From Armatimonadota bacterium (lineage in GTDB: Bacteria; Bacillota; Desulfotomaculia; Desulfotomaculales; Nap2-2B): a stretch of 64,000 nt of DNA. Where the stretch lies: positions 643 to 64,642 of the forward strand of contig JAIMBK010000009.1 of NCBI GenBank assembly GCA_023511535.1. The letters run 5' to 3'. The notes beneath the pieces are model-generated. The model had not been told where the DNA came from and did no database searches. It saw only the letters and a list, made by a program, of their open reading frames with translations. Of the stretch, positions 1 to 64,000 are shown in pieces. Numbering within the stretch: the first letter of the stretch is position 1; every line of letters starts with the position of its first letter. The translations under genes and the position numbers were made by a program.

Positions 1-1058
1 CCTATGCAGTCGACGGGGACGTCTATTTTGACATCAGCTCCTTTCCCGCCTACGGCAAACTTTCCCGGCGGTCTCCGGACGAAATGCTGGCCGGGGCGCG
101 GGTGGAGGTGAACCCCCGGAAAAAGAACCCCCTGGACTTCGCCCTCTGGAAGGCGGCCAGGCCTGGCGAACCTTCCTGGCCCAGTCCCTGGGGGCCGGGG
201 CGGCCGGGCTGGCACATCGAGTGTTCGGCCATGTCCTTAAAATACCTGGGGGCTAATTTTGACATCCACGGCGGAGGCATGGACCTCATTTTCCCCCACC
301 ACGAAAATGAAATCGCCCAGTCCGAAGCGGCCACCGGGCAGCCTTTCGTGCGCTACTGGATGCATAACGGTTTCATCACCGTCAACCAGGAAAAAATGTC
401 CAAGTCCCTGGGGAACTTCTTCCTGGTGCGGGACGTCCTGAAAAAATTTTCGCCGCTGGTGGTGCGCTTCTTTTTGTTATCGACGCACTACCGCAGCCCG
501 CTGGATTTCGACGACGAAAAAGTGGAGTCCGCCGGCCGGGGCCGGGAACGCCTCAAAAACAGCCTGCAACTGGTCGGCGAGGCCCTTCGCGGGCAGCAAC
601 GGACAGAAATGACCGACCGGGACCGGGACTGCCTGGCCAGGCTGGAGACCCTCCGCCGGCAATTTGAAGGAGCCATGGACGACGATTTCAACACCGCCCT
701 GGCCTTAAGCTACTGCTTTGAGCTGGCCAGGGAAGCAAACAGCTACCTGCAGGAAGAAACTGCTCCCGCCAGGGACGTGCTGGCCAAAATTTCCGGACTG
801 TTTGCGGACTTCAACGAAGTGCTGGGGCTGTTCAAAACCGGTGCGCAAGGGGAAATCGTGCTCGCGGAGCGGCCCGGAGCGGATGCGGAAGCGGGGGAAC
901 TGGTGCAGTCCTTAATCGAACTGCTTCTCCAGGTCAGGCAGGAGGCCCGGGCCAAAAAAGACTGGACTACCGCCGACCGGATCAGGGACGGCTTAAAAGG
1001 GCTGGGGATCGTCATAGAAGACACCCCCCAGGGCCCCCGCTGGAAAAGCAGGGGTTAG
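1..1058 (+). CDS. cysS: cysteine--tRNA ligase, C-terminal part (5' end outside window)
   Basis: Frame is open from the window edge to TAG 1056-1058. Class I aaRS signatures [28 protein letters not shown] and KMSKSLGN. Confidence 0.95.
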
Positions 1059-1147
1059 GGATTAGGAGTTAGGGTAGATACTCTTGTATATATCTTTATG
1101 AAGAGGAAGTAAGTCATTGTGAACAGTTCCCGGATATTGTCGAAATT

Positions 1148-1555
1148 ATGAAGATAACCGCTTCACCTACAAGCAACGACCTGAAACCGGAAGAATTGCC
1201 GGTCCTGGTCCTGGCGTACCTGGGGGACGCCGTTTACGAGCTGCTCGTCCGCCAGCGCCTGGTTAGCATCGGGCTGGTCAGGATGGACCAGTTGCACAAA
1301 GAAACGGTCAAATACGTCCGGGCGGATTTTCAGGCCGCGATAATGCGCCGGCTGGCAGCCGGCGGCCTCACCGAAGCCGAAGCGGCTGTCGCGCGGCGCG
1401 GAAGAAACGCCAAAATTACCCACCCGCCCAAAGGGGCCAGCCCGGAAAATTATCATTACAGCACGGCGTTCGAAGCGTTGATCGGGTTTTTATATCTCAA
1501 GGAAGAATACGAGCGCCTGAACGAGCTGATGGAAATGATTTTTGAAGGCGCGTAG
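1148..1555 (+). CDS. mrnC: mini-ribonuclease 3
   Basis: 135 aa. RNase III-like LAYLGDAVYELLVR motif. Conserved position after cysS in Firmicutes. Confidence 0.85.
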   Translation: MKITASPTSNDLKPEELPVLVLAYLGDAVYELLVRQRLVSIGLVRMDQLHKETVKYVRADFQAAIMRRLAAGGLTEAEAAVARRGRNAKITHPPKGASPENYHYSTAFEALIGFLYLKEEYERLNELMEMIFEGA

Positions 1556-2335
1556 GTGAGGATTTTCTTGAAACCAGCCAACGTGGTTGCAGGCCGGAAC
1601 CCCGTGCGGGAAACCTTGCGCGGGGGCCGCCCCGTCAACAAGCTGCTGCTGGCCCGGGGGGCCACCGGCGGCGCGATTCAAGAGATCTGCCGGCTGGCCC
1701 GGGAAAAGGGCATTCCCATCCAGCAGGTGGAACGGGTTTACCTGGATAAGCTGGCTCCCGGGACGGTGCACCAGGGCGTGGCCGCCCTGGCGGCGGAAAA
1801 AGAATACGTCACGGTGGACGACCTCCTGGCCTGGTGCAGGGAAAAAGAAGAGGATCCTTTTTTTCTTCTTTTGAACGGCATCACCGATCCGCATAACCTG
1901 GGCGCCATTATGCGTACCGCGGAAGCTGCCGGCGCCCACGGCATCGTCATCCCCGCCCGCCGCTCCGCTTCCCTTACGCCGGCGGTCCTGAAGGCGGCGG
2001 CGGGGGCCGCGGAATACCTGCCGGTGGCGCGGGTGACCAATCTGGCCCGGACGATCCGGTATCTTCAGCAAAAAAACCTCTGGGTGGTGGGGGCGGAAAG
2101 TTCCGCCGGGGATCTATTCTGGGAAGCGCGGTTGGATGGGCCGCTGGCCCTGGTCGTCGGCAGCGAAGGGAAGGGGCTGGGCCCGCAGATCCGGAAAATT
2201 TGCGATGCCCTGGTCCGCCTGCCCATGGCGGGGCGGATCACCTCCTTAAACGCTTCTGCAGCGGCCGCCGTCCTGGCCTACGAAGTTTTCCGGCAAAGGA
2301 GAAGGGCCGCCCATGAAAGAGTACCTGATCGTTGA
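1556..2335 (+). CDS. rlmB: 23S rRNA 2'-O-ribose methyltransferase, SpoU/TrmH family (RlmB-like)
   Basis: SpoU motifs ITDPHNLGAIMRTAEAAG, LVVGSEGKGL, SLNASAAAAVLAYE. The GTG start at 1556 is uncertain. Confidence 0.85.
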   Translation: MRIFLKPANVVAGRNPVRETLRGGRPVNKLLLARGATGGAIQEICRLAREKGIPIQQVERVYLDKLAPGTVHQGVAALAAEKEYVTVDDLLAWCREKEEDPFFLLLNGITDPHNLGAIMRTAEAAGAHGIVIPARRSASLTPAVLKAAAGAAEYLPVARVTNLARTIRYLQQKNLWVVGAESSAGDLFWEARLDGPLALVVGSEGKGLGPQIRKICDALVRLPMAGRITSLNASAAAAVLAYEVFRQRRRAAHERVPDR

Positions 2336-2825
2336 CGGCTACAACATCATCTTTGCCTGGCCGCATTTCGAGGAGCTGCGCAAATCCGGCCTGGAACACG
2401 CCAGGCTGAAACTCATCGACATCCTGGTTAACTACGCAGCCCTCACCGGCCGGCAGGTCATCCTGGTTTTCGACGCCTACCGGGTGAGAGAATCCGCGGC
2501 CCGCACGGAAGAAATGCCGGGTTTGCAGGTGATTTACACCGCCTTCGGGGAGACGGCCGACTCCCTCATCGAAAAGCTGGTTGGGGAGTTGTCCAGGGAA
2601 GGCGCCGTTTACGTGGCCACTTCCGACTGGGCGGAGCAGCGCATGGTTTTGGGACAGGGAGCCTGCCGCCTGACCCCGCAGGAACTGCTGGACAGCATCC
2701 GGCAGGAAGCCAAAGCAGGGAAGCGTTTTTGCAGTCCGGAACGGCCCGCCGACGCCTACCTGGAGAACCGTTTAAAAGGAAAAATCCGCGTTTTTTTAGA
2801 GAACTGGCGGCGAAAAAAAACATGA
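2313..2825 (+). CDS. yacP: NYN/PIN-like ribonuclease, YacP (Rae1) family
   Basis: N-terminus MKEYLIVDGYNIIF is typical of the YacP family. Synteny cysS-mrnC-rlmB-yacP-sigH. Confidence 0.75.
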   Translation: MKEYLIVDGYNIIFAWPHFEELRKSGLEHARLKLIDILVNYAALTGRQVILVFDAYRVRESAARTEEMPGLQVIYTAFGETADSLIEKLVGELSREGAVYVATSDWAEQRMVLGQGACRLTPQELLDSIRQEAKAGKRFCSPERPADAYLENRLKGKIRVFLENWRRKKT

Positions 2826-2827
2826 TC

Positions 2828-2856
2828 TTGACGTTATTTTAACCCTAAGTTATAAT
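2828..2856 (+). promoter_or_regulatory. sigma-A type promoter upstream of sigH
   Basis: TTGACG (2828-2833), 17-nt spacer, TATAAT (2851-2856). Confidence 0.6.
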
Positions 2857-2939
2857 AGGCTTGTATTTGCCTTTCCCGTTCCTTCGAATGATCTGGTTGG
2901 TTGATTATAAAGGCGGAGATTTTAGGCGGGAGGGATAGC

Positions 2940-3596
2940 GTGAACCCGAATGTCAATGTAAATGTCCAAATGGAGGTTCCGGGTTGTTATCAATTCATGG
3001 TCGACGAGGAAGTAGTGGAGTACGCCAGGGAAGGAGATGATGCCGCCCTCGAATATTTAATCAATAAATATAAAAATTTTGTCCGTTCCAAGGCCCGTTC
3101 GTACTTTCTAATCGGGGCCGACCGCGAAGATATCATCCAGGAAGGGATGATCGGTTTATATAAGGCAATTCGTGATTTCCGGCTGGACAAGTTGTCCTCC
3201 TTCCGGGCCTTTGCAGAATTATGCATCACCCGGCAAATCATCACCGCCATCAAGACGGCCACCCGGCAAAAGCATATCCCGCTGAATTCCTACATCTCGC
3301 TCAATAAGCCCATTTACGACGAAGAATCCGACCGCACGCTCATGGATATCGTTTCCGGCGCGAAAGTAACCGATCCCGAGGAGCTGATCATCAGTCGGGA
3401 GGAGTTTTTTGATATTGAGGAAAAAATGGGGGAGATTTTGAGCTCCCTGGAGTGGAAGGTACTCATGTCCTATCTGGAGGGAAAGTCCTACCAGGAGATT
3501 GCCGAAGATTTAAAGCGGCACGTGAAGTCCATCGACAACGCGCTGCAAAGAGTGAAACGGAAACTGGAGAGGTATCTGGAAAGGCGCGAAGAATAA
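2940..3596 (+). CDS. sigH: RNA polymerase sporulation/stationary-phase sigma factor SigH
   Basis: Sigma-70 region 2 (DREDIIQEGMIGLYKAIRDF) and region 4 (SYQEIAEDLKRHVKSIDNALQRVKRKL). GTG 2940 follows GGGAGGGA; the maximal ORF starts at 2901. Confidence 0.85.
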   Translation: MNPNVNVNVQMEVPGCYQFMVDEEVVEYAREGDDAALEYLINKYKNFVRSKARSYFLIGADREDIIQEGMIGLYKAIRDFRLDKLSSFRAFAELCITRQIITAIKTATRQKHIPLNSYISLNKPIYDEESDRTLMDIVSGAKVTDPEELIISREEFFDIEEKMGEILSSLEWKVLMSYLEGKSYQEIAEDLKRHVKSIDNALQRVKRKLERYLERREE

Positions 3597-3622
3597 GGCA
3601 ATTTCATTAATTAATTGATCGG

Positions 3623-3651
3623 TTGACAGGGGCTTTCTTTTCTGTTATTAT
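3623..3651 (+). promoter_or_regulatory. sigma-A type promoter of the trp operon
   Basis: TTGACA (3623-3628), 17-nt spacer, TATTAT (3646-3651). Confidence 0.65.
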
Positions 3652-3668
3652 TTATTCGGACAATTGAA

Positions 3669-3717
3669 TAGATGAGATGAGTTGAGTTTTAGGTTAGGCG
3701 AGATCAGTTGAGATGAG
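3669..3717 (+). promoter_or_regulatory. TRAP-type (G/U)AG triplet array in the trp leader
   Basis: TAG at GAG at GAG tt GAG ttt TAG gt TAG gc GAG at CAG tt GAG at GAG. Ten triplets (nine canonical) with 2-3 nt spacers. Confidence 0.7.
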
Positions 3718-3742
3718 CGGGGGTTTGTTTTTTGCAAGCATC

Positions 3743-3775
3743 ACCGGCGTTCGTCTACAACGCCGGTTTTTATTT
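3743..3775 (+). terminator. intrinsic terminator (attenuator) in the trp leader
   Basis: Stem ACCGGCGTT (3743-3751) / AACGCCGGT (3759-3767), 7-nt loop, then TTTTTATTT. It lies 15 nt before the trpE start. Confidence 0.8.
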
Positions 3776-3789
3776 GGGAATCGGAGGAG

Positions 3790-5313
3790 ATGTTTTTGGA
3801 TACCCCTTCGCAAAAAGAATATCTGGCGTTAAGCAAACATTTCAACCTGATTCCGGTAAGCTACGAGTGTTTTGCCGATACGCAGACGCCGATCACCGTT
3901 TACTGGAAGGTTTCCGGGGGGCGCCCGGGCTGCCTGCTGGAGAGCGTCGAGGGGGGCGAAAGGGTGGCCCGCTACTCCTTTCTCGGTATCGATCCTTTCC
4001 TTGCCTACAGTCACCGGGGAAAGACGGGCCGGGTGTGGAAGCAGGAAGGCGGCGCCGTTCAGAAGGTGGCCGGAAATCCCTTTGAAATTTTGGAAAACCT
4101 GATCTCCTCCTTCCGGGTGCCCGAATTGGAACTGCCCAGGTTTTTCGGCGGCGCCGCCGGGTATTTCGGGTACGATTTAGTGCACTGGCTGGAAAAGCTG
4201 CCTTCCGGAAACAAAAATGATTTGCCTTTCGACGACTGCTCCTTCCTGTTTTGCGGTACGGTGCTGATTTTCGACCACGTCCGGCACACGCTGCGCATTG
4301 TGGTAAACAGCTTTCCGGGAGATTCCCCGCAGCGGGCTTATACCCGGGCCGTCCGGAAAATCGAAGAGGTTTTGCGCGTTTTAAACGGCCCGGAACGGGA
4401 AAGTATTCCGTTATTAAACGGCGGCGCAAACTGCCGGGGGAGCCCGGACCCGCATTTTTCGCCGGCCGGATCCAATTTCACCCGGGAGAGTTTTCTAGAC
4501 GCGGTAAAAAGGGCCAAGGAATACATCCGGCAGGGAGAAATTTTGCAGGTTGTGCTTTCCCAGCGCTTTTGCCGGCCTTTTGCCGGGGATCCCTTTTTGG
4601 CTTACCGCCGCCTGCGCGCTGTGAACCCGTCTCCTTATTTATATTTCTTGAACTTCGGGGAGCTGGCGGTGGCGGGCTCTTCCCCGGAAATGCTGGTGCG
4701 GGTGGAGGGGGAAGACGTGGAAACCAGGCCGATTGCCGGCACCCGCCCGCGGGGCGGGACAAAGGATGAAGATGAGCGGCTGGCCCGGGAATTGCAGGCC
4801 GACCCCAAGGAAAGGGCCGAGCACGTCATGCTGGTTGACCTGGGACGGAATGATCTGGGGCGGGTCTGCGCGGCCGGAAGCGTTGAAGTTCCGCAGTTTT
4901 TAACGGTAGAAAAGTATTCCCACGTCATGCACCTGGTGTCTTCCGTCAAGGGCCGCCTGGCGCCCGGCCGGACGGCTTTTGATGCCTTGAAAGCCTGTTT
5001 TCCGGCAGGAACCGTCTCCGGCGCGCCAAAGGTGCGGGCCATGGAAATTATTGCCGAACTCGAACCGGCCGCGCGCGGCCCTTATGCGGGGGCCATCGGC
5101 TATATCGGCTTTAACGGCAACCTGGATACGGCCATTACGATCCGGACCGTGCTTTTTTCCCGGGGTAGCGCGTATGTCCAGGCCGGCGCGGGGATCGTCG
5201 CCGATTCCGACCCGGCCGGAGAATACGCGGAGACGGTGAAGAAAGCGCAGGCTTTGCTGGAAACCCTGGAAAGAATGCAAGGGGGTGGTTCAGTTGCTGG
5301 CCATGATCGATAA
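3790..5313 (+). CDS. trpE: anthranilate synthase component I
   Basis: Chorismate-binding family motifs [54 protein letters not shown]. The start may be TTG 3796, which has better spacing to GGAGG. Confidence 0.95.
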
Positions 5314-5872
5314 CTACGACTCCTTTACTTACAACCTGGTTCAATACCTGGGCCGGCTGGACGCGGAGGTGCGGGTCTGGCGCAACGACCAGATCAGCGT
5401 GCTGGAACTGCTGGCACTCAATCCTGCCCGGGTGGTGATTTCCCCGGGGCCGGGGACGCCGGACAGGGCGGGGATCACCCTGGAGACCGTCCGGCGGCTG
5501 GCCGGCAGCGTCCCGATCCTGGGCGTTTGTTTGGGCCACCAGGCCATCGGCCGGTGTTTCGGCGGCCGGATCGTCCAGGCCGCCCGCCTGATGCACGGCA
5601 AAACCTCGCTGATTTACCACGACGGCCGGGGCATTTTCCGGGGGATTCCCTCCCCTTTTAAGGCCGCCCGCTACCATTCGTTAATTGTGGAGAAGGAAAG
5701 CCTGCCTTCCTGCCTGGCGATCTCGGCCTGGACGGCGGAAGGGGAAATCATGGGTTTGCGCCACCGGGAGTTCACCGTGGAGGGGGTCCAGTTTCACCCG
5801 GAATCAATTTTAACGGAACACGGTTTGCAGTTGCTCCGGAACTTTCTCGCTTACCAAAGCGGCAGATGGTGA
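5285..5872 (+). CDS. trpG: anthranilate synthase component II (glutamine amidotransferase, TrpG/PabA)
   Basis: [16 protein letters not shown], catalytic GVCLGHQ, FHPES. The true start is probably TTG 5294 or ATG 5303, overlapping the trpE stop. Confidence 0.92.
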
Positions 5873-5895
5873 AAAGGGGAAAGGAGGAAAAGTTT

Positions 5896-6948
5896 ATGCA
5901 GCACGATCCGGAAATAATCAAGCAGGCCATTGCCCGGGTGGTCGGCGGCGGCGATTTATCAGAAACGGAGGCCGAACAGGCGATGGAATTGATCATGGAA
6001 GGCCAGGCCAGTCCGGCCCAAATCGCCGCTTTGCTCACCGCCCTGCGTTTAAAAGGGGAAACGGTGGAGGAAATTACCGGTTTTGCCCGGGTGATGCGCC
6101 GCAAGGCCATTCCCATCCGTTCCCGGCAGCCCCTGGTGGTGGATACCTGCGGAACGGGCGGGGACGGCGCCCACACTTTTAATATTTCCACCACTGTTGC
6201 CTTCGTCGTGGCCGGGGCGGGAATCCCGGTGGCCAAACACGGGAACCGCTCCGTTTCCAGCCGGTGCGGCTCGGCGGACTTGCTGGAAGCCATGCAGGTG
6301 CGCGTGGATCTGGAGCCGGGACAGGTGGAGGCCTGCCTGGAGGAATTGGGGATTGCCTTTTTGTTTGCCCCCGTTTTGCACGGGGCGATGAAGTACGCCG
6401 CCGGCCCCCGGCGGGAAATCGGAATCCGCACCGTTTTCAACGTCCTGGGTCCGCTGACCAATCCGGCGGGAGCGGGCGCCCAGATAGTGGGGGTTTACAG
6501 CACCGGATTGACGGAGAAGCTGGGGGCGGTGCTGTTGCGGCTGGGAACGCACCGTTCCTTCGTGGTGCACGGGGACGGCGGCCTGGACGAAATCTCTTTG
6601 TCCGGCCCGGCCGATGTCTGCGAGGTTTGCCGGGGGGAAGTCCGGAATTACCGCGTGGACCCGGCGGATTACGGCTTCCCGAGAGTGCCGGTTGACGCCT
6701 TAAAAGGCGGCCTTCCGAAAGAAAACGCGGCCATTACGCTGGAGATCTTAAAAGGCGCCCGCGGACCGCGGCGGGACGCCGTTTTAATCAACGCCGCCTT
6801 TGCCTTTCTGGCCGCCGGGGCCGCCGGCAGTGTGGCGGAAGGCCTGGAAAAGGCGGCGCAGAGCATTGACGAAGGTTTGGCCCTGGCCAAACTGGAGCAG
6901 TTAAGGGAGTTTACCAAAAGGGCGAAAAAGCTGGTGGCCGCGCTGTGA
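5896..6948 (+). CDS. trpD: anthranilate phosphoribosyltransferase
   Basis: DTCGTGGDGAHTFNISTT, KHGNRSVSS, FNVLGPLTNP. ATG 5896 follows GGAAAGGAGG. Confidence 0.93.
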   Translation: MQHDPEIIKQAIARVVGGGDLSETEAEQAMELIMEGQASPAQIAALLTALRLKGETVEEITGFARVMRRKAIPIRSRQPLVVDTCGTGGDGAHTFNISTTVAFVVAGAGIPVAKHGNRSVSSRCGSADLLEAMQVRVDLEPGQVEACLEELGIAFLFAPVLHGAMKYAAGPRREIGIRTVFNVLGPLTNPAGAGAQIVGVYSTGLTEKLGAVLLRLGTHRSFVVHGDGGLDEISLSGPADVCEVCRGEVRNYRVDPADYGFPRVPVDALKGGLPKENAAITLEILKGARGPRRDAVLINAAFAFLAAGAAGSVAEGLEKAAQSIDEGLALAKLEQLREFTKRAKKLVAAL

Positions 6949-7754
6949 TCCTGGACGAAATCGTCTCCTGGAAGCGGCGGGAAGTGGCCCGCCGAAAAGA
7001 GTTGTTTCCCCTGGCCGAGATGGAGCGGCGGCTGGCCCGAATGCCGCCCTGCCGGCCGCTCGCCGAAGCCATCCGACGGGAAAAGGAAATTGCTTTGATC
7101 GCCGAAATCAAGCGCGCTTCTCCTTCCAAAGGGGTGATCAGGCAAGCGCCGTTCGATCCGGCGGAGTTTGCCCGCGTGTACACGGAGGCGGGCGCGGCGG
7201 CAATTTCCGTGGTGACGGAAGAAAAATTTTTCGCCGGCCGGCTTGAATTTTTGCCGGCGGTGCGGCAAGCAACCACCCTGCCCGTGCTGCGGAAGGATTT
7301 CCTGATCGATCCGTACCAGCTCTTGGAGAGCCGTTTTTGCGGCAGCGACGCCGTTCTGCTGATCGCGGCTGTTTTAAGCGACCGCGAGCTGGCGGCATAC
7401 CAGCGGCTGGCCGCCGGACTGGGTTTAAGCTGCCTGGTCGAGGTGCATACCCGGGAGGAATTAACGCGCGCCCTGGATTCGGGCGCAGCGATCATCGGGA
7501 TCAACAACCGCGATTTGCGCACCTTTCAAACCAACCTGAACACCACCTTTTCCTTGAGGCGGTACATTCCCGGCCGCGGAGTCGTTGTGGTCAGTGAAAG
7601 CGGCATCAGCAGCCGCGCCCACATGCTGGCGCTGCAGGAACATGAGGTAGACGCCGCCCTGGTCGGCGAAGCCCTGATGCGCAGCCCGGACGTTGCCGGA
7701 AAGGTCAGGGAGTTGCTGGGGATGGAGAGGGAAGCACCACCATGGTCTGGGTGA
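6945..7754 (+). CDS. trpC: indole-3-glycerol-phosphate synthase
   Basis: IAEIKRASPSKG, LRKDF, IGINNRDL, SESGI. The GTG start overlaps the trpD stop (GTGA). Confidence 0.93.
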   Translation: MILDEIVSWKRREVARRKELFPLAEMERRLARMPPCRPLAEAIRREKEIALIAEIKRASPSKGVIRQAPFDPAEFARVYTEAGAAAISVVTEEKFFAGRLEFLPAVRQATTLPVLRKDFLIDPYQLLESRFCGSDAVLLIAAVLSDRELAAYQRLAAGLGLSCLVEVHTREELTRALDSGAAIIGINNRDLRTFQTNLNTTFSLRRYIPGRGVVVVSESGISSRAHMLALQEHEVDAALVGEALMRSPDVAGKVRELLGMEREAPPWSG

Positions 7755-8353
7755 AGATTTGCGGTATTCGGGACCTGGAAACCGCTCTTTTTGCCGCCCG
7801 CGCCGGCGCCGACGCGCTGGGGTTCGTTTTCGCCCCCGGCCGGCGGCAGGTCGCCCCGGTGCAGGCGAAAGCGATTATCCGGGCCTTGCCCCCGGGGATT
7901 GTGAAGATCGGCGTGTTTGTCGATGCGCCCCTGCATGAGGTGCAGGAAATCGCCCGTTTTTGCGGACTGGACGCCGTCCAGCTGCACGGTTCGGAATCGC
8001 CCCGGTATTGCCGCCTGGCCGGTCTGCCGGTGATTAAGGCTTTTCGCGTGGGGGCAGGGGACCTGACAGGAGCGGTGGGCAGTTACGACGCTGCGGCCAT
8101 TTTGCTGGATACCTACGTACCCGGGCGGGCGGGAGGGACCGGAAAATCTTTTGACTGGCGCCTGGCCGGGAAACTAAAGTTGAACTACGCCGGAAGAATT
8201 ATTCTGGCCGGCGGCCTGAACGCGCAAAACGTTCAGGAAGCCATCCGGATTGCCCGGCCTGATGGCGTGGACGTAAGCAGCGGGGTGGAAACGAACGGGC
8301 GCAAGGACCGGGAAAAGATCAAAGAATTCATTAAAAAAGCCAAAGAGGGATGA
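7742..8353 (+). CDS. trpF: phosphoribosylanthranilate isomerase
   Basis: VKICGI, GADALGFVF, LHGSESP, LAGGL. Overlaps the trpC stop. Confidence 0.9.
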   Translation: MVWVKICGIRDLETALFAARAGADALGFVFAPGRRQVAPVQAKAIIRALPPGIVKIGVFVDAPLHEVQEIARFCGLDAVQLHGSESPRYCRLAGLPVIKAFRVGAGDLTGAVGSYDAAAILLDTYVPGRAGGTGKSFDWRLAGKLKLNYAGRIILAGGLNAQNVQEAIRIARPDGVDVSSGVETNGRKDREKIKEFIKKAKEG

Positions 8354-8356
8354 AAA

Positions 8357-9559
8357 ATGCCGTCAGCAACAGCCCAATTACCGGATGAACGGGGTTATTT
8401 CGGGCGTTTCGGCGGGCGCTACGTGCCGGAAACGTTGATGAGCGCCCTGGAGGAGCTGGAAAAAGGGTACCTGGCCGCGCGCGCGGAGCCGGAATTTCAG
8501 CGGGAACTGGACTACTACTTGCAAAATTACGTTGGGCGCCCCTCGCCTTTATATTTTGCCGGGCGGCTGACCAAAGCCCTCGGGGGCGCCGGGATCTATT
8601 TGAAGCGGGAAGACCTCAACCATACCGGGGCCCATAAAATCAACAACACCCTCGGGCAGATCTTGCTGGCCCGCCGGATGGGAAAGCGGCGGATTATCGC
8701 CGAAACGGGGGCGGGGCAGCACGGGGTGGCCACCGCTACGGCAGCCGCCCTTTTCGGAATGGCGTGCGTCGTTTACATGGGGGAAGAAGATATGGCGCGG
8801 CAGGCCTTGAACGTTTTCCGAATGCGGCTGCTGGGCGCGGAGGTGCGCCCCGTGGCGACCGGCAGCCGGACGCTGAAAGACGCCATGAACGAAGCCCTGC
8901 GCGACTGGGTGACCAACGTGGAGACCACTTATTATCTGATCGGTTCGGTGGCCGGCCCGCATCCCTACCCCATGATAGTGAGAGATTTTCAAAAAATTAT
9001 CGGCGAGGAAACCAGGGAACAGATCCTGGCCTGCGCCGGCCGCTTGCCCGATTACATCCTGGCCTGCGTAGGCGGGGGGAGCAACTCCCTGGGAATCTTT
9101 TACTCTTTTCTGGAAGACGAAGAGACGCAGCTCATCGGGGTGGAAGCGGCCGGGCAGGGGCTGGCCTCCGGCCGGCACGCGGCGACTTTAAATTGCGGGC
9201 GGCCGGGCGTGCTGCACGGTTCGCTCAGCTACGTTTTGCAGGATGAGGACGGCCAGATCAAGCTGGCCCATTCCATTTCCGCCGGTCTGGACTACCCCGG
9301 GGTGGGGCCCGAACACAGCTACTTAAAAGAAAGCGGCCGGGTGGTCTATACGGCCGTGACCGATGCGGAAGCCCTGGCCGCCTTCCGGCTGCTGGCCCGG
9401 ACGGAAGGAATCCTGCCCGCCCTGGAAAGCGCCCACGCCCTTGCGCAGGCGGTCAAAATGGCGCCCCGCCTGGATGCCGGGAAGATCATCGTGGTGAATC
9501 TTTCCGGCCGGGGGGATAAGGATGTGGAAACGGTAAGCAAAGTTATGGAGGTTGAATAA
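8357..9559 (+). CDS. trpB: tryptophan synthase beta chain
   Basis: [16 protein letters not shown] (PLP lysine), [16 protein letters not shown]. Confidence 0.97.
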
Positions 9560-10357
9560 ATGGCTTCTCTTCACCGGATTGCCGCCAAGTTTGCCGAACT
9601 GGCCGCCCGGAACGAAAAGGGACTGATCACTTACCTGACGGCCGGCGACCCCGACCTGGACACGACTGCCCGCCTGGCCGAAGCAATGGAAAGGGCGGGG
9701 GCGGACTTCCTTGAGCTGGGCATCCCCTTTTCCGACCCCGTGGCCGACGGCCCCGCCATTCAAAAGGCTTCCTTCCGGGCTTTAAAAAAGGGGGTGCGCG
9801 TGGCCGCGATTATCCGGACGGCGGCCCAAATCCGCTCCCGGACCGGCGTCCCCCTGATTTTCATGACCTATTACAACCCGGTTCTGCAGTACGGCCTGGA
9901 AAAGTTCGCCTGCGATGCGGCCGGGGCCGGCGTGGACGGCCTGATCGTTCCCGATCTTCCTTGTGAAGAGGCCGGACCGCTGCTGGAAATAATGGATTCT
10001 TGCGGGCTGGCCTTGATTCCCCTGGCGGCGCCGACCACCACGGAAAGCCGCTTGCAGAAAATCGCCGCCGGCGCCCGCGGGTTTGTTTACTGCGTTTCCG
10101 TCACGGGAGTGACCGGGGCGCGGGAGCGCATCGACACCGATCTGGGGCAGTTTACCGGCCGGGTCCGGAAATATACCCGCTTGCCGGTGGCCGTTGGTTT
10201 CGGCATCGCCGGGCCGCCCCAGGCCGCGCAAACCGCTCCTTTTTGCGACGCCGTGGTGGTCGGCAGCGCAATTGTCCAGATCGTCACCGAACAGGGTTCC
10301 TCGGCGGTGGACGCCGTGAGCAAATTTGTGCGCGAAATAAAATCTGCTTTAAAATAG
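9560..10357 (+). CDS. trpA: tryptophan synthase alpha chain
   Basis: LELGIPFSDPVADGPAIQ, GFVYCVSVTGVTG. The start abuts the trpB stop. Confidence 0.95.
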   Translation: MASLHRIAAKFAELAARNEKGLITYLTAGDPDLDTTARLAEAMERAGADFLELGIPFSDPVADGPAIQKASFRALKKGVRVAAIIRTAAQIRSRTGVPLIFMTYYNPVLQYGLEKFACDAAGAGVDGLIVPDLPCEEAGPLLEIMDSCGLALIPLAAPTTTESRLQKIAAGARGFVYCVSVTGVTGARERIDTDLGQFTGRVRKYTRLPVAVGFGIAGPPQAAQTAPFCDAVVVGSAIVQIVTEQGSSAVDAVSKFVREIKSALK

Positions 10358-10596
10358 TTCCGGAAAAAATAGTGATCAAAACGAGGGAAACAGGGGGTTG
10401 CCCCCGGGTTTGGATTATGTTAACATATAAAAATGCAGGATGGTTGGTTTTGCCGGAATCAGCCAGGGAAGAGCCGGCGGAGAATAACCGGCAGGATAAC
10501 AGTGAGGAAGAACCGGCGAGGAAGATGCCGGCGTGAGGGCCGGCGAAGCATGGTAGAACGGCAGAGGAGGCGGTTAACGGTGCTTTTCCACACCAA

Positions 10597-10630
10597 GGGC
10601 ACTCCCCTGTGAGTGCTTTTTTGTTTTTTT
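10597..10630 (+). terminator. intrinsic terminator inside the aroF 5' leader
   Basis: GCACTC (10599-10604) / GAGTGC (10611-10616) stem, then TTTTTTGTTTTTTT. It lies 38 nt before the aroF start. Confidence 0.7.
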
Positions 10631-10667
10631 AAACCGTAAAATACTCACCGAAAGGAGCACAGGACTG

Positions 10668-11684
10668 ATGGTGGTTGTAATGGATCATCACGCTGACGAA
10701 AAGCAGATTAACGCCGTGATCCGGCGGCTGGAAAAGGCCGGCTTCCAGATTCATCTTTCCCGGGGGGTAGAAAGGACCATCATCGGCGCCATCGGGGACC
10801 GGACGCGGGCCGGCGACCTTGGTTTGGAAGCCATGGACGGGGTGGAAAAAGTTGTCCCGATCCTTCAACCTTTTAAACTGGCCAGCCGAATATTTAAGCA
10901 GGAAGATTCTGTCGTCAAGGTAGGAAATTTGGCGATTGGCGGCGAAATAATCCACATCATGGCCGGACCCTGCGCGGTGGAAAGCCGCGAGCAGCTGCTG
11001 GAGGTGGCGCACCAGGTAAAAGAAGCGGGGGCGACCATTTTACGCGGGGGGGCATATAAACCGCGCACTTCTCCCTACTCCTTCCAGGGGTTGGAAAAAG
11101 AAGGCCTCGAGCTCCTCGCCGAGGCCCGCGCGGCTACCGGTCTGTACATTGTAACCGAGGTCATGGACACCCGGGCCGTTCCTTTGGTGGCCGAGTATGC
11201 CGACATTTTGCAGATCGGCACGCGCAACATGCAGAATTTCAACCTGCTCAAAGAAGTCGCCGCGGTGAACAAGCCGGTTCTTTTGAAGCGGGGGCTTTCC
11301 GCCACCATCGAGGAGTGGTTGATGGCCGCCGAGTACATCATGGCGGGGGGAAACCACCAGGTAATCCTGTGCGAAAGGGGCATCCGGAGTTTTGAAACCT
11401 ATACGCGCAACACCCTGGACCTCTGCGCCGTTCCGGTGGTGAAACACTTAAGCCACCTGCCGGTGGTGGTCGATCCCAGCCACGCCATCGGGAAATGGCG
11501 CTACGTTCCGGCGATGGCCCGGGCCGCCCTGGCCGCCGGAGCGGACGGGCTGCTCGTAGAAGTTCACCCCAACCCGCAGGAAGCTTTGTGCGACGGTCCC
11601 CAGTCGCTGACCCCGGACAACTTTGCCGCCATGATGGCGGACCTGCGCAAAATGGCCGCCCACCTGGGCAGAAAACTGGAGTGA
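10668..11684 (+). CDS. aroF: 3-deoxy-7-phosphoheptulonate (DAHP) synthase, type I-beta with N-terminal ferredoxin-like/ACT-like regulatory domain
   Basis: N-terminal roughly 70 aa regulatory domain ([40 protein letters not shown]) as in the Thermotoga-type enzyme. Catalytic motifs [28 protein letters not shown]. Confidence 0.9.
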
Positions 11685-11815
11685 AGTGCGGTCGAATTGC
11701 ATTTTGCAGCGCTGCCTGGTTCGTCCCGAAAGCAGCGGAACGACGGCGAATCAGCGGCAGGCTAAGCAGCGGCGGACAGGCGAACGCCAGGCGAGAAAGG
11801 GGGGTTAAAGAGACC

Positions 11816-12229
11816 GTGAACCAGGAAGGACAACTGGTCATCTTCCAGCTGAACGATCAGCAGTACGCCTTGCCCATTCACCAGATCCAGGAAATCGTCA
11901 AAATGACCGCCATCACCCGCGTACCAAACACCAGGCCTTACGTGGAAGGAATTATCAATCTCAGGGGAAACATCATCCCGGTGATCAACATGAACAGGCG
12001 CCTGAATTTGCCGGTCAGCGGGTACGACGACGCCACCCGCATCATCGTGGTGGAATTGAAGGGTCAAAAAGTAGGCATCATCGTTGATAACGTAACGGAA
12101 GTGGGGCGCTTCACGGAAAACGAGGTGGAGCCGCCGTCCGTGGTGGGTGACGACGTGGATTATCTAAACGGTGTAGTGAAAAAGGAAAATAATTTGTGGC
12201 TGCTCTTAAACCTGGAAAAAGTTCTGTGA
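11816..12229 (+). CDS. cheW: chemotaxis coupling protein CheW (single-domain)
   Basis: LVIFQLNDQQYALPIHQIQEI, INLRGNIIPVINM, GIIVDNVTEV. GTG 11816 follows AAAGGGGGG. The upstream part of the 11495 ORF overlaps aroF and looks non-coding. Confidence 0.85.
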   Translation: MNQEGQLVIFQLNDQQYALPIHQIQEIVKMTAITRVPNTRPYVEGIINLRGNIIPVINMNRRLNLPVSGYDDATRIIVVELKGQKVGIIVDNVTEVGRFTENEVEPPSVVGDDVDYLNGVVKKENNLWLLLNLEKVL

Positions 12230-12283
12230 ATTAATTAGTTAGTACCTTCGTTATATCCGGCTTAAAATAATGATTTCAACTAT

Positions 12284-12415
12284 CCTGAAAGATCAGGCAC
12301 AAAGTTCCCAGGCACAGAGGCACAAAGTAAAATATTCAATTTCCTGGTCACCTCGTTGTTTCTTTGCGCCTCTGGGCCTTTGGGCCTCTGTACCTTGCTG
12401 CTTTTATCCTGAAAA
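12284..12415 (+). repeat. MITE-like inverted-repeat element, copy A1 (GGCACAAAG family)
   Basis: Begins CCTGAAA and ends CCTGAAAA. The left arm (GATCAGGCACAAAGTTCCCAGGCACAGAGGCACAAAG) is imperfectly complementary to the right arm (CTTTGCGCCTCTGGGCCTTTGGGCCTCTG). About 88% identical to the reverse complement of 30166-30281. Confidence 0.7.
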
Positions 12416-12550
12416 TAACCTTCGCTAATTTTCATCCTCTGCTGGTGCTGTGTTTGCAGCATGGGTGTCTATTTCCGAAAATTGCTTTCTTCCCGGGGCC
12501 TGTTTGAAAATTCAGCGGGCCGGCGGGGTTTTTGTTTTGTTCAGCTTTTC

Positions 12551-12579
12551 TTGTTCTGAACCGGACTGTGGAGTATAAT
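12551..12579 (+). promoter_or_regulatory. sigma-A type promoter upstream of miaB
   Basis: TTGTTC (12551-12556), 17-nt spacer, TATAAT (12574-12579). Confidence 0.55.
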
Positions 12580-12646
12580 AAAAGGGACGGCGAGAAAAAG
12601 GCAAAGGCGAAGGCAAAAAGCGTGCCGCCGGCCGCGAAGAGGTGAC

Positions 12647-14059
12647 ATGGTGAAGGATCACCGGGAGCAGGTGCAGGAACACGAACGGGTACAAAGGCAA
12701 GAACAGGAAAAGGAACAGGAACGGGAACGGGAACGGCAGCCGGGACAGAAATATCTCGTTTTGACCTACGGCTGCCAGATGAACGAACACGATTCCGAAG
12801 TAATGGCCGGGATTCTGGAAGAAATGGGCTACCGGCCGGCAAAGCGCAGGGAAGAGGCGGACGTTATCCTGGTCAATACCTGCTGCGTGCGGGAGACGGC
12901 CGAAAACAAAATTTACGGATTGCTCGGGGAGTTCCGCCGGCTGAAAATGAACCGGCCCGGCCTGCTGATCGGCGTAGGCGGCTGCCTGACCCAGCAGGAA
13001 GCGGCGGCCAAAAAAATCCGGGACCGCTTCCCTTACGTCGACCTGATTTTCGGCACGCATAATCTTCCCCGCCTGAGAGAATTGATCGAACAGGCAAAAG
13101 AGAGCCGCCGGACGGTGGTGGAACTGCTGGACCGCTCCGAACCGGCGCCGGAGGGCCTGCCCATCCGGCGGGCCAGCGGCGTTAAAGCCTGGGTAGTGAT
13201 CACCTTCGGCTGCAACAATTTTTGCACCTACTGCATAGTTCCGTACGTCCGCGGCCGGGAGTGCAGCCGGCCACCGGAGAACATCCTGGCCGAGATCAGG
13301 GACCTGGCGGCGCAGGGGTATAAAGAAGTGACGCTGCTCGGTCAAAACGTTAATTCTTACGGCCGGGATCTCCCGGGGAACGTGGATTTTGCCGGACTTT
13401 TAACGGAAGTCAACCAGATTAAAGGGATCGAACGCATCCGGTATACCACTTCCCACCCCCGGGACTTTTCCCCCCGCCTGATCGAAGCGATTGCCCGGGG
13501 CGAAAAGATTTGCGAGCACGTCCACCTGCCCGTGCAGGCGGGAAGCAACCGCGTTTTGCGCATGATGAACAGGGGTTACACCCGCGAAGACTACCTGGCG
13601 CTGGTGGAAAAAATCCGGGAGGCCATTCCGGGAGCAGCGCTTACCACCGACATCATGGTCGGCTTTCCCGGCGAAACGGACGAAGATTTTGCGCAAACCC
13701 TCGATCTGGTGGAAAGGGTCCGCTTTGACAGCGCCTTTATGTTTATTTACAACATCCGCCCGGGTACGCCGGCCGCGCGCCTGCCCAACCAGGTGAAAGA
13801 CGAAGTAAAAAGAGCCAGGATTAAAACGCTGATCGAAAAGCAAAATCAAATCACCAAAGAGATCAATATAAATGAAGAAGGGAAAATTTACCGCCTCCTG
13901 GTGGACGGCGAAAGCAAGACCAACCCCCGGATGTTAAGCGGGCGAACCCGCACGAACAAGCTGGTCATTTTCCCCGGCCCGCCGGAATTGGTGGGAAAGT
14001 TCGTTGATGTAAGGATCACCAGGGGGAAGCTGACTCATTTAGAAGGGATTAGTGAATAG
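12647..14059 (+). CDS. miaB: tRNA-2-methylthio-N6-dimethylallyladenosine synthase
   Basis: UPF0004 N-domain [12 protein letters not shown], radical SAM cluster [14 protein letters not shown]-terminal TRAM domain. The N-terminal roughly 33 aa are low-complexity ([12 protein letters not shown]). Confidence 0.9.
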
Positions 14060-14077
14060 GGAGTAGTGAATAGGGAT
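14050..14077 (+). repeat. tandem 14-nt duplication (two heptamer pairs) spanning the miaB stop codon
   Basis: TAGTGAATAGGGAG (14050-14063) then TAGTGAATAGGGAT (14064-14077). The miaB TAG is at 14057-14059. Confidence 0.8.
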
Positions 14078-14205
14078 TATCTGTTTTTCAATGAAATTTC
14101 TAGAAATATTTTATTTCCGGCAGGATTTCCGGAGTTATTGGAGAATTCCATTTTTCAAAAGATTATTACGAGTTGGCTGATTGGCAACCGGGCAAACTTT
14201 TTGGG

Positions 14206-15924
14206 GTGAAAACCTTTACGGGGGTGAAGACTTTGTATATCGGGGTGGATGTAGGGGGTACTTACACGGACGCGGTTCTCCTGGAGAAGGGGCGCGTGCG
14301 CGCAACGGCGAAGGTTCCAACGCGGACGGACCTGCTTTCTTCTCTTTTAGAAGCGTTCGACAAAATCATTATGCAGGGATTTCCCACGGAGCTGATCAAA
14401 AAGGTTGTCTTCAGCACAACCATGATTACCAATCTCATTGCCGAGAAGAAGTACGACCGCGTCGGCCTTCTGGTTATGCCCGGCCCCGGCTTATGCTCCT
14501 CTGCGTATAACTTCCCGGCGGATACCCGGATCGTTTCCGGGGCGATCGATTACCGCGGAAGGGAAATTGTTCCGGTGGATTTAGCCGGGGTGGATCAGGC
14601 CCTGACCGGTTTCGCCGCGAAAAATTTACGCAAAATAGCGATCGTCGGGAAGTTTTCCTCCCGGAACAACGCCCACGAGGTGCAAGTCGAAAAACACGTT
14701 CAAAAAAAATTTCCTGACTGGCATTGTGAAGTTGGCCACAAGGTGGCCGGTCAGTTGAACTTTCCCCGGCGGGTGATCTCGACCTACCTGGCCGCCGCAA
14801 CCAGGGAAAAATACCAGAACTTTATCCGTTCGGTGCAGGAAGCCCTGGCGAAACGCCAGATCACAGCTCCGGTCTTCATTTTGAAGGCCGACGGCGGTAC
14901 GCTCCCCCTTTCCTATTCTTCGGAAACGGCCATCGAAACCATTTTCAGCGGGCCGGCGGCCAGCACCCTGGGGGTCCAGGCCTTAACGCCCGCCGGCGAA
15001 ACTTCGGTGGTGGTGGACATCGGCGGAACGACCACGGACCTGGCTTTGATTTTAAGCGGAGTACCCCTGCTGTCCTCGAAAGGGGCGCGGGTAAACGGTT
15101 ACCTTACGCACGTCCGCACCCTGGCGGTAAAATCGGTCCCCATCGGCGGGGACAGCGCCGTGGACCGGGTGGGCAGGGATATTATCGTTTATTCGGAGCG
15201 GGTGGGTCAGCCCTACTGCCTGGGCGGCCCCGTCCCGACGCCCACCGATGCGCTGCGGGTGCTCGGCCTGGTGATGCTGGGTGACGGGGAACGGGCCGGG
15301 GAGGCGATGCGGATGCTGGGGGAACCGCTGGGAATCAGCAACGAAGAAGTGGCCGGGCGCATCATTTCCTTTGTTTGCGACACCATCGCCCGGGAAATCC
15401 GGTTAATGTTTGCGCAGTGGGAGCAGGAACCCGCCTACCGGGTGTGGGAAGTTCTTCAGAAAAAAAAGGTCCGGCCAAACACGGTGGTCGGCGTGGGCGG
15501 CGGAGCCGCCGGCTTGATCACGCAAATCGCCGCCCGGCTGGGCGCCTCCCCGATTATTCCGCCCTACGCGCCCGTCGCCAACGCCATCGGGGCTGCGGTG
15601 GCCCGGCCCACCCTGCAGGCGAGTTTAAGGGCGGATACCGAACAGGGCACCTACACGATTTTGGAGGAAGGCTATCAGGATCAGCTGCCCGCAGAGCATT
15701 TTGACGAGGGCAAGGCCGTCGAACTGGCCAAAAACTGGCTTTTCAAACGCATTACCAGGTACGGCCTGGAAAAAGACCTGAAGGAAGTCGAGGTAACCAG
15801 GCGGGAAGTTTTCAACGTGGTGAGGGACTGGGTGACGGTGGGACGGCTGTACGATGTAGTGGTGCAGTCCCAGCGGGGAATCACCTACCACGTCGGGATC
15901 GAGGTGAACGAGGATGACGCTTAA
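14206..15924 (+). CDS. hydantoinase/oxoprolinase-family (ASKHA-fold) protein, HyuA-like, no HyuB partner
   Basis: IGVDVGGTYTDAVLL phosphate-1 motif and DIGGTTTDLALI second ASKHA motif. Start is uncertain (TTG 14173, GTG 14206 or 14224). Confidence 0.8.
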   Translation: MKTFTGVKTLYIGVDVGGTYTDAVLLEKGRVRATAKVPTRTDLLSSLLEAFDKIIMQGFPTELIKKVVFSTTMITNLIAEKKYDRVGLLVMPGPGLCSSAYNFPADTRIVSGAIDYRGREIVPVDLAGVDQALTGFAAKNLRKIAIVGKFSSRNNAHEVQVEKHVQKKFPDWHCEVGHKVAGQLNFPRRVISTYLAAATREKYQNFIRSVQEALAKRQITAPVFILKADGGTLPLSYSSETAIETIFSGPAASTLGVQALTPAGETSVVVDIGGTTTDLALILSGVPLLSSKGARVNGYLTHVRTLAVKSVPIGGDSAVDRVGRDIIVYSERVGQPYCLGGPVPTPTDALRVLGLVMLGDGERAGEAMRMLGEPLGISNEEVAGRIISFVCDTIAREIRLMFAQWEQEPAYRVWEVLQKKKVRPNTVVGVGGGAAGLITQIAARLGASPIIPPYAPVANAIGAAVARPTLQASLRADTEQGTYTILEEGYQDQLPAEHFDEGKAVELAKNWLFKRITRYGLEKDLKEVEVTRREVFNVVRDWVTVGRLYDVVVQSQRGITYHVGIEVNEDDA

Positions 15925-17284
15925 AAAAACCGGCATCGTCTTTTTTCCGGCTTTCGACTGGGCTATTTCGCCCACGCACCCGGAAAGGGAGGAAAGGCTG
16001 CTGTACACCAGGGACCAGATCTTCGAGGAAGGTGTTTTCGATCTGCCGCAAATCCTGGAATATCCTCCCCGCCTGGCCACCCTGCACGATATCAGCCGCG
16101 TCCACTTTTGCGTTCCCCGGGTGCAGAGCAGGATTACGGAAGCCCATTTAATCGCCGCGGGAGCAACCATGCTGCTGGGCGACCGCATCATCGCCGGGGA
16201 AATCAAAAACGGCTTTGCCCTGGTGCGCCCGCCGGGCCACCACGCCATGCGCGTGGTGCACGGCAACCGGGGCTTCTGCAACATCAACAACGAAGCCATT
16301 CTGGTAGATTACCTGCGCCGCCGCTACGGGATCAAAAGGGTGGCCATCGTTGATTCGGACGTTCACCACGGGGACGGCACGCAGGATATTTTTTACCACG
16401 ACCCGGACGTGCTGTTTATTTCCTTCCACCAGGATGGCCGGACGATTTACCCGGGGTCGGGTTTCCCCAACGAACTGGGCGGTCCCCGGGCCTTTGCCCA
16501 CACGTTGAATATTCCGCTTCCCCCCGGCATGACGGACGAAACCTTTCATTACGTGGTCGACAACCTGGTCCTGCCCGTTCTGAAGGATTTCCAGCCGGAT
16601 TTTATCATCAACTCGGCGGGGCAGGACAACCACTACACCGACCCGCTGGGCAGTATGCGCTTTACCGCGCAGGGGTACGCGGAGTTTACCAGGAAGCTCA
16701 ACCCTCACCTGGCGGTGCTGGAAGGGGGTTACGCCATTGAAACGGCCCTGCCGTACGTAAATCTGGGCATTTTGCTGGCCCTGGCCGGCGTAGACTTCTC
16801 CAATGTGCGCGAACCGGATTACTGGCCCGGCCGGCTTTCCGAGAACGCAGAGCGGGCGGCCAAAGTCCGCCAGATGGTTGACCAGCTAAGGGAAATCTGG
16901 GACGGCAGGGATCAGGTGGATGTAGAAAAATTGTTTGGCACCGGCCGTTTTTACCAGCGCAAAAAGCGGATTTATTACGATACCGATTACATTGACGAGG
17001 AGCAGCTTGAAAAATTAAGGTTATGTCCTTCCTGTCCGGGGTTTTTGATTATCGACTCGCGGGCCGACCATGGGTTTGGCCACCCCACGCGGGCCTGCTG
17101 CGTTTCTGTTCCCTTCAACGCCTGTGCAGCGTGCCACCAGGAGGCTTACGACGCGTACGAGGAAGGGAAACAAACCCCGGGTTTCCAGTACGTTTACCTG
17201 CAGGATAAGGCCACCGATGTCTACTACGCCTTTGACCGCGAAAAGGGGCAGGAGTGGGTATCGGAAGGACCGAAAAATGAATAA
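15914..17284 (+). CDS. histone deacetylase/acetoin-utilization (arginase-deacetylase fold) family protein with Cys-rich C-terminal extension
   Basis: RPPGHHA, DSDVHHGDGTQDIFY, EGGY catalytic/zinc motifs. The ATG overlaps the upstream stop by 11 nt. The C-terminal roughly 110 aa contain CPSCP ... CC ... CAAC. Confidence 0.85.
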   Translation: MTLKKTGIVFFPAFDWAISPTHPEREERLLYTRDQIFEEGVFDLPQILEYPPRLATLHDISRVHFCVPRVQSRITEAHLIAAGATMLLGDRIIAGEIKNGFALVRPPGHHAMRVVHGNRGFCNINNEAILVDYLRRRYGIKRVAIVDSDVHHGDGTQDIFYHDPDVLFISFHQDGRTIYPGSGFPNELGGPRAFAHTLNIPLPPGMTDETFHYVVDNLVLPVLKDFQPDFIINSAGQDNHYTDPLGSMRFTAQGYAEFTRKLNPHLAVLEGGYAIETALPYVNLGILLALAGVDFSNVREPDYWPGRLSENAERAAKVRQMVDQLREIWDGRDQVDVEKLFGTGRFYQRKKRIYYDTDYIDEEQLEKLRLCPSCPGFLIIDSRADHGFGHPTRACCVSVPFNACAACHQEAYDAYEEGKQTPGFQYVYLQDKATDVYYAFDREKGQEWVSEGPKNE

Positions 17285-17314
17285 ATCAGGTGAAATGTGG
17301 GAAATAATGGCTGT

Positions 17315-18268
17315 ATGAGCGGGTTGCTGCCGCTGCTGGTGATTGTGGGCCCTACGGCGACCGGGAAAACGGCCGTGGCCGTGGAAGTGGCGAAACGGTT
17401 GAACGGGGAAATCGTTTCGGCCGATTCCATGCTGATTTACCGCCAGATGGATATCGGGACGGCCAAGCCGGATGCCAAAGAACGGCAGGGCATTTCCCAC
17501 TACATGATTGACATTATTGATCCCGACGAACCGTATAGCGTCGCTCTCTACCAGGAGCAGGCCGAAAAGCACATCCGGGAAATAGCCGGCCGCGGCAGGC
17601 TTCCCATGCTGGTGGGCGGCACCGGGTTATACGTCCGTTCCGTCATCGACCGTTATAATTTTCCGCGTCCGGGGTTCGATGCGGAGCTGCGCCGGAAGTT
17701 GCAGGAGGAGGCAGCAGCATCCGGCCGGGAGGCGGTTTACCGCCGGCTGGAGGAAGTGGACCCCGAAACCGCCCGGAAAATCCACCCGCACAATTTAAAA
17801 AGGGTGATCCGGGCCCTCGAAGTTTATTATCTCACCGGCGTACCCGTTTCCCGGCGGCAGGAGCAAAAGGCGGGTCCGAAATACAACCTGGCCATGTTCG
17901 GCCTGATCATGGAAAGGGCGCTTCTCTACCGCCGGATTGAAGAACGGGTGGACAAAATGCTGGCCGCGGGGCTGGTGGAAGAGGTCCGGCGGCTGTTGAA
18001 CAGCGGCTACGGGCCGGAACTGGTTTCCATGCAGGGACTGGGTTACAAGGAGGTGGCCCAATATTTAACCGGTCAAGCCACCCTGGAGGAAGCGATTTAC
18101 CTGCTCAAGCGGAACACGCGCCGCTTTGCCAGGCGCCAGCTGACCTGGTTCGGCCGCGATCCACGCGTTAAATGGATCGACGTCACGCAGCTTTCCGATC
18201 CCAAAGATGTTGCCGGGGAAATTGTTCGATCGGCAGCAGGAGTATTTGAAGATACGTCGAAGACTTGA
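17315..18268 (+). CDS. miaA: tRNA dimethylallyltransferase
   Basis: P-loop VGPTATGKT, DSMLIYRQMDIGTAKP, RQLTWF. The maximal ORF starts at GTG 17297. Confidence 0.92.
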   Translation: MSGLLPLLVIVGPTATGKTAVAVEVAKRLNGEIVSADSMLIYRQMDIGTAKPDAKERQGISHYMIDIIDPDEPYSVALYQEQAEKHIREIAGRGRLPMLVGGTGLYVRSVIDRYNFPRPGFDAELRRKLQEEAAASGREAVYRRLEEVDPETARKIHPHNLKRVIRALEVYYLTGVPVSRRQEQKAGPKYNLAMFGLIMERALLYRRIEERVDKMLAAGLVEEVRRLLNSGYGPELVSMQGLGYKEVAQYLTGQATLEEAIYLLKRNTRRFARRQLTWFGRDPRVKWIDVTQLSDPKDVAGEIVRSAAGVFEDTSKT

Positions 18269-18302
18269 GTAAAGAAAAAAATTCCAACGGAGGGGCCATT
18301 GC

Positions 18303-18539
18303 ATGACCAAAACCCAGTTAAATCTCCAGGACGCTTTTTTAAACCAGGTGCGCAAGGAAAATTTGCCGGTCACAATCTTTTTGGTTAACGGGTTTCAACT
18401 GAAGGGAATAATCAGGGGCTTCGATAATTTCACGGTCATCCTGGAAAGCGACGGCAAACAGATGATGGTCTACAAGCATGCCATTTCCACGATCAGCCCG
18501 GTTAAACCTGTTAATCTGGCGGAAAACAAACCGGCGTAA
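18303..18539 (+). CDS. hfq: RNA chaperone Hfq
   Basis: Sm1/Sm2 motifs [28 protein letters not shown] ... [10 protein letters not shown]. Confidence 0.95.
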
Positions 18540-18559
18540 GGCGGGCAAGTTCCCGGCGG

Positions 18560-18590
18560 CCTCTCCATCGTCGAGAGGTCTCTTTATTTC
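18560..18590 (+). terminator. intrinsic terminator after hfq
   Basis: CCTCTC (18560-18565) / GAGAGG (18573-18578), then a T-rich TCTCTTTATTTCATTT tract. Confidence 0.55.
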
Positions 18591-18632
18591 ATTTCCAGGT
18601 CTGGCAGGTGTTCCTGGGGCGTATAGTTTAAA

Positions 18633-19589
18633 GTGAAAACACCTGCCCGAGGTGACCTGGATGTGGTAAAAATTAGAATGTGGCCGGATAACGGCACAAA
18701 ACTTTCCCCAAAACCGTCCCCAAAACTGTCTGAGAAAAATAAAACCGAGCCGAAAAAAGACAGTTTGGCCGGCCTGAATGTCCAGGAAATCTTAAGCGAA
18801 TTAAACTCGTTGATCGGGCTGCGGGAAATTAAAAAGCTGATTGGCGAAATCTACGCCCTGGTGGAGATTCAAAAAAGGCGCCAAAAAGAAAAGCTGCCGG
18901 TGGAGCCCCAGGTGCTGCACATGATTTTCAAAGGAAACCCCGGCACGGGAAAGACGACGGTGGCCAGGATTATCGGCCGCCTTTTTAAAGAAGTGGGCGT
19001 GCTGCCGAAGGGGCACCTGGTCGAGGTGGAAAGGGCCGATCTGGTCGGCGAGTATATCGGACATACGGCGCAAAAAACGCGCGAGCAATTAAAAAAGGCC
19101 CTGGGCGGCGTTTTGTTTATTGACGAAGCCTATTCGCTGGCCCGCGGCGGAGAAAAGGATTTCGGCAAAGAAGCGATCGACGTCCTGGTGAAAGGTATGG
19201 AAGACAATAAGGACAACCTCATTTTGATTCTGGCCGGCTACCGGGACGAGATGGACTGGTTCATCGAAAGCAACCCCGGCCTGCGCTCCCGCTTTCCCAT
19301 TCATTTGAGTTTTCCCGATTATACCATTGACGAATTGCTGGCGATTGCCGATTTAATGCTGTTCAGGAGGCATTACGTTTTCTCCCCGGGAGCCAGGGAA
19401 GAACTGCGCCTGCTCCTGGAAAAGGAGGCGGTTACCCACCGCCACAACGGCAACGCCCGGCTGGTCCGCAACTTTATCGAAAAGTCCATCCGGCAGCAGG
19501 CGGTCCGGCTGGTCCAAAAGAAAGAGGTTACCCGGGAAGAACTGATGACTATTACGCGGGAGGATATTTTGCAGGCAAAATTAAATTAG
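18633..19589 (+). CDS. spoVK: stage V sporulation protein K-type AAA+ ATPase
   Basis: Walker A GNPGTGKTT, Walker B VLFIDEAYSL, CbbX/SpoVK-type GYRDEMDWF and NPGLRSRF. Start is uncertain. Confidence 0.8.
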   Translation: MKTPARGDLDVVKIRMWPDNGTKLSPKPSPKLSEKNKTEPKKDSLAGLNVQEILSELNSLIGLREIKKLIGEIYALVEIQKRRQKEKLPVEPQVLHMIFKGNPGTGKTTVARIIGRLFKEVGVLPKGHLVEVERADLVGEYIGHTAQKTREQLKKALGGVLFIDEAYSLARGGEKDFGKEAIDVLVKGMEDNKDNLILILAGYRDEMDWFIESNPGLRSRFPIHLSFPDYTIDELLAIADLMLFRRHYVFSPGAREELRLLLEKEAVTHRHNGNARLVRNFIEKSIRQQAVRLVQKKEVTREELMTITREDILQAKLN

Positions 19590-19668
19590 GAATTGGGGGG
19601 TGGGAATTAGGAATTGGGGTTTGTATTGTACCCCCAATTCCTGGTTCCTGATTCCCAATTCCCAATTA
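19588..19668. repeat. long imperfect hairpin built from GGGAATT / AATTCCC heptamer units
   Basis: G-rich arm GGAATTGGGGGGTGGGAATTAGGAATTGGGG, loop TTTGTATTGTA, C-rich arm CCCCCAATTCCTGGTTCCTGATTCCCAATTCCCAATT. The inner stem AGGAATTGGGG/CCCCAATTCCT is perfect. Confidence 0.8.
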
Positions 19669-19682
19669 CTATCTGTTCAGGG

Positions 19683-20933
19683 GTGAATACACTTTTGACC
19701 GATCATAACCTGCTGGACCTGGCCGAAGAGGTGGAAAAAGAAGCCCGGCCCATTTACCAAAAAATTGAGAAAACGGCTTTCTGCAACCAGCAACGGGTGC
19801 TGGACGCCTTCCGGCGGGCCAGGGTGAGCGACTTCCACCTGAAGGGGTCGACGGGCTACGGATACGGCGACCAAGGGCGGGAAACCCTGGAAAGGGTGTA
19901 CGCGGAAGTTTTCGGCGCCGAAAAAGCACTGGTCAGGGGCCAGATTGTCAGCGGGACGCACGCGCTGGCGCTGTGCTTTTTCGGAATCCTGCGCCCGGGG
20001 GACGAACTGCTGGCCGTCCAGGGCCAGCCGTACGATACGCTGCAGGCAATCATCGGCACGGCAAAAAAGGCGCCGGGGAACCTCCGGGAATGGGGCGTAT
20101 CCTACCGCCAGGTAGAACTTTTGCCGGACGGAACCCCGGATTGGGCAGGAATTGCCGGCGCCGTCAGCGACCGGACGAGGATGGTTTTCCTGCAGCGCTC
20201 GCGCGGATATACAAACCGGCCTTCCCTGAATCTGCAGGAAATGAAGAAATTGATTTCATTTCTCAAAAGTCGCAAACCGGACGTTGTGGTGTGCGTGGAC
20301 AACTGCTACGGTGAATTTGTGGAAGACGCCGAACCGCCGGCAATCGGCGCCGACCTTGCCGCGGGGTCTTTAATCAAAAATCCCGGCGGGGGGCTGGCTC
20401 CCGGCGGAGGTTACGTCGTTGGACAGGCCCGCTATGTGGAGATGGCCGCCAGCCGCTGGACCGCCCCGGGGATCGGCGGTGAAGTAGGCCCCGCCCCGGA
20501 ATTTCAACGGCTTTTGTTCCAGGGGCTGTTTATCGCCCCCCACGTGGTGGCCGAGGCCCTGAAGGGGGCGGTTTTTGCCGCCCGCTTCTGCGAGCGCCTG
20601 GGCTTTGCCGTGTCACCTTCGTACCGGGAAGAACGCACCGACATCATCCAGGAGATCACCCTGGGCTCCCGGGAGCGCCTGCTGGCCTTTTGCCGGGGGA
20701 TTCAAAGCGCCTCGCCGGTGGACGCCCACGTTCGCCCCGAACCGGCGCCCCTGCCGGGGTACAGCGACCCCGTGATTATGGCGGCCGGCACGTTTGTCCA
20801 GGGGGCTTCTTTAGAACTCAGCGCCGATGCGCCCGTAAAGGAACCGTACCGGGTTTACCTGCAGGGGGGCTTAACGAAGGAGCACGTGACACTGGCGGTA
20901 ATTTCGGCGGCTAAAGAAATGCTGGGGAAATAA
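19683..20933 (+). CDS. PLP-dependent Cys/Met-metabolism family protein (YnbB / aluminium-resistance-protein-like)
   Basis: N-terminal region (FHLKGSTGYGYGDQGRETLERVYAEVFGAEKALVR) and length resemble the YnbB family. The start was placed after the hairpin. Confidence 0.7.
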   Translation: MNTLLTDHNLLDLAEEVEKEARPIYQKIEKTAFCNQQRVLDAFRRARVSDFHLKGSTGYGYGDQGRETLERVYAEVFGAEKALVRGQIVSGTHALALCFFGILRPGDELLAVQGQPYDTLQAIIGTAKKAPGNLREWGVSYRQVELLPDGTPDWAGIAGAVSDRTRMVFLQRSRGYTNRPSLNLQEMKKLISFLKSRKPDVVVCVDNCYGEFVEDAEPPAIGADLAAGSLIKNPGGGLAPGGGYVVGQARYVEMAASRWTAPGIGGEVGPAPEFQRLLFQGLFIAPHVVAEALKGAVFAARFCERLGFAVSPSYREERTDIIQEITLGSRERLLAFCRGIQSASPVDAHVRPEPAPLPGYSDPVIMAAGTFVQGASLELSADAPVKEPYRVYLQGGLTKEHVTLAVISAAKEMLGK

Positions 20934-20944
20934 AGGTGACAGCG

Positions 20945-21844
20945 ATGAACTTAAGGCAGCTCGAAGTATTTTTGTGGGTGGCCGAACTGAAAAGCTTTAC
21001 CGGGGCGGCTAAGCACCTGTTTATGAGCCAGCCGGCGGTCAGCTTCCAGATCCGTGCCCTGGAGGAAGAACTGGGGGTTAAACTGTTCTGGCGCAACGAA
21101 AAGAACGTCACCCTTACCGAAGCCGGGCGCCTGTTGTATCCGGAGGTCCGGCAGATGGTCGGCCACTTCTATAAACTCAAGTCCGGGCTGGAAGATTTAA
21201 AAGGCCTGCGCACGGGCCGCCTGGAGATCGGAGCCAGCACCATCCCCGGCGAATACGTGCTGCCGCTTCTGATCGGAGATTTCCGCCGGATCTACCCGGG
21301 CATTCAGATCAGCCTGCGGATCGGCGGCAGCGGGGAAGTGGAAAAGTGGCTCCTCGACCGGGAAATCGATCTGGGCTTTACCGGCGTTTTCGTCGCCGGC
21401 AAAGATGTTCAGTGTCTGCCCTGGATCGACGACCGCCTCGTCCTGATCGTCCCCCCCGACCACCCCTGGGGACTGAAGAAGAGCGTGGAACTTTCCGAAC
21501 TGATCAAAGAACCACTTATTTTACGCGAGCCGGGTTCCGGCACCCGGCGGACCTTTGAAGCCAAACTGGCGGGCAAAGAGATTACCCTGGCGCAATGCAA
21601 CGTTGCCATGGAACTGGGCAGCACGCGGGCAATCATCACAGCGGTCCAGGCCGGCCTGGGGGTGGGGGTGGTTTCCTTTTGGGCCGCGCAGGAGCCGTTG
21701 CTTCTGGAACGGGTGCGGGAAGCGGTTTTAAAAGACCTTGACCTGCAAAGAAAATTATACGTTGCCCGCAGCAAGAACCGGATTAACAACTACGCCGCTG
21801 ACGCCTTTTTCGAATTTATTTTTCAGCAAGCGGAGGTTTTTTGA
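20945..21844 (+). CDS. LysR-family transcriptional regulator
   Basis: N-terminal wHTH MNLRQLEVFLWVAELKSFTGAAKHLFMSQPAVSFQIRALEEELG plus a substrate-binding domain. Confidence 0.88.
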   Translation: MNLRQLEVFLWVAELKSFTGAAKHLFMSQPAVSFQIRALEEELGVKLFWRNEKNVTLTEAGRLLYPEVRQMVGHFYKLKSGLEDLKGLRTGRLEIGASTIPGEYVLPLLIGDFRRIYPGIQISLRIGGSGEVEKWLLDREIDLGFTGVFVAGKDVQCLPWIDDRLVLIVPPDHPWGLKKSVELSELIKEPLILREPGSGTRRTFEAKLAGKEITLAQCNVAMELGSTRAIITAVQAGLGVGVVSFWAAQEPLLLERVREAVLKDLDLQRKLYVARSKNRINNYAADAFFEFIFQQAEVF

Positions 21845-23445
21845 TGGCCTTACCCAAAACAAGGTACTTTCCCCTCCGCCACAAGCTGGCCCTGCTTTCT
21901 TTCGTTTCCGCGGCCCTCGCCGTGTTGATCGGCGGGCTGATCATCACCGTAAAAATCTCGGGGATGCTGGAGGCGGAGATGGGCAACCGCGCCCTGGCCA
22001 TCGCCCGCACGCTGGCCCAGATGGAAATCATTCAAACCAATGTGGGCCGGGCGGGCGGGGAAAAGGCGATTCAGCCCATTGCAGAAAAAACCCGGCTGGC
22101 GACGGGCGTTGATTATATCGTGGTTGTTGATCTGCAAAGAATCCGCTATTCCCACCCCGTAGCGGAGCGGATCGGAAAACTATTCGAGGACGAAGACATC
22201 GGCCCCGCCCTGCACGATCACGAATACGTATCCTATACGGCGGGCGTCATGGGCCCTTCGGTGCGCGCCTTTGTACCCGTGAAGACCGACGAAGGAACCC
22301 GGCAGGTGGGGGTGGTGGTGGTCGGCGTGCTTACCCCTTCGGCACGGGAATTGCTGGGGGCCATCCAGCCGCAGATCTATCCTTCCCTGGCGGTGGGCCT
22401 GCTGGTGGGCGTAATCGGCTCCCTTTTTTTAGCCAACCGGATTAAAGGTGCCATGTTCGGGATGGAACCGGAGGAAATCGGGCGTCTTCTGGAGGAGCGC
22501 AATGCCACTTTTCAGGCTATGGGGGAAGGAATTATTGCCATTGACAACCGGGAAAACATCACCCTGGTGAACCACGAGGCGGGACGCCTCTTGGGGATTG
22601 ACGAAACGGTGGTGGGCCGCCCCGCCGGCGAAGTGTTCGCCAGGGACTTCCTTTCCCAGGTTTTAAAGAGCGGGGAGCCGGAATTAAACCAGGAAATCGC
22701 CTTCAACGGCGCAACGGTGATCAGCAACTGCGTCCCCATCAAGGTGGGGGGCGCGGTGGTGGGAGCGGTGGCTACCCTGCGGGATAAAACGGAGTTAAAC
22801 CGGCTGGCGGAAGAACTGACCGGCGTGAAAACATTTATTGAAGCTTTGCGGGTTCAGAACCACGAGTACATGAATAAACTGCACACCATTGCCGGGCTGA
22901 TCCAGCTGAACAAGCCGGACCAGGCGCTGGACCTCATTTTTCAGGTAACCGAAGAACAGGAAGAGATGACTAACTTTTTAACGCGCCAGATCCGGGAGTA
23001 CAGCATCGCCGGGCTCTTGCTGGGAAAATACAGCCGCGCCAAAGAACTGCAAATCAACATGACCATCGACCGCCGGAGCCGGCTGCCGGCCTTGTCCCCG
23101 GTAACCGGCGCCGCGGACCTGGTAGTTATTTTGGGCAATTTACTGGAAAACGCCATGGATGCCGTTAAAGAGCTGCCCCCTCCCCAAAGGCACATTTACC
23201 TGGGCATTTTTGACCAAAAAAACGAACTGCAGATTATTGTCCGGGATTCCGGGGCGGGCATCCCGGAAGAACTGCAGGAGCGGATTTTCGAGCGGGGGGT
23301 CTCGACCAAAGCCCAGGGGCGCGGCCTTGGGCTGTACCTGGTCAAGGCGCACCTCAACCGCCTGGGCGGCGCCCTGGAGATCCAATCCCAACCGCAGCGG
23401 GGGACGGAGATTAGAATCGGTATTCCAAAGGAGGCCCGCTTCTAA
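21844..23445 (+). CDS. sensor histidine kinase, CitA/DcuS (DctS) family
   Basis: Two TM segments flank a periplasmic PAS-like domain, followed by a cytoplasmic PAS. SpoOB-like HisKA region (NHEYMNKLHTIAGLIQL), then N, G1 and G2 boxes (LGNLLENAMDA, DSGAGI, GRGLGL). Confidence 0.82.
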   Translation: MALPKTRYFPLRHKLALLSFVSAALAVLIGGLIITVKISGMLEAEMGNRALAIARTLAQMEIIQTNVGRAGGEKAIQPIAEKTRLATGVDYIVVVDLQRIRYSHPVAERIGKLFEDEDIGPALHDHEYVSYTAGVMGPSVRAFVPVKTDEGTRQVGVVVVGVLTPSARELLGAIQPQIYPSLAVGLLVGVIGSLFLANRIKGAMFGMEPEEIGRLLEERNATFQAMGEGIIAIDNRENITLVNHEAGRLLGIDETVVGRPAGEVFARDFLSQVLKSGEPELNQEIAFNGATVISNCVPIKVGGAVVGAVATLRDKTELNRLAEELTGVKTFIEALRVQNHEYMNKLHTIAGLIQLNKPDQALDLIFQVTEEQEEMTNFLTRQIREYSIAGLLLGKYSRAKELQINMTIDRRSRLPALSPVTGAADLVVILGNLLENAMDAVKELPPPQRHIYLGIFDQKNELQIIVRDSGAGIPEELQERIFERGVSTKAQGRGLGLYLVKAHLNRLGGALEIQSQPQRGTEIRIGIPKEARF

Positions 23446-24131
23446 TGGATCTTATCGACGTAGTTATTGTCGAAGACGACCCCATGGTGATCGAAATTAA
23501 CCGCAGCTTCGTCAACGCCGTCCCCGGCTTTCGGGTGACCGGGGTGGCCAAAACGGGCGGGGAAGCCCTGGCCGTCATCAAAGAACTGGTCCCCGCCCTG
23601 GCCCTCCTGGACGTTTACCTGCCCGACATCAACGGCGTGCTCACCCTGCAGGAAATCAGGAAGCAGGGTCTGCCGACCGATGTGATCCTGGTGACCGCGG
23701 CCCACGACGCCGAAACGATCCAAAATGCTTTCCGCTACGGCGCCGTCGACTACATTATTAAACCGTTTAAATTTAACCGGCTCCAGGCGGCCCTGGAAAA
23801 TTACGCTCTGTTAAGGAAGCGCCTCAGCAAAAAAACCCATTTCCAGCAAGAGGACCTGGACGGCCTGCCGCTTAACCGGAGAAACGCCGGCAGCCCGGAC
23901 AGCCCGGACGACCTGCCCAAGGGGTTGAATAAATTAACCCTCCGGCAGATCTTGCTTTACCTGCTCAAGCAAAAGCAGCCCCTCTCGGCGGAAGAAATCG
24001 CCGCCGAACTGGGCCTGGCGCGGGTAACCGCCAGGCGCTACCTGGAATACCTCTTCCTGCAGAAGAAGGTTGATCTGGAACTGCAGTATGGGTCCGTAGG
24101 CCGCCCGGTCAAAAAATACCGGGCCCTTTAA
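23445..24131 (+). CDS. response regulator, CitB/DcuR (DctR) family
   Basis: Receiver domain (VVIVEDDP, LLDVYLPD, KPF) plus a C-terminal HTH. The ATG overlaps the kinase stop (TAATG). Confidence 0.82.
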   Translation: MDLIDVVIVEDDPMVIEINRSFVNAVPGFRVTGVAKTGGEALAVIKELVPALALLDVYLPDINGVLTLQEIRKQGLPTDVILVTAAHDAETIQNAFRYGAVDYIIKPFKFNRLQAALENYALLRKRLSKKTHFQQEDLDGLPLNRRNAGSPDSPDDLPKGLNKLTLRQILLYLLKQKQPLSAEEIAAELGLARVTARRYLEYLFLQKKVDLELQYGSVGRPVKKYRAL

Positions 24132-24207
24132 GACCAAAAAGACCATAAATACAAATATGGTCAGAATATTGTAATTTTTAATTAGCTAAACTAAAATATA
24201 TTTGGTC
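24132..24207. promoter_or_regulatory. cluster of four GACCA/TGGTC half-sites (candidate response-regulator operator)
   Basis: GACCA at 24132 and 24141, TGGTC at 24158 and 24203. The central GACCATA-n8-TATGGTC is a 7-bp inverted repeat in an AT-rich spacer upstream of the binding-protein gene. Confidence 0.4.
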
Positions 24208-24295
24208 TATTTTCAGAATAATTAATCTAAAATCTTCCAAAAAAAGCGAAAATAATCGTCTTCAGGACAAAGTATCTTCCTTAATTTAATTCCTG

Positions 24296-24320
24296 CCCCC
24301 TCATCCCTCATCCCTAATCC
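24296..24320. repeat. CCCTCAT/CCCTAAT heptamer triplet
   Basis: CCCTCAT CCCTCAT CCCTAAT at 24298-24318. This is the reverse complement of the ATTAGGG/ATGAGGG family. Confidence 0.75.
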
Positions 24321-24347
24321 ATACTCTTAGGGGGAGTTTTTGTCAAA

Positions 24348-25376
24348 GTGAAGCACCTGTATTTTTTTCTGGTCATTTGCGCAGCGGCGGCGGTGTTGGC
24401 CGGCTGCGCGAAAAGAGCGCCCGACCGCGAGCAGGTAAATCCCGGCGAAAAAATTGTGATCAAGTTTTCGCACGTGGTTGCGGAGGATACGCCGAAAGGG
24501 CTGGCGGCATTACGCTTTGCCCGGCTGGTGGAGGAGCGTACCAACGGGCGGGTGGAAGTGCAGGTTTTCCCAAATTCAGTATTGTACAAGGACGGGGAGG
24601 AACTGACCGCCCTGGAAGAAAACAAGGTTCAGCTGATTGCCCCGACCACTTCGAAACTCGGTGAAATGTTCCCGGAAATGCAACTGTTTGACCTGCCGTA
24701 CGCTTTTGCCGACACCGCCCAGGTGCACCGGGCCACGGACGGTGAAATAGGAAAAAAGCTGGCCGCTGTAATGGGCAAAAACAACCTTCTGCCCCTGGCC
24801 TACTGGGACAACGGTTTTAAGCAGATGACCAGCAGCCGGCGGCGGCTGATTTATCCCGCCGATTTTTACGGGTTGACTTTCCGGGTGATGATCAACAGCA
24901 AGGTGCTGGAGGAGCAGTTTCGCGCCTTTGGAGCCAAAACGGTGCAGCTGCCCTTCAACGAAGTTTATCAGGCCCTGGCCAGCGGGGCGGTGGAAGGGCA
25001 GGAAAACACCATGTCCAACATCCTGTCCCAAAAATTTTACGAAGTCCAGCCCTACATGACAATCAGCAACCACGGTTTTATGTGCTACGTGGTTTTAACC
25101 AACGCCCAATTCTGGAATTCGCTGCCCGGGGATATCCGGAAAATTTTAGAAGAAACGATGGCCGAAGTAACGGCCTGGGAAAGGAAAAAGGCGGAGGAAT
25201 TAAACGACCGCGACCTGGCCAAGATTAAGACTTCCGGCAAGGTGCAAATCCACGTCCAGACGGAAGAGGAAAGAAAGATCTGGAAAAAAGTATGGGATCC
25301 GCTCTACGACCGGTTTGCACCTGTTGTCGGAACTGACCTAATTCAAGCCCTCCGCGATCTCCAGCAGCAGTCTTAG
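24348..25376 (+). CDS. TRAP-transporter-type (DctP family) solute-binding lipoprotein, orphan (no DctQ/DctM adjacent)
   Basis: Lipoprotein signal MKHLYFFLVICAAAAVLAGC. DctP-family features (FSHVVAEDTPKG, WDNGFKQMT, QENTMSN). Confidence 0.85.
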   Translation: MKHLYFFLVICAAAAVLAGCAKRAPDREQVNPGEKIVIKFSHVVAEDTPKGLAALRFARLVEERTNGRVEVQVFPNSVLYKDGEELTALEENKVQLIAPTTSKLGEMFPEMQLFDLPYAFADTAQVHRATDGEIGKKLAAVMGKNNLLPLAYWDNGFKQMTSSRRRLIYPADFYGLTFRVMINSKVLEEQFRAFGAKTVQLPFNEVYQALASGAVEGQENTMSNILSQKFYEVQPYMTISNHGFMCYVVLTNAQFWNSLPGDIRKILEETMAEVTAWERKKAEELNDRDLAKIKTSGKVQIHVQTEEERKIWKKVWDPLYDRFAPVVGTDLIQALRDLQQQS

Positions 25377-25534
25377 CAGCGTTGCAGCCGCCAGCCCTGG
25401 AAACATTGCCGCAAGTGAAGATAATCCAAAAGGGGGTGGGAAAAGAAAAGGTGAGGTTCCCGGATGAAGGGTGAGCAGACAAATCTTGCGGAAGGAGTTT
25501 TGGGAAAATTAGAAAATTGGGAAGGAGTGAAACA

Positions 25535-26773
25535 ATGAAGAAAACCTTGAGCATTTCAGCAGTTGCGTTAATGTTGATCGGAGCGCTGATCATCGCCGGC
25601 TGCGGCGGAGGAAAGCAACAGGCGCCAAAAACAGAAGCGAAAAAGGAAACCGTTAAAGTGGGGGTAATTCTTCCCCTGACCGGCAGCGAGGCCATGTTTG
25701 GAGCCATGGAGAAAAATTCCATGGAAATGGCCTACGAGGAACTGAAGGCGGCCGGCAAAACGACCGTCGGCGGCAAGGAAATCGAGCTGAAGTTTGAAGA
25801 CGACCAGAGCAAACAGGACGCCGCAAAAGCAGCCGCGGAAAAGTTGATTAACCAGGACAAGGTGGCCATGCTCAGCGGCGGCTACAGCAGCGCCAATACC
25901 AACGTCATCGCCGGGACGGCCCAATCCAAGGGAATCCCCTTTCTCATTGTGACCGGTTCCGCGGATAAAATCACCCAGCAGGGGTGGCAATGGATCTTTA
26001 GAGGCACCGCCGCTCCGGCCAGCAAATATACCGGAGCGCTCTGGGATTTAATAGACAAGGTGATTAAGCCCAAGAGCGTGGCGATCATTTACGAAAACAC
26101 CGATTTCGGCACCAGTTCGGCCGAAGGATTTCGGAAGGTTTGCAAAGAAAAGGGAATCAACATCGTTTTCGACCAGGCTTATGAAAAAGGCGCCATCGAT
26201 TTTAAGCCCATGCTGGCGAACATGAAGAAAACCAATCCGGACGTGGTTTTCGCGGTGTCCTACGTGATGGACGCTTCCCTGATCGCCAAGCAGATGAAAG
26301 AGCTTGACTTCAACACTAAGCTGTTCATCGGCGGCGCCGCCGGCTACACCATGCCGGAATTCAAGGAAAACGCCGGGGACGCTTCTGAATACGTGGCCTC
26401 GACGACCCTCTGGATCCCCAACGTAGCCTGGAAAGGAGCGGCCGATTACTTTAAGAAGTATAAAGAAAAATACGGCAAAGAACCCGACTATCACGGCGCC
26501 CAGGCTTACGCCACCATGTATATCATTGCGGACGCTTTAGGCCGGGCGAAGGATTTCACTCCTGCGGGAATCCAGAAAGCCCTGAAGGAAACCGACCTGA
26601 TGACCATTATGGGACCCATCAAGTTTGAGGACTGGGAAGGTTATACCAACCAGGACAAGCCGACTACTTATGTAGTGCAGTGGCAGAAAGGTAAACTGGA
26701 GGTCGTGTGGCCCGAGGAAGCAGCCTCCGCGAAGCTGGTTTTCCCGGTGCCGAACTGGAAGGAAAGAAAATAG
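25535..26773 (+). CDS. ABC transporter substrate-binding lipoprotein, Leu/Ile/Val-binding (HAAT) family
   Basis: Lipoprotein signal MKKTLSISAVALMLIGALIIAGC. Type I periplasmic binding fold motifs (VKVGVILPLTG, DDQSKQDAA). Confidence 0.85.
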   Translation: MKKTLSISAVALMLIGALIIAGCGGGKQQAPKTEAKKETVKVGVILPLTGSEAMFGAMEKNSMEMAYEELKAAGKTTVGGKEIELKFEDDQSKQDAAKAAAEKLINQDKVAMLSGGYSSANTNVIAGTAQSKGIPFLIVTGSADKITQQGWQWIFRGTAAPASKYTGALWDLIDKVIKPKSVAIIYENTDFGTSSAEGFRKVCKEKGINIVFDQAYEKGAIDFKPMLANMKKTNPDVVFAVSYVMDASLIAKQMKELDFNTKLFIGGAAGYTMPEFKENAGDASEYVASTTLWIPNVAWKGAADYFKKYKEKYGKEPDYHGAQAYATMYIIADALGRAKDFTPAGIQKALKETDLMTIMGPIKFEDWEGYTNQDKPTTYVVQWQKGKLEVVWPEEAASAKLVFPVPNWKERK

Positions 26774-26843
26774 CCAGGAATTTCGCCGAACGGATGGGGG
26801 AGGCCTTCCCTTCCCCCATCCTTTCCGCACAGGAGGTATTTAG

Positions 26844-27719
26844 ATGTCTTTATTCGGACAGACAGTGATCTGCGGCATCCTGCTGGGCGGTATGTACGCC
26901 TTGATCGCCATCGGGATGACCCTGATCATGGGCGTGATGAAGATCATCAACCTCGCTCACGGGGCCCTGGTGATGGTAGGGATGTACATTACTTACGTTT
27001 GCTATAAATCGTGGGGCCTCGATCCATACATCGGCATGTTGATTGCCATGCCCGCCTTGTTTTTGATCGGCTGCCTGATTCAAAGGTACATGATCAACCG
27101 CCTGGTGGAAGTTGATTCGATTTTGCCGGAAAACCAGGTTTTGTTGACGGTCGGCATCATGCTCGTCCTAACGGAACTCGCGCGGCTCATTTTTAAATCC
27201 GATTACCGTTCGGTAACCACCGGCTATTCCAGCAGTACCTTCTTCGTCGGCGATATGTCCATCAGCATCCCGATGACCGTCGGCTTTTTCATTGCCATGG
27301 CCTTTACCTATTTACTGCACCTTTTCCTGACCCGTACCGATCTGGGCCGGTCGATCCGGGCCACCGCGCAGGACCGCAACGCCGCCATTTACATGGGGGT
27401 AAACGCCCCCCGGGTCACCGTGATCACGTTCGGGATCGGTTCCGCACTGGCCGCCGCCGGGGGATCGCTTTTGCTCCCCCTGTTTTACCTCTGGCCGGAC
27501 ATTGGTCACCTGTTCACGGCCAAAGCATTTATCATTACCATTCTGGGCGGAATGGGGAGCACCATGGGGGCCATCTTCGGCGGGCTCACCCTGGGAATTG
27601 CGGAATCCCTGGGCGCCACCTACATTTCCATGGGGTATAAAGACGTCGTCGGCCTGGTGATCTTTTTGCTCGTTCTGCTCTTTCTCCCCGGCGGTTTTAA
27701 GAGTTTAACAAAGAGGTGA
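26844..27719 (+). CDS. livH: branched-chain amino acid ABC transporter permease (LivH-like)
   Basis: Polytopic membrane protein with the IINLAHGAL motif typical of LivH. Confidence 0.85.
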   Translation: MSLFGQTVICGILLGGMYALIAIGMTLIMGVMKIINLAHGALVMVGMYITYVCYKSWGLDPYIGMLIAMPALFLIGCLIQRYMINRLVEVDSILPENQVLLTVGIMLVLTELARLIFKSDYRSVTTGYSSSTFFVGDMSISIPMTVGFFIAMAFTYLLHLFLTRTDLGRSIRATAQDRNAAIYMGVNAPRVTVITFGIGSALAAAGGSLLLPLFYLWPDIGHLFTAKAFIITILGGMGSTMGAIFGGLTLGIAESLGATYISMGYKDVVGLVIFLLVLLFLPGGFKSLTKR

Positions 27720-28684
27720 AGCTGATGACCGCAAAAAGCTGGCTAACGCCAACCATCATTGCCGTCGTGGCGCTCGTCCTTCCCTTCCTCTTGCGGGACC
27801 CTTACCCCCAGCACATTTTAATTATGATTCTGATCTGGGCCACGCTGGGGACGGCCTGGAATCTTTTAGGCGGTTACGCGGGGCAGGTATCCTTTGGACA
27901 CGCGGCTTTTTTCGGCCTGGGTGCTTATTCCGCCGGATTGTTGTTTTTGCACCTAAAAATTTCCACCTGGTGGGGGATGCTGCTGGGTCCGTTTGTAGCT
28001 ACGGCGGTGGCCGTTCCCATCGGTTTAATCTGTTTTCGCCTAAGAGGTCCCTACTTTGCGCTGGCTACCCTGGCTTTGGGGGAGATCTTCCGCCTGGTTT
28101 TTACCAACTGGGTAAAGTTCACCCACGGGGCACAAGGGATCTTAATTTTAAGCACCTTTCCCACCAAACTGCCGTACTATTACATCGCGCTGGCCATTTG
28201 GGGGCTGGCCATGTTTACGCTGAACCGGCTGATTAACTCCAAGCTGGGTTATTATTTCGTTTCCATCCGCGAGGACCAGGACGCCGCCGAGTCACTGGGC
28301 ATTCCTACCACCCGGTACAAAATGTACGCCTTTTTGCCCAGCGCTTTTTTAGCGGGGCTGACCGGCGCTTTTTACATGAACTACATCGCCTTTATCGATC
28401 CCCACGTGGTCTTTTCCCTGGGTGACATTTCGGTGATGGTGATCCTGGTCGTGATGATGGGCGGCGTGGCCAACCCGTGGGGGGCGCCGGTGGGCGCGGC
28501 CATTTATATCGCCCTCAACGAAATTTTCCGCGCCTGGCTGGGATCGGCGAACGTACTGGCTTTCGGCATCCTCGTCTGCCTGGTCATTTTGTTTTTGCCC
28601 AACGGTGTGATGGGCGAACTGGGCCAGATTCGGCGGACAGCCTTCCGGCAGAAACCTGCCGCGGCGGGAGGGGGGCAAAAATGA
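27716..28684 (+). CDS. livM: branched-chain amino acid ABC transporter permease (LivM-like)
   Basis: GYAGQVSFGHAAFFGLGAY motif. Overlaps the livH stop. Confidence 0.85.
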   Translation: MKLMTAKSWLTPTIIAVVALVLPFLLRDPYPQHILIMILIWATLGTAWNLLGGYAGQVSFGHAAFFGLGAYSAGLLFLHLKISTWWGMLLGPFVATAVAVPIGLICFRLRGPYFALATLALGEIFRLVFTNWVKFTHGAQGILILSTFPTKLPYYYIALAIWGLAMFTLNRLINSKLGYYFVSIREDQDAAESLGIPTTRYKMYAFLPSAFLAGLTGAFYMNYIAFIDPHVVFSLGDISVMVILVVMMGGVANPWGAPVGAAIYIALNEIFRAWLGSANVLAFGILVCLVILFLPNGVMGELGQIRRTAFRQKPAAAGGGQK

Positions 28685-29400
28685 GTTTTTTTGAAGTGAA
28701 AAATATCGTAAAAAATTTCGGCGGCCTCACTGCCGTAAACAACGTTAGTTTTACCGTGGAGAAGGGAGAAATTTTCGGCCTGATCGGCCCCAACGGGTCG
28801 GGCAAAACCACCATCTTTAACCTGATCAACCGTTTTTATCCTTTAACTTCCGGAGAAATCTACTTTCAGGGGCAGCGGATCGACGGCCTGCCCACCCATA
28901 AAATTTGCGAACTGGGGATCGGCAGAACCTTTCAAGTGGTCAAGCCGCTCCGGCGCATGACGGTCCTGGAGAACGTGATGGCCGGCGCGTTTTTGCACAC
29001 CGGCAGCATTGCCCGGGCCCGGGCGAAGGCTTTAGAGGTGCTGGATTTCTGTGCGCTGGCGCACCGCAAAGACGTGGAAGCGAAGAGCCTGACCATCGCC
29101 GACCGGAAGCGGCTGGAAATCGCCCGGGCCCTGGCGACGGAGCCCAAACTGCTGTTACTGGATGAAACAGCGGCAGGATTAAACCCAAAAGAACAAGAGG
29201 AGGCCATCGCCATTATTCAAAAAATACGGGATGCCGGGATTACGATTATTATCGTGGAACACGTGATGAAAGTCATCATGGGCATTTCCAACCGCATTCT
29301 GGCCATTAATTTCGGCCGGGAAATCGCCCGGGGCACGCCCCGGGAGATTGCCAATCATCCGGAGGTAATTAAAGCATATCTGGGTGATGCCTATGCTTAA
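28681..29400 (+). CDS. livG: ABC transporter ATP-binding protein (LivG-like)
   Basis: Walker A GPNGSGKTT, signature/Walker B LLLLDETAAGLNP. ATG 28681 overlaps the livM stop (ATGA). The longer 28477 ORF overlaps livM. Confidence 0.9.
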   Translation: MSFFEVKNIVKNFGGLTAVNNVSFTVEKGEIFGLIGPNGSGKTTIFNLINRFYPLTSGEIYFQGQRIDGLPTHKICELGIGRTFQVVKPLRRMTVLENVMAGAFLHTGSIARARAKALEVLDFCALAHRKDVEAKSLTIADRKRLEIARALATEPKLLLLDETAAGLNPKEQEEAIAIIQKIRDAGITIIIVEHVMKVIMGISNRILAINFGREIARGTPREIANHPEVIKAYLGDAYA

Positions 29401-30097
29401 AGTAGAGAATATCGACGTGGCTTACGGCGACTTACAGGTACTGTGGGACGTTTCTTTTACGGTGCAGGAAGGGGAGCTGCTGGCCCTGCTGGGGGCCAAC
29501 GGTGCGGGAAAAACCACTATTTTGAATACCATCTCCGGCCTGCTCCGCCCGCGCCGGGGGAGCATCCGTTTTTTGGGCGAAGAGATTAGCCGGGTGCCAG
29601 GACATAAACTGGCCGAACTGGGCATTGCCCACGTCCCGGAAGGGAGAAGACTTTTTCCCGAAATGACGGTGAAAGAAAACCTGGAAATGGGCTCTTTGTC
29701 CCCGGAAGCGAAAAAGAAAAGAAAAGAAACCATGGAATGGGTCTACACGCTTTTCCCCATCCTCAAGGAAAGGCAGAACCAGGAAGCGGGTACTTTGAGC
29801 GGCGGACAGCAGCAAATGCTGGCCATCGGGAGGGGTCTGATGGCCCTCCCGAAGCTTTTGATGCTCGACGAACCCTCTTTGGGGCTGTCGCCGCTGCTGG
29901 TCAGCCAGGTCTTTGAGATTATCCAGGACATCAACCGGCAGGAAATTACGGTTCTGCTGGTGGAGCAAAACGTCATGCACGTTTTGAAAATGTGCTCGCG
30001 GGCCTACGTGCTGGAAAACGGCCGGCTTGTCCTGCAGGGAAGCGGGCCGGAACTGCTCAACAACCAGCATGTGAAGGAAGCGTATTTGGGAATTTGA
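29387..30097 (+). CDS. livF: ABC transporter ATP-binding protein (LivF-like)
   Basis: Walker A GANGAGKTT, signature LSGGQQQMLAIGRGL, Walker B LLMLDEPSLGLSP. Confidence 0.9.
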   Translation: MPMLKVENIDVAYGDLQVLWDVSFTVQEGELLALLGANGAGKTTILNTISGLLRPRRGSIRFLGEEISRVPGHKLAELGIAHVPEGRRLFPEMTVKENLEMGSLSPEAKKKRKETMEWVYTLFPILKERQNQEAGTLSGGQQQMLAIGRGLMALPKLLMLDEPSLGLSPLLVSQVFEIIQDINRQEITVLLVEQNVMHVLKMCSRAYVLENGRLVLQGSGPELLNNQHVKEAYLGI

Positions 30098-30103
30098 GAG
30101 ATA

Positions 30104-30162
30104 GGGATTAGACCCTCATGCCGTTTTTCGGGGCATCAACAGATGGCGAAAATAATCGAATG
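30104..30162 (+). repeat. direct repeat, left copy (flanks MITE-like copy A2)
   Basis: GGGATTAGACCCTCATGCCGTTTTTCGGGGCATCAACAGATGGCGAAAATA matches 30303-30358 (GGAAATTAGACTTGCATGCCGTTTCCGGCAGCATCATAGAGATGAAAATA). Each copy contains a small ATGCC/GGCAT-type hairpin. Confidence 0.7.
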
Positions 30163-30165
30163 CTG

Positions 30166-30281
30166 TTTTCAGGGCAAAGGTATAAAGGGGGTACAGAGGC
30201 ACAAAGAAACAGGTGTAACCAGAGAATATTTTTACTTTGTGCCTTTGTGCGTGGGATACTTTGTGCCTGATCTTTTCAGGG
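30166..30281 (-). repeat. MITE-like inverted-repeat element, copy A2 (GGCACAAAG family)
   Basis: Bounded by TTTTCAGGG at both ends (30166-30174, 30273-30281). Its reverse complement aligns with copy A1 along its full length, including the 18-nt identical core AAGATCAGGCACAAAGT. Confidence 0.75.
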
Positions 30282-30302
30282 TACAGGGTAGGGTTGGAGG
30301 TT

Positions 30303-30358
30303 GGAAATTAGACTTGCATGCCGTTTCCGGCAGCATCATAGAGATGAAAATACAGATG
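30303..30358 (+). repeat. direct repeat, right copy (flanks MITE-like copy A2)
   Basis: See 30104-30162. Confidence 0.7.
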
Positions 30359-30428
30359 CCGGACGGTTGCCTGCCCGGTAGTTGGCGGAGCCGGACGGCA
30401 TTAATTTTGTGTTCGGGCAGGAATTATC

Positions 30429-30458
30429 TTGCGCGACAGGAATTTACTATGGTATAAT
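30429..30458 (+). promoter_or_regulatory. sigma-A type promoter (extended -10) upstream of rplS
   Basis: TTGCGC (30429-30434), 18-nt spacer ending in TGG, TATAAT (30453-30458). Confidence 0.6.
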
Positions 30459-30526
30459 AACTCCTGTTGATCAGAAGTGGTCGAGCACCGGAAGAAGAAG
30501 CGCCGGAGAAAGGGGGTCAACAGGCA

Positions 30527-30867
30527 TGCATCTCGTGCAATCTTTGGAACAGGAACAGACGAAAACCGGTCTCCCCGATTTCAGGCCCGGAGATACGGTC
30601 CGTGTTCATTTTAAGGTAACTGAGAGCGGCCGGGAACGGATCCAGGTTTTTGAAGGAACAGTGATCAGACGCCGGGGCGGCGGCCTGGGGGAAACTTTTA
30701 CCGTGCGTCGCGTGTCATACGGGGTGGGCGTCGAAAGGACGTTTCCCCTTCATTCCCCGAAAATTGAACGCCTGGAGGTGGTTCGCCGGGGCCGCGTCCG
30801 GCGAGCCAGGCTGTATTACCTGCGCAAGTTGCGGGGGAAGGCTGCGCGCATTCAAGACAGGCGATAG
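30527..30867 (+). CDS. rplS: 50S ribosomal protein L19
   Basis: [55 protein letters not shown] 30527 follows AAAGGGGG. Confidence 0.94.
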
Positions 30868-30884
30868 CTGTTTTTTCGCCTGAA

Positions 30885-30912
30885 AAAGGGACTGCAGGGC
30901 AGTCCCTTTTTG
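30885..30912 (+). terminator. intrinsic terminator after rplS
   Basis: AAAGGGACTGC / GCAGTCCCTTT stem with AGG loop, then TTTTTG. Confidence 0.7.
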
Positions 30913-30931
30913 CCATCCGGAGGTGAATTTG

Positions 30932-31498
30932 ATGCCCGCGGTTGAACAGGACCGTCACCCGGTCCAGCCTGCTTCCGGCCGGACAAAAGATAAATCCACG
31001 GCGGTAGAAATCATCGAATCCATTGTCATCGCCGTATTGCTGGCCGCCTTAATCAGAATGTTTATTCTGGCCCCCTTTTACATCCCTTCGGGCTCGATGA
31101 TTCCCACCCTTTTAGAGGGCGACAGGATTATTGTAAGCAAAATAACCTACCGTTTCCGGGCGCCGCAAAGGGGGGACATTGTGGTTTTCAAGTACCCGCG
31201 CGATCCCAGCCGGGACTACGTCAAGCGATTGATCGGTTTGGGCGGGGAAACGGTGGCCTTAAAAAATAACCGCCTGTATATTAACGGCGAGCTTGTGCCC
31301 GAAAATTACCTTCCTTCCGGTTTGCGCTTCAGCGACTACGGTCCCGTCCGCGTTCCGGAAGGGCACTACCTGATGCTCGGGGACAACCGCAACGTCAGCG
31401 AGGACAGCCGCTACTGGGGTCCCTTGCCGGAAAAAAACGTCATCGGCAAGGCGTTAATGATTTACTGGCCGCTGAACCGGATCAGGCTTTTGAACTGA
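30932..31498 (+). CDS. lepB: signal peptidase I
   Basis: Catalytic serine box IPSGSMIPTL, lysine box DYVKRLIG, GDNRNVSEDSRYWG. Confidence 0.9.
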   Translation: MPAVEQDRHPVQPASGRTKDKSTAVEIIESIVIAVLLAALIRMFILAPFYIPSGSMIPTLLEGDRIIVSKITYRFRAPQRGDIVVFKYPRDPSRDYVKRLIGLGGETVALKNNRLYINGELVPENYLPSGLRFSDYGPVRVPEGHYLMLGDNRNVSEDSRYWGPLPEKNVIGKALMIYWPLNRIRLLN

Positions 31499-31556
31499 AA
31501 GCACAAAGGCAGAAGGACAAAGGCACAAAGTTAACAGGCATAAAGGGACAAAGCTT
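31499..31556 (+). repeat. degenerate tandem 7-8-mer array (GNNCAAAG type)
   Basis: GCACAAAG GCAGAAG GACAAAG GCACAAAG TTAACAG GCATAAAG GGACAAAG, starting 1 nt after the lepB stop. A partially complementary CTGTGCCCTCTGCGGCTTTGTC lies at 31593-31614. Confidence 0.75.
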
Positions 31557-31631
31557 ACAGCTGCAGAGGCGTTTCATTCTTTCTCAGGTCTTCTGTGCCC
31601 TCTGCGGCTTTGTCAGGTGGGTGGGGGAAAA

Positions 31632-32587
31632 TGGAGAGCCAGTGGTTTGCCGGCCACATGGCCCGCGCGAAAAGGGTCATCAGGGAAAAGCTAAAATTAG
31701 TCGACGTGTTGATTGAGCTGGCTGACGCCAGAATTCCTTTGAGCAGCCGCTGCCCGGCGATTGCAGGCGTGCTGAAGGTCAAGCCCGGCCTGCTCGTTTT
31801 AAATAAGGCCGACCTTGCCGACCCGGAGTGGACCGGGCAATGGGTCAAATGGTTCCGCGCCCGGGGGGTAACTGCCATCCCATGCAATGCAGTGACCGGG
31901 CAGGGCGTGGCAGAAATCCTGCGGGAAATTTCCCGTTTAGCTTCCAGGAAAAAGAAAGAGAAAAAAGCCGGGAAATTCTCCGGACGAAACGATAATCTAC
32001 CATCCCCCGGTTTCCGGCCTCCCGCCGGCGGCCTCAGGTTCCCGACCTCCAACCTCCGACCTCCAACCTCCGACCCCCGGCCTCCAACCTCCATGATCGT
32101 GGGCATCCCCAACGTAGGCAAATCCACGCTGGTCAACCGTCTTGCCGGGAAAAGGGCGGCGCGCACCGGTCAGCTTCCCGGCTTGACCAGGGGGGAGCAG
32201 TGGATCAGGATTGCCGGGAAGCTGGAACTGCTGGATACCCCGGGGGTGCTGTGGCCGAAGCTGGCGGACCGGGAGGTTGCCCTTAAGCTGGCCGTTACGG
32301 GGGCCATTAAAGAGGAGTTGTTCGACGCCGGGGAGGCAGCCGCCTGGGTGCTGCAATGGCTGCTGGAGAACAAAAAAAGCGACCTTGCCGGGCGTTTCGG
32401 TCTGGCGGAGGAATTTTTGGAAATTGAACCCCTTTTGGAAGCGATTGGCAGAAAAAGGGGGTTTCTTGCCATCGGCGGGGTCGTAGACCGCCGGAAAACA
32501 GCTTTGCACATCTTGAAGGAATTCCAGTCCGGCAAGCTGGGCAGGCATACCCTGGAATATCCAGTAAATACAGGGGATAGGGGATAA
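31632..32587 (+). CDS. rbgA: ribosome biogenesis GTPase A (circularly permuted GTPase YlqF/RbgA) with repeat-encoded insertion
   Basis: WFAGHMARAKR, G4 LNKADL preceding G1 GIPNVGKST, DTPGVLWPK. Codons at about 31975-32092 are a Pro-rich low-complexity insert. Confidence 0.88.
32044..32092 (+). repeat. seven tandem RACCTCC heptamers inside the rbgA reading frame
   Basis: GACCTCC AACCTCC GACCTCC AACCTCC GACCCCC GGCCTCC AACCTCC, immediately before the ATG codon of MIVGIPNVGKS. Confidence 0.9.
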
Positions 32588-32625
32588 ATGATAGAGAATG
32601 GGGATGGGGATTTTGGTTTTGGGTG
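32573..32625 (+). repeat. GGGGATA/GGGGATT-type degenerate heptamer array spanning the rbgA stop
   Basis: GGGGATA GGGGATA AATGATA GAGAATG GGGATGG GGATTTT GGTTTTG GG. The rbgA TAA is at 32585-32587. Confidence 0.75.
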
Positions 32626-32769
32626 TTTTTAGCCGCAGGTGGTTGTTTTTTTCTTTCTGTAAGGAAGCGGAACGTTTACCCGGGCAAATCCAGCCGGAAA
32701 AATTCTTTCTGGTTAGCAGGGATTTGGACTTTCAGCTCGAAAAAATACTTATGGAGGATTAAACCCGCC

Positions 32770-33382
32770 ATGCCGGATCTCTTTCGTTACGAAAATGAGC
32801 TGCGCGCGCAGGGTTTTGCTTTAATTGCCGGGGTGGACGAGGCGGGGCGCGGCCCTCTGGCCGGTCCGGTGGTGGCCGCGGCAGTCATTTTACCGGAAAA
32901 AGAAAAGATAAATGAGGTAAATGATTCCAAAAAACTTTCCGCCGGGATGCGGGAAAAACTGGCGGCCTGCATCAAAAGGCTTGCCGTTGATTGGTCAATC
33001 GGTCTGGCAACCGTTCAGGAAATAGAGCTGCTCAACATCCACGGCGCGTCGCTGCTGGCCATGCGGCGGGCGGTGCAATCCCTGGGGATCGCCCCCCACT
33101 GCGTGATTGTGGACGGCCGTTTTGCGATTCCCGGTCTGAGCGCCGCCCAGTACGCCGTTACCGGGGGGGATGGTCTTTAGCGCTTCCATCGCGGCGGCTT
33201 CCATTCTCGCGAAGGTGACCAGAGACCACTTGATGCAGCTTTTCCACCAGCTTTACCCGGATTATGGCTTTGCACAGCACAAAGGTTACGGTACGGCCCT
33301 GCACCTGCAGAAGCTGTCCGCCCACGGCCCGTGCCCGCTCCACCGGGCGGGCTTCGGCCCGGTGAAGAAAATCAGGGGATAA
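32770..33382 (+). pseudogene. rnhB: ribonuclease HII, interrupted by a 1-nt frameshift near 33163-33173
   Basis: The N-terminal part (GVDEAGRGPLAGPVVAAAV ... DSKKLS ... VTGGD) ends at TAG 33178-33180. The C-terminal part ([16 protein letters not shown] ... HKGYGT ... HR) continues in the +1 frame from 33170. The shift lies in GGGGGGGATGG. Confidence 0.8.
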
Positions 33383-33478
33383 GACACAGAGGCAGAAGAG
33401 ACAAAGGCCCAAAGGTAAAAAGGGACAAAGGAGAGAGGGCCAAAGGCACTGAGAAAGAAAGAGAGAAAGAAAAGTTAA
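33383..33478 (+). repeat. degenerate tandem 8-mer array (purine-rich, ..AAAG/..AGAG units)
   Basis: GACACAGAG GCAGAAGAG ACAAAG GCCCAAAG GTAAAAAG GGACAAAG GAGAGAG GGCCAAAG GCACTGAG AAAGAAAG AGAGAAAG. It starts right after the rnhB stop. Confidence 0.75.
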
Positions 33479-33556
33479 TAGAGGTAAGCTAACTTCACGA
33501 GAAAACAGGTTATTTAATTCACATGGGCCTATTTTTTAAGAAAGGAGGGGAGAGGC

Positions 33557-33913
33557 TTGCTTTCGGATTGGGGAGCGGTGCTCATTTTCCTGGTTGTTGG
33601 TCTTGGCGTCGGAATCGGGGGGGTGGCCGTCAACCTTTTGCTCAATCCGCGCCGGAAATTTGCCCAAAAATACGAAACGTACGAATGTGGCGTGGATACC
33701 ATCGGCCCCACCTGGGTTCAGTTCAAGACCAGTTACTTTTTATACGCCCTGCTGTTTGTCATCTTTGACGTGGAAACAATTTTCCTGTACCCCTGGGCCG
33801 TGCAATTTCAAAGGCTGGGTTTGTTCGCCTTTATTGAGATGATTATTTTCATCTCTCTTTTAGTGATCGGCCTGTGGTACGCCTGGAAGGAAGGAGCGTT
33901 AGAATGGAAGTAA
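33557..33913 (+). CDS. nuoA: NADH-quinone oxidoreductase subunit A
   Basis: Three-TM protein with YECG and FDVE motifs. TTG start after AAAGGAGGGGAG. Confidence 0.88.
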
Positions 33914-34443
33914 AGAACGATGCTCACCCGGTGGATTCCCTGACCAGAGATCCGGTGGTCGCCGGCGAATTAAAGCGCCTGATCCACATCGCCCCGCTGG
34001 AAAAGCTTTTCAACCTGGCCCGTGCCCACTCCCTCTGGCCCCTGGGTTTCGGGCTGGCCTGCTGCGCCATCGAAGGCCTGATGGCGGCCAATATGTCGCG
34101 CTTTGACCTGTCCAGGTTCGGTTACGAAGTGATGCGCGCCACCCCGCGGCAGGCCGACGTCATGCTGGTGGCCGGAACGGTGACCAAAAAAGCGGCTCCC
34201 TTCGTGGTGAAGCTCTACGAACAAATGGCGGAGCCCAAGTGGGTGATTGCCATGGGCAGCTGCGCCATTTCCGGCGGACCTTTTGTGGACTCCTATTACG
34301 TGGTGCCTGGAGTGGACAAACTGATCCCGGTGGACGTCTACATCCCGGGCTGCCCCCCGCGCCCGGAGGCGGTGATCGAGGGTTATTTAATGTTGCGGGA
34401 CAAGATTAAAAACCCGAAGGTGGTGGAACTGGCCCGTGGCTGA
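33904..34443 (+). CDS. nuoB: NADH-quinone oxidoreductase subunit B
   Basis: N2 cluster ligands [26 protein letters not shown]. Confidence 0.93.
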
Positions 34444-34891
34444 TTACCAGTTGCCTGCAGAACTGCTCGAACAACTGAAAGAAAAGTTTCCGGCTCTCGA
34501 AATTACCGGCGATCAGGTGATGATCGCGCCGGCCGGGGACTTGTTCGCCCTGATGCAGGAGTTAAAGAATACTTACGGCTTTGATTTCTTAACCAACGTT
34601 ACGGCGGCCGACTACGCGGACCGTTTTGAAGTGGTGTACAACCTGATTTCCCTGGCGAACGGCTGCCTGCTGATGGTCAAGGTGCCCCTTCCGGACAAAG
34701 AAAATCCCGCCGTGCCTTCCCTTTGCCCGCTGTGGGCGGGGGCCGAATGGCAGGAAAGGGAAGTGTACGACTTGCTGGGAATTAACTTTACCGGGTACCC
34801 GGGCCACCCGACGCGCATCCTGCTGGACGACGGCTTCCAGGGACACCCGCTGCGCAAAGATTTTCAGTGGGAGGGCGGCCGAGAGCCCTAA
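34436..34891 (+). CDS. nuoC: NADH-quinone oxidoreductase subunit C
   Basis: 30-kDa subunit motif [18 protein letters not shown]-like ([22 protein letters not shown]). Confidence 0.88.
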
Positions 34892-34916
34892 AATTAAAAG
34901 AATGAGGATAAGTGTT

Positions 34917-34984
34917 GGAATTAGGGAGTTACTGCCTTTCCCTAACCCCCAATCCCCAATCCCCAATCCCCAATCCCTAATTCC
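34917..34984 (+). repeat. hairpin with (CCCCAAT)n heptamer array between nuoC and nuoD
   Basis: GGAATTAGGGA (34917-34927) pairs with TCCCTAATTCC (34974-34984). The loop carries CCC TAA CCCCC AAT CCCC AAT CCCC AAT CCCC AAT CCC. The complementary strand is a G4-capable GGGGATT array. Confidence 0.85.
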
Positions 34985-35010
34985 TGCTTTTATATGGGAG
35001 AGGTGAAAAA

Positions 35011-36111
35011 ATGGCAATTCAAACGCAAACGTATTTTTTGAACCTGGGACCACAGCACCCCAGTACGCACGGGGTTTTCCGGGTAATTCTGGAGCTGGAC
35101 GGGGAAGTGGTGGTGCGGGCCATTCCGGTGCCGGGCTACCTGCACCGGGGAGTGGAGAAGCTGGCCGAAGCGCGCACCTATACCCAGGTGATCCCGTATA
35201 CGGACCGGCTGGATTACCTGGCCAACATGCTGATGAACTGGGGGTACGTGGAAGCGGTCGAAAAACTGATGGGCATTGAGGTGCCGGAAAGGGCCCAGTA
35301 CATCCGGGTGATCGTGGGTGAGCTTTCCCGGATCGCCAGCCATCTGATGGCCATCGGTTCCTATGCGGGGGACATCGGCGGCTTAACCGGCTTTTTATAC
35401 ACCTTCCGGGACCGCGAGCGGATCCTGGACCTTTTTGAAATGCTCACCGGGTCCCGCATGACCGTCAGCTACTTCCGGATCGGCGGCGTGGCCGACGATT
35501 TGCCGGAGGGGTTTATTCCCCTGCTCCAAAAATTCCTCGCCGACTTGCCGGGGCTGTGCGATGAATACGACGGCCTGATTACCGGCAACGAAATTTTCCA
35601 GGCGCGCACCAAGTTCGTGGGCGTCATCCCACCGGAAAAGGCGATTAACTACAGCTTAAGCGGGCCGAATTTAAGAGGCAGCGGCGTGAATTTCGATTTG
35701 CGGAAAAACCGCCCCTACGGCATTTACGACCGTTTCGACTTCGAGGTGCCGCTGGGGAAAAACGGGGACTGCTTCGACCGGTTCGTCTGCCGGATGAAAG
35801 AGATGCGCCAGTCCGCCCGGATTATCCAGCAGGCGCTGGACGGCCTGCCGGAAGGGCCGATCCAGGCCAAGGTGCCCAAGGTGATCAAGCCGCCTGTCGG
35901 CGAGGCGTACACAGAGATCGAAAGCTCAAAAGGTATCTTTGGCTGCTACGTGGTGAGCGACGGCAGCAACAAACCCTACCGGGTGCACTTCCGCCGCCCG
36001 TCCTTCATCAACCTGGGGTGCCTGGCGGAACTGTGCGTGGGCTGGAAGATCGCCGACGTGATCGCCATCCTGGGCAGCCTGGATATCGTCCTCGGCGAAG
36101 TGGACTGCTAG
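35011..36111 (+). CDS. nuoD: NADH-quinone oxidoreductase subunit D
   Basis: 49-kDa subunit motifs [27 protein letters not shown]. Confidence 0.95.
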
Positions 36112-36133
36112 CGCAAGGGGGGAGAGAAGAGGT

Positions 36134-37186
36134 ATGGGTGAAAATATTTTTCTCAATATTGCTTCCTGGATCAGAGGTTTGCTGGACTCTATCGGGGTGC
36201 CTTTGCTGGCCAGCGACATCATCATGATGATCGTCAAGGCCTCGGCGATTATAGTTTTCATTTCGCTCAACGTCATCTGGCTGGTGCTGATGGAGCGGAA
36301 AATCAGCGCCTACATCCAGTGCCGGATCGGACCCAACCGGGTCGGCCCGAAGGGCACATTGCAGACCGTGGCCGACGTAATCAAATTAATGACCAAAGAG
36401 TTTTTGATTCCCCGTTCGGCAGATAAAGTGATTTATCTGCTGGCGCCGCTGGTTGTTTTTGCGCCCCCCACCCTGGCCTTCGCGGTGGTGCCGTGGGGAG
36501 ACGGCATGGCCGCCATCGACATGGGCATCGGGGTGTTTTACTTGATTGCCGTGACCTCCCTTTCCACCATCATTTTCTGGATGGGCGCCTGGGGTTCCGG
36601 CAACAAGTATTCTTTAGTGGGCGGCATGCGCGTGGTGGCCCAGATGGTCAGTTACGAGCTGCCGCTGGTGCTGGCCCTGCTGGGCGTGATTATGATCACC
36701 GGCACGCTGAACATGTCGGAAATCGTGGAGGCGCAGAAAAATGTCTGGTTTATCTTTACCCAGCCGCTGGCCTTTTTAATTTACTTTATCGCCGGCGTTT
36801 CGGAAGCGAACCGGACGCCTTTCGACCTGGTGGAGGCGGAATCGGAAATTATCGCCGGCCCCTACACCGAGTACAGCGGGATGGGCTACGCGATGTTTAT
36901 GCTGACGGAGTACGCCAGCGTGCTGGTTATTTCCATCATGTGCACGATTATGTTTTTGGGCGGCTGGCTGGCCCCCTTCGGCTGGACGTTTTTGCCCTCC
37001 TGGTTCTGGTTTTTCCTGAAAGTGTACGTAATGATCTTCCTCTTCATGTGGATCCGCTGGACGTATCCCCGGATTCGGGTTGACCAGTTGATGGGCTTCG
37101 GCTGGAAGGTGCTGGTGCCGCTGTCGCTGGCCAATATTTTTGTGACCGGGATCGGTATGTACGTCTACCGGTCAATAGGGTGGTGA
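36134..37186 (+). CDS. nuoH: NADH-quinone oxidoreductase subunit H
   Basis: ND1 family motifs RIGPNRVGPKG, SYELP, EAESEI. Confidence 0.93.
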   Translation: MGENIFLNIASWIRGLLDSIGVPLLASDIIMMIVKASAIIVFISLNVIWLVLMERKISAYIQCRIGPNRVGPKGTLQTVADVIKLMTKEFLIPRSADKVIYLLAPLVVFAPPTLAFAVVPWGDGMAAIDMGIGVFYLIAVTSLSTIIFWMGAWGSGNKYSLVGGMRVVAQMVSYELPLVLALLGVIMITGTLNMSEIVEAQKNVWFIFTQPLAFLIYFIAGVSEANRTPFDLVEAESEIIAGPYTEYSGMGYAMFMLTEYASVLVISIMCTIMFLGGWLAPFGWTFLPSWFWFFLKVYVMIFLFMWIRWTYPRIRVDQLMGFGWKVLVPLSLANIFVTGIGMYVYRSIGW

Positions 37187-37190
37187 AAAC

Positions 37191-37682
37191 GTGTTTGGCA
37201 AGGGATTAATCAAAGGTTTGCAGATTACCTGGCGGGAAATGCTGGCCCAGAAGGTGACGGTGCAGTACCCGGACGAGCAGATTCCGCTGCCCGACCGCTA
37301 CCACGGGCGCTTTGAACTGGACGCGGATAAATGCATCGCCTGCATGCTCTGCGCCAACGCCTGCCCCAATAAGGTCATCCAGATTGAGCGCACCCGGGTG
37401 GGCAAGAAGCAGTACCTGACAAAATACGTGATGCGCATTGAATACTGCATGTTCTGCGGGCTTTGCGTTGAATCGTGCAACCAGGACGCCCTTCGTTTCA
37501 GCAAGGTTTTCAACATGAACCAGTACTTCCGGTCCAGGGTGCGCCTGACCCTGGCCGACCGCCCCGCTCCCGCGGAGGAACCGGCGGAAGAAGCGGGAAG
37601 CGAGCAGGAAGCGAAGAAAAAAGCCCCGGCGCCGAAAAAACCCGCGGGCGCCGGAAGCGAAGCGGCCGCAGGCAAGTCTTAA
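37191..37682 (+). CDS. nuoI: NADH-quinone oxidoreductase subunit I with low-complexity C-terminal tail
   Basis: Two 4Fe-4S motifs, CIACMLCANACP and CMFCGLCVESC. The last roughly 42 aa are an Ala/Pro/Glu/Lys-rich tail. Confidence 0.9.
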   Translation: MFGKGLIKGLQITWREMLAQKVTVQYPDEQIPLPDRYHGRFELDADKCIACMLCANACPNKVIQIERTRVGKKQYLTKYVMRIEYCMFCGLCVESCNQDALRFSKVFNMNQYFRSRVRLTLADRPAPAEEPAEEAGSEQEAKKKAPAPKKPAGAGSEAAAGKS

Positions 37683-37700
37683 GGCAAAGGAGGGTGAACG

Positions 37701-38270
37701 ATGATCGATTTAATCGGCCGGGAGGTTGTCGATGTCTTTTTGAGCAATTTCTGGAGCATCGGCGCTTTTTACACGCTGGCCCTGGTGATTGTAGCCTCCG
37801 GAATTCTGGTCGTCTTGATGAAAAACATCGTCCATTCCGTGCTCTGGCTGGCGGTGTGCTTCATCGGCATGGCGGGGCTGTTCCTCACCCTGGACGCCGA
37901 TTTCCTGGCCGCCGTACAGGTTCTGGTGTACGCCGGGGCGGTTTGCATCATGGTGGTCTTGGGTATCATGGTCATCCGCCGGGCCGATATGAAGTTTTCC
38001 AATCCGTTTAACACCCAGGTTTACGCGGCCGCCGGCGTGGTGGCGCTGGTCCTGGCCGTGTGCACTTTTCTGGCCGTGAAAACGGAGTGGATGGTTTCAC
38101 GGGCGCGCGTCCCCGAAAATACGGTGGAACCGATCGCAACTTTGCTGCTCAGCAAGTACGTGGTTCCTTTTGAAGTGGCCGCCGTTTTGCTGCTGGTCGC
38201 TTTAATCGGCGCCCTGCTGATTGCCCGGGAGGTGAAGACAGATGCAAATACCGGTAGTCAAGCTGATTGA
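37701..38270 (+). CDS. nuoJ: NADH-quinone oxidoreductase subunit J
   Basis: ND6-like 5-TM protein with the QVLVYAGAV motif. Confidence 0.88.
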   Translation: MIDLIGREVVDVFLSNFWSIGAFYTLALVIVASGILVVLMKNIVHSVLWLAVCFIGMAGLFLTLDADFLAAVQVLVYAGAVCIMVVLGIMVIRRADMKFSNPFNTQVYAAAGVVALVLAVCTFLAVKTEWMVSRARVPENTVEPIATLLLSKYVVPFEVAAVLLLVALIGALLIAREVKTDANTGSQAD

Positions 38271-38280
38271 CCCGGTGACC

Positions 38281-38595
38281 ATGCTTTCCATCGGCCCGGC
38301 CCACTACGTAATTCTTTCGGCTGTTTTATTCTGCATCGGTTTGTTTGGCGTCCTGGCGAAAAGAAACGCCATCATGGTGTTAATCTGCATCGAACTGATG
38401 CTCAACGCCGTGAATATCAACCTGGTGGCTTTTAGCAAGTACGTCACGCCGGCAGACTTTATCGGCCAGATTTTCGCCATCTTCGTGATCACCGTCGCGG
38501 CGGCGGAAGTCGGCCTGGGCCTGGCTATCATCATCGCCATTTACCGCAACAAGGTATCGGTAAATCTGGACGACTTTGATCTGCTGAAGTGGTAG
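38281..38595 (+). CDS. nuoK: NADH-quinone oxidoreductase subunit K
   Basis: ND4L-like, roughly 100 aa, with IELMLNAVN and AAAEVGLGLAI motifs. The maximal ORF starts at 38242 and overlaps nuoJ. Confidence 0.9.
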   Translation: MLSIGPAHYVILSAVLFCIGLFGVLAKRNAIMVLICIELMLNAVNINLVAFSKYVTPADFIGQIFAIFVITVAAAEVGLGLAIIIAIYRNKVSVNLDDFDLLKW

Positions 38596-38872
38596 AATAA
38601 TTATTCAGGGACATAGGCATTGAGGCACAAAGGTATAAAGATCAGAGCAGAAAAGTACAGACACTCCAGGGTTGGATTTGCAAAGCAGGGTTGGCAAGTT
38701 CAACCTGGAATTAACAAGTTAGGTTTTCGGTACGGATAGTTAAATCAGGAGTCAGGGAGATCAGGAGATTGCGATGCGAATATCTTTCCGACTGTAAAAG
38801 ATTTCCGGCTAAGGCCCTCCGACCTCCGACTTCTGACATCCGACTTCTGATCATGGAGGTGTTATAAGCTAA
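38596..38872 (+). repeat. 277-nt repeat-mosaic spacer inside the nuo operon (nuoK-nuoL)
   Basis: Contains TTCAGGGACATAGGCATTGAGGCACAAAGGTATAAAGATCAG (related to the left end of copy A2), GGGTTGGA units, and heptamers GACCTCC GACTTCT GACATCC GACTTCT (38821-38848). Confidence 0.8.
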
Positions 38873-40795
38873 ATGGTTGAGTATGCAATGAACCATGCCT
38901 GGCTGATTCCGCTACTGCCAACCCTGGCTTTTGTTGCCATCATCTTTTTGACCAGGCCATGGCCTTTGTTAAGCGCCTTGATTGCCGTCGGCGCCATGCT
39001 TACCTCCTGCTTTTTCGCCACTTTCACGGCCATCGGGGTTTTCACCAGCCCGGAATTGACGGAAAAACCCCTGGTTTACGCCGTAAACTGGTTTAACATG
39101 CCGGGGATGGAAATCAACGTGGGGATTTTGCTGGACCCCGTTTCCGCCATGATGATGTTTATGGTCACCCTGGTGGGTTCGCTGATCTTCATTTACGCCA
39201 TCGGTTACATGCAGGACGATCCCGGCTACTCCGTCTTTTTCTCCTACGTCTCCCTGTTTGCCGCCTTTATGCTTTTGCTGGTGGCTTCCAGCAGCCTGGT
39301 GGAGATGTTTGTGGGGTGGGAAGGCGTCGGCCTGTGCTCGTACCTGTTGATCGGCTTCTACCAGCACAAGATCTCGGCCCGGGAGGCCGCCAAAAAGGCC
39401 TTCATCACCTGCCGGGTGGCTGATTTCGGCCTGCTTTTGGGCATGCTGCTGCTCTTCTGGAACTTCGGCACGCTGGACTTCGCGGCGCTGGCCGAAAAAA
39501 TCCCTCACTTCCAGCAGTACAACGTTTCGGCGGCCACTCTGGCGCTGATTGCCTTCCTGGTGTTCTGCGGGCCGATCGGCAAATCCGGGCAGTTTCCGTT
39601 GCACGTCTGGCTGCCGGACGCCATGGAGGGTCCCACCCCGGTCAGCGCGCTGATCCACGCGGCGACCATGGTCGTGGCCGGGGTTTACCTGGTGGCGCGG
39701 GTAATGTTCCTTTTCCACGAGGTTCCTTCCGTCATGCAGCTGGTGGCCGTCACGGGCGGCTTTACGGCCCTGTTTGCCGCCACCATTGCCGTCACCCAGC
39801 GGGAGATTAAGCGCATCCTGGCCTACTCCACGATCAGCCAGATCGGTTACATGATGCTGGCCCTGGGGGTGGGCAGCCTGACCGCGGGCATGTTCCACCT
39901 GTGGACGCACGCTTTCTTCAAGGCGCTCCTCTTTTTAGGCGCCGGCAGCGTGCTGGTGGCCCTGCACCACAAGGCGGACGTCTGGGAAATGGGCGGTTTG
40001 CTTAAAAAGATGCCCATCACCGGCTGGACCTTCCTTGTCGGCTGCATCGCCATCGCCGGGATCCCGCCCTTCGCCGGCTTCTGGAGCAAAGACGAAATCC
40101 TGCTGGCTACCCTGGAATCCGGCCATTACGTGCTTTTCGCCATGGCGGCCTTTACCGCCTTTTTGACCGCCTTTTACATGTTCCGGCTGTTCTTCCTGGC
40201 TTTCACCGGGGCGGAAAACCCGGCCAACCACCCCAAAGAGTCGCCCTGGGTGATGACCGTTCCGCTGATTTTCCTGGCTATATTTTCCCTTGTCGGCGGC
40301 TGGGTGGGGACCCCCTGGGCGAACGTCTGGAGCGAATGGATTTTCTTCGGCCACCCGCACCATGGGGAGCCCAACTATATGGTGATGATCGGCTCGGTTG
40401 TGCTGGCCGGACTGGGAATTTACCTGGCCTACTACTTCTACTGCGCGGACCGGGAAAAAGTGAAGGTCAGGGAACTGGCCCGGCGCTACCAGGGTATTTA
40501 CACCTTGCTTTACAATAAATATTACATCGACGAAATCTACCTGTGGCTGAACCACACGCTGGTGGACGGCGCCGCCAAAATCTTTTACCTGTTCGATATT
40601 TACGTGGTGGACGGCATCATCGTCAACGGCGTGGCGGCCATCACCGGGCTTTTCGGCGAAGGCCTGCGGGTCACCGCCACCGGCCGGCTGCAGAATTACG
40701 CCCTGGTCTTCTTCCTGGGCGTGCTGGCCGTTTTCGTGGTGCTGGCATTTACCAGCCCGCTCCTGGCCGGCCCGATTTGGGGAGGTGTGCGGTAA
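38873..40795 (+). CDS. nuoL: NADH-quinone oxidoreductase subunit L
   Basis: ND5/Mrp antiporter-like family (WEGVGLCSYLLIGF, AMEGPTPVSALIHAATMV). ATG 38873 lies about 14 nt after GGAGG. Confidence 0.93.
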   Translation: MVEYAMNHAWLIPLLPTLAFVAIIFLTRPWPLLSALIAVGAMLTSCFFATFTAIGVFTSPELTEKPLVYAVNWFNMPGMEINVGILLDPVSAMMMFMVTLVGSLIFIYAIGYMQDDPGYSVFFSYVSLFAAFMLLLVASSSLVEMFVGWEGVGLCSYLLIGFYQHKISAREAAKKAFITCRVADFGLLLGMLLLFWNFGTLDFAALAEKIPHFQQYNVSAATLALIAFLVFCGPIGKSGQFPLHVWLPDAMEGPTPVSALIHAATMVVAGVYLVARVMFLFHEVPSVMQLVAVTGGFTALFAATIAVTQREIKRILAYSTISQIGYMMLALGVGSLTAGMFHLWTHAFFKALLFLGAGSVLVALHHKADVWEMGGLLKKMPITGWTFLVGCIAIAGIPPFAGFWSKDEILLATLESGHYVLFAMAAFTAFLTAFYMFRLFFLAFTGAENPANHPKESPWVMTVPLIFLAIFSLVGGWVGTPWANVWSEWIFFGHPHHGEPNYMVMIGSVVLAGLGIYLAYYFYCADREKVKVRELARRYQGIYTLLYNKYYIDEIYLWLNHTLVDGAAKIFYLFDIYVVDGIIVNGVAAITGLFGEGLRVTATGRLQNYALVFFLGVLAVFVVLAFTSPLLAGPIWGGVR

Positions 40796-42313
40796 ATGGG
40801 TGAATTTCCCGTGCTGTTAACGATTTTACTGGCTCCCGTGGCGGCGGCGTTGATTATGGCTTTTCTTCCCCGGGAAGAAAAGCTGCTGATCAAGTGCGTT
40901 GCCGCTGCCGGTACGTTTACGTCCATGGCGCTGGCGTTTTACACCTACTTCACCTACGACACCGGCACCGGGGGAGTGCAGTTCGTCCAGCAAATTCCCT
41001 GGATTAAGGATCTGGGGGTGACGTTCTATCTGGGGGTGGACGGCGTCAGCCTGCCGCTGATGCTGCTGATCAGCATTTTGGGCTTTTCGGCGGTGTTTGC
41101 CTCGTGGAACGTCGACCACCGGCCGCGGGACTTCTTCATCCTGCTGTGCCTTTTAATCACCGGGGTAATGGGCACCTTCGTCACGCAGGATCTGTTTATC
41201 TTCCTGCTGTTCTACGAAATGGTGGTCATCCCCATTTACATTTTAATCATCATCTGGGGCAGCACCAAGCGGGTCACCAAGGAATACGCCGGCATGAAGC
41301 TGACCATCTACCTTTTGATCGGGTCCGCCTTCCTGCTGGTCGGCGTCGTTGCCCTGTTTATGAAGACCGCGGGCATCCTGGGCGCTCCCGACATGAGCTT
41401 TGCGGGGCTGGCCCGGGCGGCTAAATCCTTATCCCAGTTCGACCAGATCTGGATGTTTGCGGTGATGCTGTTCGGCTTCGGCTCGCTGATTTCCATGTGG
41501 CCGTTCCACTCCTGGTCGCCCGACGGTTACGCCGGCGCGCCTACGGCGGTGAGCATGATCCACGCCGGGGTGTTAAAGAAAATCGGCGGCTACGGTTTGA
41601 TCCGCATCGCCCTTTACGTTTTGCCCGTCGGCGCGCAGTTCTGGGCACCGGTAATGGCCTTCCTGGGCGTTTGCGGGGTGGTCTACGCGGCCATGGCGGC
41701 GCTGGCCCAAAAGGATCTGAAGTACATCGTGGGGTATTCGAGCGTCAGCCACATGGGCTACGTCATGCTGGCCGTGGGGAGTTTGAGCGTAATCGGCTTA
41801 AACGGCGCCATCGCCTACATGTTTGCCCACGGGATCATGGCGGCGCTGTTCTTCTCGATGATCGGCTTTATTTACGAAAAGACCCATACCCGGTGGGTTC
41901 CCGACCTGGGCGGCCTGCACCGGCAGATCCCGAAGATTTCGGCCGGGTTTATGCTGGCGGCCCTGGCCACCCTGGGCCTCCCCGGTTTGATCAGCTTCAT
42001 TCCGGAATTCACCATTTTCATCGCCGCGTTCAACAAATACGGCGGACTGGCGGTGGCGGCCATCGCCGGCGTGATTGTGACCGCCCTGTACGCTTTAAGG
42101 GCCGGTGCGTACGCTCTGTTCGGCCCGCCCCGGGAGGAATACGACCACCTGCAGGACATCAAGGGGCCGGAGCTGGTGCCGCTGGTGGTTTTGGGCACCG
42201 TACTGGTGGTCGGCGGCCTGCTGCCGTCTTTGCTGTTTAACGTCATCAACTGCGGCACGATTCCTTTAATGGCGGAAATAAACGCGGCCCTGCAGATAGG
42301 GGGGAAGTTCTAA
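40796..42313 (+). CDS. nuoM: NADH-quinone oxidoreductase subunit M
   Basis: ND4 family (FYEMVVIPIY, PDGYAGAPTAVSMIHAGVLKK). Confidence 0.92.
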   Translation: MGEFPVLLTILLAPVAAALIMAFLPREEKLLIKCVAAAGTFTSMALAFYTYFTYDTGTGGVQFVQQIPWIKDLGVTFYLGVDGVSLPLMLLISILGFSAVFASWNVDHRPRDFFILLCLLITGVMGTFVTQDLFIFLLFYEMVVIPIYILIIIWGSTKRVTKEYAGMKLTIYLLIGSAFLLVGVVALFMKTAGILGAPDMSFAGLARAAKSLSQFDQIWMFAVMLFGFGSLISMWPFHSWSPDGYAGAPTAVSMIHAGVLKKIGGYGLIRIALYVLPVGAQFWAPVMAFLGVCGVVYAAMAALAQKDLKYIVGYSSVSHMGYVMLAVGSLSVIGLNGAIAYMFAHGIMAALFFSMIGFIYEKTHTRWVPDLGGLHRQIPKISAGFMLAALATLGLPGLISFIPEFTIFIAAFNKYGGLAVAAIAGVIVTALYALRAGAYALFGPPREEYDHLQDIKGPELVPLVVLGTVLVVGGLLPSLLFNVINCGTIPLMAEINAALQIGGKF

Positions 42314-43747
42314 ATGCCTGTTCCGGTTGTAGATCTTTCTCTGTTAGCCCCGGAAATAGCGCTGGCGGTCCTGGCCACGGCGATCCTGATTTTGGGGTTG
42401 ATTGTCCCCAAGGGTTCCCGGTTTGGGCTGAGCTGGCTGGCCATCGTCGGTCTGGCGGGCGTGCTGGGGATCACCCTGGCGGGCTGGGAGAACCAGGGCA
42501 CGCTCTACGAGGGATTGTTCATCGTGGACCAGTACGCCATCTTCTTCAAAATTACCTTTTTGGTGGCGGCTTTCCTGGTGGCTTTGGGCTCCCAGCGCTA
42601 CATCGAGCGAATCGGCGACCAGAGCGAGTACTACAGCGTTTTGCTTTTTGCCGCCCTGGGCATGCTGGTGATGGCGTCCGCGGGCGATTTTATCACGCTT
42701 TACCTGGGGCTGGAGCTGATGACCATTGCCTTTATCATCCTGGTCTGCTTTAACCGTACGAGCGCCCGCTCCCTGGAGGCGGGGATCAAGTACATCCTGC
42801 TGGCCGGGATGTCTTCGGCGGTGCTCCTCTACGGCTTGAGCCTGGTTTACGGCTTAAGCGGTTCCGTCCTGATTCCGGAAGTGGCGCAGGCGGTGGCCCG
42901 GCATCCTTCGCCGGCGCTGATCCTGGGCATGGTGATGCTGGTGGCCGGGCTGGGCTTTAAAATTTCGGCCGTGCCTTTCCACATGTGGGCGCCCGACATT
43001 TACGAAGGCGCGCCTACGCCGATCACCGCCTTTTTAGCGGCCGGCTCCAAGGCGGCTTCCTTTGCCATTCTGCTCCGGATCTTCGTAGCGGCCCTGCCGG
43101 GCGTCTGGGCCTACTGGACGACCCTGGTGGCCATTCTGGCGGCGGTAACGATCATCGTGGGGAACCTGGTGGCCATTCCCCAGACGAACATCAAGCGGCT
43201 GCTGGCCTATTCCAGCATCGCGCAGGCGGGCTACATCCTGGTGGGCCTGGTGACCGCCGAAGCGACGGGAGTGAAGGCCGTCATGTTCTACGCCTTCCTC
43301 TACGTTTTCGCCACCGTGGGCGCCTTTACCGTGGCCTCTTGCTTTTACTCGGTTACGGGCAGCGACGAAATTAAGGATTACGCCGGCTTGAGCCAGCGCT
43401 CCCCCTTTATGGCGGCGGTCATGGTGGTCTGCATGCTTTCCATGGCGGGAATTCCGCCGCTGGCCGGGTTCGTCGGCAAATTCTACCTGTTCGCCACCGT
43501 GGTGAACGACTACCTGTGGCTGGTCTTTATCGGCCTGGTGATGAGCATGGTGTCGGTCTACTACTATTTGAAGGTGACCCTGGTGATGTACCGGGACGAG
43601 CCCGTGGACAACACCCCCATTAAATTAAGCGGGCCGGTGGCGGTGACGCTGCTGATTACCATGGCGGCCACGCTGTTGATCGGCATTTGCCCGGGGCCGC
43701 TTTCCGAGGCGGTCAACGCGGCGGCAAACACGTTTTTCCTGCACTAA
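42314..43747 (+). CDS. nuoN: NADH-quinone oxidoreductase subunit N
   Basis: ND2 family (LGLELMTIAF, FHMWAPDIYEGAPTPITAF). Confidence 0.92.
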   Translation: MPVPVVDLSLLAPEIALAVLATAILILGLIVPKGSRFGLSWLAIVGLAGVLGITLAGWENQGTLYEGLFIVDQYAIFFKITFLVAAFLVALGSQRYIERIGDQSEYYSVLLFAALGMLVMASAGDFITLYLGLELMTIAFIILVCFNRTSARSLEAGIKYILLAGMSSAVLLYGLSLVYGLSGSVLIPEVAQAVARHPSPALILGMVMLVAGLGFKISAVPFHMWAPDIYEGAPTPITAFLAAGSKAASFAILLRIFVAALPGVWAYWTTLVAILAAVTIIVGNLVAIPQTNIKRLLAYSSIAQAGYILVGLVTAEATGVKAVMFYAFLYVFATVGAFTVASCFYSVTGSDEIKDYAGLSQRSPFMAAVMVVCMLSMAGIPPLAGFVGKFYLFATVVNDYLWLVFIGLVMSMVSVYYYLKVTLVMYRDEPVDNTPIKLSGPVAVTLLITMAATLLIGICPGPLSEAVNAAANTFFLH

Positions 43748-43771
43748 CAAGATAGAGCTGAAATAAACAGG

Positions 43772-43806
43772 AAAGCCTATCCCGAACAGGGGTAGGCTTT
43801 ATTTAT
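43772..43806 (+). terminator. intrinsic terminator after nuoN
   Basis: AAAGCCTATCCC / GGGGTAGGCTTT 12-bp stem (one G-U pair), GAACA loop, then ATTTAT. Confidence 0.75.
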
Positions 43807-43902
43807 GATACCACTTCCAAAATTCTTCAGAAGTAATTTCAAGGTGTTTTAATATTTTGGCCAGCTTTTGCGGAGTAACCCGCCGGCTGGGATGATGATG
43901 AA

Positions 43903-44007
43903 CTCAGAAAATACCAGGCACATAGTTTCCCAGGCGCAAGGGCACAAAGTAAATATTCCCGGTCGTCTTTACATATCTTTTTGTGCCTTAGTGCCTCTAT
44001 TTTCATG
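43903..44007 (+). repeat. MITE-like element, diverged copy A3
   Basis: CTCAGAAAATACCAGGCACATAGTTTCCCAGGCGCAAGGGCACAAAGTAAATATTCC ... CTTTTTGTGCCTTAGTGCCTCT aligns with A1 at roughly 80-85% by eye. Confidence 0.65.
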
Positions 44008-44061
44008 CTTTATGGAGGGAACGTAAGTTTCCATAAGCAACTCCCTGGGAAGTTGTTATGT

Positions 44062-45216
44062 TTACACCCCCAGGTACCTGGAGATCACGATCCGCTGGAT
44101 CTCCGAGGTACCTTCGCCGATTTCCAGGATTTTTTGGTCGCGGTAGAATCTCTCCACGTCGTATTCTTTCATCAGGCCATAACCGCCGTGGAGCTGAACG
44201 GCGTGGTTCGCGACGCGGTGGAAAACTTCGGAGCAGACCAGCTTCGCCATGGCGGCTTCCCTGGCAAACGGCTTTCCCTGTTCCCGGAGCCAGCAGGCTT
44301 TATACAGAAGGAGCCTGGCCATTTCGATTTCCGTGGCCATGTCGGCCAGTTTAAAGGCGTTTACCTGGAACTTGCCGATCGGCCGGCCGAACTGGATTCT
44401 TTCCTGGGAGTATTTCAGGGCTTTTTCAAAAGCTCCCTGGGCTCCGCCCAGGCCCATGGCGCCGATGCTCAATCTGCCCCCGTCCAGGGTGGCCAGCATC
44501 TGGTGGAACCCTTCGCCCTTTTTGCCCAGCAGGTTTCCCGCCGGCACCCGGCAGTCTTCGAAGTACAGTTCGCTGGTATTAGAGGCCCGCCACACCAATT
44601 TGCCGTGCATCGGCTTCTGGATAAAACCGGGGGAGCCTTTGCTCACCAGGATGCAGCTCAATTCGTTTTTGCCGTCCGGCCTTTTACCCGTCACCGCCTG
44701 CACTGTGACCACTTCGCTGATGTCTGTGGAGGCGTTGGTAATAAAAATTTTACTGCCGTTGATCACCCACTCGTTTCCTTCCAGCCTGGCGGTGGTCCGG
44801 GAAGCCCCGGCGTCGGAGCCGGCATTGGGTTCGGTGAGACCGAAGCCGGCCAGGATTTCGCCCCGGCACAGCCTGGGCAGCCATTTTCTTTTTTGCTCTT
44901 CGTTGCCGAAATAATAGATGGGGGCAATCCCCAGGGAATTGCCGGCGGCAATGGTAGCCGCCTGGGAACCGTCCACTCTGGCCAGTTCTTCTACGGCGAT
45001 GATATAAGAGATGTAGCCGACATTGGAGCCCCCGTATTCTTCGGAAACAAACATGCCAAACAGGCCGAGTTCGCCCATTTTTTTGGTCAACTCGTAGGAA
45101 AATTCCTCTTTTTCGTCCAGTTCTCTGGCCACCGGGGCGATTTCTTTTTCGGCAAACTCCCGCACCGTTTTTCTTAATAATTCTTGTTCCTCAGTTAATT
45201 CAAAACACAGCGCCAT
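44062..45216 (-). CDS. acyl-CoA dehydrogenase (short/butyryl-CoA type)
   Basis: GLTEPNAGSD, FITNA, C-terminal QLHGGYGLMKEYDVERFYRDQKILEIGEGTSEIQR. Confidence 0.93.
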   Translation of the reverse strand: MALCFELTEEQELLRKTVREFAEKEIAPVARELDEKEEFSYELTKKMGELGLFGMFVSEEYGGSNVGYISYIIAVEELARVDGSQAATIAAGNSLGIAPIYYFGNEEQKRKWLPRLCRGEILAGFGLTEPNAGSDAGASRTTARLEGNEWVINGSKIFITNASTDISEVVTVQAVTGKRPDGKNELSCILVSKGSPGFIQKPMHGKLVWRASNTSELYFEDCRVPAGNLLGKKGEGFHQMLATLDGGRLSIGAMGLGGAQGAFEKALKYSQERIQFGRPIGKFQVNAFKLADMATEIEMARLLLYKACWLREQGKPFAREAAMAKLVCSEVFHRVANHAVQLHGGYGLMKEYDVERFYRDQKILEIGEGTSEIQRIVISRYLGV

Positions 45217-45423
45217 TGAAAAAGTCTCCTTCCGGGGATTAATTCTGGATTAATCCTTTAAGGTTGCCTTTGCCTTTAGTTTATGCAACTTGTAACTTAT
45301 GCAATTTTTGTACCAGGAGATAATATTTATTTTGAGGCAAGCCGGGCGGGGTGATTGTTTACCTTTTCCGGGGGGTATATATTTACCGGATGTTTAAGTG
45401 TATACCCCTGTTAGCATTTAAGT

Positions 45424-45465
45424 TAAAGATCAGGCACAAAGTTTCGCAGGCACAAAGTTATTCCC
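45424..45465 (+). repeat. MITE-like element, partial copy A4
   Basis: TAAAGATCAGGCACAAAGTTTCGCAGGCACAAAGTTATTCC. A 19-nt run, AAAGATCAGGCACAAAGTT, is identical to 12288-12306. Confidence 0.7.
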
Positions 45466-45677
45466 GGGATAATTCCCTTTGTCAATTAGATGTGAGCCTC
45501 TCAAACTTTAGGAGACGCTTTGTGTTCCCCGTTTCTTCCCGTTTCCTCCGGGAGTGTCACAATATTCGCTCCGTGGCCCGATTGGCTCACACCCCCTGTG
45601 CCTTACTACCGCAGTGTTTTTTGGTTTTAATCACCTGTTGGTGCCGTGAATAAGTGGCATCAGGGTTTTTTCCAACC

Positions 45678-46919
45678 CTACTTTTCCTTTATTTGAAACA
45701 GGTGAAACACGGTGGTACGGTCCCAGCCGATATCCCAGGGGCAGTGGTAGCGATCAGCGGTGTGGGCGTTGACCAGCGGGTAGCCCCTGGAATCGAAGCC
45801 GGTGACCACGGCGAAATGCTGGATGTCGTGCTTTTCTTCGTAAGCGATGAGGTCCCCCGCTTGCAATTCCCGGACGGCGCTCCGCGGAAATTTCGGGCCG
45901 GGCAAACCCACCTCCGGAAAGGTTCCTTTGGCCAGGCGAACGGCACGCCCCCCGGACAAAAGCCAGAAGGCAAAGGAGTCGGTCTGAACCCAGGCGGTAC
46001 TTCCGCAACCCCCGCGCCCGTCGTAGCGATAATACCAGACGGAATCCATCGGCAACTTCCCCCCCTCCCGGTCGCCCAGCACCTGGGAAACGAAATTCGT
46101 ACAATCGCCGCCGCGGCCGTTTAAGTCCCGGTAGCGGGGATTGTATTTTCTCTCTCCGTCAATGACGGCCAGACCGGCAAATCGATCCGCGTACCGGACG
46201 GCCCCGGCGCGGTCGTAAACCAGGTTTGGGGAGGCGCTGGTATTGGAAGGGGTGCCGTTGTTGGGATCGTTGCTCAAAACAATGTTTAAATCGGCGCTGC
46301 CGTCGGCCGGAAAGGGCTTCGGAACGAGCGTGTCGTCACCCAGGGGATCCGTGTACCAGTCCCGTTGAACAAGCCAGAGACCGTTTTTCTTCACCAGCCG
46401 GACGGAGTGGCGCGTGCCGATGCCGAAGCGGTTTACCCGGTCTTTCTCATCGGGGTACTGGTAGCCGAGGACAAGGGTTTGCCAGACATTAAATTCGGCT
46501 GATTCTTTTTGCAGTTTCGACCATTTCACGTCCAGGTTCACTTTTGCTTCTCCAATCCGGACGCCGCGTTTTTTTGCCCAGTTTTGCATGTAGGCGATTT
46601 TGGTTTGTTCGTGGGAAAGCGCCCACCGGCCGAGCCTGGCTTCCTGGTCGTAAAGGGGGACGATCTTTTCCGGATCGGCTCCCGTGAGAAGAGCATTTGC
46701 CCTGGTTACATAGATCTCCTGCAGCCTGGGCAGGAGACTTTCCAGGGAAGGGGCTTCTTTTTCCTTGCTCCCGGCGGCCGGTTTTCGTTCGGAGGTTTCG
46801 GCAATGAAAAAAGGGGCGGCGGAAGGAGGGACCGCCGGCAGGGGAAAAAATAAAAAGTTGCCCAGCGCAAAAATCACGGAGAGAACGACGAGAAAAAAAG
46901 ATAACCCGGACATTTTCAC
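45678..46919 (-). CDS. membrane-anchored putative amidase-domain protein (Amidase_6-like)
   Basis: N-terminal TM helix. The C-terminal region with GGDCTNFVSQVL ... GDLIAYE ... HFAVVTG ... HTADRY resembles the papain-like putative amidase domain. Confidence 0.6.
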   Translation of the reverse strand: MKMSGLSFFLVVLSVIFALGNFLFFPLPAVPPSAAPFFIAETSERKPAAGSKEKEAPSLESLLPRLQEIYVTRANALLTGADPEKIVPLYDQEARLGRWALSHEQTKIAYMQNWAKKRGVRIGEAKVNLDVKWSKLQKESAEFNVWQTLVLGYQYPDEKDRVNRFGIGTRHSVRLVKKNGLWLVQRDWYTDPLGDDTLVPKPFPADGSADLNIVLSNDPNNGTPSNTSASPNLVYDRAGAVRYADRFAGLAVIDGERKYNPRYRDLNGRGGDCTNFVSQVLGDREGGKLPMDSVWYYRYDGRGGCGSTAWVQTDSFAFWLLSGGRAVRLAKGTFPEVGLPGPKFPRSAVRELQAGDLIAYEEKHDIQHFAVVTGFDSRGYPLVNAHTADRYHCPWDIGWDRTTVFHLFQIKEK

Positions 46920-47106
46920 ATCGCAGCCTCTTTCTTTTTGCTCATATTATTTCCGGGCGGAACAAAGACCTTGCCAGGAACTAAAAGGCAAGGCAGGCAG
47001 CTGTTTTCACCCGGCGGAGCGGGCAGTACCGGGTGATGAAAATTTAAACGCCCGGTTTCCTTTTTCTGTCTTCAAAATTAAAATTTTTTCATTCACAGTA
47101 CATTGC

Positions 47107-47135
47107 TTGTTATTTTTTTGTATCTATGCTATAAT
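47107..47135 (+). promoter_or_regulatory. sigma-A type promoter (extended -10) of the rpsF-ssb-rpsR operon
   Basis: TTGTTA (47107-47112), 17-nt spacer ending in TGC, TATAAT (47130-47135). It is followed by a roughly 120-nt GC-rich structured leader. Confidence 0.6.
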
Positions 47136-47256
47136 CTCCTCGTCAGTTTTCACCCTGCTCTACTGATTGTTTTATCCCTTGCCGGCGGCAGGTGCGGCGC
47201 CGGCCGGCAGCTGTTGCAGTAGGGCCGTTTAGTCCAGAGGGGGAGGTGCAGGCAAT

Positions 47257-47544
47257 TTGACGAACTACGAGGCCATGTTCATTTTGCGGCCTGACCTGGA
47301 GGAGGAGAAAGTTGCCGAAATCATGGACAGGTTCAGGACGCTGGTGGAAAATCGCGGCGGGGAAGTCACCAGGCTGGAAAAATGGGGAAAGCGCCGCCTG
47401 GCCTACGAGATCCAGCACCTGCGGGAAGGTCTGTATATTATTCTCAGGTTCAAGGGAAATACCGAAATCGTGCAGGAGCTGGACCGCGTCTTTAAAATCA
47501 GCGACGAAGTAATCCGCCACATGATCGTCCGCACGGCGGCCTGA
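47257..47544 (+). CDS. rpsF: 30S ribosomal protein S6
   Basis: YEAMFILRPDL ... WGKRRLAYEI. TTG start. Confidence 0.94.
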   Translation: MTNYEAMFILRPDLEEEKVAEIMDRFRTLVENRGGEVTRLEKWGKRRLAYEIQHLREGLYIILRFKGNTEIVQELDRVFKISDEVIRHMIVRTAA

Positions 47545-47597
47545 AAAAGAAGGGACGAAGAGACAAAGAAAAAAGAACAAACCAAGGCGGTGAAAAA

Positions 47598-48008
47598 ATG
47601 CTGAACAGGGTTATTTTAATCGGCCGGCTGGCCAGAGAACCCGAACTTCGCTACACCCCGAACGGAACGGCGGTAACCAGGCTGGTTATTGCGGTGGACC
47701 GGCCTTTTACCAACCGGCAGGGAGAGCGCGAGGCAGATTTCATCGACATCGTGGTTTGGCAAAAGCAGGCGGAAACCTGCGCAAATTATCTGGGCAAGGG
47801 GAGGCTGGTTGCCGTTGAAGGGCGCCTCCAGATTCGCTCTTACGACGACAGCCAGGGCATCCGCCGGCGGGTGGCGGAAGTAGTGGCGGACAACGTCCGC
47901 TTTCTGGACCGCCCGAAAGAGGGCTCCGGAGGAGAGCAGCCGTCCACGCTGGCCGAAGGAAGCCTGGGCGAAGATATTCCTTTTAACGAAGATGAAGTGC
48001 CATTTTAA
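47598..48008 (+). CDS. ssb: single-stranded DNA-binding protein
   Basis: OB-fold [23 protein letters not shown]. Acidic C-terminal tip [11 protein letters not shown]. Confidence 0.94.
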
Positions 48009-48031
48009 GCAGCAGGGGGTGGAACGTAAAA

Positions 48032-48268
48032 TTGGCTGGAAAACGGGAGAAAGGCCGGAAGGGCAAGAAACGTATCTGCAGTTTTTGCGTGGATAAAATT
48101 GCCCTGATCGATTATAAAGACGTGCCGCGCCTGAAAAAATACATCACTGAGCGGGGGAAAATCCTGCCCCGGAGGATTTCCGGCAATTGTGCCTGGCACC
48201 AGCGGATGCTGACCACGGCCATTAAAAGGGCGCGGATCATGGCTTTGTTGCCCTTTACCGCGGAATAG
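48032..48268 (+). CDS. rpsR: 30S ribosomal protein S18
   Basis: [43 protein letters not shown]. Confidence 0.94.
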
Positions 48269-48458
48269 TCTGTTTTAACCGGGTGCCCAATCAGAAGGTT
48301 GATAAAAAGGGGGACGTCAGTTCCCCTTTCTCGTTTCCTGCAGGCGTTCTTTAATCAGCCAGACGGGCCAACAAATAACAGCATATTCCGCAGCAGGAAA
48401 ACGGGGGCGCCTTGCCGAATTAAAAAGTGGCTACCTGAAAACGAAAGGTGAAAGATCG

Positions 48459-48776
48459 ATGCACCCGCTTGAACAGGATACGGGCATTGCGAAAAATATC
48501 CGGGTAGTGGAATGGCTGAAAGCAGATCTGCTGACCTCCGTTTCAGCGCTTTTTAAAAGCATGCTGCGGGGCAGCGAGGAGTACATCCAGGATGCCCTGG
48601 CCAGCCTGATTATTACCTGCTACGTTTTGGGCCGGCGCCTGGGGGTGAGCTTTTCCCGGCTGGAACTGAAAATGGAATCCAAGCTCAGACAAAGTATCGG
48701 AGAGGATCATGAACTGGAAAGGTGGTATTCCGATCTTTCGACTCTGCTCAGTCACCTGTTAGAAAAAAAGAGGTGA
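48459..48776 (+). CDS. small conserved hypothetical protein (possibly MazG-like family)
   Basis: 105-aa ORF with coding-like composition, upstream of yybS. The family assignment is from memory of clostridial annotations only. Confidence 0.4.
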   Translation: MHPLEQDTGIAKNIRVVEWLKADLLTSVSALFKSMLRGSEEYIQDALASLIITCYVLGRRLGVSFSRLELKMESKLRQSIGEDHELERWYSDLSTLLSHLLEKKR

Positions 48777-48780
48777 TCCT

Positions 48781-49746
48781 TTGTCCGCCCAAGGGAAAAA
48801 CCAGGCCCTGGCGCAAGGGGCTTTTTTTGCAGCCGGCATGGCCGCCGCCGGCTTGCTGGCAATCCTGGTGCCGCCCTTATTTTTCCCGGCTGTTCTGTTT
48901 ATTCCCTTGCCCCTGGTGGTCCTGGTGCGTTGTTACGATCTCAAGACGGGGCTTTTTGCGGTCGTCATTTTTTGCGCACTGCTGTTTTTATTTGCCGGAT
49001 TTAATCCGGCCGGAATAATCCTGGTGCTGCAGACCGTCCCGCTGGGGCTTTTGCTGGGGCTGCTCTTGAAAAACCACGTCTCGCCGGGCGTCAGCATCGC
49101 TCTCGGCGCCCTCACGCTGACCGCCTTTGCCATGCTCGGGCTGGCCGTCTCCTTCTGGGCAACCGGGAACAATCCGCTGGCGGCCGGAGAGGAAATGGAG
49201 CAGGTCATGGAGAGGGCGGCGGATTGGTACACCCGCCTGGGCCTTACGGAGGAACTGCCCCGGAGCGAAGTGGAGCAGATCATTGCCCAAACGGCAAAGT
49301 TCGTCAGTCAGTTATTCCCCGCCCACCTGGTTACCCTGTGTATCTTAAGTGCTTTGTTTACGTATTTGCTGGCGAGGAAGGCGCTGCAGAAAATTGCCTG
49401 CCCGCTGCCGCCCCTGCCGCCGTTTGTCCGGTGGCAGTTTCCGTGGCAGACCAGTTGGGGCCTGATTGCCGGCCTGGTTTTAACTTTAGGCGGAGACGCC
49501 TTACATATATTACCAGCCGCCGTCCTGGGAAAAAATATTCTTTACGTTTCTGTTTTCCTTTACCTGATTGCCGGGCTGGCCGTCGCTGGCTTTTACCTGA
49601 CAAAATGGAAAGTTCCCGGACTGCTGAAGTTCTTTCTGCTCTTTTTTGCCTTTTTCTACCTGCCGCTGGCTGCCGCCGTGATCGCCCTGCTCGGTGTAAT
49701 GGATTCCTTTCTTAATTTGCGACGTTCAATGGAGGGGAAAAAATGA
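48781..49746 (+). CDS. yybS: DUF2232-family integral membrane protein (YybS-like)
   Basis: Polytopic membrane protein. Conserved position upstream of rplI in Firmicutes. Confidence 0.7.
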   Translation: MSAQGKNQALAQGAFFAAGMAAAGLLAILVPPLFFPAVLFIPLPLVVLVRCYDLKTGLFAVVIFCALLFLFAGFNPAGIILVLQTVPLGLLLGLLLKNHVSPGVSIALGALTLTAFAMLGLAVSFWATGNNPLAAGEEMEQVMERAADWYTRLGLTEELPRSEVEQIIAQTAKFVSQLFPAHLVTLCILSALFTYLLARKALQKIACPLPPLPPFVRWQFPWQTSWGLIAGLVLTLGGDALHILPAAVLGKNILYVSVFLYLIAGLAVAGFYLTKWKVPGLLKFFLLFFAFFYLPLAAAVIALLGVMDSFLNLRRSMEGKK

Positions 49747-50189
49747 AGGTTATTTTAATGGCGGACGTGAAAAATTTAGGCAAAAAGGGAGACCTGGTCC
49801 AGGTTGCCGATGGGTACGCGCGCAATTACCTTTTGCCCAGGGGGCTGGCTTTGGTAGCCACGGAAGACAAAGTAAAACAGCTCGCCCGGCAGCGGGACGG
49901 CGCAGCCCGAAGGAAGATGAAGGAAGAGGAAAGATCCAGAGAACTGGCGGCCCGCCTGGACGGCCTGACGGTACGGGTTTACGGCAAAGCAGGCGAGCGG
50001 GGCAGGCTCTTTGGTTCGGTCAACAACAAGGACATTGCCGAAGCCCTGCAAAAGGAACACGGTATCGAAGTTGACAAAAGGAAGATTATCTTAAAGGAAC
50101 CAATTAAACAGTTGGGTACTTATCCTGTACAGGTCAGGCTGTACCCGCAGGTGGAAGCGCGCCTGACTGTTCAGGTGCTGGCAGGATAA
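49743..50189 (+). CDS. rplI: 50S ribosomal protein L9
   Basis: MKVILMADVKNLGKKGDLVQVADGYARNYLLPRGLA. Confidence 0.94.
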   Translation: MKVILMADVKNLGKKGDLVQVADGYARNYLLPRGLALVATEDKVKQLARQRDGAARRKMKEEERSRELAARLDGLTVRVYGKAGERGRLFGSVNNKDIAEALQKEHGIEVDKRKIILKEPIKQLGTYPVQVRLYPQVEARLTVQVLAG

Positions 50190-50252
50190 GCCGGGTAACT
50201 CCGGTCGCCAGGGCTGGTTCAAATTAAAATTTGCAGCAAGGAGATTTGACTG

Positions 50253-52160
50253 ATGAAATCATTGATGAAGAAGTTTAAATATACCGGCGAAGAACCCGGC
50301 TCCCGGTATCAGGGCGAGAAGCAGTTGGAGCGCCAGGTCAATGCTCTTTACGGCCTGGTCGCCAATTTATACGGCACCGATAAGCTGGTGCTAAGGGCGG
50401 GAAAGGTCAACGCGTTACAGCTGATGCGCTCGGAACACCTGGGGGAGCGCGTGCTGGCTTTGCAAAGGCTGGTTTTTGAAGATCCCACCATCGAGCAAAT
50501 TCCTGCGGCGAGGGAAATCCCGTCAATTTTAGGGTTGATTGAAGAAGAAATTGCCGAAATTCTAGCCCGGCGAACGGTGGAAGAGGAACTGGAAAGAAAG
50601 ATCAACGAGAAATTGCAGCAAAGGCATAAGGATTACGTACAGGAAATAAAAAACCAGGTACTGAAGGAAAACAGCGGCCCGGAAAACGCCCAAACGTTAA
50701 AAAAGCTGGCTATTTTTGAAAAGATGGAGCAAAAAAAGCTGGCCTGTTCGGCCATGGCCGTTTTGCGCCCGGCCAGTTTTGCGGAAATCGTGGGCCAGGA
50801 GAGAGCGGTAAAGGCCCTTTTGGCGAAAATGGCCTCTCCGTTCCCCCAGCACATCATCCTTTACGGCCCGCCGGGAGTAGGAAAAACAACCGCCGCCCGG
50901 CTGGCCCTGGAGGCGGCAAAAAAAATGGCCGCTTCCTCCTTCCGCGAGGACGCCCCCTTTGTGGAAGTGAGCGGGGCGACTCTGCGCTGGGACCCCCGGG
51001 AAGTTACCAATCCCCTGCTGGGCTCCGTTCACGATCCGATCTACCAGGGGGCCCGTCGCGATCTGGCCGAAAGCGGCGTACCCGAGCCGAAACCGGGCCT
51101 GGTTACCGAAGCCCACGGCGGGGTTCTGTTTATTGACGAAATCGGCGAAATGGACCCCCTCCTGCAGAACAAACTTTTAAAAGTCCTCGAAGATAAACGG
51201 GTATTTTTTGAGTCGTCGTACTACGACCCGCACGATCCCAATGTCCCCCAGTACGTCAAGAAATTATTTGAAGAAGGGGCACCGGCGGATTTCATTTTAA
51301 TCGGCGCCACCACCCGCGACTGCGAAGACATTAATCCCGCCCTGCGCTCCCGGTGCGCGGAAATCTTTTTCGAACCGCTGACCCCGCGGGACATCCGGCA
51401 GATCGTCGCCCAGGCGGCCCAAAAGCTCGGCGTCGCTCTGGAGGAAAAGGTTCCCCAGGTCATCAGCCAGTACACAATCGAAGGCCGCAAGGCCGTGAAC
51501 ATCCTGGCCGATGCCTACAGCCTGGCCTGGTACCGTCAGCAGGGGGAGCAAGCGATCCGGATTACAGTCGATGATGTCTACGAAGTGATCCAGTTGAGCC
51601 GCCTGGTCCTTTGCAATATCCGGAAAGTGTCGGCCGCCCGGGAAGTGGGCCGGATCTTCGGTCTGGGCGTGGCCGGCTACCTGGGTTCTCTAATTGAAAT
51701 TGAGGCCGTTGCCTTTCCCGCCCGGGAAGCGCGGCGGGGGAATCTGCGCTTTAACGACTCTGCCGGGTCGATGGCAAAGGATTCGGTCTTCAATGCTGCT
51801 TCCGTAATCCGGAAAATTTCCGGAAAGGACCTGGCGGATTACGACATCCACGTCAACGTGGTGGGCGGCGGGCGAATCGACGGACCTTCGGCCGGCCTGG
51901 CAATTTTCCTGGCCATCTTAAGCGCTCTGGAGGAGCGTCCGGTTCCCCAGGACCTCGCCGTGACCGGGGAATTGTCCATCCAGGGCCGGGTCCGGCCGGT
52001 GGGCGGCATTCCGGAAAAGATTTACGGGGCGCGCCAGGCGGGGATTAAGAAAGTGCTTGTTCCGGCCGAAAATTTACCCGAGGTGCCTTCTGATTTGACC
52101 GATCTGGAGGTCGTTCCGGTGGCCGCCGTGGAAGAAGTGCTGGCCCATGTTTTAAATTAG
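50253..52160 (+). CDS. Lon-family ATP-dependent protease (LonB/LonC-like, no N-terminal LAN domain)
   Basis: Walker A GPPGVGKTT, Walker B VLFIDEIGEM. C-terminal Lon proteolytic domain with DGPSAGLAIFLA (Ser) and GIKKVLVP (Lys). Confidence 0.82.
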   Translation: MKSLMKKFKYTGEEPGSRYQGEKQLERQVNALYGLVANLYGTDKLVLRAGKVNALQLMRSEHLGERVLALQRLVFEDPTIEQIPAAREIPSILGLIEEEIAEILARRTVEEELERKINEKLQQRHKDYVQEIKNQVLKENSGPENAQTLKKLAIFEKMEQKKLACSAMAVLRPASFAEIVGQERAVKALLAKMASPFPQHIILYGPPGVGKTTAARLALEAAKKMAASSFREDAPFVEVSGATLRWDPREVTNPLLGSVHDPIYQGARRDLAESGVPEPKPGLVTEAHGGVLFIDEIGEMDPLLQNKLLKVLEDKRVFFESSYYDPHDPNVPQYVKKLFEEGAPADFILIGATTRDCEDINPALRSRCAEIFFEPLTPRDIRQIVAQAAQKLGVALEEKVPQVISQYTIEGRKAVNILADAYSLAWYRQQGEQAIRITVDDVYEVIQLSRLVLCNIRKVSAAREVGRIFGLGVAGYLGSLIEIEAVAFPAREARRGNLRFNDSAGSMAKDSVFNAASVIRKISGKDLADYDIHVNVVGGGRIDGPSAGLAIFLAILSALEERPVPQDLAVTGELSIQGRVRPVGGIPEKIYGARQAGIKKVLVPAENLPEVPSDLTDLEVVPVAAVEEVLAHVLN

Positions 52161-52180
52161 GGGTTAGGGGTCAGACCTCC
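52157..52180 (+). repeat. heptamers TTAGGGG TTAGGGG TCAGACC TCC overlapping the protease stop codon
   Basis: TAG 52158-52160 is part of the first unit. Two repeat families (TTAGGGG and GACCTCC) are juxtaposed. Confidence 0.75.
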
Positions 52181-52305
52181 GCAGCGCTTTTTCGCGGCAC
52201 CAGCAGAGGATGTTTTTGTATATTGCAGAGGGTTTCTCATTGGGCCGACGTCCTTGAGCACGGTCCGGCCCGGCCCGACTTGCGAAAAATGATCGGGTGA
52301 AAAGT

Positions 52306-53679
52306 ATGCCGGAGGATAGGGAGAGGCTTCTTCCTCAAAATATCGACGCGGAGCAATCGGTCCTGGGCGCTCTTTTTATCGATCCCGGAGCCGTCTATAA
52401 GGTTGCGCGCTTTTTGCGCCCCGAGGATTTTTACCTGGAGGGCCACCGGCTGATTTACGAAGCCATGCTCAGTTTAGAAGAAGAAGGCCGGCCGGTGGAC
52501 TTGATCTCGGTCACGAACTGGTTAAGCGATCAAGGCGTTCTGGAAAAAATCGGCGGGGCCACTTACCTGGCTTCGCTGGCCGGCCTGATGCCCACCGCCG
52601 CCAACGTTGAGCACCACGCCCGCATCGTGGAGGAAAAGGCGCTTTTGCGCAGCCTCATTCAGATTGCTACGCGGATCGCGGGAATGGGGTACGAGGGAAC
52701 GGAGGACGTGGACCGTCTGATCGACGAGGCCGAAAAAATGTTGCTGGAATTGACGGCCCGGCGGTCTTCAGAGCTTTTTAGTTCCCTCCAGGATCTTTTG
52801 CTCCTGGTCTTAAAGCAGATCGAAGAGAGGTACCGCAACAAAGGCGCCATCAGCGGCGTGGCCAGCGGTTTTATCGATTTGGACCGGCTGTGCTGCGGCA
52901 TGCAGCCGGGCGACCTGATCATTGTCGCCGGCCGCCCGGCGATGGGCAAAACCAGTTTCGCCCTGACCATCGCCCACCAGATTGCCCTCCAGCAGCAGGT
53001 GCCGGTAGCTGTTTTCAGCCTGGAGATGTCCCGGGAACAGCTGGTGCAGCGGATTCTCTGCGCCGAGGCGATGGTGGACCAGCAAAAAGTGCGCAGCGGA
53101 TACCTCACGGATGGGGATTGGGCGCGGCTTACCCAGGCGGCCGCCCGGCTGGCCGGGGCTCCCCTGTACATCGATGATTCGGCACTCCTTTCCGTGCGGC
53201 AGGTCAGGGCAAAGGCCCGCCGTCTGCAGGCGGAAAAAGGCCTGGGTCTGATTGTAATTGATTATTTGCAGTTGATGCAGGCCGCCCGGCGGGCCGAAAA
53301 CCGCCAGCAGGAAATTACGGAAATCTCCCGTTCATTAAAGGGGATGGCCAAGGACCTGAACGTCCCCGTCCTGGCCCTGGCCCAGCTCAGCCGCCAGGTA
53401 GAGAGCCGAATGGATAAAAGGCCAATTATGTCAGATTTGAGAGAATCTGGATCACTTGAACAGGACGCGGACGTGGTGATGTTTATTTACCGCGACGAAT
53501 ATTACCGCCCGGATACGGAAAAAAGGGGGATTGCCGAAATTATTGTGGCCAAACAAAGAAACGGCCCCACCGGGGTGGTGGAGCTGGCTTTCTTGAAGGA
53601 ATTTACCCGCTTTATGAACCTGGCCAAACCGGAGGACTTGCCCGCAGGAGCAGGAAAACAGGACGACGTGCCGTATTAG
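52306..53679 (+). CDS. dnaB: replicative DNA helicase
   Basis: PQNIDAEQSVLGA, Walker A GRPAMGKTSFAL, IVIDYLQLM, ALAQLSRQVE, RNGPTG. Confidence 0.95.
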   Translation: MPEDRERLLPQNIDAEQSVLGALFIDPGAVYKVARFLRPEDFYLEGHRLIYEAMLSLEEEGRPVDLISVTNWLSDQGVLEKIGGATYLASLAGLMPTAANVEHHARIVEEKALLRSLIQIATRIAGMGYEGTEDVDRLIDEAEKMLLELTARRSSELFSSLQDLLLLVLKQIEERYRNKGAISGVASGFIDLDRLCCGMQPGDLIIVAGRPAMGKTSFALTIAHQIALQQQVPVAVFSLEMSREQLVQRILCAEAMVDQQKVRSGYLTDGDWARLTQAAARLAGAPLYIDDSALLSVRQVRAKARRLQAEKGLGLIVIDYLQLMQAARRAENRQQEITEISRSLKGMAKDLNVPVLALAQLSRQVESRMDKRPIMSDLRESGSLEQDADVVMFIYRDEYYRPDTEKRGIAEIIVAKQRNGPTGVVELAFLKEFTRFMNLAKPEDLPAGAGKQDDVPY

Positions 53680-54272
53680 CTTCCGCTATTATGAAGTACT
53701 CGGGAAAATATTTCTTCCGCTTCTACCGTAAAACCATCCAAAAGAAGAGATTTGACCTCGCCTTTTTGCTCAACCCGCTGGTTGAGCTTATATTTTCCTT
53801 CTGCTTCTTGATGCACCTCAATACTGTGGTCCTCCGGATCGACGATCCAGTATTCTTTAACTCCGTGACGGGCATAAACAATGGCTTTTTTCTTTAAATC
53901 GTAATAAGCGGTGGAAGGAGATAAAATTTCGATAATCAGATCAGGCGCTCCTTTAACTTTTTCCCGCTCAATGATCTGCAATCTGTCTTTAGCAATGAAA
54001 ACAATATCCGGCTGGTAAGTTTCTTTTTCTTCGAAATACACATCGACGGGAGCCACCAAAACCTGGCCTGACTTTTCTTTTGCCGTATAGAGCAGAAGTT
54101 TTTCCAGGAGCCTGACCAGGATAATTTGATGAAAAGTGGTTGGGGCCGGGGTCATGACAAGCTTTCCTCCAATCAACTGGTAGGGAGCCCCCTCGGGTAA
54201 CATGACATAATCCGCATAAGTGTAAACTTCTTTTTGGGGAATTGTTATTTCCTTTGCCGGCAGGCTCACCAT
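53676..54272 (-). CDS. Uma2-family (DUF820) endonuclease
   Basis: YQLIGGKLVMTPAPTTFHQ ... QPDIVFI ... PDLIIEILSPST ... KEYWIVDP, the PD-(D/E)xK Uma2 pattern. The region is AT-richer than its flanks. Confidence 0.8.
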   Translation of the reverse strand: MVSLPAKEITIPQKEVYTYADYVMLPEGAPYQLIGGKLVMTPAPTTFHQIILVRLLEKLLLYTAKEKSGQVLVAPVDVYFEEKETYQPDIVFIAKDRLQIIEREKVKGAPDLIIEILSPSTAYYDLKKKAIVYARHGVKEYWIVDPEDHSIEVHQEAEGKYKLNQRVEQKGEVKSLLLDGFTVEAEEIFSRVLHNSGS

Positions 54273-54352
54273 ACATCGGCCTCCTGTTTTTCGCTTCCTG
54301 CTATTTCTGCTGTGAACGGCCAAGGTGGACGATTAAAGCCGTTTCAAAGTGG

Positions 54353-55666
<1,314 letters not shown>

Positions 55667-57052
55667 CTAAGAAACCCTGTTCAGGATCTCGCGGGCGACG
55701 ATTACTCCCGAGATGGACGACTGGGCCAGGCCCCGGGTTACGCCGGCGCCGTCGCCGGCGGCGAACAGATTTTGGATCTGCGTCTCCAAAGAGTTGGTCA
55801 GGGCCAGGCGGGAGGAATAAAATTTTACCTCCACACCGTAAAGCAAAGTATAGCGGGAATACACACCCGGGGCGACCTCGTTCAGCGCTTTAAGCATTTC
55901 CACGATGGCCACCAGATGGCGGTACGGGAAGACCAGGCTCAAGTCTCCCGGCGTCGCCTGGGCCAGCGTGGGAGTGGTCAGGCACTTTTTCATCCTTTCC
56001 GGCGTGCTCCGGTGCCCTTCAATCAAATCGCCCAGCCGCTGAACGATCACCCCGCCGCTCAACAGGTTGGCCAGGCTGGCCACGTAGCGGCCGTAGGCGA
56101 TAGGCTCCTTAAACGGCTCGGTGAACGTTTTGCTGACCAGCACGGCAAAGTTGGTGTTGTTCGTCTTTTTATAAGCGTGGCTGTGGCCGTTGACCGTCAC
56201 CAGCCCGTCGATGTTTTCCAGCACCACTTCCCCGTACGGATTCATGCAAAAAGTGCGCACTTTATCGTCAAAGGCCCGGGAATAGTAAATAAACTTGGAT
56301 TCGTAGAAAACATTGGTCAGCGGCTCCATTACCGCGGCGGGAACTTCCACCCGCACCCCGATATCCACCGGGTTGACCTCCGTGCGCAGCCCCAGCCGCT
56401 GCGCTTCCCGGGCCAGCCATTCGGCTCCCTCGCGGCCGGGCGCCAGGACGACGTGCCTGGCGGAAATTTCTTCTCCTCCGGCGGTGACTACCCCTTTCAC
56501 CCGGCCCGTCTCTGTCCAAACCGATTCCACCGGGCAGGAAGTACGGATTTCCACGCCGCGCTCCGTTAAATAATCCTGCATGCGCTGTAAAATTTCTTTG
56601 CAGCGCCCGGTGCCCAGGTGGCGGATGGCCACCGGAATTAACTTTAGTTCGGCCTGCGCCGCCTTGTGTTGAAATTCGCGGATTTTTTCGGTTTGCTCCA
56701 GTCCGTAGATGTTTTTGGGGGCGCCGAACTGGAGGTAAAGATCGTCGATATAATTAATTAATTCTTGCAGCGACGATTCGCCGATATATTGCTCCAGGCT
56801 CCCGCCGATTTCCGGAGACAGGGTCAGCTTCCCGTCGCTGAAGGCGCCGGCGCCGCCCCACCCGCAAATGGTGGCGCAGGGGTTGCAATGGAAACAGTTA
56901 TTCTTCTTTTCTCTGGCCAAACAAATCCTTTTCTCCAGCTCCTTCCCTTTTTCCAGGATGAGCACGCTTAAGTTTTGTTTATTTTTAACCAGTTCGAGGG
57001 CCGTAAAGATGCCTGCCGGCCCCGCTCCGGCGATAATCACGTCGTAGGTCAA
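55667..57052 (-). CDS. FAD-dependent oxidoreductase (COG2509-like uncharacterized dehydrogenase)
   Basis: N-terminal dinucleotide fold YDVIIAGAGPAGIF. C-terminal FAAGDGAGVTRG. Confidence 0.75.
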   Translation of the reverse strand: MTYDVIIAGAGPAGIFTALELVKNKQNLSVLILEKGKELEKRICLAREKKNNCFHCNPCATICGWGGAGAFSDGKLTLSPEIGGSLEQYIGESSLQELINYIDDLYLQFGAPKNIYGLEQTEKIREFQHKAAQAELKLIPVAIRHLGTGRCKEILQRMQDYLTERGVEIRTSCPVESVWTETGRVKGVVTAGGEEISARHVVLAPGREGAEWLAREAQRLGLRTEVNPVDIGVRVEVPAAVMEPLTNVFYESKFIYYSRAFDDKVRTFCMNPYGEVVLENIDGLVTVNGHSHAYKKTNNTNFAVLVSKTFTEPFKEPIAYGRYVASLANLLSGGVIVQRLGDLIEGHRSTPERMKKCLTTPTLAQATPGDLSLVFPYRHLVAIVEMLKALNEVAPGVYSRYTLLYGVEVKFYSSRLALTNSLETQIQNLFAAGDGAGVTRGLAQSSISGVIVAREILNRVS

Positions 57053-57204
57053 AGGGAAATTCTCTCCCCGTCAAAAAGATAGCATTTTTCTGGATTTGTG
57101 CCATCCTGATCTTAACAAAGGCGCCCCTTCCTGTCAAGGCGCGCACCCGGACGGATTGCCGGGCGCGGGCGCTAAAAACAAAAGGGGGTGGCGGCTATAG
57201 ACGG

Positions 57205-57840
57205 CTATCTACGGCGAAAGGGGTATTCCGGCCAGCAAAGCACGAGAAAGCTGTACAGGATTTTCGCCGTAATCCCCCAGATAAAATATTTGCCGTATTC
57301 AAAGTAATAGACGGGAAACGACCAGCGCTTCTGCCACTGGGGCCGGTAACCCGGAGGGGCTTTCGCAAAAGGAAAGTCGCCGCTGTACCGGGTGGCCACC
57401 TCGGTGGTGGCAACGCCCGGGGGATGAGTCAAGAAAAATTCGACCGGAACTGTAAAAACTTCAGCTACTTCTTCCGGATTGGGGTTGAATTTCCCGGTCA
57501 AAATTTCCCCTACGTAAGGGTAAACCAGCCTTCCCTGGGGGGTGGGAAGGATGTCCAGCTGGCCGAGCACCCGGACGTGTTTCGTCGGGATGCCCAGTTC
57601 TTCCACCGTTTCCCGGACGGCGGCGACCTGTGGATTTCGGCGCTCCTCAGGTTCCACGCGGCCGCCGGGAAAACAGATCTCCCCCGGTTGAATTTTCAAG
57701 TTTTCGGCGCGCACTTCAAAAAGGACGTGGAGACCGCTTTCTTTTTCAATTAAAGGCAGCAACACCGCCGAAACAAAAAAATTGTCCTCATCCATAATCC
57801 CGGGCTTTCGGTTGGCCAGCCGGTCGAGAATGAATTGCAT
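57205..57840 (-). CDS. NUDIX hydrolase, CoA pyrophosphatase-like
   Basis: Nudix box GGRVEPEERRNPQVAAVRETVEELGI. C-terminal IWGITAKIL is typical of the NudL/CoA pyrophosphatase group. Confidence 0.78.
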   Translation of the reverse strand: MQFILDRLANRKPGIMDEDNFFVSAVLLPLIEKESGLHVLFEVRAENLKIQPGEICFPGGRVEPEERRNPQVAAVRETVEELGIPTKHVRVLGQLDILPTPQGRLVYPYVGEILTGKFNPNPEEVAEVFTVPVEFFLTHPPGVATTEVATRYSGDFPFAKAPPGYRPQWQKRWSFPVYYFEYGKYFIWGITAKILYSFLVLCWPEYPFRRR

Positions 57841-58274
57841 GTGGGCTCCCTGCACTTTTCTCTTTCCCTTCTGATATTGTATTTCGACTTGCGAAGATAA
57901 AATCCTGTCAAATTTTCCGGGTCAATCAAAAAGCAAAAGAAAAAAAGCCCTCAGGCGTACAGGCTTTTCCCTCCTGGCTAAATTTAAGCACTGCCGCTTC
58001 AGAGCTTCTGGTAAATAGAACGGCGGGCCGGAGGAGCAGTGGTGGTGGAGGCGGACCAGTACGGGGTGAGGGGGCAGTACCTGTCCATTCTCGATCCCCG
58101 GCCAAACCTGGTGGAGTGGCGGGAAGAACCGGAAACCCTCGTGACTTACGGAACTTAATGATCAGCGCAGCTTTCCCGGCGCTGATTCAAAATCTGCACC
58201 ATTACCGGATAATGCACATAAAATAGATCAGATCCGTCTCTTTTTGACTAAATGCAAGAGAAGGAGTGAAAGCA

Positions 58275-58703
58275 ATGGCGTATCAGTTAACCAGTTTTGA
58301 TCTGGTGGCTGCGCAAAATAGCGGCGTCCCACAGCAGCACGATTTCTTTTTATTGCCCGAGTCGCGCGTTCTGATCAGCGGCGTGGTCAGGCGCCCGGAC
58401 GGGTTGCCGGCGCACGGTGCTGTAGTGCAATTCTTTCAAAAAGAAGGCAACAATTTAGGCCGTTTGATCGGACATACCTTTACCGATGAAGATGGCCATT
58501 TTTTGTTTGGACCGCTGGCGCCCGGAACGGAATTTAAGGTAAAGATCTTTTACTGGGACGTTATGCAACATGAAAACCAGGGAGAAGTAAAATCTTCCGG
58601 GATTTTTCCGCCGGTTATCCTTCCCCCGGTGGCCCCTTTGCCTCCGATCGCTACTTTACCCCCGGTGGCCCCTTTTTCAAGATCGGGAGATAATTCCACG
58701 TAA
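58275..58703 (+). CDS. hypothetical protein with carboxypeptidase-regulatory-like beta-sandwich and Pro-rich tail
   Basis: ISGVVRRPDGLPAHGAVVQFF ... TDEDGHFLFGPLAPGTEFKVKI resembles CarboxypepD_reg. The tail is PPVILPPVAPLPPIATLPPVAPF. Confidence 0.45.
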   Translation: MAYQLTSFDLVAAQNSGVPQQHDFFLLPESRVLISGVVRRPDGLPAHGAVVQFFQKEGNNLGRLIGHTFTDEDGHFLFGPLAPGTEFKVKIFYWDVMQHENQGEVKSSGIFPPVILPPVAPLPPIATLPPVAPFSRSGDNST

Positions 58704-58719
58704 TATCCGGGAGGAATAT

Positions 58720-58995
58720 ATGCGCCAGAGGTTTATAGTTTCACTGATCATCCCCTGTCGTAACGAGGGTTCTTATCTTCAGCACACTCTCCGTTCGCTG
58801 ATCGAAGCAAAAACAGAACTTTCTTACGAGATTATTGTTGTTAACGACGGGTCAACTGATGGCTGCTGCAATTTTCTGGAACAGAACAATTCAGGAAGCC
58901 GCCCGGGGCAAAACCAAGAAATGTTTAACATTAACCGTTGTTTTCTAAAGCAACATGGTATTACCATTAAAACCTTAAATAGCCACCTTCCGTAA
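58720..58995 (+). pseudogene. family 2 glycosyltransferase, N-terminal fragment only
   Basis: SLIIPCRNEGSYLQHTLRSLIEAKTELSYEIIVVNDGSTDG is a GT2 N-terminus. The ORF stops after 91 aa without the DxD or acceptor half. The sequence is AT-richer than its surroundings. Confidence 0.6.
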
Positions 58996-59139
58996 TATAT
59001 GATCATGATAATCAGGATGTGCTTTTATTTGGTGTCGTTTCCTGGTATAATTTCGTCAGTCGAAGACGAACGAAATAATTCCCTTTTTCCTCCTTTGCTG
59101 CAACAGAATCATTCAGGCGGTGAAACAGGGGGTGGCGGA

Positions 59140-60054
59140 ATGATGTTTTCCTGGGATGCCCTTTTGATTCCTTTCACGGACTGGCTGGTGACCACAGGGC
59201 TGCGCATTTTCCTCGTGCTCGCCGGGACGTTTATTTTTGTCCGTTTAATCGTTACCGCCCTGAAAAGGTTTGAGCGGGTACTGATCGACAAGGCGGGGGG
59301 TTCCGGAGAGCAGGAAAAGCGGATCCGGACCCTGATCGGTCTGCTCCGCAAGATTGCCTGGATCGGTTCAGTTGTGGTGGCCATCGTGATTATTCTGGGC
59401 ATCCTGGACATTGATATCAGGCCGATCATTACCGCGGCGGGCATCGGCGGGCTGGCCCTGGGCTTCGGTGCCCAAAGCCTGGTGCGGGACGTGATCAGCG
59501 GCTTCTTTATGCTCCTGGAGGACCAGATCCGGGTCGGCGACGTGGTGGTCTTAAACGGAACGGCGGGAGAAGTGGTGGAAATGAACCTGCGCACCACCGT
59601 CCTGCGGGATTTAAGCGGCACCGTACACATTTTCCCCAACGGGAACATAACCTCGGTTTCCAATATGACCAAGGACTGGTCGCGCTACGTCATTGACGTG
59701 GGGGTCGCCTACAAAGAAGATGTCGATTACGTCATGGAGGTACTCAAAGAAATCGGCACGGAACTGTCCGCCGATCCTGAATTCGGCCGGTATATTTTAA
59801 AGCCGCTGGAAGTTTTGGGGGTTGACAATTTCGGCCCCTCGGAGATAGTAATTAAAGTGATGATTACCACCGTACCCCTCAAGCAATGGTACGTGGGCCG
59901 GGAACTGCGGCGCCGGATCAAAAAAAGGTTTGACGAGTTGGGCATCGAAATCCCTTTCCCGCACACGACCGTCTACTGGGGGGAAGCCAGCCGGCCTTTC
60001 TCCATGCGGGTGAGGTACGAGGACGGGCGTCCCCCGGAGAAGCAGGAAAAATAA
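59140..60054 (+). CDS. mscS: small-conductance mechanosensitive channel (MscS family)
   Basis: Three TM helices, then GFGAQSLVRDVISGFFMLLEDQIRVGDVV and a beta domain. ATG 59140 follows GGGGGTGG. Confidence 0.85.
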   Translation: MMFSWDALLIPFTDWLVTTGLRIFLVLAGTFIFVRLIVTALKRFERVLIDKAGGSGEQEKRIRTLIGLLRKIAWIGSVVVAIVIILGILDIDIRPIITAAGIGGLALGFGAQSLVRDVISGFFMLLEDQIRVGDVVVLNGTAGEVVEMNLRTTVLRDLSGTVHIFPNGNITSVSNMTKDWSRYVIDVGVAYKEDVDYVMEVLKEIGTELSADPEFGRYILKPLEVLGVDNFGPSEIVIKVMITTVPLKQWYVGRELRRRIKKRFDELGIEIPFPHTTVYWGEASRPFSMRVRYEDGRPPEKQEK

Positions 60055-60063
60055 AAAAAGAAA

Positions 60064-60402
60064 ATGGGAGATACGATCACTTTTTTACAGGAACTGAAAG
60101 ATTTGATCGCCGGTTTTGTCCGGGAACGGGATTGGGAGCAGTTCCACACCCCGAAAAACCTGGCCATGTCCATTGCCATCGAAGCCGCAGAGCTGATGGA
60201 AATTTTCCAATGGGGACCGGAAGCAGCGGAAATGGTTCCGGATGACCTGGCGAAAGTCCGGGAGGAACTGGCCGACGTGGTGATTTATTGCCTGGCCATG
60301 GCCAACCGGCTGGGTATCGACTTATCTTCGGCGGTCAAGGAAAAGGTGGCGAAAAACAGCCGCAAATATCCAAAAGAAAAATATTCCGGCCGGTATAAGT
60401 AA
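60064..60402 (+). CDS. MazG-like nucleotide pyrophosphohydrolase (all-alpha NTP-PPase, DCTPP1-like)
   Basis: RDWEQFHTPKNLAMSIAIEAAELMEIFQW ... EELADVVIYCLAMAN. Confidence 0.8.
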   Translation: MGDTITFLQELKDLIAGFVRERDWEQFHTPKNLAMSIAIEAAELMEIFQWGPEAAEMVPDDLAKVREELADVVIYCLAMANRLGIDLSSAVKEKVAKNSRKYPKEKYSGRYK

Positions 60403-60433
60403 GTCGTCGGACGTCAGACGTCAGTCGTCGGAC
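60403..60433. repeat. heptamers GTCGTCG GACGTCA GACGTCA GTCGTCG GAC directly after the stop codon
   Basis: Starts 1 nt after TAA 60400-60402. The reverse complement belongs to the GACNTCY family seen at 38821-38848. Confidence 0.75.
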
Positions 60434-60502
60434 AGGAAAAGGAAACTAAATCCGGGTAAGTGATAGGGCCTTCAAAATTACGCTGTTTTTATCAAATCAG
60501 GT

Positions 60503-61507
60503 GTGCCGATGGGTACCAACTATATTGATGTCGCCTGTTCTTACGTACCTGTTGAAATTATTCATGCCGCGGGATTTATTCCCAGGCGGCTTATCCCGCC
60601 GGCGCCGGGCGAGGCGGCCCTGCTGCCCCGGAACTTCTGTTCCTACGCCCGCGCCTGCGTGACCACTGCTGACCGGGCGGTTCCGGCTGTCTTTACCACC
60701 TGCTGCGACGGGTTGCGCCGCTGTTACGACGTGCGCAAAGAGCAGGGGGATATGGTGTTTATTTTAGATCTCCCCCGCCAGGCAAAGGATTCCGCCGTCC
60801 GGCACTACCGGCAAGAGTTGATCAGAATGGGGGAGTGGCTCGCCGAAATTTCCGGCCGTCCCGTTCCGGCCGGGGCGTTGCGCGATTCCTTTCGGGTTTA
60901 CCAGGAAGTTCGCCGGCAATTAAAAACGGTGGAAAGATTTGACGGGATCAACGGGAAATTTTGGGAATTGCTTTGGGCCGCTTTAACCGGACCCCCGGAA
61001 GATGCGCTGAAGTTGGGCACGGAATTCCAGGCCGGTTTTGCTCCGGATGGGCAAAAGAAACGGCGGGTTCTGCTGGCCGGTACGGTTTTACCAGACCCGC
61101 GGATCCTGGAACTGGCCGAACAGTACTGTACAGTGGTAGCTTTTGCCGATTTTTGCCTGGGGGGGCGTTTTTATCCGGACTTCAGTTACCCCTCCCGGGA
61201 AGGCCCCTCCTCCGACGACCCCTGGCTGGCCCTGGCCGGGACTTACCTGGCGAAACCCCCGTGCCCCCGGATGGCTGGAAAAAGCGGGCGCGCCCCGTAC
61301 ATTCAAAATATCCTGGAGAGCGTCCGTCCCGCCGGAGTCATCTTTTACGGCTTGAAATTTTGCGATCACGGCCTCTACGAAGTGCCCCTGTGGCGTTTGT
61401 TTTGCGGCCGGCGGGAAATCCCTTTTCTGCACCTGGAAGGCGAATACCAGAGCGGCGTCCCGGCCCAACTGCACACCCGCCTGCAGGCATTTCTGGAAAC
61501 GATTTAG
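60503..61507 (+). CDS. 2-hydroxyacyl-CoA dehydratase / BcrC-BadD-HgdB family protein
   Basis: N-terminal VACSYVPVEIIHAAGFIPRRL and scattered Cys (FCSY, TCCDG, FCDHG) are typical of the family. Confidence 0.72.
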   Translation: MPMGTNYIDVACSYVPVEIIHAAGFIPRRLIPPAPGEAALLPRNFCSYARACVTTADRAVPAVFTTCCDGLRRCYDVRKEQGDMVFILDLPRQAKDSAVRHYRQELIRMGEWLAEISGRPVPAGALRDSFRVYQEVRRQLKTVERFDGINGKFWELLWAALTGPPEDALKLGTEFQAGFAPDGQKKRRVLLAGTVLPDPRILELAEQYCTVVAFADFCLGGRFYPDFSYPSREGPSSDDPWLALAGTYLAKPPCPRMAGKSGRAPYIQNILESVRPAGVIFYGLKFCDHGLYEVPLWRLFCGRREIPFLHLEGEYQSGVPAQLHTRLQAFLETI

Positions 61508-61523
61508 GGGGAAGGTCAAAAGC

Positions 61524-62783
61524 GTGGATTTAAGGGAATACATCCGCCGGCGAACCCGGCGGAACAAATGGGAAAAATACGTAACCTCCCCGCAGACATA
61601 CTTATTTTTGGAATTGTTGAGTACCTTCTGGCGCCCCGGCAAACTGGTCCGCCCCACCAAGGCGGCCCTGCTTTTCGGGATCAGGCTGATGCGGCAGGCC
61701 TGCCGGGGCAAAAGGCCGGTGGTTTGGACAAACGTCTATACGCCGCCGGAATTAATCTGGGCCTGGGGAGGCGTTCCTTTCCTGCCGGAAGTGGCTGCGG
61801 CGGTGGCCGCCAGCCTCGGCTGGAGCACCCGTTTTCTAAAAGTCGCGGAAGGAGCCTGGTATTCCACGGACTTATGCAGCTTTCACCGCTGCGCCCTGGG
61901 GATGGCCCTGGAAAGGGTGCTGCCCCGGCCCGACCTGGTGATCGCCACCACCCATTTATGCGACGGGGCGGTCAAGTTTTTAGAGATGGCCGCCGGGATC
62001 TACAACTGTCCGTATTACCTGCTGCAGGTCCCTTATCAGGATACCCCGCAGTCCCGCTCCTGGCTGGCGGAAGAGATCCTCGCCCTGCAAAAGGAATTAA
62101 AACCTCTTTTGCCTGCCCGGCCGGAGGAAATCGAGCGGGTAATGGGCAATCTCAACGCCGCGCGCCGGCACATGACGGCGGTTAATGACTTGCGCAAAAG
62201 TGTCCCGGCCCCCTGGCGGGGCAACGAGGCACTGACCCAGGTGGTGATTTTCTTTAACGGCCTGGGCACTGGGGAGGCGTTGAGTTTTTACCGCAAACTG
62301 GAACAGGTGCTGCGCTACCGGGTGAGTAAAAACGCCCCCGCGGTGGCGGAGCAGGAACGCCGCCTGCTCTGGCTTCATTTCAAGCCTTTTTATCCCAACC
62401 CGCTGATGGATTTGCTGGAGTCCGGCTTAAAAAGCGTCATTGCTTTCGAGGAGGTAAGTGAAGTATTCTGGGAGGAAATTCCCCGGGACAACTACGCCGG
62501 GGGGATAGCCGCGAAAATTTTGGCCAACCCCCTCTGGGGCCCCGCCGAGAGGCGGGTAAAACAGGCCCTGAAATTGGCCCGGGAGTATCATGTGCAGGGG
62601 GTGGTCCATTTTGCCCACTGGGGCTGCCGCCAGAGCACGGGAAGCGCAGCCCTCCTGCGGGCCGCCCTCGGCAAGGAGGGAATTCCCTTTTTAAACCTGG
62701 ACGGCGACTGCATCGATCCGCGCAATTTTATGGAGGGCCAGACGATCACCCGGGTGGAAAGCTTTCTGGAAATGCTGCGCTAA
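61524..62783 (+). CDS. 2-hydroxyacyl-CoA dehydratase family protein (larger subunit-like)
   Basis: VWTNVYTPPELIWAWGGVPF, LCSFHRC, HLCDG, HWGCRQS motifs of the HgdA/BcrB-type family. Confidence 0.72.
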   Translation: MDLREYIRRRTRRNKWEKYVTSPQTYLFLELLSTFWRPGKLVRPTKAALLFGIRLMRQACRGKRPVVWTNVYTPPELIWAWGGVPFLPEVAAAVAASLGWSTRFLKVAEGAWYSTDLCSFHRCALGMALERVLPRPDLVIATTHLCDGAVKFLEMAAGIYNCPYYLLQVPYQDTPQSRSWLAEEILALQKELKPLLPARPEEIERVMGNLNAARRHMTAVNDLRKSVPAPWRGNEALTQVVIFFNGLGTGEALSFYRKLEQVLRYRVSKNAPAVAEQERRLLWLHFKPFYPNPLMDLLESGLKSVIAFEEVSEVFWEEIPRDNYAGGIAAKILANPLWGPAERRVKQALKLAREYHVQGVVHFAHWGCRQSTGSAALLRAALGKEGIPFLNLDGDCIDPRNFMEGQTITRVESFLEMLR

Positions 62784-62935
62784 AAGCACGTTGCCGCCGG
62801 TCGTTTCCGATCCCGCCCCTGGCATCGCTATTTTTTTAACCCCGCCACAGGCAAGCGCACGCTTTTCCCGGGCCCGGCCCGGCCTCTTTTGCTTTTGGGA
62901 GCAGCCGGAATTACCGGGAGACCGGGGGCGGGGGG

Positions 62936-63892
62936 CTACCAGGGGGGCGGGGTGTGCTCGTCAACCACAGCAAAGGTATATCCTTTGGACTCCAACAGTT
63001 CAATGATTTTGGGCAAAGCGTCAACGACGCTTTTTCTGTTTTGGATGTACCTTCCCAAAGGGGAATTGGGCGCGGCCTCGATGGTCTCCACCTGCGTTCC
63101 GTCGTGGAGCAGGATAATCGGAGGAAGACGCATTCTCTCCACCCTGGCCAGGCCCCGGGCCACATTTTCGTAGACCTGCTCCGGGGTCACTCCTTTGGGG
63201 TCGGAATCACCGCCGGTAATATTCCAGCCAACTGACTGGTAACCTTTTTCATTCAGCCTTTGGCAAAATTTTTTGGATAAATTGCCAGGCCCGCCCGGAG
63301 GCCGGAAAATTTTAACGGGGTGGCCGATAATTTTTTCCAGAACCCGGCTTGCCCGATCAAGGTCGGCAACCAGGGCGTCCGGCGAGGAATAAATTTTTTT
63401 ATAGTTGTGGGTGTACGTATGGTTGATCACCGCGTGGCCTTCGGTGACCATTCTTTTGATCAGTTCAGGATTTTTTTCGGCATTGCTGCCGACCACCATA
63501 AAGGACGCCTTTACGTGCCGTTTGGCCAGGATATCCAAAACCTGTCCGGTGAAAAAGGTGTTTGGTCCGTCGTCAAAGGTTAAGTAAACGTATTTCGCTT
63601 GCCCGGGAGCGGGTTTATAGACCCGGCCCGCCGTTGATTCGTCCGCCCGGGCTTCGGGAAGGGAAATGACCGGGCCAGGCCGGCTGCTCCCGCTCTCGTT
63701 TCCGGCGTCCGTTTTTTCTGTCTGACCGGCTTTTGGAACGTCCGCAGGCGGCTTATTTATTTCCGGGGGCGGGTTGCCTTTTTGCGCATTTTGAACCGGG
63801 GCGGGGGCGGCAGAGGGGCGGCAACCGGCTAAGGGGAGCGCGAGGATGAGGATTATGATGCAGAGGATGGCGATTTGTTTGCATTTAAACAT
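62936..63892 (-). CDS. polysaccharide deacetylase (NodB homology) lipoprotein
   Basis: Lipobox LALPLAGC. NodB motifs LTFDDGP, HTYTH, RPPGG, LLHD. Confidence 0.85.
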   Translation of the reverse strand: MFKCKQIAILCIIILILALPLAGCRPSAAPAPVQNAQKGNPPPEINKPPADVPKAGQTEKTDAGNESGSSRPGPVISLPEARADESTAGRVYKPAPGQAKYVYLTFDDGPNTFFTGQVLDILAKRHVKASFMVVGSNAEKNPELIKRMVTEGHAVINHTYTHNYKKIYSSPDALVADLDRASRVLEKIIGHPVKIFRPPGGPGNLSKKFCQRLNEKGYQSVGWNITGGDSDPKGVTPEQVYENVARGLARVERMRLPPIILLHDGTQVETIEAAPNSPLGRYIQNRKSVVDALPKIIELLESKGYTFAVVDEHTPPPW

Positions 63893-64000
63893 TTTTTCCC
63901 GCCCCCGGACAGGTCCGGTTATGCCGGCAGTGCCGTTGGTGCCGGTTTATTCCTTTCCTGGTTTGGCTTTCGCCTTTTTCATTATCTGCTGGTGCCGCTG

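Follow-up and report, generated by a model that had tools for sequence, protein, structure and literature searches.

Many intergenic spacers in the 64,000-nt stretch of DNA analysed here (the window) carry degenerate heptamer and octamer tandem repeats that often start at stop codons, which raises the question of whether these arrays are more than chance and, if so, what they are. The original prediction treated them as one repeat system and suggested roles as post-stop translation barriers, 3'-end structure elements or binding platforms. The window-wide arrays are real, non-random and tied to stop codons, as judged by TRF, shuffled sequence and Poisson-binomial statistics. They do not form a single system, however: the octamers come from a palindromic element, TTAGGGR is the tail unit of a module, and one array is coding sequence.

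Heptamer arrays in the window

The repeat units quoted in the original prediction were seen on reading the loci concerned. TRF placed period-7 arrays at 1050, 19633, 24298, 32045, 32572, 34939, 38816, 52157 and 60405, and period-8 arrays at 12362, 30235 and 31501. At a score cut-off of at least 30, ten period-7 arrays were counted within the window, whereas 100 block-wise dinucleotide shuffles averaged 1.78 (maximum 7), a 5-6 times excess. A stricter self-match detector returned six period-7 segments versus 0-1 each for periods 4, 5, 8, 10 and 11; five of the six lay in non-coding DNA, which makes up 9.3% of the window (binomial, 3.8e-5).

The heptamers comprise a TTAGGGR family with its complement YCCCTAA/CCCCAAT, a RACCTCC family and a GTCRGAC family; as predicted, the G-rich and C-rich types are one family on opposite strands. 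Coordinates refer to the plus strand unless stated otherwise. A TTAGGGR array at 1050..1076 (TRF) overlaps the cysS stop TAG (1056-1058), and a degenerate TAGAT... module-like sequence follows it. The GGGAKTA/GTGAATA array at 14044..14079 (TRF) overlaps the miaB stop (14057-14059) and has a 14-nt higher-order period; its units differ at the same site in L006, a relative. At the spoVK-like gene, paired arrays occupy 19585..19668, where the G-rich member (19585-19622) includes the stop codon and forms, with the complementary C-rich member (19631-19668), a predicted hairpin of about 35 bp (z -5.15) whose loop is 94 nt longer in L006. The final residues of RbgA and its stop codon are encoded by a GGGGATA array (32572..32611); the corresponding site holds GGGATTA units and a TTAGAC module in L001 but is empty in L002. 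The GTCGTCG/GACGTCA array at 60403..60433 (TRF) begins 0 nt from the stop of the MazG-like gene.

Other arrays precede start codons. CCCTCAT/CCCTAAT repeats at 24296..24320 (TRF) stand 27 nt upstream of the dctP start, just 5' of the RBS. The nuoC-nuoD spacer repeats (34895..34986; TRF) consist of a degenerate purine-rich heptamer run (34895-34932) and a TCCCTAA/CCCCAAT array (34939-34986) ending 24 nt ahead of the nuoD start. Three repeat parts (38607..38850; TRF) lie in the nuoK-nuoL spacer: an arm of purine-rich octamers at 38607-38660, then ATCAGGAG repeats at 38744-38769 and finally, at 38816-38850, a GACCTCC/GACTTCT array whose end is 22 nt short of the nuoL start. Two assignments require revision. 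The supposed 7-8-mer array at 12590 is, by TRF, a purine-rich period-6 run, (AAAGGC)n, at 12597..12625, 21 nt upstream of the miaB start. The RACNTCY repeat reported at 32044 is present but fills no spacer: 32042..32093 is rbgA coding sequence, in which a RACCTCC array (TRF) encodes (TSNLRPP)-like repeats immediately ahead of the G1 P-loop.

The likeness drawn to the STRR heptamers of cyanobacteria is apt, as four units of the 34939-34986 array are exact CCCCAAT, the STRR1 unit itself. A further published parallel is that of Mrazek 2007, at least as summarised in PMC4679880. No report of such repeats in Firmicutes was found in the literature, which agrees with the original prediction but is absence of evidence only; this unexplained kind of repeat, known from cyanobacteria and Xanthomonas, is here apparently seen for the first time in Bacillota.

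Stop codons and strand

In 11 of the 14 array-bearing spacers of the window, the first array overlaps the stop codon or begins no more than 3 nt past it (Poisson-binomial, 2.4e-13), so the expected positional bias toward stop codons was found. Stop-adjacent arrays had been claimed at nine genes; eight stand, the nuoK array beginning 11 nt past the stop, and the ABC ATPase gene, nuoC and rpsF can be added. The elements also supply stop codons: the TAG of the TTAGAC module often doubles as a gene's stop, ending lepB in L008, lon in L132 and the amidase gene in the window, and the C-termini of RbgA and HDAC vary along with the array. Stops in all three frames, attributed earlier to TAG-containing units in general, occur in TTAGGGR-type arrays of at least three units but not in the octamer or GTCRGAC arrays.

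Position is accompanied by a strand rule. Eleven elements at stops are purine-rich and none pyrimidine-rich, versus one and five, respectively, at starts (Fisher p = 0.001); the sole exception is the (AAAGGC)n run upstream of miaB. Two elements adjoining minus-strand genes are in minus orientation, and the rule therefore tracks transcription, not replication. Since stop codons are found in TTAGGGA and in its complement TCCCTAA alike, a stop-codon filter does not explain the rule after stops. Position and strand both match the Nostoc GGGGA(C/T)T and Xanthomonas GGGAATC repeats, for which Rehm et al. 2015 reported identical polarity (PMC4692102). By analogy, the arrays appear to be the Bacillota counterpart of the cyanobacterial STRR and the Xanthomonas/Nostoc G-rich heptamer repeats.

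Dispersed elements and turnover among relatives

About 130 kb of DNA from the clade was examined in total. The GNNCAAAG class, first described as a simple repeat, turned out to represent a single dispersed palindrome of about 130 nt, either its arms or what remains of it. This element has GGCACAAAG octamer arms and 18 conserved predicted pairs. It is often preceded by a dispersed module of about 50 nt, the TTAGAC module, of which the TTAGGGR units are a variable 5' tail of 0-8 units: at the lon stop site the tail has none in L132 (module present) and two in the window, with 1-8 at other sites. Copies of module and hairpin were found by nhmmer at unrelated loci in both orientations, and the module-then-hairpin order recurs in the window, L008, L124 and L024. 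Eight of nine modules begin at a gene's stop codon. No module accompanies the RACCTCC and GTCRGAC arrays, and GGCACAAAG hairpins occur also in contigs of differing GC content, including L114 from Nitrospirota.

Within the window, a minus-strand composite (12280..12475) consists of a TTAGAC module (12475-12419) followed by an octamer-armed hairpin (12409-12280; fold z -2.6). The cluster upstream of rplS (30098..30359; fold z -4.3) has five parts. It opens with a short TAGGGAT tail at the stop of the ABC ATPase gene, continues with module A (30104-30160), a hairpin with octamer arms (30166-30292) and a stretch of G-rich heptamers (about 30271-30310), and closes with module B (30306-30359). All of it is absent from L005 and L006. 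The Lon-like protease gene has its stop codon within two TTAGGGG units, which lead into module C (52168-52226; 52157..52226 with the units). The start of this module had been taken for a second, juxtaposed array (TCAGACC TCC, 52171). Also on the minus strand are an octamer-armed hairpin (43896..44003) downstream of a minus-strand acyl-CoA dehydrogenase gene, and a degenerate composite (45430..45680) in which a module-like part, running from the TAG stop of the minus-strand amidase gene, is followed by a CTTTGTGCC hairpin remnant. The lepB-rbgA spacer (31499..31612) holds two complementary GNNCAAAG-type arms, one purine-rich and 0 nt from the lepB stop (31499-31553), the other degenerate (31586-31612). 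A solo purine-rich octamer arm (33384..33465) begins 0 nt from the rnhB stop and differs by 29 nt and 10 nt among relatives. A purine-rich remnant (GGGACGAAGAGACAAAG; 47546..47585) fills the rpsF-ssb spacer, which contains a full 208-nt octamer hairpin in L132 and none in outgroups.

Arrays occur at orthologous places in L001, L002, L005-L008 and L130-L132. These nine loci stem from different projects and were built with different assemblers (NCBI MAGs, Logan, ENA), so the arrays are not artefacts. No period-7 or period-8 segment was found in 61 kb of syntenic DNA carrying the same genes in the outgroups L009, L134 and L135 (Desulfofundulus salinus). Outgroup operons of identical gene content have array-free spacers of 13-67 nt; the lepB-rbgA spacer measures 13 nt in L009 versus 132 nt in the window, and that of nuoK-nuoL about 40 nt versus 277 nt.

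Near-identical strains differ by whole units (+14, 21, 42 nt). One array differs between L005 and L006 by exactly two units (+14 nt), and the array inside rbgA differs among relatives by 21 or 42 nt with the reading frame kept. Genomes about 96% identical differ in the presence or absence of whole blocks; a composite of some 270 nt at the HDAC stop is found in L005 and L006 but not in the window, and one hairpin in L002 only. Mismatches amount to 11-18% in arrays versus 2-5.5% in coding DNA, and the arrays hold most indels and diverge 3-4 times faster than flanking DNA, making them the fastest-evolving DNA of the region. They are nevertheless kept at the same sites across relatives with RbgA just 63-77% identical, a persistence that could reflect selection for their presence rather than mere turnover. 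A run of N lies within one repeat cluster of L005.

Origin of the repeats

The explanation we favour, and consider somewhat better than even, is that the repeats are selfish or neutral DNA restricted to this clade, with slippage driving their turnover and translation signals acting as a filter. Three interlocking kinds (microsatellite-like heptamer arrays, the GGCACAAAG-armed palindromic element and the TTAGAC module) would have entered one lineage of uncultured Desulfotomaculales-like Bacillota and spread, presumably by some copy mechanism, into the one part of a compact genome that can be spared, from the stop codon and the last, unconstrained codons up to the regulatory or RBS sequence of the next gene. 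Their short-period parts would then expand, contract and homogenise, probably via replication slippage or unequal recombination. Inserts would abut stops because ancestral operon spacers were tiny; they would also invade the last codons, the element's own TAG or TAA becoming the new stop, and in longer spacers the remaining sequence is conserved and presumably has a function. As 7 and 3 have no common factor, a tail of TTAGGGR units would close every frame within three units and so make insertion cheap. The three-frame property thus survives in changed form, as one that makes 3'-end insertion tolerable and not as a service to the cell. The strand rule would be a filter, SD-like, start-codon-bearing G-rich runs presumably not being tolerated beside a true RBS, and within rbgA only multiples of 21 nt would survive. 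We saw no evidence of a use to the cell and infer that the arrays lack one. The preference for period 7 falls outside this explanation and counts against slippage of selfish repeats.

It is fairly unlikely that the whole set instead consists of non-autonomous mobile elements (REPIN-/MITE-like) that depend on a transposase encoded elsewhere and prefer gene 3' ends, heptamer tails and solo arms being by-products of transposition or decay remnants rather than products of slippage. Such elements would account for the unrelated loci and both orientations of module and hairpin, their recurrent order, the module starts at stop codons, the whole-block polymorphisms and the hairpins in contigs of other GC content. 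The window's hairpin also resembles REPINs, which are inverted doublets whose singlets are seen as decayed remnants (PMC3116915). However, no RAYT, IS200-like or other transposase was found in the window ORFs scanned and no target-site duplications at three polymorphic junctions; nor was any other trace of a copy mechanism found, which also weighs against the favoured explanation. Strain differences of 7, 14 or 21 nt are a signature of slippage, not transposition, and the RACCTCC and GTCRGAC arrays lack the module.

Quite improbable, in our estimation, is that the arrays act at the RNA level as functional elements of operon spacers, in which purine-rich SD-like sites after stops would block read-through or hold and hand over terminating ribosomes, pyrimidine-rich anti-SD-like arrays ahead of starts would prevent decoy sites or pair with the RBS, and paired arrays would form stabilising or processing hairpins. 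The strict position and strand rule, described also in three unrelated genomes (PMC4692102), is consistent with this, as are the retention of arrays in the same spacers over long divergence and the CCUCC array adjoining the GGAGG RBS of nuoL. TTAGGGR arrays show sustained computed anti-Shine-Dalgarno affinity (mean -5.3 to -6.6 kcal/mol, which falls within the top 5% of random windows; random median -1.9) and C-rich arrays no binding, so a translational role for the former is possible; their best energies (-6 to -8) are, however, weaker than those of true RBSs (median -10.3). Only three loci fold better than shuffles (z -2.6 to -5.2), the remaining arrays showing no structure beyond chance, and the arrays had no association with terminators and no Rfam match. 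No DNA of the region is less conserved than the arrays are in unit sequence and copy number, several unrelated unit families occupy the same relative position, three-frame stops are not general, and close outgroups have the same operons with short, array-free spacers. The barrier, structure and platform roles first proposed gained no direct support.

A role as G-quadruplex or i-motif structures (DNA or RNA) near gene ends, proposed earlier for the Xanthomonas and Nostoc heptamers (PMC4692102), is very doubtful here. G-rich units at 1050, 19585, 32572 and 52157 carry GGG or GGGG tracts, and GGGGATT repeats form G4 in vitro (Rehm et al., PMC4692102), but canonical motifs are no commoner in the window than expected (7 versus 12.2 in shuffles) and only one array, at 34954-34977 on the minus strand, qualifies. 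The number of copies varies between 2 and 7 and shows no bias toward four, and the RACCTCC, GTCRGAC and GGCACAAAG families are unable to form G4. Finally, the possibility that the arrays arose in assembly or binning, or are low-complexity sequence produced by chance, has a negligible probability: the source is a metagenome-assembled contig and the run of N interrupts a repeat cluster, but chance is excluded by the shuffle tests and the arrays recur at orthologous sites in nine independently assembled loci.

Tandem heptamer arrays at gene ends

TRF detected period-7 arrays in the window at 1050, 19633, 24298, 32045, 32572, 34939, 38816, 52157 and 60405 and period-8 arrays at 12362, 30235 and 31501, and the repeat units quoted in the original prediction were present when the sequence was read. 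Ten period-7 arrays were observed, against a mean of 1.78 (maximum 7) expected from 100 block-wise dinucleotide shuffles of the window. With a stricter self-match detector, under which period 7 was conspicuous among periods 4–12, six segments were retained at period 7 and 0–1 at other periods that are not multiples of three; five of the six were intergenic in a window that is 9.3% non-coding (P = 3.8e-5). The first array overlapped a stop codon or began ≤3 nt from one in 11 of the 14 array-bearing spacers (Poisson-binomial 2.4e-13). The original observation of 7-nt arrays that often begin at stop codons thus held up, and the heptamer repeats are a real, statistically robust and lineage-wide feature. 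The nuoK array, in contrast to the original prediction, begins 11 nt past the stop. Some individual loci were reassigned: 32042–32093, taken for a spacer array, is coding; the supposed 7-8-mer at 12597–12625 has period 6; and ‘TCAGACC TCC’ at 52171, rather than being an array, opens a dispersed module.

The reverse complements of TTAGGGA, TTAGGGG, TTAGGAA and GGGGATA are TCCCTAA, CCCCAAT, TTCCTGA and CCCTCAT, and these G-rich and C-rich heptamers are one family read on two strands. Further heptamer families are RACCTCC (32042 and 38816; complement near 30291) and GTCRGAC (60403).

Read on the coding strand of the adjoining gene, 11 arrays at stops were purine-rich and none pyrimidine-rich, the mazG array being neutral, while five of the six arrays adjoining starts were pyrimidine-rich (stops versus starts, Fisher p = 0.001). 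The start-side arrays, judged by reading the sequences, end 4–10 nt ahead of the RBS. Elements next to two minus-strand genes lie in minus orientation, so the polarity rule follows transcription. The C-rich start-side arrays lack both start codons and anti-SD affinity, and their complements would add 1–4 start codons together with SD-like runs; the start-side orientation thus fits a filter against decoy initiation sites near real ones. Past stops, the orientation is left unaccounted for by stop content, as TTAGGGA carries stops in both orientations.

With ancestral spacers of only 13–67 nt, any insert would have to abut the stop. Arrays are flush with the stop despite 70–400 nt of further spacer at cysS, miaB, lon, mazG and an ABC ATPase gene. 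Conservation of the spacer left after these flush arrays, measured against a comparison contig from a close relative (L006), equals that of coding DNA, which suggests that the remaining spacer is functionally occupied.

Dispersed module, hairpin and stop codons

The GNNCAAAG class, originally read as a simple repeat, proved on an nhmmer profile to be a conserved element of ~130 nt with the layout (RGGCACAAAG)n, loop, ATATTTTTAC, then TTTGTGCCT..TGTGCCTGGGA.ACTTTGTGCCTGATCTTTYCAGG. Copies of this octamer-armed element were located by nhmmer at 12280–12409(-), 30166–30292(+) and 43896–44003(-) in the window and at 3601–3730 and 5163–5290 in contigs of two relatives (L002 and L008, respectively), with degenerate copies or solo arms at 31499–31612, 33384–33465, 38607–38660, 45430–45510 and 47546–47585. 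The element is predicted to fold as a long hairpin (z −2.6 and −4.3), with 18 conserved predicted pairs in the consensus structure. A metagenome scan with the hairpin core gave 120 matches, most of them by chance and about 10 real on nhmmer.

Repeats of like kind were also noted on two further contigs. On L114, which encodes a DsrK-like protein from Nitrospirota, a 208-nt purine-rich octamer array, (GAGGCATA/GAGGGGCA)n at 3965–4172, begins at a stop codon and occupies the entire spacer to the next gene; the same contig (sites noted at 3965–4172 and 11280–11355) has heptamer arrays and a CTTTGTGCC arm sharing the TATTTTTACTTTGTGCCT core. A contig of 40% GC (L107) carries a GGCACAAAG hairpin at 2413–2529. 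Stop-abutting octamer repeats of this kind therefore also occur outside Bacillota.

The second dispersed component, the TTAGAC module, has a consensus of ~50 nt, TTAGACCTCCATGCCG-TTTTT-CGGCACCAACAGAGGATGAAAAT, with copies at 30104–30160, 30306–30359, 52168–52226 and 12475–12419(-) in the window and others in L001, L005, L006, L008, L024, L103, L124, L130 and L132. It stands immediately 5' of the hairpin twice in the window and also in L008, L124 and L024, forming a joint composite of ~190 nt. On its 5' side the module carries 0–8 TTAGGGR units (at the lon stop, none in L132 and two in the window); three were counted in L001 and six to eight in L005 and L006. Given this variable number, the TTAGGGR arrays act as a variable 5' tail of the module. 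RNAalifold predicted no conserved hairpin in the TTAGAC module, and a hand-drawn 6-bp helix was rejected, its pairing and covariation being no higher than in shuffles. A small protein encoded by the composite (ORFs 30143–30457 and 12462–12280, beginning at the module ATG) was likewise rejected, as the frame, judged by reading the sequences, is lost between copies.

In three cases the TAG of the module itself terminates the gene: lepB in L008, lon in L132 and a minus-strand amidase gene in the window. The C-terminus of RbgA is array-encoded, ending in VNTGDRG in the window and VNTGIKD in L001, compared with PP or similar in outgroups, and HDAC ends in GPKNE in the window and in GPKE in L006, where the TAG comes from the insert. 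Taken together, these cases indicate that the elements reach the final unconstrained codons, by insertion or by growth, and supply a new stop. TTAGGGR arrays of at least three units contain stops in all three frames, which makes landings in gene 3' ends cheap; the octamer and GTCRGAC arrays lack such three-frame stops. The module TAG serving as host stop codon and the long-kept in-frame array in the essential GTPase RbgA provide concrete experimental handles.

A separate observation concerns rnhB, where RNase HII is split between two frames (33162–33186) at GGGGGGGATGGT CTT TAG C. The N-terminal ORF ends at the TAG of CTT TAG C, and the remainder runs in the +1 frame to the TAA at 33381–33383. 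With a G-rich SD-like run ahead of it, the site CUU UAG C resembles CUU UGA C, where prfB undergoes programmed +1 frameshifting. Five genomes (the window, L001, L002, L005 and L008) share it unchanged, down to ~85% nucleotide identity. The outgroup L009 has an in-frame CGG AGC here and an intact 228-aa protein. We regard the stretch GGGGGGGAUGGUCUUUAGC as a candidate programmed +1 frameshift.

Clade restriction and turnover

The window has a GC content of 56–57% and carries nearly all of its genes on the plus strand; Pfam identifies cysS, miaB, a spoVK-like AAA protein, methionine gamma-lyase, dctP, lepB, rbgA, rnhB, nuo genes, a Lon-like protease, dnaB and a MazG-like gene. The closest named homologues of its proteins are in Desulfotomaculales (Desulfofundulus Lon 74%, RbgA 49%). 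Because both gene content and closest named homologues are Desulfotomaculales-like, we doubt the NCBI label ‘Armatimonadetes bacterium’ of the source MAG, which is probably a binning or taxonomy error, and on these protein similarities the source organism is treated as an uncultured Desulfotomaculales-like member of Bacillota.

Relatives were retrieved through RbgA and Lon homologues. Arrays occupy orthologous places in L001, L005, L006 and L007 (~96% nucleotide identity), in L002 (91%) and in L008 (~85%), and also in L132 (Lon 85%), L130 (RbgA 69%) and L131 (RbgA 63%). No period-7 or period-8 segment was found in 61 kb from three outgroups sharing gene order, L009 (RbgA 60%), L134 (Lon 78%) and L135 (Desulfofundulus salinus). 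The lepB–rbgA spacer measures 13 nt in L009 versus 132 nt in the window and the nuoK–nuoL spacer ~40 nt versus 277 nt; for rpsF–ssb the lengths are 48 nt in outgroup DNA, 52 nt in the window but 208 nt in L132. As the array-free outgroups have short spacers, the repeats are inserted material acquired in one lineage. Repeat-laden genomes and repeat-free sisters (L009, L134, Desulfofundulus) with the same operons constitute an unusually clean natural experiment, in which repeat gain can be dated and correlated with gene content (polymerases, mismatch repair genes, transposases). While the phenomenon itself will be recognisable to a specialist, these paired sister genomes make the questions of why heptamers, and why at gene ends, more tractable.

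Among the relatives, the array after the HDAC gene differs by exactly two heptamers (+14 nt) between L005 and L006. The sole coding array, within rbgA, varies only in 21-nt steps, with differences of 21 nt or 42 nt and the frame always preserved, and versions of it are still present at 63% RbgA identity. In pairwise alignments the arrays had 11–18% mismatches and most of the gaps, compared with 2–5.5% mismatches in coding DNA; other intergenic DNA had 3.7–5.1% against L006. The arrays are mutational hot spots. Entire elements also differ: in L005 and L006 the HDAC stop is met exactly by a ~270-nt composite, in place of the 12-nt spacer of the window, and a ~125-nt hairpin element present in L002 is missing from the window and L001, a short remaining tail in the window suggesting that the L002-type hairpin was deleted there. 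The loop of the 19585–19668 hairpin has 94 additional nt in L006.

Several further differences were noted. A segment of ~8.5 kb (21833–30356), encoding a sensor kinase, a response regulator, DctP and further transporter genes, and branched-chain-type ABC transporter genes, is missing from L002, L005 and L006, where a LysR-type regulator gene directly joins the rplS upstream region; the outgroup L009 retains the kinase, regulator and DctPQM portion. The window-side junction of this segment, 30098–30359, is crowded with repeat elements. The rbgA and rnhB genes, neighbours in the window, are separated in L005 by ISL3 transposase fragments and two additional genes (11650–14100). Lastly, the 93 nt past the miaB array (14080–14172) are nearly identical to L006 while the array itself has changed, and are probably a conserved regulatory or leader region of the downstream hydantoinase/oxoprolinase-like gene.

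Known repeats and possible origins

The best placement for the arrays, here in Bacillota, is with the heptameric intergenic repeats, a class already known though unexplained. Knowledge of heptamer tandem repeats goes back to 1990 for cyanobacteria and to 2015 for Xanthomonas. The STRR sequences of heterocystous cyanobacteria, reportedly described by Mazel and colleagues in 1990 (cited in PMC4692102), include STRR1, CCCCA(A/G)T, among others; STRR2 is TT(G/T)GTCA and STRR3 is CAACAGT. The likeness to STRR drawn in the original prediction stands for tandem heptamers in intergenic or intercistronic DNA, for the presence of several unit families per genome, and for (CCCCAAT)4 at 34939–34986, the sole locus with exact STRR1 units. 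It fails for the host, which belongs to a different phylum from the heterocystous cyanobacteria. In unit sequence the likeness is partial, most units here being TTAGGGR, RACCTCC or GTCRGAC in short arrays of 2–7 units. No TRF consensus in the window matched STRR2 or STRR3, the other units being TTAGGGR, CCCTCAT, RACCTCC and GTCRGAC.

G-rich heptamers of Xanthomonas (GGGAATC) and Nostoc/Anabaena (GGGGA(C/T)T) have the G-rich strand as coding strand 0–50 bp past stops, stop overlap included, and the C-rich strand just ahead of starts, with some inverted pairs (Rehm et al. 2015; PMC4692102). The present arrays share with these the 7-nt unit, a mainly intergenic position, the distribution over housekeeping genes, the strand and position rule including stop overlap, a location kept between relatives while length and sequence vary, and the occurrence of some inverted pairs. 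Unlike them, they lie in a Desulfotomaculales-like Bacillota host, comprise several unrelated unit families tied to the TTAGAC module, and seldom have the four G-tracts that a quadruplex requires, whereas four or more G-tracts and a preferred unit number of four characterise the G4-forming class. That the stop/start polarity is the same in Bacillota, Gammaproteobacteria and Cyanobacteria points to a general translation- or transcription-linked rule, not a lineage quirk. According to the summary in PMC4679880, Mrazek et al. 2007 described over-long SSRs (LSSRs) of 5–11 nt, heptanucleotides being the most abundant class in several bacterial genomes, and proposed slippage tied to the polymerase footprint as the cause. 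The present arrays are also statistically over-long with period 7 favoured, and their whole-unit indels fit the slippage proposal; they differ in being linked to dispersed non-repeat modules and stop codons, and Firmicutes are not among the genomes that this summary highlights as LSSR-rich. The TAACTGA heptamer direct repeats of marine Beggiatoaceae, cyanobacteria and Bacteroidetes, for which a translation role has been proposed, not shown (MacGregor 2015; PMC4679880), are similarly short intergenic arrays (2–6 copies) that abut translation signals and have a sporadic phylogenetic spread, yet they consist of a single unit mainly just 5' of start codons, whereas ours are mostly at stop codons and of several unit families. 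Our literature search found no report of such heptamer repeats in Firmicutes. The coupling to a dispersed module and a dispersed hairpin, and the supply of stop codons, are additional features of the present arrays.

BOX, Correia and ERIC are other intergenic hairpin repeats or MITEs, and the modular build of the composite recalls pneumococcal BOX elements. The GGCACAAAG element, and it only, resembles REP/REPIN sequences in being a dispersed extragenic inverted doublet of ~130 nt with a long hairpin, and its solo arms look like decayed remnants, much as REPIN singlets are taken to be doublets that have decayed (Bertels and Rainey 2011; PMC3116915). It differs in that the arms are themselves octamer tandem repeats, the copies follow transcription, and no RAYT, transposase or target duplication was seen (20 window ORFs; three junctions).

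On balance we lean, by no great measure, toward the arrays being selfish or neutral repeats whose turnover is driven by slippage and which are shaped by translational filters. They are unlike the contingency-locus SSRs of phase variation, which occupy promoters or 5' coding parts of surface or virulence genes and switch expression when units change; the present arrays lie past the stops of housekeeping genes such as cysS, miaB, lepB, rbgA, rnhB, nuo, rpsF and lon, and the single coding array varies only by 21-nt steps. We consider it unlikely that they are primarily transposase-driven elements. No transposase was found among 20 window ORFs scanned against Pfam, and the three polymorphic junctions (HDAC–miaA, the 19623 loop and the hairpin near 33526) had no target-site duplication, which together with terminal inverted repeats at insertion polymorphisms would mark a MITE. 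A transposase beside the 43896–44003 element was rejected, its neighbours encoding acyl-CoA dehydrogenase and amidase.

A real post-transcriptional function seems somewhat less likely again. Anti-SD affinity in the TTAGGGR arrays is sustained, though moderate (mean −5.3 to −6.6 kcal/mol versus a random median of −1.9), and weaker than at true RBSs; anti-SD mimicry, a modest and indecisive signal in these arrays alone, is a lead rather than evidence. Three of 18 array regions, the three paired loci, fold better than shuffles. There was no Rfam match at gathering score across the window, and none at E ≤ 5 in 30000–39000. Within 29500–39500 no terminator-like site coincided with an array and the count equalled the shuffle expectation; the hairpins have no U-tracts, one of the two parts (with a GC-rich stem-loop) of an intrinsic terminator. 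A consensus promoter scan found no association with arrays. Since a 277-nt array-filled spacer lies inside the nuo operon, the arrays may be compatible with read-through transcription.

We give still less credence to a bolder reading, in which the module, the variable TTAGGGR tail and the octamer-armed hairpin would together make up a single non-autonomous mobile element of anaerobic bacteria, not described before. Such an element would home to extreme gene 3' ends and, carrying a three-frame stop cassette, could insert into the terminal codons of essential genes nearly free of cost, heptamers arising at its 5' end during or after insertion; if so, the GGCACAAAG hairpins in the Nitrospirota contig would point to horizontal spread. 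A G-quadruplex role is very improbable, as canonical motifs in the window are not enriched (7 versus 12.2 in shuffles) and one array alone qualifies. The arrays were seen at orthologous places in independent assemblies (L001, L002, L005–L008 and L130–L132), and that they are an artefact is scarcely conceivable.

The arrays shift annotated stop codons and C-termini in MAGs. At 3681–3780 in L005, within the composite repeat after the HDAC gene, an N run is flanked by duplicated sequence, which points to short-read assembly being broken or confused by the repeats.

Follow-up and report, generated by a model that had tools for sequence, protein, structure and literature searches.

The classical Firmicutes cluster, found in Bacillus subtilis and many Clostridia, has the gene order miaB-(ymcA)-(cotE)-mutS-mutL-miaA-hfq. 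Natural loss of MutS-MutL is known in epsilonproteobacteria, mollicutes and endosymbionts. Actinobacteria and many Archaea are naturally devoid of MutS-MutL and use NucS/EndoMS (PMC5290159, PMC4938668), and the mutation spectra of repair-defective bacteria are dominated by transitions (bioRxiv 10.1101/346874). We analyzed a 64-kb stretch of DNA (hereafter the window) from a lineage of uncultured spore-forming Desulfotomaculia-like Bacillota. It shares with the Bacillus-type cluster the anchors miaB, miaA and hfq, the downstream spoVK and the orientation, but the Bacillus-type cluster has both repair genes and ymcA and no hyd-hdac pair, whereas the window has the reverse.

Gene content of the miaB-hfq locus

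Pfam and NCBIfam searches gave the order miaB, hyd, hdac, miaA, hfq, spoVK, ynbB-like, lysR; all genes and repeats given here with coordinates lie on the forward strand. The left anchor of the cluster, miaB (12647-14059), encodes a tRNA methylthiotransferase with UPF0004, Radical_SAM and TRAM domains (NCBIfam TIGR01574, 563 bits), and the right anchor, miaA (17297-18268), a tRNA dimethylallyltransferase (Pfam IPPT, 7.5e-93). Next comes hfq (18303-18539; Pfam Hfq, 1.1e-35), whose protein is identical in six relatives (L001-L006). The downstream context (18633-21844) is made of spoVK (NCBIfam spore_V_K), a gene for a ynbB-like PLP enzyme and lysR (Pfam), and the same order is seen in the maps of two outgroups that carry mutS and mutL (L091 and L092).

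Between the anchors, hyd (14173-15924) encodes a hydantoinase/oxoprolinase (HyuA)-family ATPase-like protein (Pfam Hydant_A_N and Hydantoinase_A) whose nearest solved relatives are 5-oxoprolinase and acetophenone carboxylase subunits. The start of hdac (15914-17284) overlaps the hyd stop by 11 nt. Its product is an HDAC-family (class II-like) deacetylase/amidohydrolase with a Cys-rich C-terminal extension (Pfam Hist_deacetyl, 1.4e-70), matching HDAC6 and HDAH in the PDB.

The window has neither a MutS gene (MutS_I to MutS_V) between miaB and miaA nor a MutL gene (HATPase_c_3, DNA_mis_repair, MutL_C) directly 5' of miaA. Pfam detected no MutS or MutL domain in the large ORFs of the window, the longest of which encodes a NuoL-like protein of 640 aa. 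MutS, MutL and methyltransferase sequences of relatives gave zero tblastn matches in the window and nine related loci (L001-L009), and relaxing the threshold to E<=10 added just three noise matches, all distant from the locus. By ORF sizes, Pfam and tblastn, the original prediction that the window holds no mismatch-repair gene was thus borne out for MutS and MutL across the 64 kb. No NucS/EndoMS match was obtained with Pfam in 40 window ORFs, about two thirds of those of at least 80 aa. A weak match of hyd to PF13941, a family labelled 'MutL' (24 bits, below the cut-off of 27), was rejected as a repair MutL: PF13941 is a glutamate-mutase-associated family.

Synteny in relatives and the fate of mutS and mutL

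Relatives were collected by scanning genome contigs with a MiaA query and mapped by tblastn, and their MutS domains I-V and MutL were confirmed with Pfam. Out of the loci fetched, 14 had the order [miaB]-mutS-mutL-miaA (e.g. Moorella, Peptostreptococcus and Lachnospiraceae), in agreement with the expectation that mutS-mutL lie just 5' of miaA in many Firmicutes. More than 20 loci, from Desulfofundulus, Desulfovirgula, Pelotomaculum, Thermincola, Syntrophomonas and others, had the order mutS-hyd-hdac-mutL-(methyltransferase)-miaA, in its fuller form miaB-(ymcA-like)-mutS-hyd-hdac-mutL-(methyltransferase)-miaA-hfq. In these relatives hyd sits directly downstream of mutS and hdac directly upstream of mutL. 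The hyd-hdac pair of the five genera named and of Syntrophaceticus is orthologous to that of the window, with the same neighbours in the same order, but those lineages keep the genes flanking the pair and the window clade lacks them on both sides. In nine loci, the window among them, the order is miaB-hyd-hdac-miaA or hdac-miaA.

The original prediction had supposed that the cassette fills the slot of mutS-mutL. We rejected such a replacement because more than 20 relatives hold the pair between mutS and mutL, a position that it has long occupied in several Bacillota classes. The identity of hyd is 83-97% inside the window clade and 69-72% to the Desulfofundulus and Desulfovirgula orthologues; for hdac the values are 93-99% inside the clade and 73-81% to outgroups. 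Identity to the closest lineages thus reaches 72% for hyd and 81% for hdac, and is lower in Syntrophomonas and relatives. The cassette and the flanking tRNA-modification genes are intact and still under selection, and the high identity of both cassette proteins inside the clade indicates that the cassette is functional. Our literature search found no paper describing the embedded hyd-hdac cassette; an uncharacterised gene pair at this position in several Bacillota classes may be of more general interest.

The window clade consists of the window itself plus nine loci taken from MAGs and from assemblies of read runs, with relatives down to 79% MiaA identity; eight of the nine loci cross the junctions at which genes are missing. 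Junction 1 is a 113-nt spacer between miaB and hyd (14060-14172), at which relatives carry a ymcA/ylbF-like gene and mutS (about 3.2 kb). Junction 2 is made of the 12 nt from the hdac stop to the miaA start (17285-17296), where relatives have mutL and, in most cases, a PF04445 methyltransferase gene after it (about 2.6 kb); the latter was identified as a SAM-dependent methyltransferase with Pfam on L013 and L020. Searches with tblastn found no MutS or YlbF remnant in junction 1 and no gene remnants in junction 2 (E<=10). Alignment showed that both junction sequences are homologous in the window and in L009, a member of the clade, and this indicates that the deletions are common to the clade. 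All outgroups at 57-70% MiaA identity have kept mutS and/or mutL at the locus, so that the state of the window is derived. The original prediction was supported in that mutS and mutL are expected at this position and are absent from it by lineage-specific loss.

From these data we propose, with moderate confidence, that the canonical mutS-mutL genes were lost, lineage-specifically, from an old conserved cluster. The ancestral Desulfotomaculia-like order would have been miaB-(ymcA-like)-mutS-hyd-hdac-mutL-(SAM methyltransferase)-miaA-hfq. Two separate stretches would then have been removed in the ancestor shared by the window organism and relatives with at least 79% MiaA identity, one with the ymcA-like gene and mutS and the other with mutL, plus the methyltransferase if it was still there (the closest outgroup lineages, L010/L088 and L087, already lack it). 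Both deletions would have stopped at gene boundaries, leaving hyd-hdac between them. Inactivation of one repair gene would have made its partner useless, so that both eroded, the route by which other bacteria have lost repair pathways.

An alternative, which we regard as possible but distinctly less probable, is that mutS and mutL lie elsewhere in the genome, or that their role is taken by a pair gained horizontally or by a different mismatch-correction enzyme; repair would then be functional and only synteny altered. The ordinary neutral substitution spectrum and homopolymer content described below would fit such a situation. Relatives also show rearrangements of the region: the cassette is missing from the mutS-mutL-miaA order of L014, L015 and L089, and miaB adjoins miaA in L016-L019. 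The 64-kb data would also allow for a NucS-type enzyme, or for mutS/mutL genes of divergent sequence or horizontal origin, in another part of the genome, and absence from MAG-derived proteins is weak evidence since MAGs are incomplete. Relocation, however, would require two excisions because hyd-hdac, between the genes, did not move, and the ymcA-like and methyltransferase genes disappeared along with mutS and mutL, which resembles erosion and not transposition.

The nearest outgroup MutL and MutS were also searched against a database of 5.8 billion proteins, and the inspection covered the best 120 matches of each search. The genomic context was read for nine homologues (MutL at 50-87% and MutS at 56-62% identity to the query), and all nine were in the canonical cluster of other lineages. 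The other top matches (MutL to about 52%, MutS to about 61%), apart from two MutS matches on 40-42 kb contigs and one on a contig of 3.7 kb, were at least 75% identical to canonical-cluster loci or carried the names of other cultured species. No relocated copy of mutS or mutL, and no close homologue in a non-canonical context, was thus found among the nearest homologues checked. In line with our proposal, the two genes were probably lost rather than moved. The loss would then be captured within a Firmicutes group that is otherwise repair-proficient, with the ancestral locus, both junctions and close sisters available for comparison.

Tandem arrays and replication fidelity

The abundance of short tandem arrays, also predicted originally, was confirmed: the window contains 51, against 11.4 +/- 2.9 expected from 30 dinucleotide shuffles, and 15 arrays scoring at least 40 against 1.9 expected. 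The near-perfect duplication at the end of miaB is real and consists of 2.4 copies of a 14-nt unit (GGGATTAGTGAATA-like) with 94% identity (TRF; 14044-14076), covering the miaB stop codon. It is a member of the GGGRWTW heptamer-type arrays at gene 3' ends, a pattern with 8 matches in our scan against 0.12 expected. The in-frame array in rbgA was likewise verified by TRF and alignment (32042-32093; ACCTCCA, 7 copies) and exceeds that of L001, L002 and L005 by three units (21 nt). A hexamer array in the miaB N-terminal region (12701-12734) also differs in length between strains, with indels relative to L001 and L007 at 12731-12735. Array units are of 6-21 nt, and strain-to-strain indels lie mostly within such arrays, with few 1-nt indels, the counts being small. 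L009, which carries both deletions, has 5 arrays against 3.3 expected, i.e. chance level. This indirectly indicates that the array burden is a later trait, restricted to the window species group.

Bacterial MutS-dependent repair acts on loops of only about 1-4 nt. The ratio of transitions to transversions at fourfold sites was 1.8-3.5 in five window-clade pairs and 3.4 in the repair-proficient pair L010/L088, and observed/expected homopolymer runs of at least 6 were 2.3-3.1, compared with 1.4-3.1 in repair-proficient relatives. The neutral spectrum of the window clade is therefore not dominated by transitions, unlike that of laboratory mutation-accumulation mutators (bioRxiv 10.1101/346874), in which mutS and mutL are missing as they are at the window locus. 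An ordinary spectrum and ordinary homopolymers are what is expected if mismatch correction still works, and we take them as indirect evidence that the loss came without a signature of uncorrected replication errors. Either other functions, with genes outside the window, would keep up fidelity, or the lineage would tolerate the loss.

NucS users resemble the window clade in that canonical repair genes are missing (in the window, at the locus) and the spectrum is normal. In Actinobacteria and many Archaea, however, this is an ancient phylum-wide state, whereas the window clade shows a recent loss within a MutSL-carrying clade, known at the scale of the locus and 64 kb, and, unlike in NucS users, no NucS was seen in the window. 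We consider it rather unlikely that canonical MutS-MutL is truly lost from the genome and that fidelity is maintained by a pathway not yet known in Firmicutes. If genome-wide absence were true, the normal transition/transversion ratio would raise the question of what replaces mismatch repair, and comparison with the sister lineages that have mutS-hyd-hdac-mutL would offer a natural setting in which to look for that pathway.

The original prediction had traced four features to a possible loss or impairment of mismatch repair: the abundance of short arrays, the duplication at the end of miaB, the rbgA array and the frameshift in rnhB. We now judge this causal chain very improbable. It would agree with an array load 4.5 times the chance expectation and 3-4 times more arrays per 10 kb in the window species group than in most repair-proficient relatives, with 1.5-3 times (approximately, on small counts) more indels per substitution between close strains than in control pairs, and with the extra T in rnhB, a slippage-type change. 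L009, however, carries both deletions and has had equally long since the loss, but its arrays are only at chance level, and the units of the arrays and the strain indels, mostly 6-21 nt, are outside the loop sizes recognized by MutS. Furthermore, fourfold sites show no transition excess, homopolymer content matches that of repair-proficient relatives, and four lineages keep the rnhB shift, its downstream frame being under constraint. Where genes in relatives seemed broken, the causes were a single nonsense substitution and a stretch of Ns. The argument 'no repair, hence repeats and frameshifts' thus fails against the natural control L009, which calls for caution in similar inferences.

Least credible of all is that the genes are missing through an error of assembly or binning, for example a collapsed or chimeric contig: the relatives are mostly MAGs or automatic assemblies and L001 has a run of Ns in the hdac-miaA spacer, but the junctions recur, with homologous sequences, in at least six independent assemblies produced by different projects, both junctions being spanned in three NCBI MAGs (L001, L007 and L009), the hdac-miaA junction alone in a fourth (L008) and the same arrangement recurring in Logan assemblies of four read runs.

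A conserved +1 shift site in rnhB

The rnhB gene (RNase HII; 32767-33382) is split by a +1 shift, which we compared between the window, L001, L005, the L096 lineage and intact homologues. The shift site reads GGU CUU UAG C (33172-33181), and the C-terminal 67 codons go on in the +1 frame. A 1-nt frameshift at a G7 run had been predicted: the shift is real, but the extra T (CTT-T-AGC, 33175-33181) stands 5 nt past the G7 run and not inside it. The protein obtained with the +1 shift can be aligned with E. coli RNase HII without any gap, and it agrees with intact homologues, which read GGDG[L/R]SASIAAAS.

The site is common to four lineages, namely the window, L001, L005 and L096-L098 (about 85% nucleotide identity). 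Between the window and L001, 13 of the 16 downstream changes are at third codon positions; relative to L096, third positions account for 16/26 changes downstream and 40/66 upstream. This pattern indicates purifying selection on the downstream frame in genomes that have diverged. Conservation across lineages about 15% divergent, together with the constrained downstream frame, is unlike gene decay.

In prfB a Shine-Dalgarno-like stimulator is spaced 3 nt upstream of the shift codon. The rnhB site resembles prfB-type sites in having a CUU codon followed by an in-frame stop, a C and protein continuing in the +1 frame. A conserved G7 run precedes CUU, but it ends 5 nt before this codon instead of 3 nt. 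We regard the rnhB site as a candidate programmed +1 frameshift site, and this conserved CUU-UAG-C sequence is a by-product of the analysis that may be of wider interest.

Gene order between miaB and miaA

Scans of the window with Pfam and NCBIfam placed on the forward strand the trp operon (3790-10357), a DAHP synthase gene (10668-11684), cheW (11846-12229), miaB (12647-14059), the hydantoinase/oxoprolinase-family gene hyd (14173-15924), the HDAC-family gene hdac (15914-17284), which overlaps hyd by 11 nt, miaA (17297-18268), hfq (18303-18539), spoVK (18633-19589), a gene encoding a YnbB-like PLP enzyme (19614-20933) and lysR (20936-21844). As originally predicted, no mismatch-repair gene was found in the window: the longest ORF across the 64 kb is no longer than 640 aa, Pfam recognized no MutS or MutL domain in the 40 window ORFs scanned, and tblastn of the window with the MutS, MutL and neighbouring methyltransferase of relatives gave no match, the search up to E<=10 returning three noise matches distant from the locus. 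A stretch of about 40 kb brings together miaA-hfq, a nuo operon of the 11-subunit type and an ssb...DUF2232-rplI-Lon-like-dnaB-purA block (33557-43747 and 47598-55636). In Firmicutes the latter block is usually near the replication origin. This closeness suggests a rearranged or compact chromosome.

An exact-protein look-up of Hfq combined with a MiaA scan, taking one genome per species, yielded 86 loci, onto all of which we mapped the window proteins together with the MutS, MutL and methyltransferase of Desulfofundulus australicus; the MutS domains I-V and the MutL domains of the relatives were verified by Pfam. The classical order [miaB]-mutS-mutL-miaA-hfq, which the original prediction had given as the usual one, was indeed present at 14 loci, including those of Moorella, Peptostreptococcus and Lachnospiraceae. 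The order miaB-(ymcA/ylbF-like)-mutS-hyd-hdac-mutL-(PF04445 methyltransferase)-miaA-hfq was found at more than 20 loci, from Desulfofundulus, Desulfovirgula, Pelotomaculum, Thermincola, Syntrophomonas, Syntrophaceticus and further MAGs. Because the hyd-hdac cassette sits between mutS and mutL at these loci, it is an old resident there and not their substitute. Synteny with relatives thus upholds the proposed absence of mutS-mutL from the miaB...miaA interval, and the idea that the cassette had taken their slot has to be abandoned.

The miaB-hyd-hdac-miaA arrangement of the window was found at eight other loci. Nucleotide identity to the window is 94-97% for the closest clade loci (L001-L008) and 82% for the most diverged one, L009 (MAG158), whose MiaA is 79% identical. 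In the nearest outgroups (L010/L088, L087, L012/L013/L090, L091, L092 and L093) MiaA identity drops to 57-70% and HDAC identity to 73-81%, and every one of them still has mutS and/or mutL at the locus. A second clade, made up of Peptococcaceae bacterium SCADC1_2_3, UBA2203, UBA4795 and UBA9916 (L016-L019; about 40% GC), has miaB adjoining miaA (e.g. L017 8613-10924), with mutS, hyd, hdac, mutL and the methyltransferase all missing from the locus.

The hyd-hdac pair is uncharacterised and, often with overlapping or abutting genes, lies between mutS and mutL in many genomes of Desulfotomaculia, Thermincola, Syntrophomonadaceae and Syntrophaceticus (L012, L013, L020, L021, L023-L025, L035, L040, L042, L049, L054, L059, L068, L088 and L090-L093; for example L090 4326-11974). 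A literature search returned nothing on a cassette in this position, and no curated NCBIfam model names either product. Hyd is a member of the ATPase family that includes HyuA, oxoprolinase and acetophenone carboxylase; Hdac is, by its family matches, a zinc deacetylase/amidohydrolase of the class II-like type, and its tail is rich in Cys. The two genes overlap, travel together and are strongly conserved in the clade that has no mutS/mutL at the locus, indicating that their function is independent of mutS and mutL. As a guess, the two products might form an ATP-dependent amidohydrolase complex. In its 5' part the hyd ORF contains a window-specific direct duplication of 16-18 nt (14190-14225; GGGGTGAAAACCTTTAC / GGGGGTGAAGAC...) which is missing from L001 and L007 and probably lies upstream of the true hyd start codon.

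Two deletions flanking the cassette

On the left of the cassette, about 3.2 kb in relatives (a ymcA-like gene and mutS) correspond to a spacer of 113 nt in the window (14060-14172); on the right, about 2.6 kb (mutL and the methyltransferase) correspond to 12 nt (17285-17296). Alignment of the miaB-hyd spacers (A1) and of the hdac-miaA spacers (A2) showed homology of both window spacers to their counterparts in L009, so that each deletion is a single event predating the split of these lineages. The genes flanking the deletions are full length. A tblastn search of the clade spacers (E<=10) detected no remnant of the lost genes, whether mutS and mutL or the ymcA-like and methyltransferase genes. 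In the outgroups mutS is preceded by a promoter region with TATAAT and a GGAGG ribosome-binding site; the miaB-hyd spacer has no recognisable homology to it, so that the deletion endpoints can be placed only approximately. An assembly artefact is ruled out, as the arrangement recurs in the window, in four NCBI MAGs (for L008 at the hdac-miaA junction only) and in junction-spanning Logan assemblies of four read runs.

An insert rich in hairpins, about 150-470 nt long and bearing the motif GAGCTCTTAAGCGACRGCAAACGAACGGCG, is present at some clade loci (L001 8545-9010, L002 4822-5120, L007 2370-2560). Its location varies by strain, being the hdac-miaA spacer in L001 and L002 and the miaB-hyd spacer in L007, and the motif was not found in the 64-kb window. 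The 300-470-nt hdac-miaA insert of L001 and L002 was considered as a mutL remnant and rejected, as it is a repeat or hairpin element. Overall the insert resembles a small mobile repeat element.

To look for relocated copies, 5.8 billion proteins were queried with MutL from the closest outgroup and with a Desulfofundulus-type MutS; the best matches were mapped to the loci already collected, and nine candidates left unassigned were examined in their genomic context. All nine lay inside the canonical cluster of another lineage, so that none of the contexts read was a relocated mutS or mutL of the window clade. Such a homologue search is blind to very divergent or foreign copies. A divergent or foreign mutS/mutL, or a NucS-type enzyme, may be encoded elsewhere in the genome. 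We nevertheless lean towards a true loss of mutS and mutL in the window lineage, a reading favoured by two independent excisions around a cassette that was kept, by the disappearance of two bystander genes together with the repair genes and by the lack of a relocated copy among the candidates read.

Natural absence of MutS-MutL is known from epsilonproteobacteria, mollicutes and endosymbionts. It is also absent from Actinobacteria and Archaea with NucS (PMC5290159, PMC4938668). The window clade would be another case of this known phenomenon, and an unusual one: the loss is recent, the spore-forming Firmicutes group around it has otherwise retained mutS and mutL, and the ancestral arrangement can be seen along with the two junctions.

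Tandem arrays and substitution patterns

Tandem Repeats Finder reported 51 arrays in the window, where the mean of 30 dinucleotide shuffles was 11.4 +/- 2.9, and 15 arrays with a score of at least 40 against 1.9 expected. The excess is thus real. Array density in L001-L008 is similar to that of the window, versus 1.7-3.5 arrays per 10 kb in most repair-proficient relatives. Among loci that have mutS/mutL in place, 5 arrays were observed and 3.6 expected in L012, 3 and 2.3 in L088, and 12 and 4.9 in L090. L009 has the same deletions as the window and has had equal time since the loss, and yet is at chance level (5 observed, 3.3 expected). This indicates that the array load arose later, within the window species group, and is no general outcome of missing mutS/mutL. 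Furthermore, where the window differs from L001, L005 or L007 by an indel, it is mostly within an array of 6-21-nt units. Bacterial MutS-dependent repair handles mismatches and loops of about 1-4 nt, so arrays with such long units would escape it regardless. The proposal that loss of repair had produced the arrays is therefore not supported.

A GGGRWTW heptamer family accounts for many of the window arrays. Its members are located at or just past stop codons, in the spacers before the next gene, with 8 pattern matches against 0.12 expected. A pattern scan placed arrays of this type at 1050-1074, 14044-14076, 19602-19667, 32572-32611, 34939-34981 and 52157-52171. They are found in the window species group, with lengths that vary by strain, and are missing from L009 and the outgroups.

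Transitions dominate the mutation spectra of repair-defective bacteria (bioRxiv 10.1101/346874). At fourfold sites the transition/transversion ratio was 1.8-3.5 in five pairs from the window clade and 3.4 in L010/L088, the nearest repair-proficient pair, and the all-site ratios were concordant. For homopolymer runs of at least 6 bases the observed/expected ratio was 2.3-3.1 in the clade, and repair-proficient relatives gave 1.4-3.1. Indels per substitution amounted to 0.022-0.046 in the clade and 0.008-0.027 in controls, at most a weak signal given the small sample of 7-14 events per pair. Gene breaks in relatives were rejected as evidence of slippage or indels: the spoVK break of L001 is a run of Ns and the split miaA of L002 results from a GAA-to-TAA substitution. 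This G/T change (position 5749 in both L002 and L003) is all that distinguishes these two Logan contigs, assembled from sister read runs, and is either a population polymorphism knocking out miaA or an assembly error.

A candidate recoding site in rnhB

In rnhB (32767-33382; shift site 33159-33181) the 0 frame ends with ACC GGG GGG GAT GGT CTT TAG, the stop codon being at 33178-33180, and the C-terminus of RNase HII is carried on in the +1 frame. When a single T following CTT is left out, the predicted protein can be aligned with RNase HII of E. coli with no gap, catalytic GD included, and agrees in the same register with the intact homologues P0241 and P0242. The extra base is consequently in the T run and not, as had been supposed, in the G7 run. 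The same CTT-TAG-C arrangement is found in L001 (19605-19630), L005 (7501-7526) and L096 (4397-4420), and is shared by all of L096-L098, a comparison lineage with only about 85% nucleotide identity whose loci come from separate ENA, JGI and Logan assemblies. In all, the site GGG GGG GAT GGT CTT TAG C is common to four lineages, and in every rnhB locus compared the +1 frame stays open beyond it. Downstream of the shift, the window and L001 differ by 13 synonymous and 3 non-synonymous codon changes; between the window and L096, 16 of 26 changes downstream and 40 of 66 upstream fall in third positions. The downstream frame is thus under purifying selection and evolves as a coding sequence does; the shift is no sign of decay, and the gene remains in use. 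An origin as slippage damage following repair loss, as first proposed, fits neither this constraint nor the occurrence of the site in four lineages; the insertion itself may have arisen by slippage. A literature search returned no report of programmed frameshifting in rnhB. From its sequence the site looks like a candidate prfB-type programmed +1 frameshift, or recoding, site: it has the CUU-stop-C of prfB, and a G-rich element is present upstream, although its G-run lies 5 nt from the CUU in rnhB, versus 3 nt in prfB.

Follow-up and report, generated by a model that had tools for sequence, protein, structure and literature searches.

How can a tandem array of 7-nt units persist in the middle of a gene whose B. 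subtilis orthologue is essential, when a single unit gained or lost shifts the reading frame? The question is raised by rbgA in the window (the whole 64,000-nt stretch of DNA analysed here), in which an array of NNCCTCC heptamers is read as protein just ahead of the P-loop. It falls into several parts: whether the array is what it seems, where its residues lie in the protein, how its length behaves among relatives, and whether it is a passenger, a functional element or a switch.

The rbgA gene and its product

The identity of the gene is secured by profile, structure and gene order (Table 1). Its product scores 291.4 bits against the TIGR03596 GTPase_YlqF equivalog (cutoff 208.2), the match falling into two stretches because the insert interrupts the protein, and its top match among solved structures is 1PUJ (E 2.7e-73). 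With the motif order G4-G5-G1-G2-G3 it is a circularly permuted ribosome-assembly GTPase. The columns of GIPNVGKS (residues 158-165) and DTPG (residues 202-205) are invariant in alignment A1, as are G8, H9 and M10 (GHM) of CR1, and His9 of RbgA is catalytic (PMC6821245). The AlphaFold2 model (pTM 0.79) has a two-domain fold, in which a C-terminal helical bundle comes after the GTPase domain; Foldseek places it on 1PUJ with a target-normalised TM of 0.94 and an rmsd of 2.4 Å, 6PPK_W and 9BSL_V match too, and outside the insert the model agrees with B. subtilis YlqF. By orthology to B. subtilis RbgA, the product presumably acts as a GTPase in 50S assembly (PMC6821245). RbgA is essential in B. 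subtilis (PMC6821245) and is probably essential in the source organism too. The order rplS-lepB-rbgA-rnhB-nuoA is kept in relatives; as a separate observation, rnhB beside rbgA has a conserved prfB-like +1 frameshift site (candidate GGGGGGGAUGGUCUUUAGC).

Table 1. Positions of the features discussed, numbered from the first letter of the window
Feature	Positions	Strand	Evidence
GCACAAAG octamer array, lepB-rbgA spacer	31501..31553	+	TRF period 8, 7.0 copies
rbgA/ylqF CDS, 318 aa, 957 nt	31631..32587	+	TIGR03596, 1PUJ, Foldseek, synteny
G4 motif NKAD, residues 58-61	31802..31813	+	invariant columns in alignment A1; spacing anchor
Helix, residues 93-112 (helix α5 of canonical GTPase), last structured element ahead of insert	31907..31966	+	AlphaFold2 model
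Linker F116-S154, 39 aa, Pro/Thr/Ser/Arg-rich	31976..32092	+	alignment A1, spacing, AlphaFold2
Six decayed heptamers, register shared with good units: ATCCCCC GGTTTCC GGCCTCC CGCCGGC GGCCTCA GGTTCCC	32002..32043	+	
Seven well-preserved NNCCTCC heptamers, read as 7-aa repeat PTS(N/D)(L/P)RP	32044..32092	+	TRF, shuffles, translation
Strand β1 and P-loop (G1), from M155	32093..32125	+	invariant G158-S165; model strand E153-158
AGGGGAT heptamer array over last five rbgA codons and stop	32572..32611	+	TRF period 7, 6.0 copies
Intergenic heptamers CCTCCGA CCTCCGA CTTCTGA CATCCGA CTTCTGA	38816..38850	+	TRF period 7, 4.1 copies

A heptamer array within the coding sequence

A sequence-only reading of the window had claimed seven tandem heptamers at 32044-32092, and the letters there are exactly as it described: GACCTCC AACCTCC GACCTCC AACCTCC GACCCCC GGCCTCC AACCTCC. 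Array calls of a given period were made with TRF, run on the window plus its shuffles, and they agree with this description: TRF reports period 7 at 32045-32093 (7.0 copies, 80% matches, score 63), and in the same region period 14 (score 76) and period 21 (score 77). The period-7 score is attained by 0 of 200 dinucleotide-preserving shuffles of the window, whose maximum is 40. The span first given for the array stands, but its start had been set too late, as six decayed units reach back to 32002. In these units, 21 of the 30 CCTCC core positions match in register, against 13.1 expected (1 of 2000 shuffles), and the six other registers give 8-14 matches; on the related locus L001, TRF finds a 28-nt (four-unit) higher-order repeat across the decayed part. 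Overall, the array has 13 units and 91 nt (7 good and 6 decayed), and it lies 462 nt into the 957-nt gene, 45% along and not near the 5' end. As head-to-tail heptamers with copies beyond chance and a polymorphic number, it belongs to the heptanucleotide class of prokaryotic long simple sequence repeats (SSRs), for which at least three copies of a unit of 5-11 nt are required.

Folding gave no RNA structure for the array (z = +1.36), and no G-rich inverted partner was found; some intergenic arrays, unlike this one, possess inverted partners. The template strand reads GGAGGTY, whose G runs are GG apart from one GGGGG, so that the G3 quadruplex motif is not fitted and the array lacks the at least four tracts of at least three G on one strand that define it. 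It is a matter of speculation whether the seven ACCUCC copies in rbgA mRNA could act as an anti-Shine-Dalgarno (anti-SD) mimic or an SD sponge.

The insert lies at the circular-permutation joint

The encoded linker, FSGRNDNLPSPGFRPPAGGLRFPTSNLRPPTSDPRPPTS (FSGR...RPPTSMIVGIPNVGK), spans residues 116-154, is positively charged on balance, with five Arg against two Asp, and passes directly into MIVGIPNVGKS. It had been proposed as an insertion without counterpart in B. subtilis RbgA, and the comparison bears this out for that protein and nearly all others: the HMMER match to 1PUJ is broken in two (residues 2-105 and 142-311), and the G4-to-G1 spacing is 101 aa in the window RbgA versus 70 aa in 98 of 114 homologues. 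Among these 114, departures from 70 aa are confined to the clade of the window RbgA (80-101 aa) and to P0013 and P0014 (80 and 85 aa), and the longest spacing is that of the window allele. The accompanying figure of about 39 extra residues was right about the segment and its placement immediately before the P-loop but too high as a gain, since part of the 39-aa segment stands in for the normal short linker and the net gain over ordinary RbgA is 31 residues.

In the AlphaFold2 model, whose input was a 20-sequence alignment, residues 114-148 lack secondary structure and have pLDDT below 50, a value that is no proof of disorder. The insert is predicted to be a flexible surface loop on the α5-to-β1 connection that leaves the GTPase core intact. 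This connection is the joint made by circular permutation of the GTPase family, and a loop at this joint is thus the topological counterpart of the C- and N-termini that are free in a canonical GTPase.

Alleles among relatives retain the reading frame

Alleles were collected from a protein database, from contigs of NCBI, JGI, ENA and Logan, and from a genome collection. All nine alleles with an array at the rbgA site (16 contigs, uncultured Bacillota) are in frame. In the six that were laid out by register, a constant leader of about 26 nt precedes 13, 10, 7, 10, 8 (plus an 8-nt remnant) and 7 units; three further contigs have 5 units. The counts 13, 10, 10, 7 and 7 are each 1 modulo 3, and in the remaining allele the 8 clear units and the 8-nt remnant hold the total at 90 nt. 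The comparison of the window with L004 is the most direct, since the flanks are 99.2% identical (735 nt) and the array differs by a clean 42-nt (six-unit) indel; in a 3.7-kb alignment of the two, 72 of 255 differences lie within 31900-32100. Different samples also yielded identical alleles, P0002 for instance on five contigs, and there are no truncated half-proteins among the 120 best database hits. Metagenome scans with an exact 24-mer over the array/P-loop junction and with protein-derived patterns returned no close alleles.

The consequences of slippage were simulated. A slip of one or two units yields products of 133-243 aa that end before the P-loop and lack G1-G3, and the ATGA at 32093-32096 supplies a TGA stop in the frame of a -1 or +2 unit allele; a three-unit slip leaves RbgA intact. 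Moreover, most differences in the flanks affect the third position of codons (8, 10 and 38 by position versus L001, for instance), and this excess indicates purifying selection on both halves of rbgA. The three-unit length differences among alleles support selection that preserves the reading frame, and the earlier proposal that the frame stays open through selection on total insert length is upheld by the unit counts and by the one compensating remnant.

The best explanation, to which we give a probability of roughly 0.7, is that an NNCCTCC microsatellite in rbgA is translated through at a tolerant joint, selected for length, and carried as a tolerated passenger and not as a switch. The 13-unit, 91-nt array would be translated straight through, its extra residues forming a flexible Pro/Thr/Ser/Arg-rich loop at the α5-to-β1 joint, and its length would shift, presumably through slipped-strand events. 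A change of one or two units would break the frame and cost an essential protein its P-loop half, and survival would be confined to net three-unit changes (21 nt, 7 aa) and to changes balanced by another indel. With survival limited in this way, the array would be a tolerated passenger, probably near-neutral, and at the same time a mutational liability.

Other arrays in the window and the origin of the rbgA array

The rbgA array has company. The window holds 10 period-7 arrays where 1.8 are expected and 5 period-14 arrays where 0.17 are expected, and the genome of this lineage shows an unusual propensity for arrays of period 7 and period 8, with most intergenic spacers filled. The copy number of the GCACAAAG array varies in L001, L004, L006 and L008, and the array is absent in L011 and L019, whose spacer is 13-15 nt; no such arrays occur in 8-17 kb of the insert-free or outgroup loci L011, L016, L019 and L020. 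The tie between the rbgA array and genome-wide array proliferation is nevertheless not strict, since L014 has a 5-unit rbgA array yet no other arrays across 5 kb. The array at 38816-38850, just upstream of the SD and start codon of a 640-aa ORF at 38873, contains the sole exact CCTCCNNCCTCC match in the window outside rbgA. A shared unit family had been claimed for this spacer and for 52171-52180; it holds for the former, which has two exact units in the GACCTCC register, and fails for the latter, where a single GACCTCC stands beside a TTAGGGG array. The intergenic arrays AGGGGAT, TTGGGGA and TTAGGGG have the G tracts of the quadruplex motif. Among the papers searched, none gave a relevant report of heptamer arrays in Bacillota.

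Against this background, the array may have been delivered into rbgA by an array-bearing DNA segment or by recombination, and not grown from a seed. Such a reading bears on origin alone and does not conflict with the explanation given above for present behaviour; we consider it possible, though doubtful. The 3' end of the same gene offers a precedent, a block of about 130 nt that includes the AGGGGAT array and is flanked by ATCCA on either side: it is present in the window, where it changes the C-terminal tail of RbgA to VNTGDRG*, and in L001, and absent in L006 and L008, whose tail is AGKILSG*. The spacer array at 38816, with its rbgA-type unit, also speaks for delivery, as does the mosaic of linkers between strains: L004 has a linker like that of L006 and flanks like those of the window, a mismatch that hints at recombination besides slippage. 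However, the outgroup L019 has a single GACCTCC right before the same ATG (LTSM), a plausible seed, and the array flanks bear no terminal repeats and no target duplication. In addition, different unit variants have expanded in place in different alleles (GGCCTCC x3 in L008, GCCCTCC x3 in L009), and these runs of three perfect units show recent local expansion. It seems probable that the array grew in place from a single GACCTCC seed.

Its age is harder to fix. At this site P0013 and P0014 have another insert, rich in glycine and 10-15 aa long, and in a neighbour-joining tree with the linker masked the array-bearing lineages form one clade with 34% bootstrap, so that both the origin and the age of the array are uncertain. 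There may have been a single origin, P0008-P0012 may have lost the array, and the array insert may be homologous to the glycine-rich insert of P0013/P0014.

A functional loop, a switch or an artefact

Could the loop itself be what is selected? A basic Pro-rich loop might contact pre-50S rRNA or a partner, or might couple RbgA synthesis to EF-P through its RPP motifs. The 3'-most 13 or so residues, (L)R(F/P)PT(S/P)x(L/F)RPPT(S/A), are kept in all array-bearing lineages, some as distant as about 63% protein identity, over which range the insert itself is also retained, and the proline codons of this stretch differ synonymously (CCT, CCC, CCG, CCA). Amino acids that are kept while their codons vary indicate protein-level constraint on a part of the insert, and that part may be functional. 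[quoted passage not shown] Nevertheless, the number of units ranges from 5 to 13 and the 5' part of the insert is free to vary in sequence; the closest relatives differ by 14 residues in it with nothing else changed; and the 70-aa spacing suffices for 98 of 114 homologues. The segment has no structure in the AlphaFold model, and the RPP that is conserved may be nothing more than the ancestral RPPR(C)M of strand β1, as found in Desulfotomaculum-type sequences. A selected role for the loop is, on this evidence, unlikely.

The sequence-only reading had also suggested a contingency or phase-variation site, in which gain or loss of a single heptamer toggles RbgA on and off and so creates heritable, reversible heterogeneity in ribosome assembly. 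A non-triplet SSR of seven near-perfect units within an ORF is indeed the type that makes contingency loci, in experimental populations of Pseudomonas a coding heptanucleotide tract evolved into just such a locus (bioRxiv 10.1101/2024.05.01.592015), and the simulated slips of one or two units do abolish the P-loop half. Of the features of such loci, however, rbgA has the non-triplet unit in an ORF but shows no frame toggling among the assembled alleles, and its housekeeping role does not fit a dispensable host gene. All assembled alleles are in frame, with lengths that step by three units or are compensated, the same alleles recur across samples, and the best database hits include no half-proteins; the array lies well inside the gene and not by its 5' end, and the gene encodes a housekeeping factor, not a surface or restriction-modification function. 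The suggestion of a switch is thus very improbable.

Still more doubtful is a variant in which the two pieces of a slip-split RbgA, G4-G5 on one side and G1-G3 with the C-terminal domain on the other, reassemble, so that RbgA could pass reversibly between a fused and a split state. The array of the four closest alleles runs directly into cc-ATGA-tc, where a TGA overlaps the ATG of Met155. A TGA overlapping an ATG is the classic arrangement for stop-start coupling, and the break caused by a -1 or +2 unit slip would coincide with the circular-permutation joint. Signs of reinitiation at Met155 are wanting, with no SD sequence before the ATG and the ATGA missing in L008, L009 and L010. If ribosomes did reinitiate there, the array would be a reversible fused/split switch of an essential GTPase and not a lethal fuse.

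Finally, that the segment is an artefact, a pseudogene or untranslated (by assembly error, gene splitting or translational bypass) is hardly credible: the window belongs to a metagenome-assembled genome, assembly is prone to errors in repeats and the neighbouring rnhB does require recoding, but the array stands at the identical site in independent assemblies (NCBI MAGs, Logan, JGI, ENA), every allele keeps an open frame through its length shifts, which neither bypass nor a split gene would demand, the segment has no stop codon, SD sequence or hairpin, and both flanks are under purifying selection. Bypass of the array, considered separately, was rejected on the same ground of the conserved frame, and an intein or intron because the segment is too small and the motifs are absent.

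Implications

Under the favoured reading of a length-selected passenger, rbgA offers a clean natural case of a non-triplet microsatellite persisting in an essential, universally conserved gene, one in which three-unit steps alone survive and the repeat sits where topology tolerates it. At the circular-permutation joint of this GTPase family it also amounts to a natural experiment in linker length, with G4-to-G1 spacings from 70 to 101 residues, and it is a hypervariable marker for strain typing in an uncultured Bacillota lineage. For annotators, arrays of this kind are real coding sequence. The wider context may outweigh the array itself, as this appears to be a Bacillota lineage with stop- and start-proximal heptamers like those of Xanthomonas and Nostoc, whose arrays encroach on coding sequence at two places in one gene, rbgA.

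Comparison with known systems

Heptamers are the commonest class of long SSR in prokaryotes, mostly intergenic, and those in ORFs survive mainly at the protein periphery (PMC4679880; PMC4692102). As far as the work of Mrazek and co-workers is related in these two papers, such repeats share with rbgA the head-to-tail 7-nt units, vary in copy number between strains, abound in particular lineages and are ascribed to replication slippage; they are, by the same accounts, overwhelmingly intergenic, with genic ones usually built of multiple-of-three units, whereas the rbgA array has a 7-nt unit in the middle of an essential gene and is in frame.

Another set comprises the GGGNATC and GGGGA(C/T)T repeats of Xanthomonas and Nostoc (Rehm et al. 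2015, PMC4692102), together with the cyanobacterial STRR heptamers. The intergenic AGGGGAT, AGGGGTT and TTAGGGG arrays of the window (complements TCCCCAA, CCCAATT) share their placement rule, by which the sense strand is G-rich just after stops and C-rich just before starts. Most other period-7 arrays of the window keep to this rule (within about 50 bp of a stop or start), and the rbgA array does not; its sense strand is nonetheless the C-rich one, an orientation that transcripts tolerate, as in the Rehm-type repeats. In contrast to those repeats, which are under-represented in ORFs, the rbgA array is coding, its unit lacks the G3 motif and its host is an uncultured Bacillota.

The evolved GGTGCCC switch in pflu0185 of Pseudomonas fluorescens (bioRxiv 10.1101/2024.05.01.592015) is, like rbgA, a coding heptanucleotide in which one unit shifts the frame. 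However, pflu0185 is a dispensable regulatory gene whose frame toggles from strain to strain, whereas for rbgA no out-of-frame allele is seen and the product is an essential housekeeping factor. On the side of the protein, two kinds of connector resemble the rbgA loop in being low in complexity, flexible and variable in length: interdomain linkers rich in Pro, Thr and Ser, and the G5-G1 connection of eukaryotic relatives (Lsg1, for example), which is longer. Residues 197-496 of Lsg1 (6n8n_W) align to residues 23-303 of the RbgA query, a span that implies a connection of comparable length in that region, but linkers of this type are not encoded by a heptamer array at the nucleotide level.

A further parallel is offered by the TAACTGA heptamers in ORFs of Beggiatoaceae and cyanobacteria (MacGregor 2015, PMC4679880), which are translated as in-frame 7-aa repeats, LSVISYQ there and PTSNLRP in rbgA, and like the rbgA array are tolerated where the fold is undisturbed. 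The TAACTGA cases lie mostly in hypothetical proteins or at the extreme N- or C-terminus, whereas the rbgA array lies mid-sequence in a well-characterised GTPase; at the circular-permutation joint, however, it is still topologically peripheral.

The translated heptamer array in rbgA

The NNCCTCC array inside rbgA is best explained as a translated heptanucleotide microsatellite. The product of the host gene scores 291 bits against TIGR03596 (NCBIfam equivalog, ribosome biogenesis GTPase YlqF; cutoff 208), and among solved structures it matches B. subtilis YlqF best (PDB 1PUJ, E 2.7e-73). The seven heptamers reported by the sequence-only reading agree letter for letter with the window sequence. 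Tandem Repeats Finder (TRF) calls them at period 7 (7.0 copies, 80% matches, score 63) as well as at periods 14 (score 76) and 21 (score 77), and a period-7 score of at least 63 was reached in none of 200 dinucleotide-preserving shuffles of the whole window, made in 500-nt blocks that keep local composition (maximum 40). Counted in 7-nt steps upstream of the Met155 ATG, six decayed units hold the register; they match the CCTCC core at 21 of 30 positions, compared with 8-14 in the other six registers and a mean of 13.1 in shuffles of the same 42 nt (21 reached in 1 of 2000). In addition, L001, a relative's contig, carries a 28-nt (four-unit) higher-order repeat over the region matching the decayed part (TRF). 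Thus, the repeat comprises 13 units, or 91 nt, of which the older 5' half has decayed. The heptamer unit has no stop codon in any of six frames, a precondition for read-through, and its three phases translate to a 7-aa repeat, PTS(N/D)(L/P)RP. Neither RNA structure beyond chance (z = +1.36) nor an inverted partner was found for the array region.

Features of the window, with repeat units and placement
Feature	Position	Strand	Remarks
rbgA/ylqF ORF	31631-32587	+	318 aa from ATG giving MESQWFAGHMA
Decayed units ATCCCCC GGTTTCC GGCCTCC CGCCGGC GGCCTCA GGTTCCC	32002-32043	+	six, same register as the seven heptamers
Heptamers GACCTCC AACCTCC GACCTCC AACCTCC GACCCCC GGCCTCC AACCTCC	32044-32092	+	seven, in rbgA
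AGGGGTT array	1050-1074		G-rich on sense strand, after stop codon
Period-14 array AGGGATTAGTGAAT	14044-14076		G-rich on sense strand, after stop codon
CCCAATT array	19633-19667		C-rich, before start codon
CCCTCAT array	24298-24320		C-rich, before start codon
AGGGGAT array	32572-32611		G-rich on sense strand, after stop codon
TCCCCAA array	34939-34981		C-rich, before start codon
CCTCCGA array	38816-38850		C-rich, before start codon
TTAGGGG array	52157-52171		G-rich on sense strand, after stop codon
Short tandem array	60405-60433		spacer
Octamer arrays	12362, 30235, 31501, 38744		spacers
Spacers with inverted partners	19593-19667, 34905-34981, 38744-38850, 31516-31614		G-rich array, then C-rich complement
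Block of ~130 nt	32564-32693		extreme rbgA 3' end; AGGGGAT/GGGGATT heptamers and TTTTGGT repeats
rnhB (RNase HII)	32770-33382	+	two frames; shift site 33163-33181

Position of the insert in the protein

The sequence-only reading placed an insertion of about 39 residues before the P-loop; the insertion is real, but its net size is 31. The HMMER match to B. subtilis YlqF falls into two pieces (residues 2-105 and 142-311) that skip the intervening segment, and the distance from G4 (NKxD) to the P-loop (GxPNVGKS), measured in 114 homologues from the top 120, comes to 70 residues in 98 and to 62-71 in 105, against 101 in the window protein, the longest. Hence 31 residues have been gained, since the figure of 39 also counts residues that replace the ordinary short linker. 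The other exceptions are P0002-P0007, the six closest database relatives of the window RbgA (80-94), and the homologues P0013/P0014 (80 and 85).

In an AlphaFold2 model of the window RbgA (20-sequence alignment, pTM 0.79), a helix at 93-112 is followed by a segment without secondary structure (114-148, pLDDT <50) and a strand at 153-158 leading into the P-loop, while the core superposes on 1PUJ (target-normalised TM 0.94, rmsd 2.4 Å) and also on 45S-bound RbgA (6PPK, 9BSL). The G4-G5-G1-G2-G3 order of the YlqF/YawG family is the product of circular permutation: the helix after G5 corresponds to alpha5, the canonical GTPase C-terminal helix, and the strand before G1 to beta1, the canonical N-terminus. 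Therefore, the insert lies on the connection created by permutation, which is topologically equivalent to the free ends of an unpermuted GTPase, the place expected to accept added residues most easily. Such a location agrees with MacGregor's observation that ORF-internal heptamer arrays last mainly at the protein periphery (PMC4679880).

Alleles in relatives

The comparison covers nine distinct alleles, found on 16 contigs of NCBI MAG, Logan, JGI and ENA origin. A MAG protein labelled 'Armatimonadetes bacterium' has the same sequence as the window protein (P0001; 100% identity), whereas every relative belongs to uncultured Bacillota and the order rplS-lepB-rbgA-rnhB-nuoA is likewise Bacillota-type (Desulfotomaculia-like); mislabelling or misbinning of the MAG is probable. 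In all nine alleles the NNCCTCC heptamers stop at the codon before [M/I/L][I/V]VGIPNVGKS. Counted after a leader of ~26 nt downstream of conserved Gly-Lys codons, there are 13 units in the window, 10 in the relatives' loci L001 and L006/L007, seven in L004 and L009 (three of those in L009 being perfect GCCCTCC), five in L010, L014 and L015, and, in L008, eight clear units with an 8-nt remnant (three of the eight being perfect GGCCTCC). The counts 13, 10 and 7 all equal 1 modulo 3, the condition for 26 + 7n to be divisible by three, and in L008 one extra nucleotide holds the 90-nt total in frame.

The earlier proposal that selection acts on total insert length is borne out, as every allele is in frame and the products after a simulated one- or two-unit slip are 133-243 aa long and lack G1-G3, whereas a slip of three leaves RbgA intact. 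The window and L004 differ at six positions over 735 flank nt (99.2% identity) and are separated by a clean 42-nt (six-unit) gap; their 3.7-kb alignment holds 255 differences, 72 at 31900-32100 and the rest mostly in two intergenic array regions. The array thus turns over much faster than point substitution proceeds, with only in-frame outcomes seen because one- and two-unit slips would remove G1-G3. Flank substitutions are mostly in the third base of codons (against L001, for instance, 8, 10 and 38 at the three positions), indicating purifying selection on both halves of rbgA. The insert's final ~13 residues, ...R(F/P)PTxx(L/F)RPPT(S/A), are kept down to 63% protein identity while their codons differ synonymously, and are thus constrained; they may take in the ancestral RPPR that begins beta1, which appears in Desulfotomaculum-type proteins as RPRPPRCM, and may also have acquired a function.

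Taken together, a lineage-wide tendency to period-7 and period-8 arrays would have struck, in the single gene rbgA, a site where the product tolerates one. Slippage would change how many units there are, and only net three-unit changes would survive purifying selection on RbgA, essential in B. subtilis (PMC6821245) and presumably in the window organism.

Origin of the array and alternative readings

In the outgroup L019 a lone GACCTCC directly precedes the same ATG (LTSM), so growth in place from a GACCTCC seed is plausible. Delivery of the array by insertion or recombination is also conceivable: rbgA has taken in an array-bearing block of ~130 nt at its 3' end, and L004 combines window-like flanks with a linker similar to that of L006. 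The block, edged by ATCCA at both ends, is present in the window and L001; it is missing from L006 and L008, where the sequence found from window position 32694 onward directly follows TLEYP, and L004 has a different insertion at the rbgA 3' end. Since the block changes the C-terminal tail from AGKILSG-stop to VNTGDRG-stop, array-bearing DNA has rewritten a second part of rbgA. The mosaic linker lies just 5' of the array, within 31900-32100, where L004 reads AAAGGCCGGGAGGCCGGGAAACCC... like L006, whose flanks are 92% identical to the window, and points either to recombination over a short tract or to repeated mutation at the array. When the linker is masked, a tree places all insert-bearing lineages and the insert-free P0008-P0012 in one clade at 100% bootstrap, and supports the array-bearers as one clade at 34%. 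Single origin and loss are both possible on this tree, as is homology between the array insert and the glycine-rich one in P0013/P0014.

The sequence-only reading also raised contingency or phase variation. The evolved heptanucleotide switch of Pseudomonas pflu0185 shows that such a tract can turn into a switch; in that case, however, the frame toggles in a dispensable gene, whereas the rbgA frame is constant in a housekeeping gene with the array mid-gene. Nothing found speaks for a contingency locus: every allele keeps the frame, separate samples share identical alleles, and truncated RbgA half-proteins are absent from the 120 best database matches. Assembly artefact, pseudogene and translational bypass are contradicted by in-frame arrays recurring in independent assemblies.

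Arrays in spacers and the neighbouring rnhB

TRF finds 10 period-7 arrays in the window against 1.8 expected and five period-14 arrays against 0.17, and all period-7 arrays other than that of rbgA lie in spacers. Units that are G-rich on the sense strand directly follow stop codons, and C-rich units directly precede start codons. Where a G-rich array and its C-rich complement share one spacer, as in GGGAATTAGGAATTGGGG ... CCCAATTCC...CCCAATT or ATCAGGAG x3 ... CCTCCGA/CTTCTGA x5, transcripts could form a long imperfect intergenic hairpin; the C-rich arm of the spacer at 38744-38850 stops a few bases before the next gene's GGAGG Shine-Dalgarno. Two spacers had been assigned to the same family as the rbgA array: the CCTCCGA array opens with two exact GACCTCC-register units and is the only place outside rbgA in the window with exact CCTCCNNCCTCC, whereas 52171-52180 is a lone GACCTCC beside the TTAGGGG array. 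Long rbgA arrays in relatives co-occur with spacer arrays, and none of the latter were found in 8-17 kb of L016 and of the sister lineages L011 (no insert), L019 and L020. The association is not absolute, because L014 has its five-unit array and no further arrays in its 5 kb.

In L001 (GCA_964467965.1), ISL3-family transposase fragments at 4650-5322 take the place after rbgA that rnhB and nuoA occupy in the other relatives, which breaks synteny directly downstream of the array-bearing 3' end. In the window and five other lineages, rnhB is split over two frames, and gene callers divide it into 136 + 70 aa. Frame 0 ends ...ACC GGG GGG GAT GGT CTT TAG, and the conserved C-terminal half lies in the +1 frame. 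Apart from the GGN wobble base, the window, L004, L006/L007, L008, L019 and L020 share the site GGGGGGGATGGNCTTTAGC exactly; in their rbgA flanks these lineages show 57-99% identity to the window. A +1 shift at CTT-T-AGC (one T skipped) gives TGGDGLSASI, collinear with the intact products of L011 (TGGDGRSASI) and L014 (GGG TTA AGC, read GLS).

Comparison with known systems

The literature searched contained no report linking rnhB to frameshifting. The site resembles the +1 signal of prfB, YTT_TRA_C with an upstream SD-like sequence, in its SD-like G-run, CUU, in-frame stop and following C (PMC3711429), but differs in that the stop codon is UAG. The spacer arrays, of a kind for which no report in Bacillota was found in the literature searched, are placed like the GGGNATC and GGGGA(C/T)T repeats of Xanthomonas and Nostoc, G-rich after stops and C-rich before starts (PMC4692102). 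Heptamers, the commonest long prokaryotic SSR class, lie mostly between genes, with occasional read-through in ORFs (PMC4679880, PMC4692102); new here are the host gene, the position at a circular-permutation joint and a comparative series of three-unit length steps.
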